Assembly (NCBI GenBank): GCA_017412115.1 | Contig: JAFPYR010000017.1 | Coordinates: forward strand, 7,159 to 71,158 | From: Bacteroidales bacterium | GTDB lineage: Bacteria; Bacteroidota; Bacteroidia; Bacteroidales; UBA3824 | Length of the DNA stretch: 64,000 nucleotides | Direction of reading: 5' to 3' | Shown: positions 1-64,000 of the stretch, piece after piece | Numbering within the stretch: position 1 is the stretch's first letter | Layout: each line of letters starts with the position of its first letter | Translations under genes and position numbers: made by a program | The notes under the pieces: model-generated | What the model was told of the DNA's origin: nothing | Databases searched by the model: none | The model's input: the letters and a program-made list of their open reading frames with translations, nothing else

Positions 1-564
1 TGGCCCGGCTATATCTTGCAGGCGGGAAGTATTTTTTTGTTGGTTTTGGTTTTGCAATTTTTCAGAAACCCCAACAGAAACGTCGTTGAAAATGAATACG
101 TCGTACTCTCACCCGCAGACGGTGAAGTCGTTGCCATTGAAGAAGTTGAAGAGCCGGAATATTTCAAGGACAAAAGAATTCAAGTTTCGATTTTTATGTC
201 AGTTTGGAATGTTCATGCAAACCGTTGGCCGATTTCAGGAAAGGTAACGTATTTCAAACATCATCAAGGAAAATACCTTTTGGCCGCACATCCGAAATCT
301 TCAACCGAAAACGAACATACCTCAATCGTTGTTGCCGACAAAAACGGTGTTGAAATTCTTTTCCGCCAAATAGCCGGCTTTGTTGCCCGCCGTATCGTTG
401 CTCCTATCAACGAAGGCGATACAGCTAAACAAGGACAACAATTCGGTTTTATAAAATTCGGTTCACGCGTTGATATGTTCTTCCCGTTAGGAACAAAAAT
501 CCGCGTTAAAAACGGTGATAAAGTTTACGGCGGTCTTAATATTATCGCCGATATGCCCCGTTAG
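1..564 (+). CDS. psd: phosphatidylserine decarboxylase proenzyme (short form), 5' end cut by the window edge
   Basis: The frame is open from nt 1. The ORF-track start at 16 is a TTG inside the frame, so the N-terminus lies outside the window. The blocks 'SPADGEVV', 'WNVHANRWPISG' and 'GFIKFGSRVDMFFP' (the Gly-Ser self-cleavage / pyruvoyl-forming site) are the characteristic Psd blocks. Confidence 0.8.
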   Translation, partial: WPGYILQAGSIFLLVLVLQFFRNPNRNVVENEYVVLSPADGEVVAIEEVEEPEYFKDKRIQVSIFMSVWNVHANRWPISGKVTYFKHHQGKYLLAAHPKSSTENEHTSIVVADKNGVEILFRQIAGFVARRIVAPINEGDTAKQGQQFGFIKFGSRVDMFFPLGTKIRVKNGDKVYGGLNIIADMPR

Positions 565-575
565 AGCGTTTTATT

Positions 576-651
576 CACATCTCGTGCGCATAATTTCCTC
601 GTAAGAAAAAACAGGAAATATGCGCACGATGTGCGAATATAATTTTTTTTT
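576..651 (+). terminator. long imperfect hairpin plus T-run downstream of psd (intrinsic terminator candidate)
   Basis: The left arm 576-599 (cacatctcgtgcgcataatttcct) pairs with the right arm 613-633 (aggaaatatgcgcacgatgtg), with two small bulges. The core is GC-rich (cgtgcgca/tgcgcacg). A T9 run follows at 643-651. The element starts 12 nt after the psd stop and ends 4 nt before the next ATG. Confidence 0.5.
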
Positions 652-654
652 AAG

Positions 655-2613
655 ATGAAAAAGTTTTTAGCATTTTCGATTAACATTTTAATGGTTTATG
701 CTGCATATCAGATTTGCAGGGCAGCATATCTTTTTGAAAACTGGGCGGCTTTTAAGGATAGTTTGTCCGCTCTGAATTTTCCTTTGGCATTCAAAGGTTC
801 GCTCATTTTTGACACTTCGGCTATAGTCTACACAAATTTAATTTATATGGCTTTGTGCCTTTTGCCGTTCAGATTCAGGGACAACAAAAAATATCAAAAA
901 GTTGCAAAATGGTATTTCGTAATTGTCAACGGTTTAGGAATTTTAGCCAATCTCATCGACTCCGTGTATTTTGCGTACACTAACAGAAGGACAACTTGTT
1001 CTGTTTTTTCGGAGTTCGGTAACGACAAAGGACAATTAGGAGGAGCAGTTTTTTCGGAAATTTTCAGCCATTGGTATTTGGTTTTGTTGGCAGCTGCTCT
1101 AATTTTTGCATTGTGGAAATTTTACTTCACCCCTAAAAAAGACGAAGATTTATCCACAATAAAAAGCAAAATAATTTATTACGTAACCTCAACTATAATT
1201 TTAGCGGTGATGATTCCATTATGCGTTGCCGGAGCAAGAGGCGGTTTTACTACCGCTATCAGACCCGTAACATTAAGTAATGCAAATCAATACGTTAACC
1301 GCCCGGTTGAAGCCTCGCTGATTCTTAATACGCCGTTTTCGATGTTAAGAACCATTAGCAAAAAAACTTTCAAAGTGCCTCCGTTTTACGACCCGCAAGA
1401 GGTTGAAAAAATGTTTTCGCCCGTTCATAAAGCCAATAAAGAGGCAAAACCAAACGGGAAAAATGCCGTAGTTTTTATTTTGGAAAGTTTTTCGAGAGAA
1501 TTTTGCGGTTTTTATAACAAAGGTTTAGACGGAGGAAAATATCAAGGTTTTACGCCTTTTTTGGACTCGTTGATGGAACATTCCCTGACTTTCGATTATA
1601 CTTTTGCAAACGGCAGAAAAAGTATTGACGGAATGCCATCGTCTCTATCAAGTATTCCGTACTTTATAGAGCCGTTTTTCTTAACGCCATATTCTCTTAA
1701 TCATTTGTCAGGTTTAGCAAAAGAATTAAAAAATTTGGGATATTATTCGGCGTTTTTTCACGGAGCACAAAACGGCAGCATGGGTTTTGAAGCCTTTGCA
1801 GCGGCAACGGGTTATGACGAATATTTCGGAAGGGACAATTACGTAAAAGATTCAAGATTCAACGGTGATAACGATTTCGACGGCACATGGGCTATTTGGG
1901 ACGAAGAATTCATGCAATATTACGCCGTTAAAATGAATGAATTTAAACAGCCGTTTTTAACGTCGATTTTTACTGCAAGTTCGCATCATCCGTTCAAAGT
2001 TCCCGAAAAATACAAAGACCGTTTCACGGATAAAGACGAAAATCCTCTTCACAAATGTATTTCGTATTCTGACAATGCGTTAAGAAGATTTTTTGACGAG
2101 GCTAAAAAAATGCCGTGGTACGACAGCACGATTTTTGTTTTCACGGCCGACCACACAAACAAACTTGAAAGAGATTTCAATCTGACAGACCTCGGAGCAT
2201 ATTCGATAACGCTTTTTGTTTTTGACCCGTCAGGACAAATAAAACCGGAGCGCAGAAATTGCATCGCTCAACAAATCGACATCATGCCGACGGTTTTATC
2301 GGCTCTCGGTTATGACAAAGATTATATCGCTTTCGGAAAAGATTTGCTCTCAACAAAAGACGAAGATACTTGGGCTGTAAATTATAACAACGGTCTGTAT
2401 CAATACGTTAAAGGCGATTATATGATTCAGATGACAGAAGAAGGCAAGTTGAAATCGGTTTATGATTTCCGCAGAGATTCTTTGTTGAAAGATAACCTCA
2501 TCGAAAAAAATTTGCCACAAGCGGATTCAATGCTCACAACGCTGAAAGCATTGGTTCAAGATTATATGTTAAGAATGATAAATGACAGTTTAACGGTAGC
2601 AAAGGAGCGTTAA
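655..2613 (+). CDS. LTA synthase / sulfatase-family membrane protein (alkaline-phosphatase superfamily, phosphoglycerol- or phosphoethanolamine-transferase-like)
   Basis: 652 aa. The N-terminal ~200 aa contain about five hydrophobic helices. The C-terminal part has sulfatase-fold blocks: 'NAVVFILESFSREF', 'DGMPSSLSS', 'FFHGAQNGSMGFE', 'SSHHPF' and 'IFVFTADHT'. Confidence 0.7.
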   Translation: MKKFLAFSINILMVYAAYQICRAAYLFENWAAFKDSLSALNFPLAFKGSLIFDTSAIVYTNLIYMALCLLPFRFRDNKKYQKVAKWYFVIVNGLGILANLIDSVYFAYTNRRTTCSVFSEFGNDKGQLGGAVFSEIFSHWYLVLLAAALIFALWKFYFTPKKDEDLSTIKSKIIYYVTSTIILAVMIPLCVAGARGGFTTAIRPVTLSNANQYVNRPVEASLILNTPFSMLRTISKKTFKVPPFYDPQEVEKMFSPVHKANKEAKPNGKNAVVFILESFSREFCGFYNKGLDGGKYQGFTPFLDSLMEHSLTFDYTFANGRKSIDGMPSSLSSIPYFIEPFFLTPYSLNHLSGLAKELKNLGYYSAFFHGAQNGSMGFEAFAAATGYDEYFGRDNYVKDSRFNGDNDFDGTWAIWDEEFMQYYAVKMNEFKQPFLTSIFTASSHHPFKVPEKYKDRFTDKDENPLHKCISYSDNALRRFFDEAKKMPWYDSTIFVFTADHTNKLERDFNLTDLGAYSITLFVFDPSGQIKPERRNCIAQQIDIMPTVLSALGYDKDYIAFGKDLLSTKDEDTWAVNYNNGLYQYVKGDYMIQMTEEGKLKSVYDFRRDSLLKDNLIEKNLPQADSMLTTLKALVQDYMLRMINDSLTVAKER

Positions 2614-2632
2614 TTTTTTACGCTCCCCTACC

Positions 2633-3370
2633 CTATACTGCAAAATTTTTGTCTAAATATTCTTGAAATTTATCCTTATATTGTTCGCTGACAGGAATAA
2701 ACGTATCACCGTCAAAAACTATACGCAGACGTTCTATCTCGTTGATTTTGTCTAAATTAACAATAAACGAACGGTGAACGCGCATAAATTTGTCTTCAGG
2801 CAGATAACCCTCAACCGCCTTTATCGTTAAAAGGCTCATAACGGGACGGCGGTTTTCCAAATAAAATTTCACGTATTCACGCACGGATTCGATGTATTTA
2901 ATCTCGTCAAAATTTATTCTGACAACTTTGTACTCGCTCTTAACGAAAAAAAACTTTCCGTTAGGAACATATTTTGAAGAACGCACCTGCAAAGTTTTTT
3001 CACCCGTTTTTCTTGAAAAAACTTCCTGAGCTTTCTCAACCGCCCGTTTGAAATCGTTATAAGAAATCGGTTTGAGAACATAATCCACAGCTCCGACTTT
3101 AAACCCCTCAACCGCATATTCGGAATACGCCGTTGTAAAAATAACTATCGGCGGCTCAATCAATGATTTAACCAAATCAACACCTTTCAAATCCGGCATA
3201 TTAACGTCCACAAACATCAAATCCGCCTCGTTTTTATCCGACAAAAGGTATTCCCTTGCCTCAAGCGAACTTTCATAACCGGTTATTAATTCCAACCCCG
3301 GAGTTTTTTCAACGTATGCGCATATTTGTTTCAATGCCAACGGTTCATCGTCTATAACTATACATTTCAT
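2633..3370 (-). CDS. LytTR-family two-component response regulator
   Basis: Receiver-domain blocks are 'IVIDDEPLA', 'DLMFVDVNMPDLKG', 'VIFTTAY' and 'AVDYVLKP'. The C-terminal LytTR blocks are 'IKYIESVREYVKFY' and 'FMRVHRSFIVNL'. The start codon overlaps the kinase stop (ATGA at 3367-3370). Confidence 0.9.
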   Translation of the reverse strand: MKCIVIDDEPLALKQICAYVEKTPGLELITGYESSLEAREYLLSDKNEADLMFVDVNMPDLKGVDLVKSLIEPPIVIFTTAYSEYAVEGFKVGAVDYVLKPISYNDFKRAVEKAQEVFSRKTGEKTLQVRSSKYVPNGKFFFVKSEYKVVRINFDEIKYIESVREYVKFYLENRRPVMSLLTIKAVEGYLPEDKFMRVHRSFIVNLDKINEIERLRIVFDGDTFIPVSEQYKDKFQEYLDKNFAV

Positions 3371-4467
3371 AACGGTATCTCCAATTTTACTTCAAAAACA
3401 TCATTTTCCCGAATTATGTCCATAACATAATTCTTGCCGTAAATCAAATCCAACTGACTTACTGTATTTTTCAAGCCTATTCCACCCGTTTTTGTGCCGG
3501 TTTTTTGAACTTCGGATTTATCCGGAATACTGTTGCGGGAAGAAAAAAACAAACGGCTAAAATCCTTAGAAACCGAAATTTTTATTTCAATAAAAGACGG
3601 CTTTACGTAACTTATTCCGTGCTTAAACGCATTTTCTATCATTGATATAAAAATCAAAGAAGGAATCTCCTTGTTTTGCGGCAAATTTTCAGCAATATCA
3701 AGTTCGATTTTCACTTTTTGAGAATATCTTAACCTCATCAGCGAAACATAACTCGAAATAAATTCGACCTCCTTACCGAGCTCAGAAAACACCTTTTGAC
3801 AATCATAAAGCATATAACGCATTAATTTTGAAAGCCTTATAACCGCTTCTTTGGCAAGTTCAGGGTCAATGTCTATCAATGCGTGGATATTGTTTAAGGT
3901 GTTCATGAAAAAATGAGGACTGACCTGACGTTTCAAAAGCACGAGTTTTTTTTCGGTGTCCTGCTTTTCTTTTTGAGTGTTTTCGTGCATGATTTTAATG
4001 TAACGAAAACCCAATTTTACACCACAATCACAACCGATAACCAAAATCGAAAGTATCAACGTAGCAGTTTTAAAAGGCGGACCTAAAGGCTTTTTGTGAG
4101 GCGGAGGACCATCATGTTTAAAATCATCGTTTTCGTGAATATAAGGCGGAAAATTATCCTTTAATTCCATATGTCGTGGTTTATTGTCAAAAACACCAAA
4201 AAAAATATAAATCAAAGCAACCAAAACAACATTCAAAACCGAAAACCAAACACCTCTGCCACAAAACAAAAATTTCGGTATCAACAAAAAATGATTGACA
4301 ACAAACAACAAAAAAAACGGCAGCATACCCCCAAACGAAATCTTCAACTCGTGCCAAAACGAATTGTTGTTTTCGTTCATGCTCAAGGCCGGCGCAAAAA
4401 TCGCCAACAACCAAATGCCTAACAAAACGGCATTTTCAGCATACTGCAACGTTTTTTTTTCTGTCAT
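3367..4467 (-). CDS. LytS/YehU-type sensor histidine kinase (membrane-embedded sensor, no large periplasmic domain)
   Basis: Four N-terminal hydrophobic helices are followed by a Pro-rich loop. The H-box 'VSPHFFMNTLNNIHALI' is of the His_kinase PF06580 type, and 'IENAFKHG' and 'GGIGLKN' are the ATPase boxes. The gene is translationally coupled to the LytTR regulator. Confidence 0.85.
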   Translation of the reverse strand: MTEKKTLQYAENAVLLGIWLLAIFAPALSMNENNNSFWHELKISFGGMLPFFLLFVVNHFLLIPKFLFCGRGVWFSVLNVVLVALIYIFFGVFDNKPRHMELKDNFPPYIHENDDFKHDGPPPHKKPLGPPFKTATLILSILVIGCDCGVKLGFRYIKIMHENTQKEKQDTEKKLVLLKRQVSPHFFMNTLNNIHALIDIDPELAKEAVIRLSKLMRYMLYDCQKVFSELGKEVEFISSYVSLMRLRYSQKVKIELDIAENLPQNKEIPSLIFISMIENAFKHGISYVKPSFIEIKISVSKDFSRLFFSSRNSIPDKSEVQKTGTKTGGIGLKNTVSQLDLIYGKNYVMDIIRENDVFEVKLEIPL

Positions 4468-4482
4468 AATCTTCTAAAAAAA

Positions 4483-5184
4483 CTAAAAACTATATTTGTA
4501 AGAAAACGCAAAAATATTGTTGTTAATATCATCTTTAACGTTTCCTTTTTTGGAAAGACGATTGAATTTTTCTTCAAATTTGTACTCAAAACCCAAAGTG
4601 TGGATTTTATTGATTTTTTTCTTAAAACCAAAAGTCCAACGGTCTTTATCAACAAGTCCCCGCGCTGTATTATAAAACCATTCGTATGAAACGTAAGGCG
4701 TTAATTTCAACGGTTTTATCTTATATGACAGCTGAAATCTCGGACGCAAATAATTAAGTTTTTTGCTCTGGTCATAAACCTTATCATCAACATTCCAATA
4801 TCCGTAATCCTCAGAATAATTACAATATTTGAAACGCGCCTCGGCTTGGAAACCGTGAAAACCGTATTTCGCTTTTGCATACAATCCCAAACGCCCCGAC
4901 CATGAAGCTTGAGAGTCATCCTCATGATTCAAATCCCAACGGTATTCCGCTCCTAATGAAAAATATTTCACGGGCGAAAACTCGATATATGGTTTCAACA
5001 ATAAATCCTGCTCGCTCTGACTCTTACAAAAACGGCCTTCAATCTCTAAACCGCTTGAAATTTTTTTCGTAATTTCCTTTTCGATTCCGGCGTTAAGATA
5101 AACACTGACACGTTTTTCCAAGTCTTGAGATTTTGCCGTCAAAAACGATAAAAACAACGGCAAAAGTATAATAATTTTTTTCAT
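4483..5184 (-). CDS. secreted beta-rich protein, probable outer-membrane beta-barrel (DUF2490-like)
   Basis: The signal peptide 'MKKIIILLPLFLSFLTAKS|QD' has Gln after the predicted cleavage site. The sequence shows alternating aromatic/polar beta-strand patterns and ends in an aromatic residue ('FAFSYKYSF'). The DUF2490 assignment is from memory and unverified. Confidence 0.5.
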   Translation of the reverse strand: MKKIIILLPLFLSFLTAKSQDLEKRVSVYLNAGIEKEITKKISSGLEIEGRFCKSQSEQDLLLKPYIEFSPVKYFSLGAEYRWDLNHEDDSQASWSGRLGLYAKAKYGFHGFQAEARFKYCNYSEDYGYWNVDDKVYDQSKKLNYLRPRFQLSYKIKPLKLTPYVSYEWFYNTARGLVDKDRWTFGFKKKINKIHTLGFEYKFEEKFNRLSKKGNVKDDINNNIFAFSYKYSF

Positions 5185-5199
5185 TTTTATTCTGTTTTT

Positions 5200-5874
5200 T
5201 TAATTATTTGACGGCAATGCCGTTTTGTCATAATAAACTCTTAAATATGCGATGTCTTTGAGAAAGTCGATTTTAACAAAATCAAAACGTTTTACTTTCA
5301 GACCCGTGCGTTTTTCCAAATCCTCCAACAAAACATCTTTGCTTTCGACTTTGATGTTTTCGATTTTCTCGTAAATCAAATCAATATGACCTTCGCATTT
5401 TATTAAAAATTTTTCCAAAAGGAAAACACAAAACAAAATTGCTCCATTCGTTAAAATTAATTCTGCAACGCTGACTTTTTTGTTAGCAAGAGCGTTGAGC
5501 ACCGCAATTCCGATAACAACAAAAAGATAAGTCATTTCACGGATTGGGATAGGATCGGTACGGTATTTTAAAATGCCGAAAACTGCAAAAAGTCCAAGAG
5601 CAAAACCAAGTTCCAATTTTACGTCTTCCAAAAGAAAACACATCAAGAAAATAGCCGTACCTAAAGCGTAATAAGTAAAAATAAACTCACGCCTGCCGCT
5701 TTTGCCGTAAATCAAATTGATCAGCACATACAAAACGCCGACGTTGAATAACAGACGGAAAAACAATTTTCCGAAATCCCTGAAATCAATAAGGTTCATA
5801 TTATAGAATTTAACGCCCTCAATCCCCGCATCCTGAACCTCTTCCAAATTTTGTAAAATGTCTAATAAAATCAT
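5200..5874 (-). CDS. DUF4956-family multi-pass membrane protein (usual partner of bacterial VTC-domain proteins)
   Basis: 224 aa with about four hydrophobic helices, the block 'FAVFGILKYRTDPIPIREMTYLF' and a soluble C-terminal tail. It lies directly downstream of a VTC-domain gene, which is the usual pairing. Confidence 0.65.
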   Translation of the reverse strand: MILLDILQNLEEVQDAGIEGVKFYNMNLIDFRDFGKLFFRLLFNVGVLYVLINLIYGKSGRREFIFTYYALGTAIFLMCFLLEDVKLELGFALGLFAVFGILKYRTDPIPIREMTYLFVVIGIAVLNALANKKVSVAELILTNGAILFCVFLLEKFLIKCEGHIDLIYEKIENIKVESKDVLLEDLEKRTGLKVKRFDFVKIDFLKDIAYLRVYYDKTALPSNN

Positions 5875-5893
5875 ATCTTGTTTAATTTTAATT

Positions 5894-5977
5894 GGTAATT
5901 TTTAATTTTTAATTCCTAATTTTTAATTTTTAATTGTCAATTGTCAATTGTGAATTGTCAATTGTCAATTGTCAATT
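5894..5977. repeat. AT-rich short tandem repeats filling an intra-operon spacer: 21-mer x2 followed by heptamer x6
   Basis: The 21-mer ggtaatttttaatttttaatt (5894-5914) is repeated as cctaatttttaatttttaatt (5915-5935). Six heptamers gtcaatt follow (5936-5977, the third being gtgaatt). The last heptamer overlaps the TAA stop of the VTC gene (5976-5978). Confidence 0.9.
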
Positions 5978-6728
5978 AAAGTGCATTGTTTAATCGTTTT
6001 TGCAACATTCGGATTTTAACTTTAAAAAGGTTTGTTTTGATACCTTTTTGATTGTTGATTGTCCGTCCGATGCAGTATTTACTAAATCCTGATTGTTTAA
6101 CGCCGTATCTTGCTAAAGCTTTTCGCAGCGGAGATTTCGGCGCACCAGCCTCGTGTTTGAGTTCCACCATTGCAAAATTATCGGTTTCGTGTGTTAAATT
6201 TTCATCCGTAAAACCTAATTCGCAATCAATAGTACAACGTTCGTCCATATCTTTTTTCACCAATGTTATTCGGTGAAAATGATTTTCGATAACGGGATTT
6301 AACAAATTAGGATTGCAGGGAATATGTTTTGACAAAAATTCATATTCCTCGGGGAAAATTTTGTCCAAATCCGTCATGATTTCAATACGTTTCTTTTTGG
6401 TTTTGCCTTTGTTGTTTTTGTGTTTAACCTCCAAAAACGATGTTTTAGTGTCCACATACATACGCTTTCTGACTTTGTAACGGTCGAGTTTTCCGTTATG
6501 ATGTGCATTAAGAAACATATTGTCAGGAGTGTCAAAATAAACGGTTTTGTATTCCATGTATCTCAATCCGCTGATTTCGACGATAAAATAATCATTAAGG
6601 ATTTCCGGCAAAATTTTCTCAAACAAAAGTTCCGTGCGTAAAGGAAATTTCGTGTCGATTCTGTTCATGAAATTTGCTTTACCGATGTCATCAAGACCTA
6701 TTGAAGTAAATTTTTGCAATATTTCCAT
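5976..6728 (-). CDS. VTC-domain protein (polyphosphate-polymerase-like, triphosphate-tunnel fold)
   Basis: 250 aa. The blocks 'NRIDTKFPL', 'YKTVYFDTPD', 'DRYKVRKRMY', 'SFLEVKHKNNKGKTKKKR' and 'AMVELKHE' match the basic/acidic beta-strand pattern of VTC/CYTH-type tunnel enzymes. Confidence 0.7.
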   Translation of the reverse strand: MEILQKFTSIGLDDIGKANFMNRIDTKFPLRTELLFEKILPEILNDYFIVEISGLRYMEYKTVYFDTPDNMFLNAHHNGKLDRYKVRKRMYVDTKTSFLEVKHKNNKGKTKKKRIEIMTDLDKIFPEEYEFLSKHIPCNPNLLNPVIENHFHRITLVKKDMDERCTIDCELGFTDENLTHETDNFAMVELKHEAGAPKSPLRKALARYGVKQSGFSKYCIGRTINNQKGIKTNLFKVKIRMLQKRLNNAL

Positions 6729-6745
6729 GATGAATTATTTTTTTA

Positions 6746-8566
6746 TTATCTACCTCCGAATCTGCCGCCTTGCGTAGTTGCCGTTACTGTTACGGATGTT
6801 TTATTTTCGCTATCAACACTTGAAGGCGGGAAATAAATTCCTGTACCCGTTTTGTATTCCTGACCGCTGATTGTACCGCCGACAATGAATTTATATGAAG
6901 TACCGCTCGTTAATTGGTCGCTTATAAAAATTGCCGCACCGTAAGTTTGAGGATTTTTTATTGCGATAATATTATCAACGGCAAGCGAAGAAGACGAATT
7001 GCCCAAAGACTGAGAATAAATCATCGGATTTGACGTTGATGACGGTACACTTTCAGAAAACATATCGCTTGAACCCATTGCGAAAACAGTTCCGCCCGTT
7101 ACCGTAAAAGTATAACCGCCGTCGCCGCAGTCAATCGGAGAATTGCCGCCGCCTGTCTGAGAAATCACGCTGATGCCACCGCTGACTTTAATATTACCGT
7201 TAGAGTCAATACCGTCGCCGGAGGATTTCACAAAAAGGAATCCGTCTGAAATATTAAGCGAAGGATTTGTGTTAGAGGCGTTCAAACCGTCGTCTTTGGC
7301 ATCAACGTAAGTCTCACCGCCCGCAATATAAATGTTTGTAGCCTCAATACCTTCCCATGAAGAAGTGATGTCAAGTTTGCCGCTTTTAATAGTAAAATCA
7401 CCGTCAGCACCTACGCCTTGACGCTCTGAAATTATTACAGCCGTAGCGTTTTCATAATTGACATTGCCGTCAGAGTTAAAACCTTTGCCGTAAGCGTTAA
7501 TATCAAAACTACCGCCTGAAACTGTTAAATTGCCACCGCAGGTAATACCGTGCATTCCTGCAAGTTTGTTAGAGGTTGCCTCTCCCATACCGCCGCCGAA
7601 AGGACTTCCGCCACCGGGAAACATACCGCCGGGTCCACCACCCCAATATTGTTTTGAAAGCGCAGAAGACGAGGCTCTATGAGTATTAATAGTAAAAACA
7701 CCGCCCAAAATGTTAATATCGGTTTCGGCTTTGATTGCATCGTTTTTGGCGGTATCGTTGTTTGATGCCGTGGAGATACATTCAAGGTTAAAAATACCGT
7801 CTTCGATAACAACATAACCGTATCCGCTGCCGTTGCTGTTAGTTGATTTCAAAGCATCTCCAAAGCCGTTGTAATTAATAACCGCATCATGAATTACCAA
7901 AAAATCTTTTCCGATAATACCGTCATCAACGGAATTAATTGTAATATTACCGCTTTTAATAACAAGACCATCTTTGGCTTTGATACCGTCTTTGTTTTTA
8001 GCGTTAATTGTAAGAGTTCCCGTATTTTTGGAATCACCAAAAATCGAAAAATCTTCCTTAGAATAAATCACGCCTTCCTCCTCGGAAGAATTTTCGTAAT
8101 CCGTCAAAATATTTTCAGTATCGTCCTTTATTATCAAAACCGCCTTCTGACAGTTTTTAATAAAAAGCGGTGCAGAATTTTGACAGTTTAAATCAACACC
8201 GTCAAGGACCAACTGAACAAGTGCATTGTCATCTTGGGCATCAACAATGATTTGTCCGTTTTCGAGGTTGCCGTCAATGTAATACGTTCCGCCGCTTACA
8301 ATAGTGGCAGTCTGAGCCGAAGCCGAAACCATCGTATCACAATTTTCAAGAGTTATGGAAGTGCTTTTGCAATGGATATACGACGGATTAGAACTATTGT
8401 AAACATAATCCGTTTCTTGTTCGGAAATTACACTTCCTAAAGTTCCGCTATCAGAGCCCGAAGTCCCGTCTGAGGAAAAATCTTTTTCCCAAACATCTTT
8501 GCAACCGCTAAAAATATTAAGAGCTGCTGCCGTTAAAAGAGTTAATGTAAAAACTTTTCTATTCAT
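6746..8566 (-). CDS. lipoprotein with Cthe_2159-type carbohydrate-binding beta-helix domain
   Basis: The lipobox is 'LNIFSG|C'. Repeats such as 'DGIKAKDGLVIKSGNITINSVDDGIIGKD' and 'GDGIDSNGNIKVSGG' look like beta-helix rungs. An internal Gly-rich stretch reads 'WGGGPGGMFPGGGSPFGGGMG'. It is the first gene of the operon. Confidence 0.65.
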   Translation of the reverse strand: MNRKVFTLTLLTAAALNIFSGCKDVWEKDFSSDGTSGSDSGTLGSVISEQETDYVYNSSNPSYIHCKSTSITLENCDTMVSASAQTATIVSGGTYYIDGNLENGQIIVDAQDDNALVQLVLDGVDLNCQNSAPLFIKNCQKAVLIIKDDTENILTDYENSSEEEGVIYSKEDFSIFGDSKNTGTLTINAKNKDGIKAKDGLVIKSGNITINSVDDGIIGKDFLVIHDAVINYNGFGDALKSTNSNGSGYGYVVIEDGIFNLECISTASNNDTAKNDAIKAETDINILGGVFTINTHRASSSALSKQYWGGGPGGMFPGGGSPFGGGMGEATSNKLAGMHGITCGGNLTVSGGSFDINAYGKGFNSDGNVNYENATAVIISERQGVGADGDFTIKSGKLDITSSWEGIEATNIYIAGGETYVDAKDDGLNASNTNPSLNISDGFLFVKSSGDGIDSNGNIKVSGGISVISQTGGGNSPIDCGDGGYTFTVTGGTVFAMGSSDMFSESVPSSTSNPMIYSQSLGNSSSSLAVDNIIAIKNPQTYGAAIFISDQLTSGTSYKFIVGGTISGQEYKTGTGIYFPPSSVDSENKTSVTVTATTQGGRFGGR

Positions 8567-8635
8567 ATTTGCTCAATTTAAGTTAAGTGTTTTATTTTCT
8601 ACAAGTAGGCTTTTTTTACCTATATTTGATAGACA

Positions 8636-8643
8636 CAAAATTA
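8636..8643 (-). promoter_or_regulatory. candidate Bacteroidota -7 promoter box (TAATTTTG) for the 8566->2633 operon
   Basis: The minus strand reads TAATTTTG and matches TAnnTTTG exactly, about 70 nt upstream of the ATG at 8566. A TTTG lies 15 nt further upstream, which is shorter than the usual spacing. Confidence 0.3.
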
Positions 8644-8734
8644 AATTATATAGATTAACAAACCTTAGGTTTTCTACACAAAGGAAAAATCCGATTACAA
8701 AAAACATATTTTTAAATTTATTAATACTAAAAAA

Positions 8735-8764
8735 ATTTCGTAGATAAAATTACGGATTTCGTAG
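8735..8764. promoter_or_regulatory. perfect 9-bp direct repeat with 12-bp spacer (ATTTCGTAG-N12-ATTTCGTAG), candidate LytTR binding site
   Basis: The repeats occupy 8735-8743 and 8756-8764, giving a 21-bp period. They lie in the 306-bp intergenic region upstream of an operon whose last gene is a LytTR regulator. Confidence 0.45.
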
Positions 8765-8807
8765 TCTTTTTTGTTTGGAATAAAGTTTTTTTCAGGGCTG
8801 ATATAAC

Positions 8808-8849
8808 AAAAAAATGCCGTGAACTGTTTTAGCAGTCCGCGGCATTTTT
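8808..8849 (-). terminator. intrinsic terminator of the giant gene (potentially bidirectional)
   Basis: The minus-strand RNA is AUGCCGCGGACUG-CUAAAA-CAGUUCACGGCAU followed by U7. The 13-bp stem has one mismatch and one G-U pair. The hairpin starts 27 nt after the TAG stop. On the plus strand a T-run also follows the stem. Confidence 0.7.
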
Positions 8850-8872
8850 GCTTATTGAAATTTGCGAAATTT

Positions 8873-11800
8873 CTATCTCAGAAGCGTTACGTTTCCGATT
8901 TGCTTGAAGATCTTACCGTTTTCAAATGTACATCTGCACTTGAAGACGTATACATCTTGTTTGCAAAGCTCGCCTCTATAGTAACCGTCCCAACCGATAT
9001 TCGGATCGTGAGATTCGTAAATCTTTTCACCGTAACGGTTGAAGATTTCAAGAGTATAAGTACCTTCCTTAACACCGTTTCTCGGGTACGGTAAGAATAC
9101 GTAGTTGTGGAACTTAGTTTCAACACCACCACAAGGTCCTGCCGGATTAGGAACGAATGCTGTCGGGAATCTCAACATACCCTCCGGTTCAACTCTTACG
9201 TGTCTTTCAGCTGCCTCAGCAGAACAATTATGTTCAGAGGTTACTTTCAAATTAACGTAGAAGTCGCCAGCCGTTGTGTAGTAGTGTGTCGGCTCCATTT
9301 CGTCAGAGGTTACTCCGTCGCCGAAGTCCCACTTGTAAGTTGCAGCACCTACCGAAGTATTGCTTGTGAACAACGGAATGTTCGGCAATCTTACCGTATC
9401 AGGACGGGTTGAGAATTCAGCTATCGGGGTCGGATATATAATCATCGTATCCGTTCTCATGTAAGCCTCACCCTTAACACCGGGTCCGAAAGCGTACTGA
9501 TACATATAGTATTTTCCGACTTTATTGAACAAGTACGTTCCGTTTTGTCCGTCAGGAACAACGAAGCTTGCTTGAAGTACCGTTGAATCCGTTACGTCGT
9601 AGATGTCCCATCTTACAGAATCTGCGAAGTTCACACCTTCAACCAACTCGTGGAGCGTCGGGTTACAACCCGTATTAGATTTAGCACCAATCGTCTTGGT
9701 CGGAGCCGCAGGTTCTATCGTAATCTTAGCAGTATCACTGGTAGAACAATGTTTGTTATTAACATCAAGAACTATAGTGTACTTACCGTAAGTTGCGTAC
9801 TCGTGGATTTGGGTCTTCTTGAAGTCAGTGTTGTCTTTCCAAACATCACCTGAATTATCACCGTAATTCCAAGAGTATCTTACATCAGCACCCGGAATTG
9901 AATCCGCAAACATCGAAACTTTCATGTTCGGTTGTTTGTATGTAAGTCTTGCAACATCAATATGTGCTTTCGGTACAGGATAAACCGTTACCTGCATTGA
10001 ATCTGTCGTACGACATACATCTCCCGGTATCTTAATGTTACTTGTCAACCAAATCGTGTAAACCGTATCCTTGTAACCCTCGTTATGGAACTTTTGAGTT
10101 ATAATCGAATCATGATCGTTCGTATCATAAGAGATTATGTTACCGAAGTTCCAACGATAGAATACTTCTTCTTCCTTGTAAGTATTATACGTTGTATTCG
10201 CAATCTTAACCTCGAACGGACTACAACCTGATGCTGTTCTCGGCTCAATTGTGAAGTCAGGCTCAGGAGCTACGTAATATGTAACCTTAACGGTATCATC
10301 AGCATAACATCTCTTGAAGCCTACACCTTCCATATCAGGAGTATCAGTCGTAGCATCAACAATTCCGTGCCATACAAGAGTATTGGTCATCGGTTTGATT
10401 CCTGTAATTTTTGTAACAGAAGACTTGTTGTTCTCGTACTTAACACCACCTATCGGTGTATCCCAATAACCTGAAACGCTTGATACTCTACCAGCTTCCT
10501 CAAGTATAGGATTGTTCAACGGACCTCTTGCTCTGATTGTCGTTGTATCCTCGCACAAGTACTGGTCTGCACCGGCGTAAACATCGAAATCAAGATTGTA
10601 AATTACTACAGAGTCCATAGCCCTGAAACCGTTTTTAACAACATTCCAATAAAGAACGTTTCTGCCTCGGCTCAAATTGTAAACCTGAGTACCTGCTTTG
10701 GTTGAATCAGTGAAATGAGCAACACCGTTAGAACCTGATGTCCAATAAGCAGCTGCACCTTCGATTTCTTGAGCCTCAAGATAAATAGGTCCATCTTGTT
10801 TTTCACTACAGATTGTCCTATCAGTACCGGCCTCAACCTTGAATGCAATATAATTAATAGTAACAATACTCCTTGCCTCACATTGAGGTGTTAATAACGT
10901 ACCGTTTTGATCTAACGTACCACTGAGTTTTGCTATCCACATCCATTCGTTGATACCTTGAGAAAGTCCCGAAATCTTATAAGTATCCGGTTTGGTAGCA
11001 TCAGTAACTTTTTCCGGTTTACCACCACCGATTGAAGGTAGCCAATATCCAGTATAATTAGACATTATTCTCGGTGTAATTTCGATACTGTTCTTAAGCG
11101 TCTGTTTTACATTCTTCAGAGTCGTCGTATCAGCATCAGTATCAAAATGGTAGGTCTTAATATCTACCGAAGCCTCAGCCGTACAGTTGGTTACTTTATC
11201 TTGAATAAACCATGTAAAGGTATTTGAATAACCATTACCGTCTCTGTCGTAGTACAAACCTACTACTTTTGAGTTGTACAACGTGCTGTTTTCAACATGT
11301 GGACCATCACCGTAGTATGCTACAGGTCTTGAGGCAACAGAACCTAATGACCAATAACCTATTTGATTTTCTGTAGGCGGTGTACCGGCCAATATTGCGA
11401 ACGTATCACAAATCTGCTGATCAGCACCGGCAGTAATGTCAATTGTCGCATTATTAACGATAACCTCCTTGAAGGTTTCACAGGTAATCTGGTTACCGTT
11501 TTGTACAATCCAACGAATCTTATTAGGACCTTTACGCAAACCGTGTACTTCGGCAATATTAGCCGTACTCGGAGTTATTTTACCTGTTCCGTCGGTTATC
11601 TTCCAATGACCCGTACCCTCTGACTGTGTAGCCTGAAGGTTGGTGTAAGGTGTACAAGTTGTCTTAGAACCCGAAAGTATATCAATGTCTACGTGAACGT
11701 TCTTAACAACTACATCCGCCGTTGCAACACAACCGTTCATTTCTACTGTCCAAGTCAATGTCGTCGGAGTAGAATTTCTCAAGCCATAAACCTTAGTTCT

Positions 11801-14800
11801 ATAACTTGTAGAATTTTCAAATCTACCGCCTGACCAATAACCTTTAGCTCTTGTGCCATGGAACTGAGCCGCAAGAGGAGCTACCGTGTCGCAGACCTCG
11901 AAGTCTGTACCTGCATTGGTTTCAAACTTGTTGTTATTAACAATGATTTCATCACTTGCAGAACAACGTGTCGTAGATCCGTTAGGAATTGCAAACTCTT
12001 TAGAGAATACAGTCCATTTCACAACGTTAGCACCTTGCTGAATATGTGTTACCGAAGTAACATTAGCCGTTGAATTTATAATCTCTACATGACCGTTCGG
12101 ATTAGTCCACTCACCGTAACCGCCCTCTGGAGGTTTCTGAGCCATAATAGTCTTAACTTCGTCTTCACCGCAGGCCGTTACAGTTTCGCCAACGTTAGCC
12201 TGTACCGTGTAGTTGTATACATCAACACTCGCTGTGTTAACACAACCGTTCTTTTCAACCTTCCAATAAACGGTATTAAGACCGATTACACCCGGTGTTA
12301 CGACTGCAACTGAAGCAGATGCATCTGAAATCTCAGCAGTCTCAGGATATTCCCAATGACCTTGTGCACCACCTGAAGGAACATTACCGATAACTGTAGC
12401 CGTTCCACCGCATATCGGATTTGCTGTCGCAAGTCTTGCTGTTGCCGGATACAAGCTGTTCATAACCGTCAATTTAGCCGATGCATCACAACCTATAGCA
12501 TTCGTAACATGCCATACAAATGTATGAGCACCCGGAGTTACATTGTAAATATTAGTCTGTGCCGCCGTAGACAAATCATCTACGAAAAGTGCTGAACGTG
12601 AAGTTGTTGTCCACCAGCCTTTGCCGCCATCGTCAGCAGGAGCACCGTTAATTTCGGTTTCTGTACCGCAAATATACAAGGTATCTTTACCGTTGGTTCC
12701 GGAAACCTGAGTATTAATCGGTGAAGAAATTACAGTTAATGTAGCCTCAGATTCACAACTACCTTTCTTAATCTTCCAACCAAGATAGTTATAATCACTT
12801 GCCAAACCTATCACTTTTGCATTGTAAGAGGTTGAAGGAATAATTTCTCCATTTCCTTGAATGATTCTCCACTCACCGGTTGTTCCCTGCGGCGGAACGT
12901 TACCTATAATGTCCGTCTCCTTCAAACAAGTAGAAACCGGCTCGCTCGATACAAGTGCTTTAGGTGCAGTATTGTTGATAACCGTAACGTCATCGTATGC
13001 CTCACACGTACGTCCCGAACCATCGTTCATCGGAATAGTAACTGTCCAACGTAAGGTGTTAGTACCTTCTTGGAGATTTGTTACAGCCGTATTGTTTGCG
13101 GTTGAATTCGTAAATTTAGCATCACCGCCTACAGGTATCCAAGTTGATGTATAGTTTTCAACATTTACATGACCCGAAACATTTCCGTGATCCTCACAAT
13201 ACTCTCTCTTATCTGCCGTTACTGACATTGTTATCTTCATACTTGTTACAATCAAAGTATCAGTAGTAAAACATGCAGCCTCACCTTCACCACGGGTTAT
13301 TCTCCATACGAAGGTGTTCTTACCACCGCTCAAGTTAGAAACCTTAGTAGAGATTGCTGTTGAATTAGCAATCTTAATATCACCGTTCAATGATGACCAT
13401 TGTCCCTTTTCGTCGATGTCAGGAGTATTACCCGTAAGTGTGGTATTGTCAAGACATACAGGGAAGTCATCTCCCGCTTTCGCTACTGTCGGTTTATTAA
13501 CCGTAACGGTTACTTCGTCAGAAACAGTACATCTCTCGTTCTTCTTAGTCCAACGGAATGTATTACCGCCGACTCTAAGTCCCGTTACCTTGGTCTTAAA
13601 CGATGCCGTACTTTCGATTTTACCACCATTTACCAATTTTGTAACAGGTATCCAGTAACCTTCATAAGCACCCGGGTCTGCCGCCTGAAGTGTAACTTCA
13701 TCATCACAAGTTACGAAGTCCGTACCGGCAGAAACACTCATCGCTTGGTTATCCAAAACAACCTCCGCCTGTGATACACAAGTCAGACCGTCCTGAACAT
13801 TTGTAATCGTCCAGTAGAACTTGTTCTCTCCGGAACCAAGTTTTTCAACCTCGGTGTAATTTGCAGTAGAATTAGCAATTTTTGCCGGAGCGTTCTCCGT
13901 ACTCCTAGTCCAAACACCGGTACCAATTCTCGGTGAATTAGCACTCAAGTGATATTTATCTGTACAGATTGATTCACTCGCCATTGTTTGAGCCTTAGAA
14001 GGAGCAAGGTTCTTAATGTATACGGTATCTTTTGTAAGACATGTCTTGTTGTATACATTCCAAATGTAAGTATTAAGACCTTGATTAATACCATTGACAG
14101 TTGTAGTATCGCAACGGTCAGTGTACATATTGGTTACCGTAGATCCCGTATATGCCGCAGTATTGTGAGTCCTTCTTACATTGAACTGACCGCCGCCGTA
14201 AATTGCATCCCATCTTACTGAGTCGTATTGCGCAGGCAAATTTGCAAAGAACTTGTAATAATCTTCGCAAAGTTTGATAGTATCTTTACCAACTTGCGCA
14301 TCTGCTATTACAGCGTTATTAACAATCTGAATAACTGCTTCTTGCTTACAAGAACCGTTATCAACCGTCCATTTAAGAACCGATGTACCCAAATCCAAAT
14401 TAGTTACCTTAGAACCGTAGTTCGTTGAATTGGTAAATCTAATTTTAGACGAGCCGGTAACAGGTGTCCATTTAGCAGTAACCTTGTCTAAATCTTTCTC
14501 CTCCTCGTAACTTGCAGGATTAGAAGCCGCCAATTGAAGCGTAGATTCACAAATCGTAGTATCGTTACCAGCAGTAAAGTTCGGATAAACTTTCGATACA
14601 ATATCAACTATACCGCTTCTCTCGCAACTACCGTCGCGTTTGATAGTCCATTTAACCGAATTATGACCGTATTTCAAACCGGTTACCTCAGTGATGTGGT
14701 TGTTCGGTCTCGAGAATACAATCTTCGAGTTTTTATCCAAAGCCTCCCAGTGACCTTCATCGCCCGGTTCCAACGGAGTACCTGAAAGTGCTACTGTCGT

Positions 14801-17800
14801 AGAACAAGAGTCTATATCCCTTGTATTACCTGCCGATACCGTAAACTCGCTGTTGGTTACCGTTACGTACGTAGAATCAGAACATCCCGACTGAGTGTCT
14901 TCAACAGTCCAAACAAGTACCGTAGCACCTTTTCTTGCATTGTAGTAATGAGAATCACCCTTATGAATATCCTCAAAACTAAAGTCAGAATATACATTAG
15001 ACTTGTGAAGTTTCCATGTACCTGTAGATGTCGGAGCAGTCGGTGTTATTGCACTAAGTTGATAATTAGGACCGCAATACGTAACATCAACGGCTGTAAC
15101 TTCAGGAGCATTGTTAGTAATCTTAATCACATCCGAACCTTTACAACTTTCTTTCGACAATACCGTCCAAGTTATCTCGGTTGTTTCACCGCGTTTAAGA
15201 CCTCTAACAATAGTTCTGTAATTAGTAGGATCATCAATATCAGCAGAACCCTCGGTTACACTCCACAAACCGGTATAACCATTGTCCGCAGGATTATTCA
15301 ATGCTGACAACTCATACGTTGAAGAACACCATTGCATATCATGATGTGTCAATGTAGCATCAGGCTCTAAGTAATCAACATAGATATTAACTGCATTAGA
15401 ACAACCTGCTTCGTTAGTAACCTCCCACTTGAATGAGTTCTTGCCTTTCTTCAAGTTCGTTGCCAATGCTTTAGGATTGCTTGCAGAAGTTGCACCGTCA
15501 ATCAAAACACCTCTTGTAGCACAAGTCCATACACCGTTTTCACCGGATTTAAGCGATGCTGAAAGAACCCTTTGTTCATCACAAGTAGTCAAATTACTTG
15601 CTTTGGCAATTACCTGATCACTCTTAATGTTCACATCGGCAGTTTCAGGACAACCGTTTCTTACAAAATGCCATGATAAAACTGCGGTAGCACCCGGTTT
15701 GATACGGAAGATTGTTTCTGCTACATCAGTATTTTCGATTGTACCCGTACCTGCACCGCTTTCAAGTGTCCAGTGTCCTGTACCACCTGTTGACGGAGTC
15801 GGATACAAGGAAACAATACTATCGCAAATAACATTGCTGTCGTAAATACCGGCTGAAATTTCAAACTGGTTGTTCTTAACCGTTACAACAGCCTCCTTAG
15901 AACATGTCTGAGTACCTGCCGATTTTTCAACGTGCCAGATATATCTCTCAGGAGTTTCCATTGCAATACCACGAACATAAGTCTCAGCAGCCGTAGAGTT
16001 ATCAAATTTACCCTTGTTAGAAGGCGTTGCATGTTTCCAATAACAAGTTGCATCACTCAAAGCATTACCGTTGATTACTGTCGAACCGTTACAAGTCGTA
16101 ATAAGTGGCTCTTCAACAGAAGCAGTTACCTTGCTTGACTTAACGGTTACAAACTTCTGATCGTAACACTTATTGTTGGTAGTAGATGTTACTTTCCATG
16201 AAAGCTGAACATCGTCATTGTAAGGAAGATTCATCAAAGCTATTGAAGACTCTGCCGTATTGCCAACAATATCAACTACACCTTTTTCCAACGTCCATTT
16301 ACCCGTGCAACCGCTCGGTAATACGGCTGAGAGTTTCTTGTTGTCTTCACAAGTGTAGATAACACCGCTCTCATCAACACCTGTAATCGAAGTATGAACT
16401 ACGTTGCTGATAATATTAACCGTAGCAGATTCTTCACATCTACCCTTTGTAACAGTCCACAATACGTAATTGTTGTTGGTATTGAAGTTAGAAACGTATG
16501 TCTTATTGTTTGTAGATTCAAATGTTACAACATCAAGAACAGTTCCTCTTTTCCATCTACCCGTTGCACCGGTACCTTCCAAATTGTTAGCTTCCAATTT
16601 CTCGGTATCTGAACAAGAATAAATCTTATACAAACCGTTTTCATCTGCCGTAACGTTCGTAATCTCAGCTTTAACACTATTGTTAGTAACTTTTACATTC
16701 TTCGAATCAGAACACTTACCTTTTTCTACCGTCCAAATCATTGTCGTAGTACCACTCGGTAAGTTAGAAATCTTAGCCGAAGCATTTGTTGATTCAGTAA
16801 CAAACGTTACATCTTCAGAAGTCGGAATCCAATGACCGAAACCTTTATAAGATAAAGTCGAAGGATCTGTAGCTGAGAGAATTGCTGTTCCATCGCAACT
16901 TTCATCAACATCTCCGGCTATAGCCTTAACCTCATTACTGAATATCGTAATCGTATCCTTAGAGGTACAAGAACCGTTCTTAACCGTCAAAGTAAACGTT
17001 ACATGACTATTTGGTGATATACCTGAAGCCGTTACATTCTTAGTAGTACCGCTGCCGTCACTATATGTAATATCACCGCTTGCATTAGACCATTGATAGG
17101 TTTCACCCGTTGCAATGTCAGCCGCTTTCAAAACAATTGAACCGTCGCAAGTCTGTGTACCTTCTTTGGTTCTTGAATTGTTGATTTCAGCCATTGTAGG
17201 TGCGTGGTTATGGATAATAACGCTTGCTTTATTTTCTTGACATTTACCTGAAATGTCGCTTACAGTCCAAGTAAGTTCGTTATCACCTCTTGCCAAATTC
17301 GTAAATGTAGTTGCCGAAGATGTCGAATTTGCAAATTTAACACTTGAACCTTCGGTCGTAGTCCATTTTCCTACAAATCCCGTAGCCGGCATAGTACCAG
17401 AAATTGAATATACACCGTCGCCGCAGACGTCAGTTTCATCAACTTTGATTACCGGGTTGTACTCGTAACTTCTTACGGTTGCAGTTACGTGGTCAGAACA
17501 TTCCGTCATCACGTTGTCATAAACAGTCCATCTCAAAACGACTGCACTATTAGCATCTACACCGTGATAAACGGTAGCCGAACCTACAACAGAGTTCAAC
17601 TTATTATCAGAAGAACCAAAGTAACCTGAGTAAGAGTTAGCCTCCTTAGACCATACACCTACTTCGCCTTCCTTACCCAAGGTAGCATACAATTCTACAT
17701 CACCGTTACATGTATAGTAATCGGTTTGAGCATTGAGTGCAGGCTTACGGTTGGTAAGCGTTACGAAATCAGTTGCCGAACAAGTCGTCTGAGGTGTTGA

Positions 17801-20800
17801 ACCGCGTTTTTCCGTCCATACAAATTTCGCTTTGTCTGTAAGACCGCTTACTACAATCTTATTAGTACTTATATTGCCTTCCACAATCGTAATACCGTCA
17901 GGAATTGTCCATTCGCCCATTCCTTTCGGCTGGCTTGCCTGGATACTAATATCATTAGAACCGCAAACATTACGCTTATTATCAACAACATTCAAAATCT
18001 CAGTCGTAAAGCTGTTGTCAGTAATTTCTACAATATTTTCAGCTTTACATTTCCTGTCTTCAGATTTTACAACCCATTTGAACTCGTATGAATCACCTGA
18101 AAGACCGGATACCGTAGCAGAGTATGATGTAGAGTTTTTAATAGTAATCTTATTGTCAGGATCACTAAAGTTCTTAACCCATTCACCGAAAGCATTGTTA
18201 TTCAAATCGCTTTGGCTTGCCTCAAGCTTTATGTTGTTTTCTTTACAAACCGTAAAGTTTGCCGGAGGATTAGAAGTAACCGCTGAATTCGTTACGGTAA
18301 CCTCTGCCGTCTTAATATCACAGTTGCCTTTCTGAACGTTCCATGTATATCTCGTTGAACCATGAGAGAATCCGGTTACTTCTATAGATTCAGTAGCAGT
18401 TGAATTAGAGGTAAGTTTAACACCGTTAGATGTCCACCAACCGCGAGCTGCTGACTCTTCAATACTATAAGCAGCAAGTGTAAGTACCGTATCAGAATTA
18501 CATACCGTAACATTTGAGCTAATCAATTTAGCCTCGTAGAAGGTATTGGTAACATTAACGGTTGCAGATGTTTTACAAATCGTTGAAGAACCGTCACCTT
18601 TAGCACGACCTACCGTCCAAGTAAATGCCGTCGTCGTATTCGGTTTCAAATCGGTAACCTTAACCTGACTTGCAGTCGTAGCATTGTTTTCGAAACGAAC
18701 ACCGCTGTCATCAGCCGTCCATTGTGTAAACGTTGCTTTTTCATCAACATCCGTAGCCGAAAGTGTAACAAAATTATCACAAATTACTTCACCGTCGTTC
18801 GGACTGTGGATAACTGCCTTATTCGGCAAGTTGTGAATTATAGTTACCTCACGGGTATCAGAACAACCGCCGTCTATTCTGCTAACGTGCCATACAAATT
18901 TGTTGCTTGCCTGATTGTCAAGACCGCTTACGATTGCGTTAGGATCGTTAGAACCGTTAGCATAAAGCGAACTGTTAGAGCTTACGAACTTGATACCATC
19001 AGCAGCCTCCCAATAACCGGTAGTTCCGCTTGGCAAAGTAGCTTTCATCTTGTATTCGTCCTTACAATCGGTGTAACCCAACTGTCCTGCCATAAACTCG
19101 TTAGCATTGAACATCTTATTCGTAACCGTTACGAAATCTTGTTTTTTGCAAACAATGATGTCGTTGCCGTCAGAGTCTTTACCTTCAAGGTAATAAACGT
19201 TCCAAGAGAACTTGTAATCACCCTTCTTGTTAAGACCGCTGACTGCCGTAACATAACTTGTAGAATTTGCAATCAAGTTAGTTGCAGTATAGCCGGTAAA
19301 GCCTTCAGGATATGACTCTAATTTCCAATAACCTTTGGCATTAGGTCCGTAACCTGAAATGTTCTTTGCCTGAAGTTCTTTGCCGTTAATTGAAAGTTCG
19401 TCAGCAGAACAAATCATTCTCTTAGACTCAATAACTTGTGCCTCAACATAATTGTTAGATACATTTACGATTCTCTCATCAGAACATTCACCCTTAGTAA
19501 CCGTCCAAGTAAAGACTTCACCGCTCGAAGGAATACCCGTTGCTTCAACTGTATATACAGAAGTTTCGCTTACGGTATTGCCGTTTACAAGGAACTTAGA
19601 ACCGTTGAGAGCCGTCCAAGTACCTTTTGAACCCGGATAAGCCGTAACGTTGTCTTCTGCCTGCAATGTGATTGTATTATCACAACTTGAAAGTTTGATT
19701 ACTTCGTTAGAATGCGGATAGTTTCCGTAATTAGCTTCAACATAATTATTAACTATCGTTACAGAAGCCTCAGTCTTACAATTACCTTTAGTAAGCGACC
19801 ACTTGAATACGTTGTTGTTAAGGTCAAGTGCCGTGAATACTACCGTAGTCTGATTTGCACTATAACCGTCTTTGAGTCTACCGCCGCCGAGAGAACTCCA
19901 TTCGCCCGTTACCTTATCTTTGTCGAAGTCCTCAACATCATAAGGTTCAGTGTTAAGAGTTATCTCGTTGTTACAAGTGTAATCAGCTGAAGTAATTTCG
20001 GCTGCAACCGGCATATTGTTGGTAAGCGAAGTAGAAGCTTCGTATTTACATTCCGGTTTGTCGGTTGCTTTTACAGTCCAATAAACCGTATTGTCGCCGC
20101 GGAGCATATTATTAATCGTTGTCAAAGAACTTGACACTGCGCTGAATGTTACACCTTGATCTGATGTCCATTTACCGGTGTAACCGCTCTGAGGTATTGA
20201 ACCTTCAAGATTTGCAGAAGTACCGCAGATAACTTTTGCACCGTCACCTTTAACAACAATCTGAGGTTCATATTTGTAATTCGTTACCTCAACCGGGAAC
20301 GACGTGCTACAATTTTCAAGAACTCTGTCGGATACAGTCCAAATCAAAGTCGTCTTAGAATTATCAGCCAAACCTCTGAACCAAGTCTTTGCTACCGAAG
20401 TAGTCTTTTCGTTATTATCAAAGTAACCCGCTAATGCAGATCTTTCCATAGACCAAGCTCCGTCGTAACCTGTTGCTGCAGCAGTTGCGTTCAACTGAAC
20501 GTTACCGTCGCAGGTCGTAGTATACTCCTCTGCCAAAGATGCACTTGCTGTAGGTTTGCGGTTATAAACAATTACCTTATCCTCAGCAGGACAACTGTTA
20601 CGAACTTCAACCCATTTCAAAGTTGCAGATGTCTTAACACCGCTGATGTTGATAATAGCCGAGGTTGAATTATCAATTGACACCTCTGTAGGATTCCATT
20701 CCCAGTGTCCTTCACCTACAAGGTCAGAAGCCTTAATCTTTGCCGTTTCACCGCAAATGTTATGCGACTGATTTCCTAAAGCATCTTTATCAACATCAAT

Positions 20801-23800
20801 ATCAGCGTCTACGGTAAAGCCTTTGTAATAAACCGTTATTTCATCAGGCTCACTCTGACAACCAGCCGGTGAAGTTACTGTCCAAGTAAATGTATAATTA
20901 CCACCGATGATATTACCGAACTTCGTATAACTATCAGTTGAATTAGTAAACGTTACGTCTGTGTAATTCAAGCCGCTGGTAGCTTTCCATACACCCGTTC
21001 CTAAAGTAGGAGCAGTAGCAGAGAGTTCATAGTCAGATTCTTTACAAACAACCTTATCCTGACCTGCATCAGCAGTAACATATTCGTTAAGAACTTTAAC
21101 AGAAGCTGTCTTATCAGGACAAGAACCGTTGCCGACAACCCAAGTAAATGTTACGGCTTGTCCCACCGGCAAGTTCGAAACATTAATTACATTGTTTGTC
21201 GTATTGTCTTGGAATTCAACCATAGCATTTGAAGACTCCCAGTGTCCGCCAACTCCGTATTCCTGTTTTGAATTGTTAGCAACCAAACGAACCTTAGAAT
21301 TACATACCAAGTATGATTCGTTATTATTAACCACCGGAGATTTTATCTCAGCCTCATAATACTGGTTGGTAAGAGTTACGGCATCTTCCGAGTAACATTC
21401 CTTACCCTTATTACCGTTAGCTCTTGCTATTCTCCATGTAAAGGTTGCCGAAGTATTGTTCGGAATATTGGAAACAACTACATTGTTAGAACAAGCCGCT
21501 GTTGAAGATACAGGCGAAACATTTCCGTTGTCATATACCCATGTTCCGATACCATGTTCCGGTTCGTTAGCATTAAGATTATAAGTATCTGTACAGATAG
21601 GAATACTCTTAACACCATTAGTGTAAATCCTTGCCTTATCAACACTTTCGTTGTGGATAACAACCTGAGCTGAATTTTCACAACCGTAGGGGTTAGTTAC
21701 CGTCCAAGTAAGTTTGTTAGAAGTAGCATTGCTCAAACCTACAACCGTTGCAGACGGATCGTTTGCTGCATTCGGATACATGGTTGAGTTAGAGGTCTTA
21801 AATGTTACATCCGTAGAAGAAGACCATTTTCCTGTCCAATATTTTGAAACACCATCAACAACAACCGGGTCGGTAGATAACGGATTAGCTTGGAGTGCGT
21901 ATTCGTCGCTACAATCCGTCCAATCCTCTGAACCGGCAGAAACGGTGAAGTTTCTGTTGGTTACCGTGAAGGTTGTAGAAGTGTTACATTCCCTGCCGTT
22001 AGCGGTATGAGCCACGCTCCATGTAAACGATGCAGTATTACCGTTAGCAAGGTTGTAATATGTAACCGACTTACCGGTTGTTTCAGTAATGCGATTAACG
22101 CCGCTGTTAGAGAAACTACCAGACTCGGCTTCTACCGTCCAAGTTCCATGAGTATTAATATCGTTCAAGTCGTTGTCGGTAGAAAGTTCAACAGTACCGT
22201 TACATGTGAACGGCTTAAACGTTGCAAGCGCTTTATACTGATCGTTGTAAATCGTAATATTGTCGCTTTCCTGACAAGAACCGTTATCAACAGTCCATTT
22301 CAAGGTTACACCTGCATTAGTAATGCCGTGAACATAAGTGTGCGGGTCGGTTGAATCGTCAAACGTGATACCTGCAACACCTGCGGGTACGGTTTCCCAA
22401 TATTGAGATACAACGCCGCTATTCAAGGTTTCACCGTGGAGCTGGTAATCACCGCCGCAAGCACTTGCGGAAACTCCGTCTGCAACCTTAGTATCGGCAT
22501 CTACCGAGAACATCTTGTTCTGAATAGAAACAACCGTCGAAGTATCGCAGACATTTATATCTGCTCCGTCAGCACTAATCGTTCTGTAAACATTCCAAGC
22601 AAACGAGTACTGACCCGTCTGAGAAAGACCCGTTACCCTTGTATCGTTTGCAGTAGAATTTGCAATAACGATAATCGAAGGATCAGCAATACGAGTGTCA
22701 GGATAAGATTCAAGTGTCCAATATCCGTGAACATTATTACCGTAAGCCGTCATTGATTCAGCTGACAAATCCACGTATGAATCACAGATATAATTCTTAC
22801 TGTCCTTAGTATCAGCCGCAGGTACTATACCATAGTTATTGATAACGACTTCGTAAGAAACACCCGGACAATTACCCTTATTAACAGTCCATACAAAGTT
22901 TTCACTGCTACCTCTTGTAATACCGCTAATCTCAATTTTGTAGTTAGTAGTCTCGTTGTCAATACGAGCATTACCTGTCAGCGTAGACCAGTGTCCCGAA
23001 ACTTTATCATCACCGTGAGGATTAAGAACCGCAGGATTTTCGGCAGCTAAAGTATACGAACCGCTACAAGTATAAGCATCAGCAGGTTTCTTACCGATAT
23101 TAACTTTATTATTAACAACCGTTATATGGTCTTCGCTTGCACAACTTAACTCCTGACCATCACGGTAAATTCTCCAAGTCAATATATTGTTACCTTGACT
23201 CAAATCGGAGATTTCAACCTCGTTTGCAGTAGAAACACCGTCTTTGAAGTTACCTTCACGATTATTAAACCAACGTCCGTGAACACCGTCTGCAAGAGGT
23301 GATGCCGTAAGTTTCTGAGTACCGTCGCAAGTTTCAACTGTCTCTTTGCCTTCATTTGTCGTGATATTAGCAAGACCGGGCTGAATATTCTTAATAACGA
23401 CGTCTTTGTAATTAGACTTACAAGACTCTCCGTTGTTGTTAAGAACAGTCCAACGGATAGTGTTTTCACCGAGTTGCAAACCTTTGACAACAGTCTTAGA
23501 AGCATTAACACTCACGAAGGTTATCTTATCCTTAGAAGTAAGTGCCGACCATGTGCCGGTGAAACCTTCCTCAGGCATATATCCTGTAACGGTAGTTTCT
23601 GAACCGCAAACCTCAGATAGAGCTTCAACGGTAGGCGTATATTTGTTATTAATCAAAGTTACGTCTCTTGAATCAGAACATTTACCGTCCTTTGTAGTAA
23701 CAGTCCAACGCAATTCTACTGAAGTATTTTCTTTGCCCTCAGCAAATACGTAAGTTGCGTTGTAAACACTTACATTTCCTGAGAATTCGCCGATTTCAGT

Positions 23801-26800
23801 AGAAACAACTTCCGACCATACACCCTTGTTTTCAACCGGATCTACGGCTTCAAGAGTTCTTTCTCCGTTGCAAGTGTAGTAAACCTTAGGTCCTGCATTC
23901 ACACCCGGAATATTGTTAATAACCGTAATAGCATCTTGTGCCTCACACTTGTTGTATCTCTCATGCCATACAAAAGTAGCCGAGGTATTATTGCCGAGGT
24001 CAAATTTCAAGGTTTCATCAGTAGAGTTAGACAAAGCCGTTACGCCTGAAGGCATCGGTTCCCACCATCCTTCACCGCCTACATTAATTGTCTGAGCGTT
24101 GATTTCATTCTTAGCACCACAGAATGTATGAGTCTTATCGCCCGTTGTTGCATCTGTTACAACGTCTTTACTCATATCAGCCTTGGTTGTAAAACCGTTT
24201 ACGTGTACTTTCTCGAAAGCTTTAGCATCACAACCTTCAGTACCGTTGGTTTCTACAAATCTCGGAGATTTAACCCACCATGTGAAGTTGTAATCACCGC
24301 TTGTGAAACCGTAAGCTTTCGTTTCATAGTTAGTAGAATTAGAGAAGCTAACTTCATTGTAAGAAACGCCGTCCGTACAAGACCAATAACCTTTCCATTC
24401 TACCTCGTCGTGATCTTTTGCACCGAGATGTTCGATTTCGGTATCACAAGTCCAAAGTTCCTTATCTGCCACAGCTTTAACGGTTTCGTTGTGGATTACC
24501 ACTTGAGCCGTCTTTTCACCGCATACTCCGCTAACCGTCCAAGTGAATGTCGTAGCACCGTAAGGCAAGTTGTAAGCCGTAATATTACGAACACTTGTTG
24601 TCTTATCAGTAGCATTAGAATTTTCACCGAACGTTACTTGCGTGTTGTCAGCTGACCAAACGCCCGTTACACCGTATTTGGTAACATCGTTGGCGTTAAG
24701 ATTTATATAATCACGGCAGATGTATTGTTCTGCAGTTGAAATCGAAGCTTCGTAGCTTCTGTTCATAACTGCAACACTTGCCTCTGATACACATGTAGTA
24801 TTGCCGTTAGGCTCTGTAATTCTCCAAATGAACTTCTGCTCCTTGTTAGCTGCCAAATCATAAACCGTTATGATAGCATCAGTGCTTGTATATCTCTCTC
24901 CGTTCTTATTCGGATTCTCTGCATATTTAACACCGTCAGGCAAAGTCCAAGAACCCGTACCCTTGCTCGGAACATTAGCTGAAAGTTTCAATGTAGTTGC
25001 GCAATGTTCGTAAGTAACAGGTTTGATAGAAGCCTCCGTAACCTGATTGTTAGTAATAACTACCTGCTTAGAATCTTCGCACTTGTCGTTTGCTCCATCG
25101 CCGTATTTATTAGTAACAGTCCATGTAAACGTCGTAGTCGTCTGGTTGCTCAAATTAGATACTTTAGCATTCTTATTTGTGCTGTTGTTAGCTTCAAAGA
25201 TTACGTTAGTATCATCAGTAGACCACAGCCCCGAAACTTTGTCAGAAGATATTGATTGCGGGAACTCACCTTGCAATGTATATGTACCGTCGCAAGCTGC
25301 CACGTCGTTTTCACCGGCAGAGAAGGTGAAGTGATGGTTTGCAACCTTGAATGTCTCTTCCGATTTACAAGTATTAGAATTTGACTTGTTAGTCAAAGAC
25401 CATTTGAAGGTTACGTTAGCACCGTCACCCATGCCGCGGAATGTTGCAGCAGAGCCTTCAGCAGTTACAACGTTATCAATATTAGCATCAAAAGAACCTT
25501 TCGTAGCCGTAGTAGACCATGTACCTTCCAAAACGCCGTCAATCAACTTATTGGTAGATGACATCGTTATAATACCGTTGCAAGTAGCAGGATCAGCTTC
25601 AATCTCAGGCGTGATTCTGTCGTTGTAAACCGTTACAATATCGCTTACGGGGTTCGGACAAGAAGACTTCGTTACCGTCCATTTAAGTTTAATACCCTCG
25701 TTTGTAATACCAGTTACGGTTACTCTTGAATCACTGTTAATAGAACCCGTACCTGAAACGATTTCCCATTTCCAAGAATCTGTACCGTTTACTCCGTAAT
25801 TACCTTCAGGTTTAGTCGGCGTAATTGTAATTCTATCACCGCAAACGCTGATTACTTTATCAACCATTACTGCACCGTCGTCAAATTTAGCGGCTGCATC
25901 AACCGTAAATTCACCCTGCGATACTGAAAGGCTTTCTGATTTTTGACAAACCTTCTGACCTTTAACCATTCTGTAAACAGTCCATGTAAACTCGTACTGA
26001 CCGTTAGCGGTAAGACCGCTTGCAGATGCTTGATAGTTGGTAGAGTTGTTAATAGTTACATCAGAGTAAGAAATCTTGGTCTTAGGCCAATCAGTCATCG
26101 ACCACTCTCCGAATACATCTGTACCAACTCTGCCGTATGCAGCAATTGATTCTGCCTTAAGATCTACATTATCACCGCAAATCATCAAGTTTTTGTTCTT
26201 GATTTCGGGTTTAACGTAGTTGTTAGTAATCTCAACACTTTCAGATTTGGTACAATTACCCTGATGTACAGTCCAAGTGAATATCTCCGTTGTATTAGGA
26301 TCAATACCATTAACGGTTACAACGTATGAATTTGAACTTGAACCGAAATCAATCTTATCTGAACTCCATTCACCCCAAGCATAATCGCTATTGTAATCAA
26401 GAGGATTAGAAGCTTTAAGCTCGTAATCACCGCCGCAATAAGAATCATTTTGCAACGGCTCACCCATATTAATCGTATTATTAACGACTTTTACAGATGC
26501 CTCCGTAAAACAATCTTCTGAACCTTCACGGAAGATAGTCCATTTAAATACCGTATTGTTAGGAAGAAGATTTTCAACGCCGACTTCCGTAGAAGTTGTC
26601 TCTCCATTATATGTAACCGCTCTGTTAGCAGACCATTTGCCTATTACTCCGGTTTCAGGCTGTTCTGCTTTAAGAGTTATCGTATTATCGCAACTTTCAG
26701 TCTTCATAAGATCCGAAATCATAGCGATACCCGGTTGAACATTGTTAATAACAGCACTAACGGTATTTTCACAAATCGTACCCGAAGTATTTGTAACTGT

Positions 26801-29800
26801 CCATTTAACAATATTAGTATTGTGTTTAAGACCGGTTACGACTGTTTTTGAAGATTCTGCATTTTCAAAATCAATACCGTTGCTGAGTTTTGACCATTTA
26901 CCGGTAAATCCTGTTGCAGGTATAGAACCAATAATGTTAGCCTTATCTGAACAAATCTTAGAAGGATCAACTTCCTTGATTGTAATAGACGGAGTATATT
27001 TGTTATTTATAACATTAACATCAACACCCGTAGAACATTCACCGTCTTGTGTCGTTACCGTCCATCTTACGGTTGCAGTAGTAGCATCTTCCGTTTTATC
27101 AACAAATACGTAAGTAGCGGTACTTAAATTCAACGCACCGGAGAAATTACCGGGCTGCAATGTTTCAGACTTAGACCAAACACCTTTGTTAGGAGCAGGA
27201 TCGGAAGCTACAAGTGTTGCAGTACCGTCGCAAGTATAGAACGGTTGACGAATATCTACTTTAGGTGCAACATTAACAATTGTAATCTCATCTTTAGGAG
27301 TACAATGTCCGTTGTTGTCATGCCATACAAACGTAGCTCTTGTCTGAGTTCCGAGGTCATAATTCAAAACATTAGAAGTAGACTCGGTTGTATAAGTTAC
27401 ATTGCTCGGTCTTGTCCAATAACCCGAACCATCAGAATATGAAGGTTTAGCAGTTATGAAACCTTTTGCACCGCAAACCTCGTGAGTCTTCTTGCCGCTT
27501 AACTCATCTGTTTTGATCTTCTCAAAAGCGTCATCGGCATATACCGTAAAGCCCGAAGGATGAACAATGATTTCTTGTGTTGCAGCACAACCTTTAGCAT
27601 GGTTTACATCATTCTTACGACTCGGAGATTCCAATGTCCATGAGAACGTGTAATCACCGGCACCTATACCATAAACTTTAGTTTCGTAATTGGTTTGGTT
27701 TTCGTAAGTAAGACCATTTACATTGTTACCTTGAGTGCAAGACCATGTACCTTGAGCTTTCCAATCAGCCTCAGGTATATCAGCTTCGAGACTTGCCTCT
27801 GTATTACAGATATAAATCTCTTTGTTTGCCGCAACGGTAACCTGTTCGTTGGTAACTTTTACGGTAGCTGTCTTTTCATCACAATCACCGCCTTTAACAT
27901 GCCATGTCAAAGTTACGGGAACGCCGTTAGGCAAGTTGTAAACATTTACCTTAAACAACGAAGATGAAGCAGCATTTGCATCTGCACTGTTGCTACCGAA
28001 TGTTACTTGAGATTTATCTGCCGTCCACCAGCCTTTTGCATTGTATTTATTTACAACATCTTCTGCCTCAAAAACTTCAGTCGTGTAATCCTGACATACT
28101 ACTCTGTCGCTACTCTTAATTACGGCAGAGTAACTTCTATTGCTGATAGTAACAACATCGCTACGTTTGCTACATACAACATCATTGTTGTTTTTCTTTT
28201 CAATTACCCAAACAAACGTTGCATTAGAATTTTCAGGCAAATTGCCTACAATTATGTTAGCATCGGTAGAAGTCTTACCGTTTTCAATCGTTATGGTAGC
28301 CGGGCTATACTCCCAGTGACCATTGCCGATTACGGGAGCGTTAGCGTCAAGTGATTGACTTGATTTGCAAACAGATTGAGATTCCGTATAAATTACGGGT
28401 ATATCAACATCGTTGCTGTAAATTACAACTTCGTCTTCTTTTTCACAACCGTTATTAGTAACAGTCCACGTAAGAGTGTTACCGTCTACGCTGTTGCTCA
28501 AACCGCTGACAACTGCGTTAGAGTTGCTTGCATTATCAAACGTTACGTTAGAGCCTGACCATTTGCCTTTTGCTCCCTCAGGCATAGTACCGTGAAGTTT
28601 GTATGATCTGCTGCAATCATCTGCCGTAGCATCATCACCGGCACCGAATACAAAGTCATTATTCTTAACATTTAATACGTAAGGATCTGACTGACATTCG
28701 CTACTTGTCGTATTACCATCGGTTACATCAATAATATGCTTGTAATTCCAATAGAATTTAACATCAGCACCCTTGGTCATGTTGCGGAACGTTACTGAAG
28801 TACCGGATGCCGTATTAATTACATCCGCACCTGCACTGAATGTACCCGAAGCTTTAGTAGACCAATAACCGCTGAACTCTTCATTCAACTTGTTAGTCGT
28901 AGAGAGTGTTACCTTGCTATCACAAGTTTTATCATCAGCAGAAGCAACAGCCTGATATTTCTCATTATAAATCGTAATTAAATCAGAGTCAGAACAACTA
29001 CCGTTAGTAAGAGTCCATTTCAAAGTTACACCCTTGTTAGGAATGTTATGAACTTTTGCATTAGAAACCGTACTTGCACTGTTATCAATGTAATTAGATG
29101 CAGAAGTATTGTCTGACAATGTCCAATAACCGTGAGCACCGCCTACGGTATTAGCAGCCATTTGGAAATCACTACCGCAGATATGAATTTCTTTAGCAGC
29201 ATATCTCGTATCAGCATCGGCAATTATGGCACTGTTATTAACAATTACCTCTTGACTTGTCTTATGACAAACACCACCGTCAGTATAACCGAGATCAGTA
29301 TATTGAGTACCCGTTCTGTAAACAGTCCAAGTAAATGCGTACTCGCCTTCTCTGTCAAGATTAGTTACAACGGTTTCGTTGCTGTTAGAAGACTGAATCT
29401 GAGCATGAGCAGAAGGATCTCTTGTAATATTCCACTCTCCTACTACCTGAGTACCTGCCATCTCGTATGCAGAAAGCGCATCTGCCTTGAGCGTTACCTG
29501 ACTGAGGTCTTCTTTACAAAGCGTTTCAACCGAGTAAACAATAGGTTCTACTTCGTAGTTAGTAATCTCAACCTCAAATCCGTCTGAACAAGTATTACCT
29601 TTGTAAACCGTCCATTGGAACTTCTCTTTCGCTTTCAATCCGATACTATTAGCAGCTACGGTTGCTTCGTAATTAGTAGAATTATTAATTACGATAGTTC
29701 CGCTGTTAGATGTCCATTCGCCTCTTACCGTACCGGTATTAAGAGTTGCAGGGTTAATAGCAGAAAGATTTGCTGAACCGTCGCAAGTGTAAGTTGCATT

Positions 29801-32800
29801 CATTTTCTGACCTGCAACAACCTTGTTATTAACAATAGTTACGGTAGCATTAGACTTACAATCTTCATGACCCGCACGATAAACAGTCCATGTATAAACG
29901 TTTGCATCAGTTTCGTAAGCAGTAACCTTAACGATATTAGCAGTGCTGATACCGTTTTCGAAAGTTACGCTCTTATTAGAAGTCCATTCGCCTCTTTCGT
30001 CGCCCTTCAATGCGTCGGCTTTCAACTCGAAAGCTTGACCGCAGAACTCTTGTCCTTCGTCAGGAGTAGAAATTGATGCAACATTAGGCTGCCAATTCGT
30101 TATAGTATAATCAACATAATTCTTAGTACAATTAGTACCGTTAGCGTTGGTAATAGTCCATCTTACGGTATTAACACCGGGCTGGAGATTCTTAACAACG
30201 TTTTTTGAAGAATTTACAGATTCAAACGTTACGTTGTTAGAAGTAATACAAGACCACTTACCGGTGTAAGCAAATGCTTTCGGTGTAGTTCCGGTTACGG
30301 AAGTAGATGTTCCGCAAACATTAGCCTCTGCCGTAATAGAAGGCGTAAACTTCTGATTAACAACAGTTACATCTCTGTAATCTGAGCAAACATCGTTATA
30401 AACAGTCCAACGGAGTTGTGTTGAAAGGTCTTCTTTATCAGAAGCAAATACAAATTTTGCATTATTGGTACTTACGTTACCTTCGAACTCTCCTTCAGAA
30501 GCCGGAGCTACTTTCGACCATACACCTCTGTTAGGAGCAGGATCCGAAGCCGCCAATCTGAACTCAGAACCGTCGTTGCATGTGTAATAAGTTGCAGGAC
30601 CGGCATTAACTTTCGGTCTGTCATCTTTTACGATTACATAATCATGGCTCTCACAATTGTTATACTTAACAGTCCAAGTAAATGTTGCTTTAACATACTT
30701 TTCAGTCAAATTGAACTTGAGATTGTAATCAGTCAAGTCTGAAAGTATTTGAACATCTTCAGGCTCTACAGTCCAAGTACCTATTCCGCCGGGAACTTCT
30801 GCTTGAAGTTCACCTTCGTTAGAACAGAATACGTGTGTTTTATTGTCAGGTTTAGAAGCATCAGCCACAACGGGGAAACCGTTTACGTGAACAACTTCAA
30901 ATGCTTCCGCGCTACAACCCGTAGCACCGTTAGAACTTGAATATGTCGGCGACATTACAAACCATCTGAATGTGTAATCACCTTCAACAAGATTAGAAAC
31001 CGTGGTTTCTGAATGAGATTTATCAGCAAATACTACTGCGTCTTTTGAACTTCCGTCCGTACAAGACCAAGTACCCTTCAAATCTGAGTACGGTTTGGTA
31101 GCTTTAATTTCTGCCGTTGTACCGCAAGTCGTAGTAGATTTGTCAGCAGTGATTGTGAATTTCTCACTCTTAATCTTAACCTCTTTGGTCACCTCGTCAG
31201 GACAATTACCTTTAACGTGCCATGTGAAGGTCGTTGTTCCGTAAGGCAAGTGATAAGCCGTTGTTGAGTAAGCTGATGTTGTTTTAGCCGTTGCGGCAGT
31301 ATTATCACCGAAGGTTACGTTACTATCATCTGATGTCCACCAGCCGTTAGCACCCATACCTTCTACATCGTATGCCTTGAGCGTTACATAATCATCGCAA
31401 ATAGTCTTATTCGTAGTTTCAATCTTAGCCTCATAGTAATAGTTTCTAACACTTGCTATTGAAGACTCAGATTTACAAAGTACATTACCGTTAGCATCTT
31501 TTTTGGTAATAACCCACTGGAATTTAGCAGAACCGTTGTCAGGAAGACCCGTTACGGTAATGTTAGCAGAAGATATATTACCGGAAACAAATGTCAAATC
31601 CTCTGGATCTATATTCCAAACACCTTGACCTTGAGAAGGAGTGTTAGCCTGAACGGTAACCTGTGCCTTACAAGTCTCGGTCGGAATTGATGTAATTACA
31701 GCATCTTCAACACTATTGTTAGTAATTACAACATCATCCGTCTTTTCACAGCCTTTGTATTTAACATGCCATGTCAAAGTATTCAAATCTGCATTACTCA
31801 AGCCGTAAACAACAGATTTCGGAGATGAAGCATCACTGCCATGGAAATTAATACCTGACTGATTCCATGTCCAATAGTGATATTCCAAATCAGGATCGTT
31901 AATATCCTGTGTCGGCAACGAAGCATCCAACGCAATTGAATTCTTACAATCCGTTATAGCATCAGCACCGGCTGTGAATACGAAGTCATTATTAGAAACT
32001 TCAATTGCCAACGGCTGGGATTCACAAGCATCGTCGCCGCTACCGTTAATAAGTTTCCAATAGAATGTAGCTTTCGCTTGAGGTGTCATGCCCTTGAATG
32101 TTACGGTCTGATTCGTCGTACCATTAGCAACAATACTCTTAACATCATTACCATCACCGAATGTACCCGTTGCAGAGGTAGACCAAACACCCGTCAAGGT
32201 TTCGGTTAAAGTATTAGTCGTAGTAAGTTCGACTTCACCGTTGCAAACTGCATCTTTTGCACTTGCCTTAGGTGTAACCAAATTATTGTAAATCTTCAAA
32301 TCGTCATAATCAGAACATCTTTCTGTCTTAACCGAACCGTCTGAATTATAAACGTGATTGTCAAGTGTCCATCTTACCGTTACGCCCTCGTTAGGAACGT
32401 TGGTAATCGTAGCAGTCGGGTTGTGAATGTCGGCTGTTGCAATTACCGCCGGTGAATTTTGAGTAACAATTTGCCATGTACCTAATGCACCGTCTACACT
32501 ATTTCCTCTCAACGATACTGTGCTGCCACATTCGATACGTGAAGCATTCTTGCCTAACTTAGTATCGGCAACGGCAGAAAGCATTGCATTAGTAACAGTA
32601 ACTTCTGCACTATTGCTACAAATATTACCGAAATTCTCAACATTGCGGTAAACATTCCATACAAACGTGTAATCACCCTTGCCGGTAAGACCAGAAACTG
32701 TAGTAACGTTATTATCACTGTTTGCAATCAAAATATTTGCACTGTTAGCTATCTCATTGATAGGATAACCGTTAGCTTTCAACGTCCAATTGCCTTTAGG

Positions 32801-35800
32801 CGTACCCGAACCGGCTGCACCTGAAACTGATTTAGCCGCCAAATCAGCTTCTGTTTTACAAATCAAAGCAGACATTCTGGTCATATCAATTTCGGGTTTA
32901 ACCTCGTAATTGGTAATGGTAAACGAAGTCGGTTCTGAAGAACACTGTCCTTTGAATACCTGCCAAGAGAACTGAACGGGAGCAGTCGTCTTAATACCGG
33001 ATACTTTAACAATGTAATTATTAGAAGAACCGTTTTCAAACTGAACGCCGTTAGAGGGAAGTGCAGTCCATTTACCCGTTGTTACACCCGTATTAACCTG
33101 ATTGTTGTCATCAGCTTCCAATACGTATGAACCGTTGCAAGTATAATTGTCAGCCAAGGCTTTTGTACCTACCGTAACTTCATTATTAACAATAGTTACC
33201 TCTGCCTCTTTGTAACAACTATTTCTGTAACCTTCACGGTAAATTCTCCAAATGAACTTGTTGTCGTCTTTGTCAAGATTTTCAACACTCGTTCTGATAG
33301 AATTTGAACTTGCAACAGGAATTATTGCATGACCGGTCGTTCTCCAATCACCCTTAACTCCCTCTGCCAAAGTTTCAGCCGTAAGGAAGTTAATTCCGTT
33401 GTTAAGACCGTTCTTAGAACAAACTTGAGTGCCGTCTTCCGTTACGATAACCGGAGTACCGGGCAACAAATTGTTCAAAGTAAACTCAACATAATTGTCT
33501 TTACAAGAAGCGACATCTCCACCGTTTTCAGTTGTATTAAGAACAGTCCAACGAATAACGTTCTGTCCTAAATCCATATTCTGAACCATCGTGGTCGGTG
33601 AGTTCTCGTCAGCAAACTGAGCCGAGGTCGAAGACCATGTACCTATAAAACCTTTTTCAGGAATAGAACCGACAACCTTAGCATTGTCAGCACATACATC
33701 ATCTTTCTCGGTCGTAATAGTCGGTTCGTATCTGTTATTCGTTACATTAAATACTTGTTGTGCCGAACAAGAAGTAAGAACTTTGTCAGTTACAACCCAA
33801 TTCAATACAGCCGTCGATGTATTCTTAATGTCATAAACGGTTGCATTATAAACGGTACTGTTGTTATCTTTGAACTTAATACCGTCATCCGTTGCACCCT
33901 TACCGCTGAAAATTTCCCATTTTGTATCGTAACCGTCAAGTTTTGAAGCATTGAGTTTAATACCTGCATCAACAACGCCGTTTTCTCTTTCGGCTGCAGA
34001 AATACCGCAGTAGAAGAGGTTAGCATCGTTGCCGACAGCCGGTTTGCGGTTGTAAAGCGATACAGAAGCTGAAGCATTACATTTATTGTAATCAACACTC
34101 CATGTCAAAGTAGCAGGTGTTGAAGGTTCAATACCTGAAAGCGTTACTTTGTTGCCGGTAGAACCTACAATGCTTACCGAAACAGGTGATACAGACCAAT
34201 GTCCTATAGCACCGTCATTGAGCGGAGATGCTTCAATAGTAACGGTATTACCGCAAATATTATGTTTGTAACCGATAATATCACCGTTATCATTAGTAAC
34301 TTCTTCAGCATTAATATCAGCGATTACCGAGAATCCGTTGTAAGAAATCGTTACATCGTCATAATCAGAACATCCGCCGGTATTTGAATCAACCGTCCAA
34401 CGTAACGTATATGAACCGTTATTTGTAAGACCGCTAACAATTGCTCTCGGATTAGAAGATTCACTGAAGGTAACAGTCAAAGGATCTACAGGCGACCAAT
34501 GACCCTTACCGTTAGAAGGTGTAGAAGCGTTGAGTTTGTATGAATTATTACAAGCAACATCATCATCACCGGCTTCAGCTTTTACCTTATTGTTAGTAAT
34601 TGTTACCGTAGCCTTCTTCTCGTTGTAAGGAGCAGGACAATTATTGTTAGAAACAACCCACGTAAATGTAGATGAACCGAACGGTAAATCCTTAACCGTC
34701 ATCTTAGACGAAGTTGAAGCAATCGAAGACTCCAATTTTGCCGTCGTAGAATTGTTATTAATCCAATGTCCTACAACACCGTAATCTTTGTATGAATCGT
34801 TAGCCTCGATATCCAAGTAAGCATCGCAAATAGCAATGCTTGCATCGTTACCGCTTGTTGCAGTCGGAGTAATAATCTTAGCCTCGTAATAGTTGTTAGT
34901 AACACTAATGCTCTTAGAATCTGAACAAGCCGTCTTAGAACCGTTCGGATTAGAAACTGTCCACGTGAAAGTAGATTTTGCATTCTTAGCTAAATCGCTT
35001 ACAACTACAACAGCTACGGTAGAAGCATGGTCATAACCCGTAACCTTATTACCGGCAGCATCAGTGTATGACCATTCAGCAGGAGAACCCGTCCAAACAC
35101 CCGTTCCGTAAGTTACGGCTTTTGCCTTGAGGTTGAAACTTTCGGTGCAGACAATCTGATTGTCTGTCGTCATAATTTCAGCCGGATCAATCGAATTGTT
35201 ATAAATCTTAACTTTACGATTATATGTACAACCGTCTTTTACAACAGTCCAAGTGAGTTCATTTTCACCGTGTTTCAAGCCTGAAACTTTAGCGTGAGGA
35301 TCGTTGCTGCCGTTAGGATACAACGTAGGATTAGAACTTGTAAACGTTGCACCGGCACAAGTCCATGTACCTTGTACACCGTCAGCTAATTCGTCAGCCT
35401 GAAGTCTTTCGTATGTATCGGAACAATCTGTCTCGTCGTTTGTTCCGGCTGAGAATGCAAATTCTACGTTGGTTACTTCCAACTTGATTTGATCGTCGCA
35501 ATTTTGCAAATCGCTGTTCTTAAGCGTCCAAACCAAAGTTGCACTCTTATCAGCAGGTATACCCTTGAATACAACTGATGTATTACCGCTGTTATTATTA
35601 ACAGTTAAATCACTAAGTGTATTTCCGTTAATATTATAGAATGCACCGCTGCCGGATTCAAGCGACCATTCACCGCTAAGGTTAGCTTTTGAAAGGTCGT
35701 TGTATGCAGTAAGAGTTACCTCACCGTTACAAACAGGAGATGTTGCAACTGCATCAGCATATTCTTTCGTATCATAAATCTCAAACCAGCTTGAAGCAGG

Positions 35801-38800
35801 ACAATTATCTTTTGTAATTGTCCATGTAAGCCTTACGCCGTCAGAAGGAATGTTAGTAACCTTCGTATTGTAAAGCGTAGAGTTTTCAAATATATCTTTA
35901 CCGTTAGAAGCCGTCCATTTACCGAAAGTTCCGTCTTCAGGACGCGTAGCGTTAAGGGTGTATTCCTTACCGCAATTAGCAACCGTAGATTTATCTTTTA
36001 CGTTGTCAGCCTTAACGTCAAGTTTTATACGCGTTACCGCAACGTTTTCAACGCTGCGTTCGCAGTGTTTCGTCGTAACACCGCCTTCCGTGGTTTCTCT
36101 CCATGCCGTCCATGTGAAGTAATATGAACCAGAAGATTTAAGACCGCTAACAGTTGTTACGGCTGCATTCGGGTTAGTAAATGTTACAACCGATGAGAAA
36201 TTAACAATATCATGCGGTGCACCCGTGCAAGTCCACTGACCTTTAGCTCCGGAGTAAGAAGAAATATCTTTTGCTCTGAGTGAAGAGAAACTTTCATCGC
36301 AGGCTGTCTGCGACATATATTCGTCTTCTACCGCTACCGGGAATGCAAAGTTCTTAATAGTAACAGATGTCTGGTCATGACACGTTGTACCTTTGGCAAC
36401 ATACCATGTAAGAGTAGCACCCGTAGACGGAATATTGTAAACTGAAATTTCATTAGCACTTGTAGTTGTAGCACCGTTAACAGAACCAAATACTGCAACT
36501 CCGTCAGATTCCCAATATCCTATAGAGTTCTTGTAACTTTGTTTCGGGTCTTTTGCAACAAGCCCCAAGAATGTACCGTCGCAAGACTCAAGTACTGAAT
36601 TTTCACCGAGTTCTGCCTTAACGTAATTGTTAGTAACGGTAACATCAACATCTCTCTTACAATTACCGGCCTGAATAGTCCAAGTAAATTTGTTGCCGTC
36701 AGTTGCAAAGTTTGTAAAGTCGGCAATATAGTTGGTTGATTCTTCTTTACGAACAAGAGTTGCCGAGCCGTTTGATGTCCAATAACCAGACTCACCGGCA
36801 CTGAGGTCGGGTTCAACAGCCTGAAGATTTTGAACATCCGCAGCACTCAAACATTTCTCCAATGTGATAGGTTCGTGAGAATCAATACCGTTGTTATAAA
36901 TCTCTTTGGTAACCTTATTTTCATCACATGATTTACCGCTAAGTTTTATAAGTTTCCAAGTAATCTCGTTGCTGCCTTTATGAAGACCACTTACCGTAGT
37001 TTCGTTGTTAGTAGAATTAGAGAATGTAACGTCATTGTGTACACAAGACCATTCGCCTCTGAAACCTGACGGAATAGCCGGAGCTTGAAGCGTTCTTTCA
37101 TCAGAACATTCTTCGTCAGCCTTCTTCGGCTCGTCAATTCTCAAAGTAGCAACTCTGTTGTTATAAACGGTAACCTCCTGCTCATCGTAACAAGTAGGTT
37201 TGTTTTTAAGCGCAAGTACCCATTTAACTTTTGCAGTTGAATTAGCGGGTAAATAGAACTTAGAAGATACGGCACTTGAAGACGAAGCATTTGCCTCAAA
37301 ATGACCCGTTGCAGAAGATTTAACCCAATAACCGAATTGCTGGGTACTTGCCTGCTGTCCTATAAGCATTACACTGCCGTCGTCCGCACAAGTAGTAAGT
37401 TCATTTGCACTAACCGAAGCAATCGGTTTGCGGTTCGTTAAAACAACTTGAGAAGTAGCGGAACAATCACTACGTTTCTCAGTCCAAGTCAATGTTACTG
37501 AATTTGTAACATTACCAAGCGAAATATTATTGTTATCAGAAGAAACAATCGTTACGGAACTCGGTGATACTGACCAAGATCCAGTACCCGGAGTCATAAG
37601 ACTCGTAGCCTTAACATCAACGTTAGTTCCGCAAACATCACGGTAACCGAGGTATTTTCCGTCCTCGTCTACGGCTTCTATATCAGCCATAACATCGAAC
37701 TTGTTACCCATGATTATTACGGTGTTGGAAGACTCGCAATATTTGCTTCTATCTGACGCATCATAATAATTCTTAACAGTCCATACAAACTTGTATTCAC
37801 CGTTACCTAAGCCTGAAACTTTAGTATTATTGTTGGTAGAGAACGCAATAGTTACTTTTGAAAGGTCATCTCCGCGACTACTTCCGTCCAAATTCCACTT
37901 ACCTTCCGCCGTAGGAATCGTTTCAATGCTCTTAGCCTTAAGAGTATATGAATCACTACAAGCGTAATCGTCTTCGCCCGGATTAGAGGTAACCTGATTG
38001 TTATTAACTTTTACGGATGATTTTGACTCACCGCAAACACCGTCCAAAATCCAATTGAACGTTGTTGTACCGTAAGGCAAATGAACGGTCATCTCGTTAG
38101 AGGTGGAAGTTGCGGGAAGTTCAAAATCAGAACTATTAACAGTCCAATGTCCCGTAACGCCTGCACCTGCATAAGTTACATTCGGATCTTGTGCAACAAG
38201 CGTAAACTCATCTGCACAAACCGTCTGATCGTTAGGAGTAATAATTCTCGATTTATAATAATTATTAGTAACCTCAACCGCATCCTGACGCTGGCAATCT
38301 CCGCGTTTAACAATCCAATAGAAGGTTGCCTTAGTATTAGCAGGAAGATTTTCTACCCTTACTGAAGTGTATGTACGATCCTCAGGATTAGCAATAGACA
38401 TATCGTTGCAATAGTATATTGCCGAAGAAGGACCGTCCCAGTGTCCTACACCCAAAGCAGGTGTTTCAGCAGTGAGATTAACAAATTCACTACAAACAGC
38501 CTCAGTAGGTTTGTTATTGATAACTGCCTGTGAAGGTGAATTGTTGATAACCGTCAATGAATTTTGAGCCTGACAACCATGTTCGTTAGTAACCGTCCAA
38601 ATAAATACGTTATCTGAAACGTTAGAAAGTCCCGTTACCATTACAGAGGGTGAAGTAACAACTCCGCCTTCAAACGTAACATTATTGTTACATTCCCATT
38701 TACCGCTCTGACCTTGTTTCAACGGGTCAGCACTCAACTGATAAGAATCAGGATTTGCTGTATTACATTGTGTATAACCGTCAGCACCGGCATTTACACT

Positions 38801-41800
38801 GAAACCGTTGTTTTCTACCGTTACAGATGTAGATGACGAACATTCCGTAACACCTTCAACACCGGCTACGGCATTAACATGATTCGTTATAGTCCAAGTG
38901 ATAACAGATTTAGCACCGGGAGCAATACCCTCATAAGTTACGGTCTTAACGTTAGAGGTTTCGGTCGTGAAATTACCAGTATATTTTTTCGACCAAACAC
39001 CGGTCAAGAAACCGTCGCCTACGTTGTTAGAAGTAGCAAGGTTTACTTTACCGTCGCAAATCGGCAACTGAGAAGTTATCGAAACCGTCGGTACAACCTG
39101 AATATTCTTTAATGTATATTTGTCAGATACTTTACAACCGTTAGAGTTCGTAATAGTCCAAACAAGCGTAACACCCGAAGTCGGAACATTCTTGAATGTA
39201 GGACTTGCCATATTAGTACTTGCAACATAATTAATTGCAGGTGTCGTACCGTCAGCCAAATACCATGCACCGGGTGCGTCGGTAGCAGTTGTAGCAACAA
39301 TTCCGTTGTATGTATCACCGCAGACATTGATTGTCTTTTCCTGTCCTACTGCATTGATACTCTTAACGGTTAAATAAACGTTCTTTTGTTGTTTACATAC
39401 TTCTTTACCTTCGTCATTAATGTGGTGATATGCAGTCCAACGGAAATGATACTGACCTTCGTGTGTAAGACCCGTTACAACGGTTTTGTTAGCAGAAGAA
39501 CCACTTACAAATACGATGTCAGACTCATTAACGTATGCTTTCTCCCAATCAACCAATTCCCAATATCCTACGGCATTATCACCGTAACCTTTGATAGAGG
39601 TAGCCGAGAGTTGATAATCAGGACCGCAAATTTCCTCAGAAACTTCTTCCTCCTTAGGCATACCGCAACTTTCAACCGTTACCGTGCTGCTTTCATTACA
39701 ATTGGCAGAACCCTTAGAAACAGTCCATGTAAATTCGGCACCCGTTTTCGGAATATCAACGGCTTTAACCTCAAATGTATTAGCACTTGCTACGGTAGCA
39801 CCGTTTACTAAGAAACCTGCACCGTTAGTAGCCGTCCAAGTACCTTTTGCATTAGCATACGTTGTTGTAGGATCTATTGCAACAAGGTCGTATGTACCGT
39901 CACATGACTGAACCGTCAAAGGCATATCAAGTTCCGCCTTAACACGGTTGTTATAAACGTTAATCGTATCAGCAGCGGCACAACTGTTATTAAGAGTAAA
40001 CGTAATAGTGTTCTTGTCTAAATCCAAGCCCGAAGCCGTAACTTTATAAGACTTATCATCGTAAGTGAAAGTAACATTAGAAGACGAAGCCTTCCAAACA
40101 CCTACAACACCGTGTTCAGGTGTTACGACTTTCAAATCAATCGAACCGTTACAAGAATTTCTGTTATCCTTAACGATTTGAGCGTCAGCAATTTTTTCAT
40201 TTCTTACGGTAACGGTTGCTTTCGAAGTACAATTCGGATTTTCATCATTTGTCAATGTCCACTCAAACGTGTTGTCGCCGTATGCCAAAGCACTTACCGT
40301 AACTTGCGCTGAATTTGTTTCAGTAAGTTTGTTGTTAGGATCCGTACCAAAATAAGGTGCAGTTTCTTTTCTCTTCCACTGACCCGTAAAGCCGGCAACT
40401 TCGTTACCAACCAAGGTTGTATAATCGTTACAAGTAACTGCATCAACAGCGTATGGTTCTGATTGCGCATATTGATTAGTAACTTCAAACTTAGCGTCAG
40501 CATAACACTCTTCGCCGTTTAATTTCTCTTTTGCCTTAATTCTCCAAGTAAATGTCTCAACCGAGTTAGGCAACAAACCTGTTATAGTAGCTCTGTTACT
40601 TTGAGTACTTACTGTAAGACCTGCTCTCGTAGTATAAATCCACTCACCGGTTTGAGTATCATCGTATACATCACCGGTAAGTTTAACAGGCTCGGTAGCC
40701 GAAGCACAAGCAGGTACAGTTGTAAGTTCCGTAACCTGAGGAGCAACATTGCTGATATTGTATTCTGCCGTAGCCGAACAACTATTTTTGATAGCAGTCC
40801 ATCTGAGAGTTGCAAATCTCTGACCCGGTTTGAGTTCGAAAGCCGAATTACCGAGCGTAGAATTTGTAACGCTGATAACATTATTACTATATTCCCAAGA
40901 ACCTACACCGACAGCCGTCAAATTACCCTTAGCACCGCAAACGGTAATATTATCACCCTGCATAGAATATGAGTTGTTGATAAAACTTACCGTAGTAGTC
41001 TCGGTACAATTAGCATTCCCTTTTGCAGTTACAGTCCATCTGTACTGATATTTACCACCGATTACGGCTTGAATATCTTTGATTTCAAGTACGTTGAGTT
41101 TAGCAGCCGTATTAGAAGGAACTGCAATATTAGCAGTCGGAGTTTTAATACATTCCCAAGCACCAGTCCAACCCGTTTCAATCGGAGTAGCCGTCAAAGT
41201 GGTTTTGTCTTCACAGATAACATTATCAACCTGCGGTTCGGTGTAAGGCGAAACCGTAACAGCGATAGGCTGTGAAAGCAAACGGTTGGTAATTTCAACG
41301 TCTTTTGACTTGGTGTTACCGCCGTTATCACCGCAAGAAGAACCCGTAATAGATGACTTAACAGTCCAACGGAATGTATAAGTACCTTGAGTTAAACCTT
41401 TTGCAGTAGCAGAATAATTGCTTTGGTTTTCAAACGTTACATATTCGGCAGCTTCTTTTCCGTCTTTCGTAGGACCGGCAATGCAAGTCCAATAACCCTT
41501 AGCATGATTATACTCGTCGGGATCTTTTGCAAGCAACGATACGGTTTCAGAACAAATAGTAGTTACTTGGTCTTTATCAATTGCAGCCTCAAAATAATCA
41601 ACTATAAATTCTCTGCTTACAGTTACGGGACACGTTGATACCGTATTATGACCGGTATTAGCTTTTGTTACCGTCCAATATACGACATTTCTACCGTATT
41701 CCATACCCGAAACCGTAGCCGACTGTTTGTCGCTGTTAGCAATCTCTGCATTTGGTGATTTCGCTTTATCAATTGTCCAAAGACCCGTAGCATCGGTAGG

Positions 41801-44800
41801 AGCATATTGCGCAGCACCGAGATTAGTATAAGTATTGCAAACAACCTCGTTTTCAAGCGGAGAATTGATAGCAACGTTAGAAGGTTTGTTGTTTATAATC
41901 GTAAGAGGTGCTGACGAAGTACAACCGCCCGGAGATGTTACCGTCCAAATAAATTCGTTAGATTTGGTATTGTTCAAATCGGTAACGAAAGCATTTTTCA
42001 ATGACAATTCCGAAGTCTCGATATGAGCCGTAGTTCCGTCTTTAATAGTCCACAAACCTTTGTATGATTTGCCGTCAACAGCATTAGGCAACTGGGCATC
42101 CATCGTAAAATTATCCTTACACTCCGTGATAACCGTCGTAAATCCTGCATTAGCAACGAATCCTTCATTATTGATTTCGATTTCTTTTTCAGAGGTACAA
42201 ACCTTATCGTTTGTATTTATTGTGTTTTTAAGTTCGTATTTAATTTTTGCTGTTTTACCCAAACCTACATTGCTGAGTTTTGCAGTAAAACCGTTAGTAG
42301 CATCCGTTACTTCAATAGTACCGTTAGAGCCGTCTGATGCAATAGTCGGATCTGCCTTGGTGTTACCGATATACCAATAACCCTTGCTTGAACCGTCTAT
42401 ACCCGTACCTTGCAATCTTACAGTCTGATTTTCTTTACACAAGGTTTCTTGGTCGATACGTGAAATCGACGCAGGAATAGTATGGTTGGTAAGAGTTAAA
42501 TCGTCTGACAATTCACAATTATCACCGCTCTTAACATGCCAACGCAAAACGGTTTCCTCTCTTGTAAGAGATGCTATCGTTGCATTATAAACATCCGTTG
42601 TTTTGGCAGCCATAGTATTTTCGTTTACTTTGAATACGCCCGGACCAGAAACAATCTCCCAATAAGCATTTGTATAAGAAGTCGGGTCAAGCGGATTCAA
42701 TGCGTAATAATCGTAACAATCAGCAACCGAAGAGTTCTTACCGGCAATGCCTTGGTCTGCATCAACCTTGGTATTAAGAACTTTGATTGTAATTTCATCA
42801 GAAGTTTCACATTTCTTGTAAAGTATTCCGTCTGCATTCTGCTGGTCATCACCCTTGGTTACTTTCCAAGCAAATTTATATGTACCGGCAGCCGTCAAAT
42901 TAGAAATATCAATGATATTATTTGCACCGCTTCTGGTACTAAGGCTAATAGCACTCGTTGCAATTTCAGCAGGATGTTTAACAATTGTCCAAGCACCCGT
43001 TGCACCGGCGTTCATCTTAATATCCTGAGCTTTGAGAGTAATTTTGTCATCACAAAGGTCAAAAACATAACTATCCGCCCTGTCACTTACATTAACATCG
43101 TTTGCAGTTGTTATCTTAGCGGTAACACCATTGTTAATCAAAGTGATTTCTCTTTGTGTCGTACAACCGTTTACACCCTCGCCCTTAGCAACCTGCCATA
43201 CGAATGTAGTACCCGTAGTAGAGGGTTTAACGTTAATAGTAGTATTGGTTAAATCCGTTGACGTAATTTGAGCATTTGTAAGCCATGTACCGCTTACATT
43301 ATCACCGTAACCCTCTTTCGGATTGTTAACCGTCAATGAAGTTTCACCGCAAACATATTCGGTATAATCATCTCCGACCTCAACGTAATTGTTTGTAATC
43401 GTTACAGGAGCAGATGACTTAACACATACGCCGTCGATTGTAACATTCCACCAGAAATAGTTTTCACCCTGCTGAATGTTGTATGCCTCTACAACGGCAG
43501 GAGAATTACCGGCAGTAGATTCTCTGAAACTTACGTTCTTTGTTGAAGCCCAATAACCTTTTACGTTACCCGTAGTAGGATTAGCTTTCAAAACAAGTGA
43601 AGGATCACAAAGCACACCCGATTGTGTCAAAGCGATAGCCTCGCCCGGATCTACGTTGTTAATCGTAACCTGTGCACTGATATTATCACATTTTTTACCT
43701 TCAGCCTCGTCAGGAATAATAGTCCAAGTAAGAGTATTTGAACCCTTCTCCAAATTCTTAACAACAGCATTAGGATCGCTGTTATCAAGGGTAGAAGCCG
43801 TATGATTATAGAACTTGGAATTACCGCCTGACCACTGACCGGTATAACCGTTAGGCAACTGTGCTGACAACTGAGCCTCAGAGCCGCAAACAGATTGCTC
43901 AACACCGGCTGAAAGTGTTGCTACACCGTAATTTCTAACATCAATAGATATTTTATCAACACAAGCCTCACCGTTTTCGTTAGTAGTACCGCTATTAACA
44001 TTCCACCAAAGTTTTACTTTGTCGTTGTCGCCCATAGCTGAGAACTGAGAAGTTGCAACAGTAGAATTAGCTATAGTAATTTTAGCATTAGCATCTTCTT
44101 TAGTCCAATATCCGAATGCAGGAGCACTAACTAGAACACCGGTCAAATCACCTTGTCCGTTGCAAACATATATGTCATCAGCCTCGGCTTTTACATGCAA
44201 ATCGTTAATAGTAACATCGCTCGTAGCCGTACAACCGTTTTTGTGAACCGTCCAAGTAAGATTCAAAGATTTGTCAAAACCTGAAACCGTAGCATTGTAA
44301 GCAGTAGAACCGCCTTCAAATTCAACATTGCCCGCAAGACCGTTAATAGTCCAATGAGCATATTCACCTTCGCCTAACGTACCGGGATTGGTAGCATAAA
44401 GCTTGGTTTTGTTTGAACAAACGTTCATCTCGTTTTCAGCATCCTCAGCATTACGCGTATAAGCATCAACCGTGAATGTAGCGTTGTTTACATCGATTTC
44501 GTAAGTTTCAGGAGGACATTTTTCACCCTCTTTACCGTTAGTAACAGTCCATACAAATTTGTAAAGACCGGGGAGATTAACGTTTTCAGTAATTTCAACT
44601 ACGTTGTTGTTAGGATGATCAACATCTGCAACTTTGGTAGCGAGGAAAGTACTGATAGGAGCTATATCTGAAGTCTCAACGCTGCCGTGAGCCATTATAC
44701 AAGTCCAAACACCTTTGGCGTCAGGATAATCTTTTAATGAATTACCTCTCAAAGTAACTTTTGCATTACCGTTAACATCGTTACAGAAGTTTTCGGGTTG

Positions 44801-47800
44801 AGTTCCGTTTGCAGCCAAGAAATTGTTTACAACGGTAAAGTTATCAACAGCCTTACATTCTGCATAAATGTTGCTGCCTTCAAAAGCCTCTACTTTATTA
44901 GATACAGTCCATGTAAACTGTGTTTCACCAGTAGATAAGCCGGAAACTTTAACATAGGTAGAATAAGCTTCATTAATATTACTGCCCGCAGGAATTGTTT
45001 TATTTCCGAATGTAACAGGTCTGTTAGCAGTCCAGAAACCGGTATAAGTCAATGTGTTAGGCAATGCAGTACTTTCCAATGTGTACTTACCGTCGCAAAC
45101 ATAATCACGCTCTTTAGAAAGTTCGGCAGATGCACCGGCTCTGTTTACCGTAATCTCATCGTCGCTCGTACATACCTTTGTCTTACCGTCATGAGCAGTT
45201 GTGGTACGGGTAACAGTCCAAACGTATGTGTTAGCACCCGAACCCATATTAGTAATATTAGTAACACTTGAAAGCGAATTTTCAATATCGCCCGTACCGA
45301 AACCGGGTTTCAACGACCATACGCCTCTTTCACTCGTACTCGTAACAGATTCAGCCGTCAAAGTAGCCTGACCCGTACAAGTGTAAATATATTTTTCACC
45401 GTTATATTCAAGAGTAGTCTTGTCGGTAATGGCACTGGTAATCTTAGCAGCAGTTGCAGAAGGATTATAAATAGATACAAAAGACTCTGCCGTACAAACG
45501 GGATTAGTATTCCAATTCAAACCTTTTGCTTTTGAAGCGGCAACAGCATCATCATCAACACGACGCGTTACCGTCCATTTGAATTTGTTTACACTATTTT
45601 CCAAATTCTCAATAGCAGCATCAGGACTCGTAGAACTTGCGTTATTAACAAAGTCCAAATTGCCTGTAATTTTTTCCCAAACACCGGAATAACTTACATC
45701 GCCTCTTTTTCCTTTAGTTACATATTGAGCATTCAAAGTATGATTGCCCGAACAATCAGTAGTGAAATCACTGCCGGCAGAAGTTTCAAAACCGTAGTTC
45801 GTAACAGTAATTTCATCATAACTCGTACACAACTGATTAGTTGCCGAGTTCTGCATTTTGGTAGAAACTGTCCAGCGGATTTTTACATCCTGACCGGGTT
45901 TTATACCGCGGTAGTAAATCGTATTGATATTGCTTAAATTAGTAAGTGTATTTCCGTCAGCATCAGAGAAATAACCTGATTTATCAACATCGTAGTCAAT
46001 CTCCTGCCAATAACCTACCGTATTTCCGCTTGCAGAAGAAATTGCAGGAACAGCTGAAAGTTGAACCGTACCGTCGCAAATAGGATTAACGGTATTCTGC
46101 TGAATCTTAACTTCGGGTTTAACGTTTCTGATAGTAATTTCAGAAGACTTCGTACAACCCATAGCAGAAGTTACCGTCCATCTAACGGTTACACCGTTAG
46201 CCGGAATATTACTGATAATCGGATAACGGTTAGCAGAATTAGCGAAAGTATTAGTAATAACAACGTTAGTACCTTGATTAACTATAGTCCAAACGCCTTC
46301 TTTAATATCTTTGTTAGCAAGACCTTCGGTTACACCGCTCGGAGAATAAGTGTCGCCGCAGACTACGATGTCCTGACCATTAGGCGTTGTGCCGTCGGCA
46401 TCAACAGAGAAGAACTCGTTATTAAGAGTGATTTCTTCATCATCAAAACATCTTGCATTACCCGTACCTTTTTCAACGTGCCAATTAAGTTTGTAAACGC
46501 CCGCCGTAACCATACCCGTAGCCGTTACGTTGTAATTAGTACCGCCGTCCGAAAGCGTAATGTCATTAACGGAAAGATCACCGGCTGCTTGTGTAACAGT
46601 CCACAATCCGGTTGCATCATCGCCGAATTTAGATTTCGGATTGTTACCCTTCAACGAAATAGAAGACTCGCAAAGCGGATTAGCATACGGTTCAACAGTT
46701 GCAAAAACACCGTTGTTCTGAACGTTGAACTCCTGAGTTGCCGTACAATTACCTTTGTAAATAGTCCATGTAAATGTAGCACCACCGGTTGTAATATCCG
46801 AAGTAGATACAGTTAAAACAGAATTTGTACCTAATGCACTGCTTGCTCTGTTAGAAGTCCACTCGCCTCTTGCCGGATACTTCGGACCAAAACTAAACAA
46901 TGTAGGATCTTTTGCTTCAAGTGTAGTTGTCTCACCTTCGAGCAAACAAACAAATTCGTCATATTTTCTTTCACTAACGTCAATAGAAATCATATTGTTA
47001 TAGATTTCCACTTTGGCATTATCATAACATTCACGGTCTCTTGTAGAACGTGTTGTCCATGTGAAAAGATTCATGTTGTTTACAAGATTCGTAAATCTCG
47101 TAGAATTAGAAGATGCACTATAACCGTCTGCAACTATGCCCGAACCTGTCCAATATCCCTCTTCATTAACATCAACGGGAATAGCATTCAAATCAATGTA
47201 ATTTTTACAAATAGCCTGCTCAGGTGTCGTAATTTTAGCCTTTGTAGGAGTATTGTTGTATACGTCGATAGTTTTATAATTTTTACAATCTCCACGAGTT
47301 ACAGTCCATGTGAAAGGATTCTGACCTTTTGTAAGATTTGTAGCTGAAGTTTCGCTTGAAGCAGCATTAGCAATACGTGCACCGGTAGTTACCGTCCACT
47401 CACCAACCCAAGGATGTCCTTCCCAAGTATCAGGAGGATATGAACCGTAAAGATTTACTTTATTTTTGCTTTCGTCATTTACGGCGCAAATATCTCGTTC
47501 TGCATCAGCAGCTACATTGTTATAAATATTATTAACAATAATCTGCTCAGCCGTAGATTCACAGTTTCCTTGATTAGAACGTACCGTCCAAATAAATTTA
47601 ACCACCGCACCTTCGGTAATACTGGTAACATTAGATTTTGCATTAGTAGGTTCTGTAATATTACCCGAAGCGGCATCGTTTGCTTTTGTCCAAGTACCTA
47701 CACCCTCAGAAGCGACAACAGCTTTAGCACTCAAAGAAGGTGCTGCATTATCTGATTTGTCGCAGAAAAGAATCTCAGCAGGAGAAGTTTCTGCCTGAAT

Positions 47801-50800
47801 ATAATTGTTTTTAACGGTTACTTCATCTTCGGTTTCGCAACCGGCTGCATTCCTTACATGCCAAACCAAAATGGCCTGTTCACCGGCTTTAATACCTGAA
47901 ACATTCGTAACACGGCTGTTAGAATTACTAATGGTAATGTCGGTTTCAACACCGCCTGAATAAGATGTAACCGTCCATGTACCCGTACCCGTTATATCAG
48001 AACCCTCAATCTGAGTATTATCAACGCTACAAGTAGGTTGTGTATAATCGTTATGACCTAATTGTGAAATATCTTGGTTATTAACATAAATATCTACATG
48101 ATCAGAACAATTGCCTTTTGAAACACTCCAACGGAATTTATAAAGACCTTTGTCTGTCAAACCGCGAACAGTCGTTACGTTAGTAGTCGGTGATGAGATA
48201 ACAATTGAAGCTGAATTATTTCTCATTGACAACGGAACGTCTTCCACTGTCCAAATTCCGTGTGCCTTGTTACCGTATTTTTCAATACCGTTTGCTCTGA
48301 TTGTAGTTGAGGTAGCGCAAGTGTAATAATTAGTCTGATCAGCACCCGTTGAAATCATATTGTTTTCGATAGTCAACTTATCAGGTTCTGAAGTACATGA
48401 ACCTTCTGCACTTGTTTTGGTAATTACCCAAGTAAGCGTAGATTCGCCTGCATTGGTAGTAGGAGCATGAATTTTTATTTTCGGACTTCCTTGAGTATAT
48501 GTTACATTGTCAGTTGTAACAAATGTAGGAGCAATACCGCCGGAAATTGTCCATTTACCGGTAATAGTGCTGTTATTATTGTCAGCGAAATTCTGCGGAT
48601 CGTTACCTTCAAGAACAATCGTTCCGTCACATTCCGTCTGATAATTCTCTTTGTTATAAATTATAGACTCAACTTTGTTGTTTACTACCGTAACGGTTTT
48701 TGAGTCCTGACAAATATAGGTAGCACCGTTTTTGCCGGTAATGGTTCTGGTAACAGTCCACATATAGTTCGTTTTACCTTTTTCCATAATGGCATCAACA
48801 ACATGTGCGCTATTGTCCTTAACGGTTAAAGTACCGCCGTTGTCAGATGTCCAAACACCCGAAATCGTACCTTTCGTAATAGTAGTTTCCGGCTCGTCGG
48901 TTTTGGGAGTTATCACCGGTTTGGGAACATCAGCAATAAGAGAAACCGCACCCGTACAAGATACATAGTTGTTATTCGGAGATGTTATCTTCGGCTCATC
49001 AGGTTTGGGATTGATAACATCAAACTGCTGCGTGCCGCTACAAGCCGCATGACCGTCTACATTAACGGTTAATGTCCAAACAAATTTATTAACAAGTGCA
49101 TTGTGCAAACCATCTACATGAAGCGAATTGCTGTTAGCAGAATAATCTTTGATAGAGGCTGCACGTGTCCAAACACCGGTATATGTAATCTGTTTACCGT
49201 CTTGTGTTCTATCATCAAAAGTTTGAGCTACAAGGTCTATTTCATCTGAACAATCAGTAATGATTTCCTCAGTTTCAGGAAGCGTAAAATGATAATTTTG
49301 TACACCGATTGTAGATTCTGTCTTACAACCGTGTGCACTTTCCACATTCCATTTATAAATTACGTAACCGCCTTCGGGGATACCGATAACTTTAACGACA
49401 TTGTTAGTTGACATTACGGCAGCATTCTCAATAGAACTTGACTCGTCAAGTGTTGACCACCAACCTTTTGCACCGGTCTTTTTGGTGTAGTCGGTACCTT
49501 CAAGTTCCATTGAACCGTCGCATGAATACTCATTCGGATGATACTGTTTCGTAGTTACATAAATATTATCGTCGTAAACATCTACTTCATTATAATTTGA
49601 ACAGCCGCTTTCCTTATTAGTAACAATCCAACGCAATTTAGTTGGCTGATCGTTCAAACTTGAAATTACAGCATTCTGAATACTTGAATAACGGTAATCT
49701 CCGTTAGAAGCATTATTTCCTTCGAATTTACCAGAACCCGACCATACATACCAATAGTAGTCAAGTTTTGATTCAACATCAGGCAATCCCGGAGTAAGCG
49801 TATATTCAGGACCGCAATTATAAACAACATTCGGATCGTATGTCTCGTCGGCATCCACCGTGAACGAACCATTGCGAACATATACATATTTTACTGCACG
49901 ACATTGGCTACCTTTGCCGTCCTTATTAGAAGTTGAAATACTTGTCGGCAAATCAACAGTCCATTTTAAAATATAATCATTATTTGTTGCTGTTAAGCCG
50001 TTAACAATAGTTCTCGGATTGTTGGATGAAACAATAACAACATCCGTAGGCCCTTCATACAATGACCACGTACCATACGCCTGCGGATGACCAACCAAAG
50101 CCACGGGAGTAGCATCTAATTCTATTTGAGAATCGCAAACGTATGCACGTAACGGATCTGTATAAGGAGCTTGAAAATCTGTTCTCTTAGTACCTTCCTT
50201 TACATAACGGATTATAGCCTCCATGTGATTGTTGTCAATTTTCACGAAAGCGGTATCCGTACAAATTTCGTTATTCTTATCGTCGTAGTTAGAAACAGTC
50301 CATTTAAACCACTGCTCGCCCTTAGGAACATTGCTAATTTCAGTTTCATTAGAATTAGCATTAACAATATAAGGACTTGCATTAGCACCCGTACCCGAAA
50401 CAGCACCGACATAAGACCATGTGCCTTTTGCAGTGTTGCCCCAGTTTATAATCGGGTTGAGAGCGGTCAGATTTGAATTTCCGTCGCAAGTTTCGTCATA
50501 CTTGTGCTGAATTTCGGCTTCAACGTGTCTGTTGATAACTTTTACACGAATACGTTTTGTACACAATGTATTATCAATAGTATTTTCTACCACCCAATCG
50601 AAATTAGATTCACCTTTAGGCAATTTGTAAACAGCCGTCTGTGATGCGGTAGAATTAACAATACTCGGAGTTATACCCGAGGTAGAACTAATAAATTCCC
50701 AATGTCCTTTACCCACAATAGGTGTTTTAGCAGACAAAAGAATATTACCATTACCCGTAATGCCGGTAAGACTTGATTTCTCATCAGCCTTAGTACCGTC

Positions 50801-53800
50801 GAATTTAGGATTCTGACAAGTATAAACTATATATTCGTATCTTTGCTGTTTTTCTTTGTTCTGATAAAGTCTGTTTTCATCAATAGGATTCTTGTAACCC
50901 GTTTCGTTACGCTCATCGTATTTCTGAATAACAGGATCGTCAGGCTCTGCATTAATAACTTTCATTTTATCAACGGCTGCACACGTACCGCGGTCATAAC
51001 CTTGAGTATATCCGCTCTTTTGAGCATTATAATCAATATTATTATATTTTATAATACCGTTTGTAATCTCATTCAATTTACTCTTAACAGTCCAGGTAAG
51101 TTCGGTTTCGCCTTGCGGTGCTCTGTAGAAGTAAGCATTATAAGCACTTGCATTATTAGCAGTAGGCGGATTAGTAGCACTTATGTTAGTAAGACCCGAA
51201 CCGCTTGCAGCACCCGTCCTTGAGAACGACCACATACCAACACCCCAAGAAGGACTAACCGCTTCAAGTTGCGTATAATCGTTGTCGTTACCGCAAATAT
51301 AAATATCGTCGCCAGCCTCAGAATCTACATGATTATTGAAAACATATATTTCGTCAGAAGCCTCACAATCATAACGCGAAACGTGCCATGTAAATTTGTT
51401 TTCCTTAGGAGCTAAACCTTTAACATATGTAATAGTAGTCGTAGAATTTGCATCGGGGTGGTTAGCAATGTCAAAATGACTGCCACCCTCATTTATTTCC
51501 CACCAACCGTGATAATTTTCAAATCCTGAACCTGAATTTGATGTACCATCAGAATTAGGTGTCTCGCCTTTCAACTCGGCTTCATCATTACAAACGATAA
51601 AGTTAGGATAGTCAGCTATTTCAAATGAATTATTGAAAATCCAAACAGTATCGGTAGCAACACAATAACCAGACTGAGTTCTGTTATTTGCATTAAAAGT
51701 GTTATATCCATCAACCCTATAAACCTGCTTTTTATTTTTACCTACTTGACAAGTAGGATCGAATAATTTAGAAAATGCCGGTTTTGCAACAGTCCAAACC
51801 ATTGCAACACCATACTCATGTCCCTCAGATTTTGGGATATTAATAAGACTTGTAGTATTGTCTGTAAATTTCTTATAATGACCGTCATATCCAGATACGA
51901 CTCCATTATCAGTATCAGTACCATAATTGCCTTGGGTTACTCCTGTGCCGAGATATATCTTATCACCTCCAACTTTAACATCAGACATTTTTGACGTCGT
52001 CGCCAACGACCAAAATCCCCTGATAGCGAAAGTTTTATCATCTTGGTCAGAAACAGGTGCAGCAGTAAGTTCAAATTGATCAGAACACAAATTCCATTCT
52101 TTACGATTTGAATTACTATTCCATGCTTCAGGACGAGTGTCAGCAATGGATTTAACAGAATTATTCCAAATAGTAACTTTTGCAACAGAAGTACATTCTT
52201 CTCCTTTTGCACCAGTACCTCTTGAACTCGTTAAAGTAAACGTAGTAGCACCTAACGGCAAATTTGTAACCGTTATAGAACCTCTACCATCAGTCCAAGT
52301 CTGAGCTCCTGATTCTCCATTATATTTTATCTTATCATCGTGATCAGAATACAAATCAACACGATTCGTAATAGCAGTCCACCGCAAATCATAAGTATCA
52401 GAGCAGATAGCAGTTGATTCCAAACCAAACGTACCCTCACCAGTTGCAATAAACTGAGCCGTATCAGGTACATTTATTACATAAACCATCGTATCATAAT
52501 CGAAACAATAGTTAGTAAGATCGTTTACGTTTCCGTCAGGATTTTTTAATTGTTTTACAGCCCATTCAAACTGATAAATACCACTACCATTAGTACCAGT
52601 CGCATTACCACATGCATCGTAATATGCGATAGTATTAAAACGGGCAACTTTCGTAGGCTTATTAGGATTCTCAACAGAAACACTATTATCAACACCTAAA
52701 TAGTCAAGTGAATAATCTTTTGTTTTACAATCACCACAACCCTTCTTCTGTTTCGTAGGAGGACCGTCAATCTGACGCCAAGCACCAACCCATTGTGAAA
52801 CATTAGAAAGTGTCTTATTCAAGTAATCAGGGACATAACAACCATTGCCATCAACGAAATCGCTCATAGGCTTATCTGAAGTGCCGTTAAGATAATGATT
52901 AACTTTGTACTTCTCCAAATTACACTCAGGACTATCATTTACAGCATCTTCATAATGGTTATCGTCGCAAGATATCTTATCCTCACCTGCATTAGCAACG
53001 ATAGAACGGTTTGTAATAGTTACTTCGTTAGAAATCTGACAATATTTTTGTAACGGGTTCGGAAATATTGTAGTATCACCGTCCCAATTAACATTTTTAC
53101 GATAATATGTAAATTTAAACTTGTTAGCATCCTTACCTAAATTAAATACATAAACAGACGGACGCTGATTAGGCGCTGTCGGATTAGCATAACCCGTAAT
53201 GGCAGCTGATTGATAAACGAGGTTGCCGTTTGCATCCCTCATATCCTCATAACCTGTTACAACATCAACCCAAACAGTTTCATCCTGAAGTACCGGATTA
53301 TTAAGTTCAACTTGCTTTTGAGTCATATAGTCTTTATTCTCATACTCAATAGTAACAGTACCATTCGGATTAGAAACTACAGGTGTAGATATAGTAACTT
53401 TTTCGTAATAGCAGAACTTACCGTCGTAAATATAACCTAAGGTTTCGACACCTCCAACCTGCTGCTTGTAAGCATCATATTGGGTACTCTTCTCATTACC
53501 ATCAACATCAGTATATGTGTATTTAAGAGTACGAGTTTTTTGCTGTTTAGATGTAATAGGCACTTGAATAGGTCTGCCGTCAGCAGTTGCCCACATAAGG
53601 CTGGTAGTAGAAGAAGAAAGACTTGCATTTCCACCGGCATAAGTCCATTCTCCACGTTCGCCCTCTGTTAATTTATCAGAAACATTCAATTCGCCGTTCG
53701 GTGTACAAACAAACGGATCTTTTGCATAAACAACAGGCAATTCATAATTCTGACCACTTGCACCATAAACAGGATTGTTGTTCCAAACCCAAACTTCGTC

Positions 53801-56800
53801 TTTAGCAGGACAACCACCCCATACAACATTCCATACAAATCTATGTTTCTCTCTTGAAAGTAAACCAACCGTAACATCAGCACAGTGAATATTATTGTGC
53901 AAAGTACTTCCACCTCCGACAAATTTCTGCATCGGGTCTGAGTTAGAAGTACTCCACCAACCGTCTATTTTAGCATCATCTACACCATTAGAAGTTACTT
54001 TAGGCAAACTTGCTACAAGATGCGCAGTTTCTGAACAGATATACTGATCAGGTCCGGCATTTGCAGTAAGACCGTGATTAAACAAAGTTATATTATCAAC
54101 AGATTGACAAGTCTTGCGTGCTGTAGAATTTTTCGGAGACTGATATGTGTATTCAACAATATATTCAAAAGTATTAGGACCGGGGCTCATGTGTTCAACA
54201 TAAGCATCAGTTTGTTTACTCAAATCCGTCAAAACAATATCCGTAGCACCATTACCAAACTTAGCATTTCCATCTACAACTCTCCAATAAATTTTGGTAG
54301 CACGATCTGGAACACTTGCAGCAATAGTAGTATAATCCGTACAAACCTCACGGTCATCACCTAAACTTGCAAGTGAAGGCTGTGCATTAGTAATATATAC
54401 GTCATCATGATATTCACATTGACCTTCCGCCTTATCGGTTTTAAAATTAACTCTAACAGTCCAACGGAAAATATTAGTATCAAAATTCAAATTTTTAACC
54501 CACACATTTTCCATAGACATAACTGCGGGTGTATTCATCTTAGTAGGATCGGTTTCCGCAGAGTTTGCTACGAAATTAGCATTTCCATGAATTTTAGACC
54601 AATACTTTTCAACAATATCGAAAGCGATACCGGTTTTTTCGGTAATATTTGTGGCCTGCAATTGAACAGCATCATCACATACAACTTGTTCCGTACCACC
54701 CGTACCACTATTGAAAGTAAGACCCACGTTTGTAACGGTAACTTGATCCCAAGAACGACAACCGATAAGAATAGAACTTCCATCACGTTTATTCCATGTC
54801 ATCTCATTGTACTTGTTCCACTCAAAAGTGGTAGTAGTCAAGTTATCTTGATTAGTAGAAGTCTGAATACCGTCTACCTGAGTATTATAAACTTCATCAG
54901 CAGGTTGATACAACCCTGTCTGATAATATTGTTTTGCTTCGGTAGTTTTATCTTGGGTACAAGCTTCGTCACCATAGAAGGTTCTTGAATAATTAACATC
55001 TACGGCATTACCGTTTTGATCATAGTACACAGTGCGTACAGTCTTAATCCAATAGGTAACCGTTTCGGTAGTCGAAGCAAGTTCGTCAATAGTTTTTGCA
55101 GCACTAAATACCATCTTCTCAAGATAAGTAATCTTATCCATAGTTACCGGAGTGCCATCTGTCGGAGATGTCGGAGTATAACCGCTTACAGGCTGACCAA
55201 AAAACGTTTCATCTTTTACAACTCTTGATTCAGAATTAGTACCCCAATACGGATTGGTATATTTATTATTGTCGTTTCCTGATTTTGCAGCAGACGATGT
55301 CCACCAGTTGTACATAGCACCGCAGCCTTCATCCTTAGCATCAAGAGCTACGTTATCACTACATACAGTTACATCTTCACCGGCATTAGCATCAATAGGT
55401 GCTATCCAGAAAATTTCCATAACATCAGACGCACGACAAATATGTTTCGTATATGGATTAACATACGTTACAGTCCACTCAAACTGATTGGAAGAACCGA
55501 ATGTTTGTTTCTCCCAATAATCAGGATTACAATCAGTTACAGAATGTTGAAGATTATAAACAGAAGTAATAGCAGCAGTAGAATTTTCTACCGTACCTGT
55601 ACCTTGGATAGTTCTCCATACTCCCGTAACATTCGGATCAGAGAGATCACGACATGATTTCTTTCCTTGACCGGCAATCGGACTACCTACCGTACCATGC
55701 AATGAAGCATATTCACCGACGAAAGCACCATGCTGCTTTTTGTTGTCAGATACCAACCGCCCGCAAGTTACAACATCTTCACCGGCATCTACATCACCTA
55801 CTTCATCGTTCCAAATTACAACTTCATCAGTATTGTAACAGGAATGTTCAACATCGTCTTCATCTTTTAATGTAATGGTAGCCGTAAACTTGAATATATT
55901 TTTACCGCAATCTAAGCCGGTTACCGCCGGTTCTGTAACAGTTGAATTAGCAATTGTAGCACTTCCTTCTTCCGCCAACTCCCATTTGAAGTCCCAATGA
56001 GCATCTGAAGTGCCTTCCATAGCCATATAAGCAGTCTTATCAGCAGTTGCCTGCAAAGATGTAGCATCAGAACAAAGCTTCTGCATATCACCTGCATCAA
56101 TTTCAACAGGCATATAATAAACTCTTACAAGGTCTTCGGTTGTACAATAATCCTCAGTAAGTACGCCTTTACGAATTTTCCAACGGAAAGTATTGACACC
56201 TTTTTGCTTAACAATAACTCCCGTTTGAGGATCAGTTGCTGCGTAAGTTTCATTATACGATGATTCAGGAGTCCACGATGTATAGTTAGTTCCGGCAGCA
56301 GCAATAACAGCTGCACGTTCATTAACATCATTTATATGTGTCTCCTCTATAACATCTTCAGGGATATAATAATGAGAAATGTATGTACGAGTTTCTGAGC
56401 GTTGACCGGTTACCTCATACAAACCTCCGCTCGCATTCTGTCCATAAAAATATGTAATCTCCTGAAGGCACTCATACCAATACCCCGTACTTTCAATAGG
56501 AGAAGTAGTTTTTTGATAGACAACACGTTTAGAATTAGAAGTCGGATAAGTTTCAGAAACTAAAGTTCCGTTACCGTCTTCACTAATCATATCATCAAGT
56601 TCAGTAATCTGACTAGCATCATAACCGATTACACCCGCATTATATGTACTCGAAGTTACAACCGATGTAGCCCAAGTATTAGCCCCCTGACGTTTTATAA
56701 CCGCCATAGTAGCTTGTGCAGGAATAAGATCAGGTGTCGCTTTCAACCAATAAGCCGAGTATGAAACATCTTGATTACCTTGTTCATCGGTTCTTACCTC

Positions 56801-59800
56801 CGCACGAACTCTATAATTCTTACCGTTGTAAATTATATTTGTTGCAAAAACTTCAACGCTGCGATTTGAATTTCGGGGAGAACTAAATTCAGCCTCACCT
56901 TTTACAAGTGTCCATATACCTTCACCTTGCGCAGCGGCATTACCTGAAAGCGTTGTTGTATTATTCTCATTACAAAGGAACCGATCTTTTCCGGCATCCG
57001 CTATTGTAACTTTGGAATTGTAAACTACAACATCATCACTCCATTCACAATAGTCATTTTCAGTTCCGGCTTTCTTGCGCCTTGTATGCCATGTAAAAGT
57101 TGTCCCGCCAAAAGCCAAACCTTTCACACCAACAGATTCAGTACTAACATCTCCAGTAAAAGTAGCAGAAGTACCGGCAGGTTTTGTCCACCAACCTTCA
57201 GCTTTCGGTGTGAAATTATCATCAACCTTCTGGGCAGTAAGTGTAGCTGTAACGGCATTGAACTCTTCCCCTTCACCGCAAACCTCAATATCAGAACCCG
57301 CATCAGCGAAAACAGAATCGTTCTCTATGGTTACAACGTCTTCTATTTTACACGTCATCCCGCCGAGAGTTGTATAACTAACAGTCCACTTAACCTTATT
57401 CTTGCCTGAGTAACTCTGACCGAGATTACTAACAATTGTAACAGAGTTGTCCTGATTTACAATATCAGCATCAGAAAAATCACCCTCTACTCTCTCCCAT
57501 TTACCTGTACCGGGTGCGGGGTCGTTACCTGTTAAAGTTACCGGTTCTAATTTTGAACATACAGAAGGTGTACTTGCTTTTGCACTTGAAGTAACATTAA
57601 CAACATTTACAGTAACAGCGTTTTTACATCCTGTAAGTGTACCGTCATTCTTCTTAGCCTGAACAGTATATTTAAAAGTGCTAATACCGGGAGCAAGTTT
57701 TTTTACAACGGTAGAAGTGTTACTCGGACTTACAATTGTAATATCACCACCGTCAACAGCAGCAGAACTTGAAGTCCAAACTCCTACAAAGCCGGTAGGA
57801 AGATTAGAACCAGTAACAGAAATTGTTGCCGAACCACCGCTTGCAATTTCATCAATCGGTGTTGTAGTACAAATCTCATTAGCAGATAAATCAAGTTTCA
57901 ACTTTTGAATTATCGGTGTCGTATTTGCAATGGAACAATTTCCGGTCGGGCTTGTAACCGTCCATGTAAACGAAACATTACCCGTACCCGTAATCAACGC
58001 AGTCGTTTGATTAGCATTAGGATCCGTAATAGTTGCAGTACCGTTAGCTGTCCAAACGCCGGTAGTGCCGGCAGGATAACCGGCAACAGAATTAGCAGTC
58101 AATGTAATAAGACTTTGCTCTTGACTCTCATCACAAACATATTCTTTATCAACCTTAGGATCAGAAATAAGTTTGTAAATAGTCATCACATCAGATGAAA
58201 CACATCCCGCTGTAGTACCAGTAAGTGTTACCTCAACCCTATTTGCTCCTGAATTTAAATCATCAGCTTTAAAAGTATTAGTTTGAGTAGTAGATGTTGT
58301 GCCATGATATACCCATGAGTAAGAACCTGAAGAATTATAGTTTTCAGCAGTAACATCTACTGAAGTCTGATCACAAACAATCATATCTTCCGGAAGTTTC
58401 ACCTTCACTATATTATTAACATAATGGAATGTTTGTGTTGTAGAACAAGTACCTTTTGTTACTTTCCAATAAAGGTAAAGATTTCCGTTATCAAGTTCAG
58501 AAACAGTAAGAGCCGGTTCGGTATAAGTACTAAGTAACCCGACACCGTCAATAGACCACTGACCTGTAGCTCCGGCAGGAAGTGACGAACCCGTAACAGA
58601 AATTTCAGGCTTGCAGTTAGATTGGTTGAGCTGACTTGCAGCCAAAGTCAGTTTATTATAACTGATATAAATAAAATCCTCCGTTGCAGGACATGAAGAA
58701 GTAGCTGAACCTTTTACACTAACTCTAATTTTATTTGAGCCTTCATTAAGATCAGTATTCTTTAAATTAATTGAAGCTCCGGTTTCTATAGACTGTGTAG
58801 TTGATTTAGAATCATTGTACCAAGTAATACTCGGATTAGCTCCGGCACCGGTAGTAACAGCAGTTACCGTAATTTGATCATTATCACTACAAAGATTATC
58901 AGAAGTAGCAGATAACTTAACACCAATATTTTCATTTTTTAATGTAACGGCCTTTGCCTCAATATTACATCCTGCCGTATTATTAATTTTCCATGAAACC
59001 TGTGCCGTAACACCAGGTTCAACTTTTGCAGTCGTAACAGGCTTTGAAGGATCAGCAATAGTAACACCCGCACCGGCAGTCCACTCTACAACAGTACCGT
59101 TCGGATAAGCAGGAGTATTTCCGTTCATCAAAGGAGCAGCTTCCAAAGTAACAACATCATTAGAACATACTGTAAGAGTTCCGCCACTATTGACCGTAGA
59201 AGTTCCCGCAGTTGCTTTGACAGTTGTTTCTGCCGGGAATCTATAAACCGTAAAAGTTTTTTCTACATCAGGACAACCGTTCGAACCTTTAAAAGTTAAA
59301 GTAATAGGAACTGCACCATACGTAGTATTCGGTATAGTAATAGTTGTTTTGTTAGAAATTTGAGCTCCCTCTGATGTTGTTACCGTTGCAGAACCGACAC
59401 TGGTAATAGTCTTAGTCGTTTCGCCGTTACAAAGATAAATATCGTTATAATCAGCAACATTAATACCATTATTCGTAATAGTAAAATCTCTAGTATCAGA
59501 ACATTTTCCTTTTTTTAAGGTCCAAGTATATTTTGATTCCCCAGCCGACAGACCACTGACTTCTAAATTAGGAGTAGTAAATGTAATACCATTAGGATCT
59601 GTCCAATATCCTTCCATACCATCAGGGACAACAGCCACTAATTGATATGCACCATCACACGTTGTACCTGAACCATCCACACCTGCATCAATTTCTTCTC
59701 GTGTAAGCGTAATAGTATTCGATGTTACAGAAGTACCACAACTATTACCATTGGGTATAGTTGGTGTAATTTTAATCGTTAAATTAGCAGTAGTTCCATT

Positions 59801-60382: not shown

Positions 60383-60501
60383 CGTTACTTTACTTTTAGT
60401 AAAGAGAATCCGACATTTTCGGTCTTTTTCTCAAATAATAAACGTAATCAAGGGCGGTTTTAGTATACTCCACCCACTATTTTAGACCTTAAAATTAGTA
60501 A

Positions 60502-60524
60502 TTTTGTTGCATTATACAACAAAA
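60502..60524. promoter_or_regulatory. 8-bp perfect palindrome (ttttgttg-N7-caacaaaa) centred on a TATAAT-like hexamer upstream of the giant gene, candidate operator
   Basis: The arms are 60502-60509 and 60517-60524. The minus strand reads ttttgttgTATAATGcaacaaaa, about 120-140 nt upstream of the ATG at 60382. Confidence 0.3.
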
Positions 60525-60770
60525 AAATACGATAATTTTGTATTAAAAAATAATATTTTTTTGGATAAATTAATAATCAATAAGTTAGCGTAATATTTTT
60601 ATTTAAGATTTTTTTAATTTTTTTAAATATTTCGGGTAAAAAACACATTACAGACAGCACAAAACACCAAAAGCTCATAGCTAAAAAGCTATAAGCGTAA
60701 AGTTTAATTGACCATTCTCTTAGGGCTTTTCGGAACTAAACCCTAAAAAAGAGGTGTCTCTATATTTTAA

Positions 60771-60831
60771 TCAATATCGCAACCAAAATCAAATATTTCG
60801 GAACGCTTCGATTAACTGATTGCGATATTGA
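60771..60831. repeat. 12-bp perfect inverted repeat (tcaatatcgcaa ... ttgcgatattga), possible terminator or operator downstream of the SrfC-like gene
   Basis: The arms are 60771-60782 and 60820-60831, separated by a 37-nt spacer. The right arm ends 22 nt below the stop codon at 60854-60856. T-rich sequence flanks it on the plus-strand side, but there is no clean U-run for the minus strand. Confidence 0.4.
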
Positions 60832-60853
60832 ATTTATTTTGATTTATCGTTTT

Positions 60854-63700
60854 TTATTTCAACTCGGCTAAAATAGTACCGAGTTTAGCATCAGCTTCGG
60901 CACGTTCGGCATCTTTCACGCCCTCTTCGTAATAAACGTTTGCCTCAAACGAAGAACGAAGTCCGACAGCCCACTCATTGAAAAATCTTTCGCCCGGAAA
61001 CTCTACCGACAAACGCAAATCTTTTTTCTTAGGTGCTTTAACAACACGCTTTGCAAAAACAGGTGCCGCATCCGTAGGTTTGACTTTCGGACGCTCAGCC
61101 TCGGGTACAAAATCCCATCCCAAAGAATTTACAAACTTATTTATCAATATTGCGGAAATCCTCGCAACTATATCAACGTTACTCGTGAGTTGGAAAGTTT
61201 CAACATGCTCTCGGACAGCATCTGCTATTACTCTCTTGAGATTAACACGATTTTTGTTACGATTCAATTCGTTCAATATCAAATCAGCTGTTTTCTTGGT
61301 CATGCCAAGCGTATACAAAACATCGTCCTGTTTGATTGTCTCGATATATTCAAGCCAACGGCTCAAAAGTTTTTCGGCGAATACAAATGCTCGGTCATTA
61401 TCATCGCCGCCGGTTTTTTCCTTCTTATCTTTTATGTCAAGAAGTTTTTGAATGTCAATGCCGGAATCCGACAAAACACTCTTCAACTCTTCATCTGACT
61501 GCAAACCGAAATAATCTTTCAGTTTCTGCAAAATACTTTCAGCACCCTCGTCCTTGTCAATCGAAATAAACTGTCCGAGCATATCCAACAAATCCAAATC
61601 CACAGTATTGGAAACGGGTTCTTTCTTGGAAACCTCAGGTGTCTGAACAATTTCAACCTGCTTATTCATCATCAGGTCAAAATATATTTTCCATGACAAG
61701 TCGTCAGTAATGGTAAGTTTGTCTACGAAATTTCCGAAAGTATTTTTCTCTTTCTGCATTTTCATCAACGACATAAATACCTGTGCCGCTGAAACTTTAG
61801 CTTTCTTAATCTTGTCGTCGATATTGCCGCCCTGATAAAAAGCAGACAAAGTATCATACAACTGTGATTTCAAATTTTCAATACCCGATTTTATCTGCTG
61901 AAGTTTAATTTCAGGATTACAAGTCGGGGTCATATATTTGATAATGTAATCAATACCTGACTTATTCGGAGATGTAAATTCTGTCCAACATTCCAAAGGA
62001 TTGTGAACATGAGATACAACATCAGGGTGATTAACCCATGAATTTTTCATGTCCTCAAATTTTTGGATATATTCAGGACGGAGTTGTGTTTCTTTTCCGT
62101 CAGTATCCATTCCCTCAAAAAACGATTTCGACCATTTCGGATCTCTAAGCGGGAAAAGATTTTTGAAAGGACCATTGTTGTCCCAATTCTGAATCCATGT
62201 ATCACCGACAGAAAATCCCATCTGATCCCTAAAATTGGCACCTATTCTTGCCGTCCATTTTGCATTATGGGTTTCAAGTTTGCCCGGAATGTCAGTTGCG
62301 GGGTTGCCGGCAAGTTCGATGTTGAATTTTGTAAATACCACCAAAAGGGGTATAAGTTTTTCGATTTTGTTCTGACCCACTAACAATGCTAACTGACGTT
62401 CTCTTTCAGCACGTTTTTCGGGAGAGCCGCCGTGAGTATTGCGAATCCATTCGTAAAGGAATTTTCCTAAATCAGTAACCTCAGGCTGCTTGTCGTCCAT
62501 ACAGAACAAAAGCGTTGAAATCTCATAATTAAAATTATAACGGTTGAACAAAAAGGCGATTTTACCACGCAAGAAAACCAAAAGTTTGTCGTTATCGTCC
62601 TTTGATTCAAAAGTTATTTCAGGTATTTGCTGACGAGAACGCGCACCGGGGAAGTCCAAAACGTCAGCATCTTTCAAAAATTCGCGTTTAGGATGCTGCG
62701 CCGTGCTGTCGCTCAAAGGCAAAACAACCTCTGCCGTCAAAGCCGACAAAACACTTCTGTCCAAAGATGCTAACAATGTGCCTCCGTCATAACAATTAAC
62801 GGGCGGCTTTTTTGCGTCTTTGTAAAGTTCCCTCAAACGTTCAACATCAAGAATGGTATCTTGTTGAGGAGTCAAAGCAGAAAGTTCCGTCCTAACCTCC
62901 GGCAAGAAATTAAGTTGTTTTAATCCGCCGCTGAGTTGTTTGAAGAGTTCCGTAAAGAACGGCTGTTTGCCCCAAAGCACTTCAAAAACTTTGAATCTGT
63001 CCAAAGCATCAATATAAGGAACAATACCTGCAATGTCGTCCCAAAAATTTATATTGTTTAAATCCTTGATAATGAAACTATCACGGAAATTATTGTTACA
63101 ATAATCCTTTACATCGTAAACATCGTCTTCCGAAAAACCGGGACACAAAGAATTCTGCTTAACGGCAGCAAGCCCTTGAATGGTTTTCTGAATTTCATCT
63201 CTGTTTACGGCGTAAGTATACTGCGTAATATCTGACAGATACCCGTTAGCAATGATTTTAACGAGGTCAGCCTGAGAGAAAAGTCTCAATAAATAAGGTT
63301 TCTGACCGGGTTGCCAATCACTGACTGTGGTAAAACGCGAAACCAAACCCGTCGCCTCTTTACCGCCTCCGGGAGGGTTGATAGATGCAATAAAATCCAC
63401 ATCCTCACCCGTATCAGGCACTTTTACAAAAAGCGATGCCGCCTCAGGAGTCTTTGCAAGGTTGGAAACCAAATAAGATTTTCCGACCTGACTCTGACCG
63501 AATATTGCAACAGAGGGTCTGCGCGGTAACGAGTTCTCGTAACGTTTAGCCTCACGTCTGAGCTTTTTCAAATTATATAAGGTAACGGCGCGTTTGTCTT
63601 TTTCAACATTAGCCGAAACCCATTTCATACTGTCTTCAATTACCTGTTTTACCTTAGTGCATTGCTGAACAAGCGATGCTGTTTGAGGGCTCACTGCCAT
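60854..63700 (-). CDS. large P-loop NTPase, SrfC-like 'putative virulence factor' family protein
   Basis: 948 aa. The Walker A motif 'GQSQVGKS' is at 63476-63499, followed by 'INPPGGGKEATGLVSRFT'. A DxxG-like 'DFPG' is at 62645-62656 and a 'TKFN' at 62321-62332. The C-terminal half is K/E/L-rich and looks helical. The resemblance to SrfC (Pfam Virul_Fac) is recalled from memory, not searched. Confidence 0.5.
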   Translation of the reverse strand: MAVSPQTASLVQQCTKVKQVIEDSMKWVSANVEKDKRAVTLYNLKKLRREAKRYENSLPRRPSVAIFGQSQVGKSYLVSNLAKTPEAASLFVKVPDTGEDVDFIASINPPGGGKEATGLVSRFTTVSDWQPGQKPYLLRLFSQADLVKIIANGYLSDITQYTYAVNRDEIQKTIQGLAAVKQNSLCPGFSEDDVYDVKDYCNNNFRDSFIIKDLNNINFWDDIAGIVPYIDALDRFKVFEVLWGKQPFFTELFKQLSGGLKQLNFLPEVRTELSALTPQQDTILDVERLRELYKDAKKPPVNCYDGGTLLASLDRSVLSALTAEVVLPLSDSTAQHPKREFLKDADVLDFPGARSRQQIPEITFESKDDNDKLLVFLRGKIAFLFNRYNFNYEISTLLFCMDDKQPEVTDLGKFLYEWIRNTHGGSPEKRAERERQLALLVGQNKIEKLIPLLVVFTKFNIELAGNPATDIPGKLETHNAKWTARIGANFRDQMGFSVGDTWIQNWDNNGPFKNLFPLRDPKWSKSFFEGMDTDGKETQLRPEYIQKFEDMKNSWVNHPDVVSHVHNPLECWTEFTSPNKSGIDYIIKYMTPTCNPEIKLQQIKSGIENLKSQLYDTLSAFYQGGNIDDKIKKAKVSAAQVFMSLMKMQKEKNTFGNFVDKLTITDDLSWKIYFDLMMNKQVEIVQTPEVSKKEPVSNTVDLDLLDMLGQFISIDKDEGAESILQKLKDYFGLQSDEELKSVLSDSGIDIQKLLDIKDKKEKTGGDDNDRAFVFAEKLLSRWLEYIETIKQDDVLYTLGMTKKTADLILNELNRNKNRVNLKRVIADAVREHVETFQLTSNVDIVARISAILINKFVNSLGWDFVPEAERPKVKPTDAAPVFAKRVVKAPKKKDLRLSVEFPGERFFNEWAVGLRSSFEANVYYEEGVKDAERAEADAKLGTILAELK

Positions 63701-63718
63701 AGGTTTTAATTTTTTTAA

Positions 63719-64000
63719 TTAAAGTTTAATATCTGCGTATTTGACAGTCTTTTTTGTATCACTTCTTACAACAGCAAAGCTACTGCCTTCTTTGATGTTG
63801 CCATTTCCCGCTCCTGAAGCGTTATGAATTTCGGGATCCACATTGAGAGTCTGTTCGGGCGAAATGAAAACATAATCGCTAAAATACTCGTTGCAATGTT
63901 GTGCCACAAATTCCAAAATCGTTCTTCTCTCCGAAATATAACAGCCCGAAATCAAGGTCAGCATATTCGTTAGAACGGGATATATAAGTTCAAGATTTTC
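63719..64000 (-). CDS. 3' end (94 codons) of an upstream gene running off the window; unknown function, possibly the SrfB-like partner
   Basis: The frame is open to nt 64000, and the Met listed in the ORF track at 63964 is internal. The stop codon is 18 nt upstream of the SrfC-like start. I recognised no motif, so the SrfB suggestion rests only on srfB-srfC synteny. Confidence 0.35.
   Translation of the reverse strand, partial: ENLELIYPVLTNMLTLISGCYISERRTILEFVAQHCNEYFSDYVFISPEQTLNVDPEIHNASGAGNGNIKEGSSFAVVRSDTKKTVKYADIKL

Follow-up and report, generated by a model that had tools for sequence, protein, structure and literature searches.

The minus strand of a contig from an uncultured Bacteroidales bacterium carries a 51.5-kb frame, which raised the question of whether this frame is one gene and, if so, what its product does. 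In the window (the whole stretch of 64,000 nucleotides that was analyzed), the frame was unbroken, as originally predicted, and spanned 8873..60382 (−), with 17,169 sense codons plus a stop and a product of 1,860 kDa (pI 4.8). The remaining five frames across the same span contained 418 to 2,226 stops each and were indeed broken up, the longest open stretch being 252 codons and the only two further ORFs of at least 200 aa (238 and 251 aa) lying on the + strand. The chance of a stop-free run of 17,169 codons was ~1e-513 when calculated with the base composition of the gene. The N- and C-terminal strings quoted in the original prediction were found in the translation. The 51.5-kb ORF is one real, intact gene, and the encoded product is a predicted 1.86-MDa surface fiber of ~168 bead-like domains with a T9SS signal at its end. 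Its architecture comprises a Sec-type signal peptide, a short variable tip, a 168-module stalk, two canonical PKD domains, and a diverged type-B C-terminal sorting domain (CTD). Judged from its sequence, the product of this intact gene is probably a C-terminally anchored, T9SS-exported adhesive surface fiber of an uncultured herbivore-gut (rumen-type) Bacteroidales.

The predicted Sec signal peptide (aa 1 to 41; 60260..60382 [−]) was read from the sequence as a KK n-region, a hydrophobic core of 16 aa (VAVRIFTVLSLLFIIQ; mean Kyte-Doolittle value of 2.2), and TSAWG|Q. It was kept in the relatives L018, L021, and P0272, and a Gln followed the predicted cleavage site in 6/6 relatives examined, consistent with the cleavage at AWG|Q proposed earlier. 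Met12 is a possible alternative start. The distal tip that follows (aa 42 to 238; 59669..60259 [−]) was predicted to be all-beta, and a Pfam scan assigned it to no family. One homologue of the tip was found (P0272), to which it was 26% identical, and the next ~160 aa were mostly identical to P0272. The AF2 model of the tip (pLDDT of 43) had no recognizable binding fold, and no match in the PDB, GhpA included, was found with the N-terminal 3,000 aa (phmmer). By sequence comparison, the N-terminal ~200-aa tip varies strongly among strains and is without a known fold. A tip so variable, carried by a stalk that is better conserved, suggests a specific, putative rumen ligand.

The original prediction had also held that one module family runs through the frame from end to end. 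This was correct: an iterated profile HMM identified, between aa 239 and 16,908 (9659..59668 [−]), 168 significant copies of a PKD-like/Ig-like beta-sandwich module that bears Cys and is ~91 aa long, the copies covering 91% of the protein at a mean identity of 22%, while the strict regular expression given earlier (C-x3-D-x-V-x-[VI]-x-N) matched only 14 times. Copies were near-contiguous from aa ~2,840 onward, and inserts without module assignment were located in the stalk at aa 321 to 402, 1213 to 1350, 1677 to 1827, 2325 to 2386, 2475 to 2644, 2769 to 2839, 3157 to 3207, and 16722 to 16815. Conserved module positions were C1, L7, A9, G17, W19 (99%), W52 (92%), C62 (96%), and N72. The two conserved Cys per module suggest disulfides, an unexpected feature for a protein exposed on the cell surface in the reducing environment of the gut. 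Module-to-module identity further revealed a zone of 12-module (~1,120-aa) super-repeats at aa ~6,743 to 13,761 (19100..40156 [−]), in which modules 12 apart were 0.30 to 0.52 identical versus a baseline of 0.22 (lag-12 signal, z = 17).

The family of this module, for which the original prediction had no assignment, can now be given as a PKD-like Ig module of the GhpA-base/SprB-proximal type. The AF2 model of the module (pLDDT of 94) was all-beta, and its best fold matches in Foldseek were the GhpA base (9fly; top match) and a PKD domain (2yrl; TM of 0.57). With the module profile, the PKD domains of KIAA0319L and KIAA1837 were matched at E values of 7e-6 and 5e-5, respectively, and 11/89 single modules matched K319L-like_PKD at E ≤ 1 (best E value, 1.5e-5). 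In tiled scans, no stalk module exceeded the cutoff of the PKD models (superfamily PF00801/PF18911/PF22352), and Pfam searches with tiles of 4,000 to 5,000 aa gave no match across the first ~13,000 aa. The stalk module is a distant PKD relative without a covering Pfam model, and it shares homology with the Ig-like modules close to the membrane in GhpA and SprB-type proteins. In an exhaustive HMMER search, it was present in 14,581 representative proteins. When the module alignment was used in a homology search based on word indexing, zero matches were returned at E ≤ 1e-10, because the modules are too diverged to share 5-residue words, and looking up the clusters of ten module-rich proteins yielded hardly any names. 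This widespread module, for which Pfam has no model, links GhpA, SprB-type proteins, and a large, uncharacterized class of proteins built of modules throughout.

At the other end of the protein, PKD matches ahead of the CTD had been expected and were found: a canonical PKD domain at aa 17,006 to 17,063 (9194..9367 [−]; PF18911, 50.9 bits; PF00801, 35.7 bits) and a second match at aa ~16,817 to 16,888 (PF00801, 35.8 bits) that overlaps the last stalk module. The C-terminal 800 aa matched only generic PKD domains in the PDB. The putative T9SS type-B sorting domain (aa ~17,065 to 17,169; 8876..9190 [−]) carries the motifs FPTAFVPN, NRYG, GWDG, DVYVF, and a terminal GNVTLLR. Its matches to TIGR04131 (32.4 bits; cutoff, 35; E = 7.5e-8; profile positions 27 to 84 of 85) and PF13585 (26.3 bits; cutoff, 27; E = 8.2e-6) were significant and lay just below both curated cutoffs, because the first motif of this clade contains an insertion, in place of GDGxND. 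The last 105 aa aligned motif by motif to P0255, which is annotated as a T9SS type-B protein, and to PF13585-bearing homologues, and the CTD alignment included an annotated T9SS type-B protein of Taibaiella koreensis; the common motifs were FPxAFxPN, NR(W/Y)G, GWDG, VY(V/I)(F/Y/W), and the terminal GNVTLLR. CTD homologues at 54 to 59% identity carry PF13585 in precomputed annotation. With the C-terminal 470 aa, 120 homologues were found; among the matches listed, most had PF13585 and many were named "gliding motility-associated-like protein." A similar CTD ends 70/151 module-rich proteins (the best 150 matches plus one cluster member). No type-A CTD (TIGR04183/PF18962) was detected at E ≤ 0.01 in the last 200 aa (Pfam and NCBIfam) or the last 1,000 aa (NCBIfam), and a phmmer search of the PDB with the last 110 aa did not find GhpA, even at E ≤ 10. 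The type-B domain named in the original prediction is thus supported by significant matches, aligned motifs, and PF13585-bearing homologues, with the caveat that both scores fall just short of the cutoffs; the C terminus appears to be a T9SS type-B sorting domain that has diverged but whose homology to annotated members is clear.

For an anchored adhesive fiber with these parts, established T9SS biology suggests that Sec would export the protein, that its domains would fold one by one in the periplasm, and that the T9SS would recognize the fiber through the type-B CTD. Because the T9SS signal is C-terminal, it would come into being only after all 168 domains had been synthesized and had reached the periplasm. 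A PorP/SprF-family shuttle or anchor encoded elsewhere would take the fiber from the translocon and hold it on the outer membrane. The N-terminal tip would end up 0.6 to 0.7 µm from the cell (scaled from GhpA at about 4 nm per module), where the variable tip may give long-reach adhesion to gut particles or to other cells there. The protein, to which no other T9SS cargo found in this analysis came close in size, is an extreme test case for T9SS handling of giant cargo.

The neighborhood of the gene consists of an SrfC-like gene upstream and Cthe_2159, VTC, DUF4956, and DUF2490 genes downstream. An intrinsic-terminator-like hairpin with a U-run (8805..8852 [−]) starts 21 nt past the stop (−22.2 kcal/mol; z = −6.1); it was missed by a generic terminator scan and confirmed by folding. 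The AT-rich upstream intergenic region of 471 nt (60383..60853 [−]) is the presumed promoter site, and the exact Bacteroidota −7 motif TAnnTTTG was not found in it. Six related metagenome-assembled genomes have a giant module gene after SrfC; several others with 2 to 10 kb of downstream sequence do not. We rejected, as unproven, any functional link between the giant and the SrfB/SrfC-like cluster upstream of it. Cthe_2159, the gene downstream, was likewise rejected as a partner, given the terminator between the genes and a different neighbor in related species. No PorP/SprF (PF11751) or PorE gene was found in the 12 kb downstream or the 13 kb upstream (window plus extended loci L001 and L005), nor beside the 3′ ends of the orthologues from two related species (L033 and L034), and no T9SS core gene was found within the ~87 kb of contig examined; a distant homologue (L035) does have an adjacent PF11751 gene. 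The giant is an "orphan" type-B cargo because no PorP/SprF gene is adjacent. In Flavobacterium johnsoniae, 9/12 type-B cargos have an adjacent porP/sprF-like gene, and the 3/12 orphans (Fjoh_1123, Fjoh_1720, plus Fjoh_4934) have one unlinked shuttle in common (Fjoh_1677) (PMC12618676). These orphans resemble the giant in having no such gene adjacent but are far smaller.

The closest structural comparison is grappling hook protein A (GhpA) of Aureispira sp. CCB-QB1 (PDB 9flp/9fly), a 240-nm-long protein with 52 repeats (10.1101/2024.01.29.577165). Among solved structures, GhpA alone contains the module (E = 1.6e-95 with the module profile). It follows the same plan, being a giant T9SS cargo in which a signal peptide, a distal N-terminal head, and a long Ig-like run forming the stem come before a C-terminal sorting domain. 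Together with the top fold match, which belongs to the heptameric base of GhpA, this would fit GhpA-like grappling, with protomers lying side by side in a rigid ~0.7-µm tube that catches prey or partner cells, as in ixotrophy. We consider such a tube unlikely. The modules of the GhpA stem, of which most of the heptameric shaft is made (aa 1,412 to 4,770), scored 0 to 12 bits with the module profile, whereas strong matches (23 to 40 bits) were limited to the membrane-proximal aa 4,767 to 5,650. The super-repeat comprises 12 modules here versus a 3-module score pattern in the GhpA stem, and the module is also present in SprB-type proteins, regarded as single flexible filaments. In the giant, nothing corresponds to the adhesin-like hook of GhpA (~1,400 aa): the tip is ~200 aa and the first clear stalk module starts at aa 239, and ghpB (PorP) and ghpC (PorE) lie directly downstream of ghpA, whereas neither follows the giant gene. 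GhpA also differs in size (5,898 aa and 52 modules versus 17,169 aa and 168) and in host, a marine filamentous predator rather than a gut anaerobe. The Bacteroidota O-glycosylation motif D[ST][AILVMT] was depleted in the giant (34 observed versus 82 ± 8 expected); GhpA, by contrast, is heavily glycosylated. A multimeric, rigid GhpA-like "harpoon" of ~3 times the Aureispira hook length, used for microbe capture by anaerobic rumen Bacteroidales, is quite unlikely. If it were true, ixotrophy-type contact-dependent capture or predation would operate in the herbivore gut, and the T9SS would be able to export and assemble 1.86-MDa protomers with the secretion signal made last.

The original prediction had compared the protein with SprB-like gliding adhesins. 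SprB-type proteins, which are very large, repetitive surface filaments, share with the giant the type-B CTD and, directly ahead of it, a membrane-proximal block of ~19 copies of the same module, as in the 6,467-aa P0095, in which PF13573 repeats (51 bits) and 19 module copies precede the CTD. Given also that the orphan type-B cargos of F. johnsoniae are sent to the gliding machinery (PMC12618676), the CTD might load the fiber on a gliding track, along which it would be driven over the surface to move the cell. This mobile adhesin is likewise unlikely, since the comparison held for the CTD but not for the body of the protein: no PF13573 SprB repeats were detected at E ≤ 0.01 in four tiles covering all 17,169 aa, with the same library that detects them in P0095, while the body of SprB-type proteins consists of these repeats. 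The sprC-sprD-sprB-sprF operon of the SprB gliding adhesin has no equivalent here, no sprC-, sprD-, or sprF-like gene being adjacent. Gliding is, moreover, not known from rumen Bacteroidales, which we count against a mobile adhesin.

With no linked anchor gene (PorP/PorE), its own terminator, and the appearance of a single-gene unit, the giant might instead be secreted by the T9SS and released, forming an extracellular matrix or coat or a bridge between cells and particles. We regard release as very unlikely, because the type-B CTDs that have been characterized route their cargo via PorP/SprF-like proteins, either to be anchored at the surface or onto the gliding track (PMC9143113 and PMC12618676).

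That the fiber is encoded by a single gene and not by fused ORFs, as had been proposed, was supported by the lack of long DNA repeats, by independent assemblies, and by selection. At the DNA level, the gene was nonrepetitive; because its longest exact repeat was 21 nt and its best internal match was 71% over 141 nt, an assembler would not have been confused by repeats. In contigs of two other samples, the same gene was called with products of 17,176 and 17,177 aa (versus 17,169 aa here), and three more contigs contained the 3′ end of the gene at 99.95 to 100% identity; the comparison between assemblies spans the 5′ 9.5 kb and up to 8.6 kb of the 3′ end, with the middle covered by the product lengths from the gene caller. 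Over the first 9.5 kb of the gene, the window differed from the two other assemblies by 399 substitutions and one in-frame 4-codon indel (dS, 0.123; dN, 0.022; dN/dS, 0.18), and this 5′ region is under purifying selection. A chimeric or misassembled ORF or a pseudogene without a single product, for which the short-read metagenomic origin of the contig and the broken orthologue in fragmentary contigs of related species (a 13-N scaffold gap in L033 and a frameshift in L034) might speak, is close to refuted by these data, by the chance probability of the open frame, and by a module register that is intact throughout the protein.

The intact anchored fiber shares its architecture with uncharacterized T9SS type-B proteins in public data that are built of modules throughout (for example, P0001, 6,346 aa; P0002, 6,580 aa; P0005, 5,632 aa), which have a signal peptide, >95% module coverage, and the same CTD type; these are known from sequence alone. 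They differ in having at most 73 modules versus 168, and the extra ~11,000 aa of the giant include the zone of 12-module super-repeats. The module count of the giant is 2.3 times the highest count in any other complete protein among the 150 best matches; this lack of longer matches is no proof that it is the longest member, because the representative library missed the giant itself. It is 2.6 to 2.9 times the length of SprB and GhpA, the two studied giants (2.6 times versus SprB of F. johnsoniae). The claim that it is among the largest bacterial proteins stands insofar as proteins of >10,000 aa are rare, but predicted Omnitrophota proteins reach 85,804 aa (10.1101/2023.11.21.568195). Those proteins, like the giant, are uninterrupted, repeat-rich ORFs of >10,000 aa from metagenomes with a predicted cell surface role; they differ in phylum, repeat types, and secretion route, and the record holders are several-fold larger. 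The giant is an extreme-length member of a known protein class, neither a new kind of system nor a bacterial size record. Its mechanism is not new, and its practical value lies mainly in annotation and as a lead for adhesion biology.

The complete relatives built of modules throughout (at most 6,580 aa) aligned collinearly with aa ~11,000 to 17,169 of the giant at 25 to 36% identity. The gene may have grown from such an ancestor of ~6,000 aa, partly via tandem duplication of 12-module blocks. It would now be evolving much faster than its neighbors, with a recombination mosaic between strains: identity between strains was mosaic along the gene, and in L018 and L021, SrfC was 87 to 88% identical to that of the window, whereas the giant protein was just 38 to 39% identical.

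The minus-strand open reading frame at window positions 8873..60382, claimed in the original prediction to be a single uninterrupted gene, indeed comprised 17,169 sense codons and a stop, and both the N- and C-terminal strings quoted in that prediction were found in the product, the giant protein. The five remaining frames across this span contained 418 to 2,226 stops each (longest open run, 252 codons), and the probability of a stop-free run of 17,169 codons, computed from the gene's own base composition, was ~1e-513. Despite its 168 modules, the gene was nonrepetitive at the DNA level (longest exact repeat in the whole window, 21 nt; best internal match in the gene, 71% over 141 nt; no repeat within the gene reported by Tandem Repeats Finder), so that the short-read assembler was not misled by repeats. 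The window derives from a 141.6-kb metagenome contig (ERZ27256703), and the same gene was present on contigs of two other samples, SRR28201450 (66 kb; called at 17,177 aa) and SRR28201454 (59 kb; called at 17,176 aa). Over the first 9.5 kb, these two copies were identical to each other; 399 substitutions and a single 4-codon indel separated them from the window (dS 0.123, dN 0.022), and the resulting dN/dS of 0.18 indicated purifying selection on the frame. The 3' end was found on three more contigs at 99.95-100% identity. On four lines of evidence, the giant gene is real. Its GC content was 0.38-0.43, and that of the flanks 0.34-0.41.

A strong hairpin with a U-run begins 21 nt past the stop (-22.2 kcal/mol, z = -6.1) and an AT-rich spacer of 471 nt precedes the start; the giant gene therefore appears to be transcribed separately. 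The longest open stretches outside its frame were two antisense ORFs within it, at window positions 42536-43252 (+; 238 aa) and 46061-46816 (+; 251 aa), both in all likelihood spurious. On fragmentary contigs of related species, the orthologous gene (47-55% identity over the C-terminal part) was split by a 13-N scaffold gap (contig L033, ~7733-7769) or by a frameshift without Ns (contig L034, ~2488-2548), an example of giant genes becoming annotated in pieces.

Residues 1-41 of the giant protein read from sequence as a Sec-type signal peptide (KK, hydrophobic core VAVRIFTVLSLLFIIQ, and TSAWG followed by Gln). The cleavage predicted between AWG and Gln was consistent with the sequence: Gln followed the predicted site in the giant protein and in 6 of 6 relatives read, which fits the Bacteroidota 'Q-rule' of Gln directly after the cleavage site. 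The distal tip (aa 42-238) yielded no family in a Pfam scan and was all-beta in an AF2 model too poor for use (pLDDT, 43). Only one tip homologue was found among 5.8 billion proteins; it was 26% identical over aa 42-245 and mostly identical over the next ~160 aa.

The stalk (aa 239-16,908) consisted of 168 modules of ~91 aa, which together covered 91% of the protein. That one module family runs through the whole frame was supported by these 168 significant copies, detected with a profile HMM iterated from one module, but the strict regular expression originally proposed for it matched just 14 times. Pairwise identity between modules was 22% on average (maximum, 54%), with W19, W52, C62, and a Cys at the module boundary near invariant. 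One module was modeled confidently by AF2 as all-beta (pLDDT, 94), and each domain is probably held together by its two conserved cysteines. The total of 376 Cys on a predicted surface protein contrasts with the reducing habitat. Identity between modules 12 apart was 0.28 overall and 0.37 for modules 80-120, versus a baseline of 0.22 (z = 17 against permutation), with the strongest signal at aa ~6,700-13,800 and weaker peaks at lags 6, 18, 24, and 36. This likeness suggests that tandem duplication of 12-module (~1,120-aa) blocks, since diverged to <55% identity, lengthened the middle of the protein.

No Pfam model exists for the stalk module: tiles over the first ~13,000 aa gave no match, and single modules gave weak K319L-like_PKD matches at most. 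Against solved structures, the module profile matched GhpA, the grappling hook protein and T9SS cargo of Aureispira sp. CCB-QB1 (E 1.6e-95), and, weakly, two human PKD domains; the GhpA base (9fly) and PKD 2yrl held the top Foldseek ranks for the module model. Along GhpA, the membrane-proximal aa 4,767-5,650 scored 23-40 bits and the stem (aa 1,412-4,770) 0-12 bits. At aa 1,750-2,580 (9flp_A), scores cycled through two moderate and one near zero, ~249 aa per cycle, which suggests a 3-module super-repeat in the GhpA stem versus the 12-module one in the giant protein.

When 1.84 billion representative proteins were searched exhaustively, the module was recovered in 14,581, of which 2,230 had E <= 1e-30. 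Among the best 150 matches, SprB-type proteins were 6,000-7,600 aa long with ~19-25 modules confined to the last ~1,700 aa, and SprB repeats were confirmed in the body of one of this type (P0095; PF13573, 51 bits). In 'all-module' proteins, also among these 150, the module extended from the signal peptide through to the C-terminal sorting domain (CTD); 21 were complete, the longest having 6,580 aa and 73 modules, and complete relatives matched aa ~11,000-17,169 of the giant protein in the same order at 25-36% identity. The giant protein belongs to this class, with 2.3 times the modules of any other complete member among the best 150 matches. The search did not recover the giant protein itself, and very long proteins may therefore be missing from the library.

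A canonical PKD domain (aa 17,006-17,063) lay between a short unassigned post-stalk stretch and the C-terminal domain, as had been expected. The sorting domain itself was recovered by homology, with both type-B models just under cut-off (TIGR04131, E 7.5e-8, 32.4 bits versus 35; PF13585, E 8.2e-6, 26.3 bits versus 27); type-A CTD models gave no match at the C terminus. In the giant-protein clade, the first CTD motif carries an insertion (FPTAFVPNPAGPCGGVETKFHNYVF replaces FPNAFTPNGDGxNDxF), and because of it only profile positions 27-84 were aligned and scores fell below cut-off. The other motifs (NRYG, GWDG, DVYVF, and terminal GNVTLLR) aligned with an annotated Taibaiella koreensis T9SS type-B protein and with homologues bearing PF13585. 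The last 470 aa had 120 homologues, many named 'gliding motility-associated-like protein'; among the matches listed, most carried PKD plus PF13585. A similar CTD ended 70 of 151 module-rich proteins. By sequence, we accept the C-terminal domain as a putative, diverged type-B CTD.

Directly upstream of the giant gene lies a cluster encoding SrfB-like (PF07520, 997 aa), 341-aa, and SrfC-like (PF10139 'putative virulence factor', 948 aa, 542 bits) proteins (window 60854-63700, minus strand, and past the right edge; 5275-12847 of L005, an extended locus on the same contig). A giant module-bearing ORF followed SrfC in 6 related MAGs and was absent from several others with 2-10 kb of downstream sequence. 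In another strain (L006, 3038-4696), an extra 552-aa DUF285/Big_3 gene, absent from L005, lay between clpP and the srf-like cluster. Downstream, on the same strand as the giant gene, a run of Cthe_2159 carbohydrate-binding beta-helix protein (606 aa, 229 bits), VTC domain, DUF4956, and DUF2490 genes (window 4483-8566) was separated from it by a terminator-like hairpin. In L033 and L034 this run was missing from the orthologous locus, where the 3' end was followed by a translational GTPase gene and an opposite-strand DUF1292 gene, respectively. Linkage to SrfC is thus not constant, and conserved partner genes are lacking on both sides. Within the DUF4956/VTC intergenic spacer, window 5878-5977 holds AT-rich tandem repeats (periods, 7, 14, and 21 nt; e.g., AATTGTC x 6.6). 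Farther on were a LytTR-type two-component pair (His_kinase PF06580 and Response_reg/LytTR; window 2633-4467, minus strand), a divergent, adjoining gene for a sulfatase/LtaS-family membrane protein (window 655-2613, plus strand), and then housekeeping genes.

No PorP/SprF or PorE gene was found within ~12-13 kb on either side, which makes the giant gene an 'orphan' type-B cargo. In F. johnsoniae, three orphan type-B cargos are served by one common unlinked shuttle (PMC12618676). In a distant genome (L035, 8752-19038 of a 4.47-Mb contig), a 665-aa PKD plus CHU_C protein had an adjacent PorP_SprF gene, and the pair adjoined a PSD-CdsA-DUF2007-FtsH block that also occurs on the window's own contig, downstream of the window region (L001). 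The position may be an ancient syntenic locus of type-B cargo, from which the lineage of the window has lost or relocated the shuttle gene.

Sec would export the giant protein, with modules folding in the periplasm; the T9SS would recognize the type-B CTD, and an unlinked PorP/SprF-like protein would take over the cargo and anchor it on the outer membrane, leaving the N-terminal tip of the projecting fibre outermost. GhpA has 52 repeats and measures 240 nm (10.1101/2024.01.29.577165), i.e., ~4 nm per module, at which the giant fibre would span roughly 0.6-0.7 µm fully extended. The most economical function would be long-reach adhesion to feed particles or other cells. A GhpA-like multimeric capture device is possible but less likely: the giant protein has no hook and no ghpBC genes, and it resembles the stem modules of GhpA weakly. 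A SprB-like motility adhesin is likewise possible but less likely, since SprB repeats and an spr operon are lacking. The widespread stalk module, without a Pfam model, links GhpA, SprB-type, and 'all-module' proteins. The Bacteroidota O-glycosylation motif D[ST][AILVMT] was strongly depleted in the giant protein (34 observed versus 82±8 expected from composition shuffles), whereas glycosylation of every domain is reported for GhpA. Giant repetitive T9SS type-B surface proteins are a known class, of which this presumed long-reach adhesin is an extreme member, and no new mechanism is shown. Published predictions for bacteria reach 85,804 aa (10.1101/2023.11.21.568195), so the giant protein sets no size record. 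Our searches found no T9SS cargo of comparable size, and how a secretion system copes with such size when the signal is synthesized last is a genuine question.

With the upstream neighbour as probe and one genome per GTDB species, 24 loci were obtained, nearly all from 'Bacteroidales bacterium' MAGs of sheep, yak, and goat fore-stomachs and red deer and horse faeces; these habitats point to an uncultured herbivore-gut Bacteroidales bacterium as host. More distant matches (61-68% identity) included sulfidic-cave MAGs. Of the MAGs with a giant ORF, the closest two had an 87-88% identical SrfC, but the giant's N-terminal ~2,000 aa were just 38-39% identical. Between strains with an identical SrfC protein, 3.7% of giant-protein residues differed, identical blocks alternating in a mosaic with blocks of 83-95% identity, and the giant-gene dS of 0.12 was 2-6 times that of flanking genes. 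Fast evolution, recombination, and a hypervariable distal end together would be consistent with a tip that is exposed on the surface and either binds a ligand or is antigenic.

Follow-up and report, generated by a model that had tools for sequence, protein, structure and literature searches.

An ordered 12-module super-repeat, probably grown by block duplication, in a giant putative surface protein of a Bacteroidales bacterium

The window analysed here, a stretch of 64,000 nucleotides from a Bacteroidales bacterium, carries a single open reading frame (ORF) on the minus strand (8873-60382, stop codon included) that stays open for 51.5 kb with no internal stop codon and encodes a protein of 17,169 aa. 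All coordinates below are window positions, and all features of the protein lie on the minus strand. The start of the ORF is backed by a near-identical N-terminus in P0015/L007. Inspection of the sequence points to a signal peptide at aa 1-42 (60257-60382), with a basic n-region, a hydrophobic core and an end in SAWG before a Q, near-identical in P0015. It is followed by an N-terminal region (aa 43-3278; 50549-60256) in which about 15 scattered modules alternate with stretches without a module match. This region had no Pfam, NCBIfam or PDB sequence matches, and a phmmer search of aa 1-3278 against the PDB, including the hook of the giant protein GhpA (see below), returned none either; its AF2 model (pLDDT 40.6) was unusable. 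The region is hypervariable between relatives: its identity with the syntenic L007 is only 31-47%, while the neighbouring gene of L007 is 87% identical. It is presumed to be the distal end of the protein.

Downstream of the central array (aa 3279-14652; 16427-50548) lie about 23 modules without the 12-type order described below (aa 14653-16892; 9707-16426), part of which shows a 2-module period. Two classical PKD domains follow at about aa 16893-17079 (9146-9706), where PF18911 (68 bits) and PF00801 (57 bits) both exceed their cut-offs and the PKD domain of ColH collagenase matches too. The last 90 residues or so (about aa 17080-17169; 8876-9145) form a putative type-B C-terminal sorting domain (CTD) of the T9SS, assigned from HMM scores under the cut-off and from homologous termini. 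TIGR04131 scores 29.3 bits (E=7e-7, cut-off 35) and PF13585 (CHU_C) 21.8 bits (E=2e-4, cut-off 27). Over the final 120 aa, identity with the termini of P0018, P0019, P0021, P0025, P0030 and P0036, all annotated PF13585, amounts to 38-54% (E=1e-23 to 1e-36), and collinearity with PF13585-bearing homologues extends over the C-terminal 900 aa. These features suggest a secreted type-B cargo of the T9SS, located on the cell surface of a Bacteroidota bacterium.

The neighbouring genes include Cthe_2159, VTC, DUF4956, DUF2490, a LytTR two-component pair and Virul_Fac; none of the neighbours in the 64-kb window is a PorP/SprF-like gene. [quoted passage not shown] A cognate PorP/SprF-like gene close by is common for such cargo, yet not obligatory.

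An iterated self-search resolved about 158 PKD/Ig-like modules of some 92 aa each. Conserved residues are C21, G39, W41, W73 and C83. Each module carries two conserved cysteines and the motifs G-x-W and W-T-V; exactly two cysteines occur in 134 of the 158. An AF2 model of the module (pLDDT 89.5) predicts a six-stranded beta-sandwich, for which the closest PDB structures, all at E>0.01, are 2yrl (PKD), 9fly (GhpA) and the AAVR PKD domains. At the sequence level, the module profile matches GhpA at E=5.7e-124 and both KIAA0319L and KIAA1837 at E=8e-6, and the family matches, more precisely, the modules of the GhpA base. PF22352 (K319L-like PKD), an annotation carried by homologues, scores 51.2 bits in one stretch, over its 27-bit cut-off, and reaches E<=0.01 in only 11 of 145 modules.

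In the central array, a unit of 12 modules in fixed order recurs 10⅔ times, 120 modules in all. From the N-terminus, a partial unit 0 holds positions 7-12 (aa 3279-3894; 48701-50548), four of its six modules being rightly placed by leave-one-out classification. Eight units of 12 modules follow: unit 1 (aa 3895-5074; 45161-48700), unit 2 (aa 5075-6254; 41621-45160), unit 3 (aa 6255-7366; 38285-41620), unit 4 (aa 7367-8489; 34916-38284), unit 5 (aa 8490-9640; 31463-34915), unit 6 (aa 9641-10741; 28160-31462), unit 7 (aa 10742-11867; 24782-28159) and unit 8 (aa 11868-12999; 21386-24781). Unit 9 (aa 13000-13939; 18566-21385) has 10 modules, without positions 9 and 10, and unit 10 (aa 13940-14652; 16427-18565) stops at position 8; both irregularities recur in the close relative L001 and speak against a strict 12-fold register. 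An earlier note on this DNA had described about ten tandem 12-module units beginning at 48682. Its period was confirmed, and the count of units is now refined as above; the periodic region begins six modules earlier, outside the range then given, and the units are not all full. The ten in-frame landmarks on which the proposal was built do lie in the one ORF, where they coincide with the beginnings of modules m21, 33, 45, 57, 69, 81, 93, 105, 117 and 127 of the 158-module array. The opening motifs said to mark them are present from 38266 to 18547 and degenerate at 48682, 45145 and 41599.

Several views of the array agree on this period. Piecewise self-BLASTP, consistent with the expected periodic matches at multiples of about 1120 aa, gave collinear HSPs, each about 600 aa long, at offsets of approximately 1120, 2240, 3370, 4500, 5620 and 6560-6740 aa, the best being 613 aa long with 46% identity at an offset of 2230. 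The best-matching module sits a multiple of 12 away for 86 of the 158 modules; with a period of 12, nearest neighbours are in phase in 74 of 96 cases, against one to five of 96 for periods of 10, 11, 13 and 14. For 80% of modules the nearest relative sits at the matching position of a different unit (permutation mean 7.6%, maximum 21%), for only 2.6% within the module's own unit, and adjacent modules are no closer to each other than random pairs (18.5 bits both). Leave-one-unit-out HMM classification was right for 101 of the 120 modules. As had been anticipated, the neighbour-joining tree groups modules by position, in pure clades of 3-8 members, while pure unit clades never exceed two. Module length varies by position (Kruskal-Wallis P=5.6e-8) and not by unit, and the linker motifs are position-specific. 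The signal is far weaker in units 1-3 than in units 4-9, and a weaker 6+6 relationship exists within the block (lag-6 signal, P=0.00036). Offsets, phase test, classification and tree thus all support the claim, based on the sequence, that the gene would have grown by duplication of 12-module blocks and not of single modules.

The copies are old, as had been supposed: amino acid identity between units ranges from 23 to 43% (43% for units 6 and 8), units 0-3 being the most diverged, and the module-5 pair once aligned by eye at 45 of 87 residues was reproduced at 54-55%. Having diverged this far, the units retain almost no DNA homology; exact DNA repeats reach 21 nt at most, in line with the earlier failure to see long ones, and a blastn self-comparison gave only 12 HSPs, all weak. 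The closest pair of units changes along the block, from units 6 and 8 at positions 1-7 to units 5 and 6 at positions 9-12, and this mosaic implies that some events had other breakpoints or block sizes, or that conversion took place.

The same ordered 12-type cycle was found on seven metagenome contigs (P0001, P0117, P0119, P0128, P0177, P0181 and P0199), and at least five samples have yielded independent contigs with collinear orthologues. Relatives with an identity of only 26-53% preserve the order, among them fragments at 26-31%. One of the contigs, L013, runs through 52 consecutive modules in perfect order, its units being collinear with units 6-9 of the window at 35-60% identity; overall the two are 44% identical over 3,452 columns. 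The ORF of L013 is 7,095 aa long and the matching part of the window protein 7,064 aa, a difference of about 30 aa. At the place of unit 5, L013 carries a unit-7-like copy, and it would have gained this copy as an extra one. The closer relative L001, 80% identical, lacks exactly 12 modules, in register, a gap known from one short-read metagenome contig: within the conserved linker INNKYTP its sequence passes directly from position 4 of unit 7 to position 5 of unit 8. The missing segment (1,119 aa, unit 7 position 5 to unit 8 position 4; 23636-26992) has INNKYTP at both ends, and the junction is a conserved, shared linker sequence of 14-20 nt, at which a chimeric assembly could conceivably have produced the gap. 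The view that divergence has removed the recombination substrates therefore holds for DNA repeats, which are essentially lost, but not for this exact in-register indel at a short linker. Frameshifts occur in L001 and several other related metagenome contigs. Compared with L001, the gene has a dN/dS of 0.23-0.31, indicating purifying selection, and orthologue identity is 71-94% at all positions, with no clear difference between them.

We consider it likely that the central array is the stalk of a 17,169-aa T9SS surface protein, grown by 12-module block duplication and acting as a long spacer or fibre. The protein would be exported by Sec via its signal peptide and then carried across the outer membrane by the T9SS, directed by the type-B CTD; the C-terminus would presumably be anchored in the outer membrane through a PorP/SprF-like protein, leaving the variable N-terminal 3,200 aa as the distal end. 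The stalk, a predicted chain of beta-sandwich modules, could measure in the order of 0.5 µm if extended, its length being set by the number of units, and may present the fast-evolving N-terminal region to the environment; this fibre function is inferred by analogy. Multi-domain block duplication is the common mode of repeat growth (PMC1553488). Here, the array would have expanded by repeated in-register tandem duplication of blocks of about 3.36 kb, as paralogous units recombined unequally or replication slipped between them; the N-terminal side would hold the oldest copies, and units 5-9 would be the youngest. Most duplications would predate the split from relatives now about 44% identical. 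Divergence of the copies may since have stabilised the gene, later changes being occasional whole-block steps at short conserved linkers, and it may also hold neighbouring domains at about 18-20% identity. Low identity between adjacent domains disfavours misfolding between them.

Two other accounts of the periodicity appear very improbable. In one, it is an artefact of repeats mis-joined or duplicated during assembly, or the ORF is a non-functional relic. Giant repetitive genes are indeed often misassembled, and the frameshifts in related contigs could be taken in the same sense; however, the units share no exact DNA repeat above 21 nt that an assembler could have collapsed or duplicated, the frame is free of stop codons throughout its length, and the collinear orthologues on independent contigs are under purifying selection, so the earlier argument against an assembly artefact was upheld. 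In the other, equally improbable account, single modules were added one after another, and the position pattern was imposed afterwards, through convergence or through gene conversion across a distance of 12 modules. This has no specific support, the mosaic of closest units showing some exchange or irregular events, and it is close to refuted by collinear alignments of 600 aa that span many module borders at constant offsets, by the position-specific linkers and module lengths, by adjacent modules being no closer than random pairs and by the lack of signal at periods 11 and 13.

A third reading can stand together with an origin by block duplication, and we regard it as possible although rather unlikely: the 12-module unit would be a functional structural period in which each position has its own role and both order and unit count are under selection, either through lateral contacts, made in register, between the chains of a multi-stranded fibre like that of heptameric GhpA, or through a periodic partner, as in titin and nebulin. 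The earlier note had likewise suggested that the 12 positions are not functionally equivalent. This was not established, as clustering by position follows automatically from block duplication without homogenisation. Beyond clustering, the points that bear indirectly on position function are the position-dependent module length, maintained across units about 25% identical, and the order kept in distant relatives, through 52 consecutive modules at about 44% identity and in the 26-31% fragments. The distance from unit 6 to the C-terminus, 7,100 aa in the window and L013 alike to within about 30 aa, the purifying selection on the gene and the module family shared with GhpA, a seven-stranded fibre held by Ig-like domain contacts, also favour a structural period. 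Yet a conserved order and changes in register would equally result from homology-guided recombination alone; unit 9 breaks the register and the array ends at position 8, both tolerated and inherited by L001; a whole unit has apparently been lost in one relative; and orthologue identity does not clearly differ between positions. More doubtful still is the strongest form of this idea, in which the 12-domain block is the true structural period of a supramolecular fibre, the twelve non-equivalent module types set the register for the lateral assembly of several chains or for a periodic ligand, and the number of blocks serves as a length ruler. If true, it would provide a bacterial counterpart of titin/nebulin super-repeats and an appendage of about half a micrometre in an uncharacterised family of giant Bacteroidota proteins.

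Among known proteins, the preferred reading of a duplicated stalk brings to mind GhpA of Aureispira sp. CCB-QB1 (PDB 9flp, 9fly), which forms a seven-stranded fibre via contacts between Ig-like domains (bioRxiv 10.1101/2024.01.29.577165). Its Ig-like modules are homologous to those of the window protein, with the best module matches, of 35-55 bits each, in the base region (residues 4747-5009), and 9fly is among the top structural matches of the module model. GhpA is, however, shorter (5,898 aa with 52 stem repeats), and its stem matches recur every 249 aa, a 3-module period in contrast to the 12-module period found here. The GhpA hook has no sequence match in the N-terminal 3,278 aa of the window protein, and PorP/PorE-like genes lie downstream of GhpA whereas none adjoins the window gene. 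SprB of Flavobacterium johnsoniae (6,497 aa) is likewise a very large, repetitive type-B CTD protein, forming surface filaments with a PorP-like anchor (PMC9143113). The window protein is 2.6 times longer and belongs to a different repeat family: the SprB repeat PF13573 had no match in aa 1-5000, 9600-11000 and 14001-17169, and no sprF-like gene is among the neighbours.

The same architecture is seen in the proteins annotated 'Gliding motility-associated C-terminal domain' with K319L-like PKD arrays (for example P0018, P0019, P0021 and P0025; 2,500-3,500 aa), which share the succession of module array, two PKD domains and CHU_C domain and are collinear with the window protein over the C-terminal 900 aa at 30-36% identity. 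Their family is a very large one and counts 5,124 representatives at E<=1e-3. They are five to seven times shorter, with internal periods of 2, 4 or 10 modules and without the 12-type order. RTX-type giant adhesins such as MpIBP/MpAFP have about 120 identical repeats of 104 aa, near-identical single domains, and rely on type I secretion and Ca2+ stiffening, in contrast to the ancient, highly diverged copies in 12-domain blocks of the window protein. In them, too, a chain of Ig-like beta-sandwich extenders projects a binding region far from the cell (PMC4083281, PMC7493085).

A parallel for the block itself comes from titin and nebulin, where an ordered multi-domain block is likewise repeated in tandem, so that in these proteins, as in the window protein, domains at the same position are closer than neighbours; this likeness is one of architectural class, not of homology family. 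Titin super-repeats comprise 7 and 11 domains. That of nebulin has 7, and in multi-domain repeat expansion it is the middle of the array that sees most duplications (Björklund et al. 2006, PMC1553488). Titin and nebulin are eukaryotic, intracellular and unrelated in sequence to the window protein, and their period fits a partner filament, whereas the register is broken twice here. We would describe the window protein as a putative fibrillar T9SS surface protein with a titin/nebulin-style super-repeat.

The giant gene, on the minus strand at 8873-60382, is a single ORF of 17,169 codons without any internal stop, and the range that the earlier note had assigned to a tenfold tandem repeat of a 12-module block (16430-48682) lies wholly within it. 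The encoded protein opens with a typical signal peptide, read from the sequence as MNYHS...LFIIQTSAWG/Q, and ends with two classical PKD domains (PF18911, 68 bits; PF00801, 57 bits) followed by a type-B T9SS-like C-terminal sorting domain (CTD). Scores of the latter were under the curated cut-offs for both PF13585 CHU_C (21.8 bits) and TIGR04131 (29.3 bits). The last 900 aa are collinear with PF13585-bearing proteins of 2,100-3,500 aa (27-36% identity overall), and the last 120 aa share 38-54% identity with the ends of such proteins. Comparison of the C-terminal 800 aa with genome contigs revealed only remote CTD relatives from Flavobacteriales/Bacteroidetes (26-46% identity). The T9SS-type domains, together with remote relatives in Flavobacteriales and Bacteroidales, assign the source to Bacteroidota. 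Pfam and NCBIfam scans covering about 9,600 aa detected, beyond the C-terminal PKD domains and CTD, only weak K319L-like PKD matches. The family has so far been unannotated, these databases seeing almost nothing across 16,000 of the 17,169 residues.

An iterated self-search started from one 100-aa seed resolved 158 contiguous modules of about 92 aa each (aa 2911-16412). Their alignment exhibits five near-invariant residues (C21, G39, W41, W73 and C83), and exactly two cysteines occur in 134 of the 158 modules. AlphaFold2, run on an alignment of 145 modules, predicted a confident six-strand beta-sandwich (pLDDT 89.5), for which the closest solved folds identified by Foldseek, all with weak E-values, were PKD domains (2yrl, AAVR) and the base of GhpA, the Aureispira grappling-hook protein (9fly). 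The module profile matched GhpA with E=5.7e-124, most strongly at residues 4747-5009 (35-55 bits per module), as well as the PKD domains of KIAA0319L and KIAA1837 (8e-6); PF22352, the K319L-like PKD family, was detected in 11 of 145 modules at E<=0.01, with one stretch above its cut-off. These profile, PF22352 and fold matches place the modules, as remote members, in the PKD-like Ig fold. Modules of this family are also found in many Bacteroidota proteins whose annotation reads 'gliding motility-associated C-terminal domain'. Across the whole ORF (8873-60382) there are 34 occurrences of D-[ST]-[AILVMT], the Bacteroidota O-glycosylation sequon, an apparent depletion relative to a crude composition-based expectation of about 83.

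Ungapped autocorrelation of the whole protein revealed only the 87-90-aa module period, the 1,120-aa period being blurred by indels, and plain self-BLASTP returned only the identity match. Once the protein was cut into 600-aa pieces, self-BLASTP exposed alignments that stay collinear for about 600 aa and are offset by 1120, 2240, 3370, 4500, 5620 and 6560-6740 aa, which are the multiples of about 1,120 aa that the earlier note had predicted for a dot-plot. The best partner of 86 of the 158 modules is found at a multiple of 12 modules, and among modules 21-116 a period of 12 placed 74 of 96 nearest neighbours in phase, against 1-5 of 96 for periods of 10, 11, 13 or 14. With units numbered 0-10 from the N-terminal side and positions 1-12 inside each, module pairs sharing a position scored 36 bits on average, and pairs from the same unit scored no higher than unrelated pairs (18.5 bits each). 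In 80% of cases the nearest neighbour shared the module's position (permutation mean 7.6%, maximum 21%), and in 2.6% it came from the same unit. Twelve position HMMs, built with the tested unit left out, correctly classified 101 of 120 modules, almost perfectly in units 4-10 and partly in units 0-3. A neighbour-joining tree grouped 3-8 of the 9-11 modules of a position in pure clades, and no pure unit clade exceeded two modules, so that clustering by position rather than by unit, also anticipated by the note, was recovered. Each of the ten landmark coordinates it listed is in frame and falls at a module start, and the proposed growth of the gene by duplication of 12-module blocks is supported.

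The extent of the super-repeat had to be redrawn: the repeat is real, and it spans aa 3279-14652 (16427-50548), with 120 modules or 10⅔ units. A partial unit comprising positions 7-12 lies upstream of the start previously assigned, unit 9 lacks positions 9 and 10, and the last unit ends at position 8. Positions 1 and 2 of units 1 and 2 classify as positions 7 and 8. Outside the super-repeat, the region at 11258-14479 (aa 15302-16375) has a period of its own, of two modules, seen as collinear HSPs at offsets of 168-186 aa with best partners at +2; the same lag-2 pattern occurs in distant homologues.

The copies are old, as had been proposed, with protein identities between units of only 23-43%. 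Units 0-3 are equally distant from all others (about 24-28%), and units 5-9 are mutually closest, units 6 and 8 forming the closest pair (43%). A two-unit, 24-module duplication was considered for the likeness of units 6 and 8 and rejected, units 5-7 and 7-9 being not correspondingly alike. Long exact DNA repeats are absent, the longest direct exact repeat in the 51.5-kb ORF measuring 21 nt; a repeat search of the ORF detected nothing beyond imperfect matches, 30-58 nt long and lying over conserved codons, and blastn self-comparison yielded 12 weak HSPs, 9 of them at in-register offsets. The repeats thus offer an assembler nothing to collapse or inflate, which upholds the argument made earlier against an assembly artefact. 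A deeper layer is suggested by position classes six apart, which score 21.8 bits on average versus about 17.7 bits for other pairs, most clearly for 1-7, 2-8, 5-11 and 4-10; when the 12 classes are paired at random, only 0.036% of the pairings score as high (P=0.00036). The 12-module block thus probably arose from a 6-module block, which would give a three-level hierarchy of module, 6+6, and 12-module block repeated about 10.7 times.

The array probably grew as paralogous units, paired in register, recombined unequally or underwent slippage, block duplication being the usual route of domain-repeat expansion (PMC1553488). Later divergence would have removed the recombination substrates and left the gene stable, illustrating how a 51-kb bacterial gene can persist with repeats that retain no DNA homology. 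It would also keep neighbouring domains dissimilar. Protection against misfolding is an idea otherwise associated with work on titin domains. Dissimilarity between neighbours is thought to provide such protection for adjacent domains (discussed in PMC1553488).

The closest relative, L001, is a 10.3-kb metagenome contig located entirely inside an orthologous gene, with modules 71-94% identical to those of the window. Its order runs from unit 6 (positions 11-12) through unit 7 (1-4) and unit 8 (5-12) to units 9, 10 and beyond, so that exactly 12 modules are absent, in register (1,119 aa; window 23636-26992). The switch from unit-7-like to unit-8-like sequence, at about nt 1690-1720 of L001 (JGI sample 3300035054), sits in a conserved linker, INNKYTP. 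The missing modules share about 40% identity with their paralogues versus about 80% between orthologues, and for this reason the L001 lineage would have lost the block, or be polymorphic for it, rather than the window lineage having recently duplicated it. A small chance persists that the gap reflects a chimeric assembler join at a short shared sequence, units 7 and 8 of the window having 14 exact nucleotides in common at the linker. Read as a deletion or polymorphism, the comparison provides a direct example of length change by one whole block. The dN/dS values between the window and L001 (0.23-0.31) point to purifying selection on the giant gene.

The module family is very large, with 5,124 matches when 1.84 billion representative proteins were searched with a 12-module unit profile; no more than a handful of these were full-length, in few stretches. 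The ordered 12-type cycle was found in six full-length matches besides the related protein P0001, at 26-53% identity to window units, and the ordered block thus recurs in related genes from several metagenomes. One contig, L008, runs through positions 7-12, 1-12 and 1; another, L013 (ENA ERZ28654247 scaffold_1502), carries 52 consecutive modules in perfect order (2-12, three times 1-12, and 1-5). The latter is collinear with window aa 10116-13429 at 44% identity, its units mapping in order to window units 6 (8-12), 7, 8 (5-12) and 9. Its called ORF, from 4433, encodes 7,095 aa from unit 6 position 6 (about window aa 10106) to the end, and the window counterpart measures about 7,064 aa; given these similar lengths, the number of modules in the C-terminal 7,100 aa has been conserved across deep divergence. 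Upstream of unit 6, the slot of window unit 5 is filled in L013 by a unit-7-like copy, a case of lineage-specific turnover of units. Units 5-6 used as query retrieved only proteins of 22-27% identity and no close orthologue. Distant homologues built on this array-PKD-CTD plan, 1,400-3,500 aa long, repeat blocks of 2, 4 or 10 modules, and among those sampled neither the 12-type order nor the period of 12 was detected; descent of the unit from a free-standing protein of 12-15 modules is thereby ruled out among these homologues. Two scans of metagenome contigs returned no match and missed the known relative L001 as well. Sample labels of the relatives hint at animal-associated metagenomes; a literature search on the sample accessions gave no match. 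Each related metagenome contig has at least one reading-frame change inside the giant gene: L001 one, at about 4028-4100, L007 about four, L008 two, and L013 about three, within 1-4433. These may be errors made in sequencing or assembling a difficult gene, or else reflect frequent pseudogenisation or phase variation.

Whether the 12 positions differ in function, as the note had suggested from their conserved types, is not established. Clustering by position is the automatic outcome of block duplication and so brings no evidence of different functions. Indirect support lies in the dependence of module length on position (Kruskal-Wallis P=5.6e-8, versus 0.08 by unit), with for example about 107 aa at position 8 and about 86 aa at position 3, in position-specific linker motifs, and in the order and length kept in relatives. 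The same features would favour the 12-module block as a structural period. Against a strict period, unit 9 has only 10 modules and unit 10 is truncated, two breaks in the register that L001 shares, and this relative appears to lack one whole unit. A structural period seems rather improbable. The gene offers a testable bacterial model for asking whether super-repeats are a structural register or frozen accidents of duplication.

The contig L007 (2302-11333) is syntenic with the window, with an upstream Virul_Fac neighbour gene 87% identical and a nearly identical signal peptide; the giant proteins are only 31% identical over the first 1,600 aa and 38-47% over the following parts. The N-terminal region (aa 43-3278; window 50549-60256), presumed distal, is hypervariable, which suggests that the conserved stalk carries a working end that evolves fast. 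AlphaFold2 modelling of the N-terminal 528 aa from a two-sequence alignment reached a pLDDT of only 40.6, and the model was set aside. Cargo with a type-B CTD is anchored to the outer membrane through a PorP-like protein (PMC9143113). The giant protein would likewise be T9SS cargo, kept at the outer membrane by way of its CTD and a PorP-like protein, with its N-terminus forming the distal end. The stalk would act as a long spacer or fibre; at roughly 3.5-4 nm per domain, 158 modules would extend to the order of 0.5 µm.

Immediately downstream of the giant gene is a minus-strand gene for a Cthe_2159 carbohydrate-binding-domain protein (606 aa; 6746-8566), and upstream, on the same strand, one for a 'putative bacterial virulence factor' (948 aa; 60854-63700; PF10139, 542 bits). 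A minus-strand cluster at 2633-6728 encodes VTC-domain, DUF4956 and DUF2490 proteins, then a LytTR-type response regulator with a His_kinase sensor. The cluster may have a polyphosphate-related role and be served by a two-component system of its own; no link with the giant gene is evident. Plus-strand ORFs of 150-250 aa within the giant gene (17832-18335, 18722-19315, 24128-24655, 29132-29587, 42536-43252, 46061-46816 and 54407-54988) are in all likelihood shadow ORFs, the giant gene being long and biased in its codon usage.

In its predicted working, the giant protein resembles GhpA and SprB, the Flavobacterium johnsoniae gliding adhesin, both giant T9SS type-B surface fibres of Ig-like repeats. 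Unlike the sprB and ghpA loci, no PorP/SprF-, PorE- or OmpA-like gene adjoins it. Homology with GhpA exists at the level of the module, which ties the family to the one T9SS fibre whose structure has been solved; the giant protein is no orthologue, because its N-terminal region has no match. Neither is it a member of the SprB family, because no SprB repeats were found in the stretches scanned. Matches to the module profile recur every 248-249 aa in the GhpA stem (9flp_A residues 1809-3641), at 1809, 2058, 2307, 2556 and 2805 and at 3066, 3314 and 3563, which suggests that GhpA itself contains a super-repeat, with a period of three modules. The super-repeats of nebulin and titin are parallel in architecture without homology, and RTX adhesins such as MpIBP, with about 120 identical single-domain repeats, differ from the 12-module blocks described here. 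Descriptions of giant bacterial surface proteins usually present chains of single domains that are nearly identical; the hierarchy here is ancient and three-level. The giant protein is best read as a fibrillar T9SS protein with a super-repeat architecture, both kinds already known; it is set apart by its very large size, its three-level hierarchy, its extremely old conserved blocks and the direct whole-block differences between relatives.
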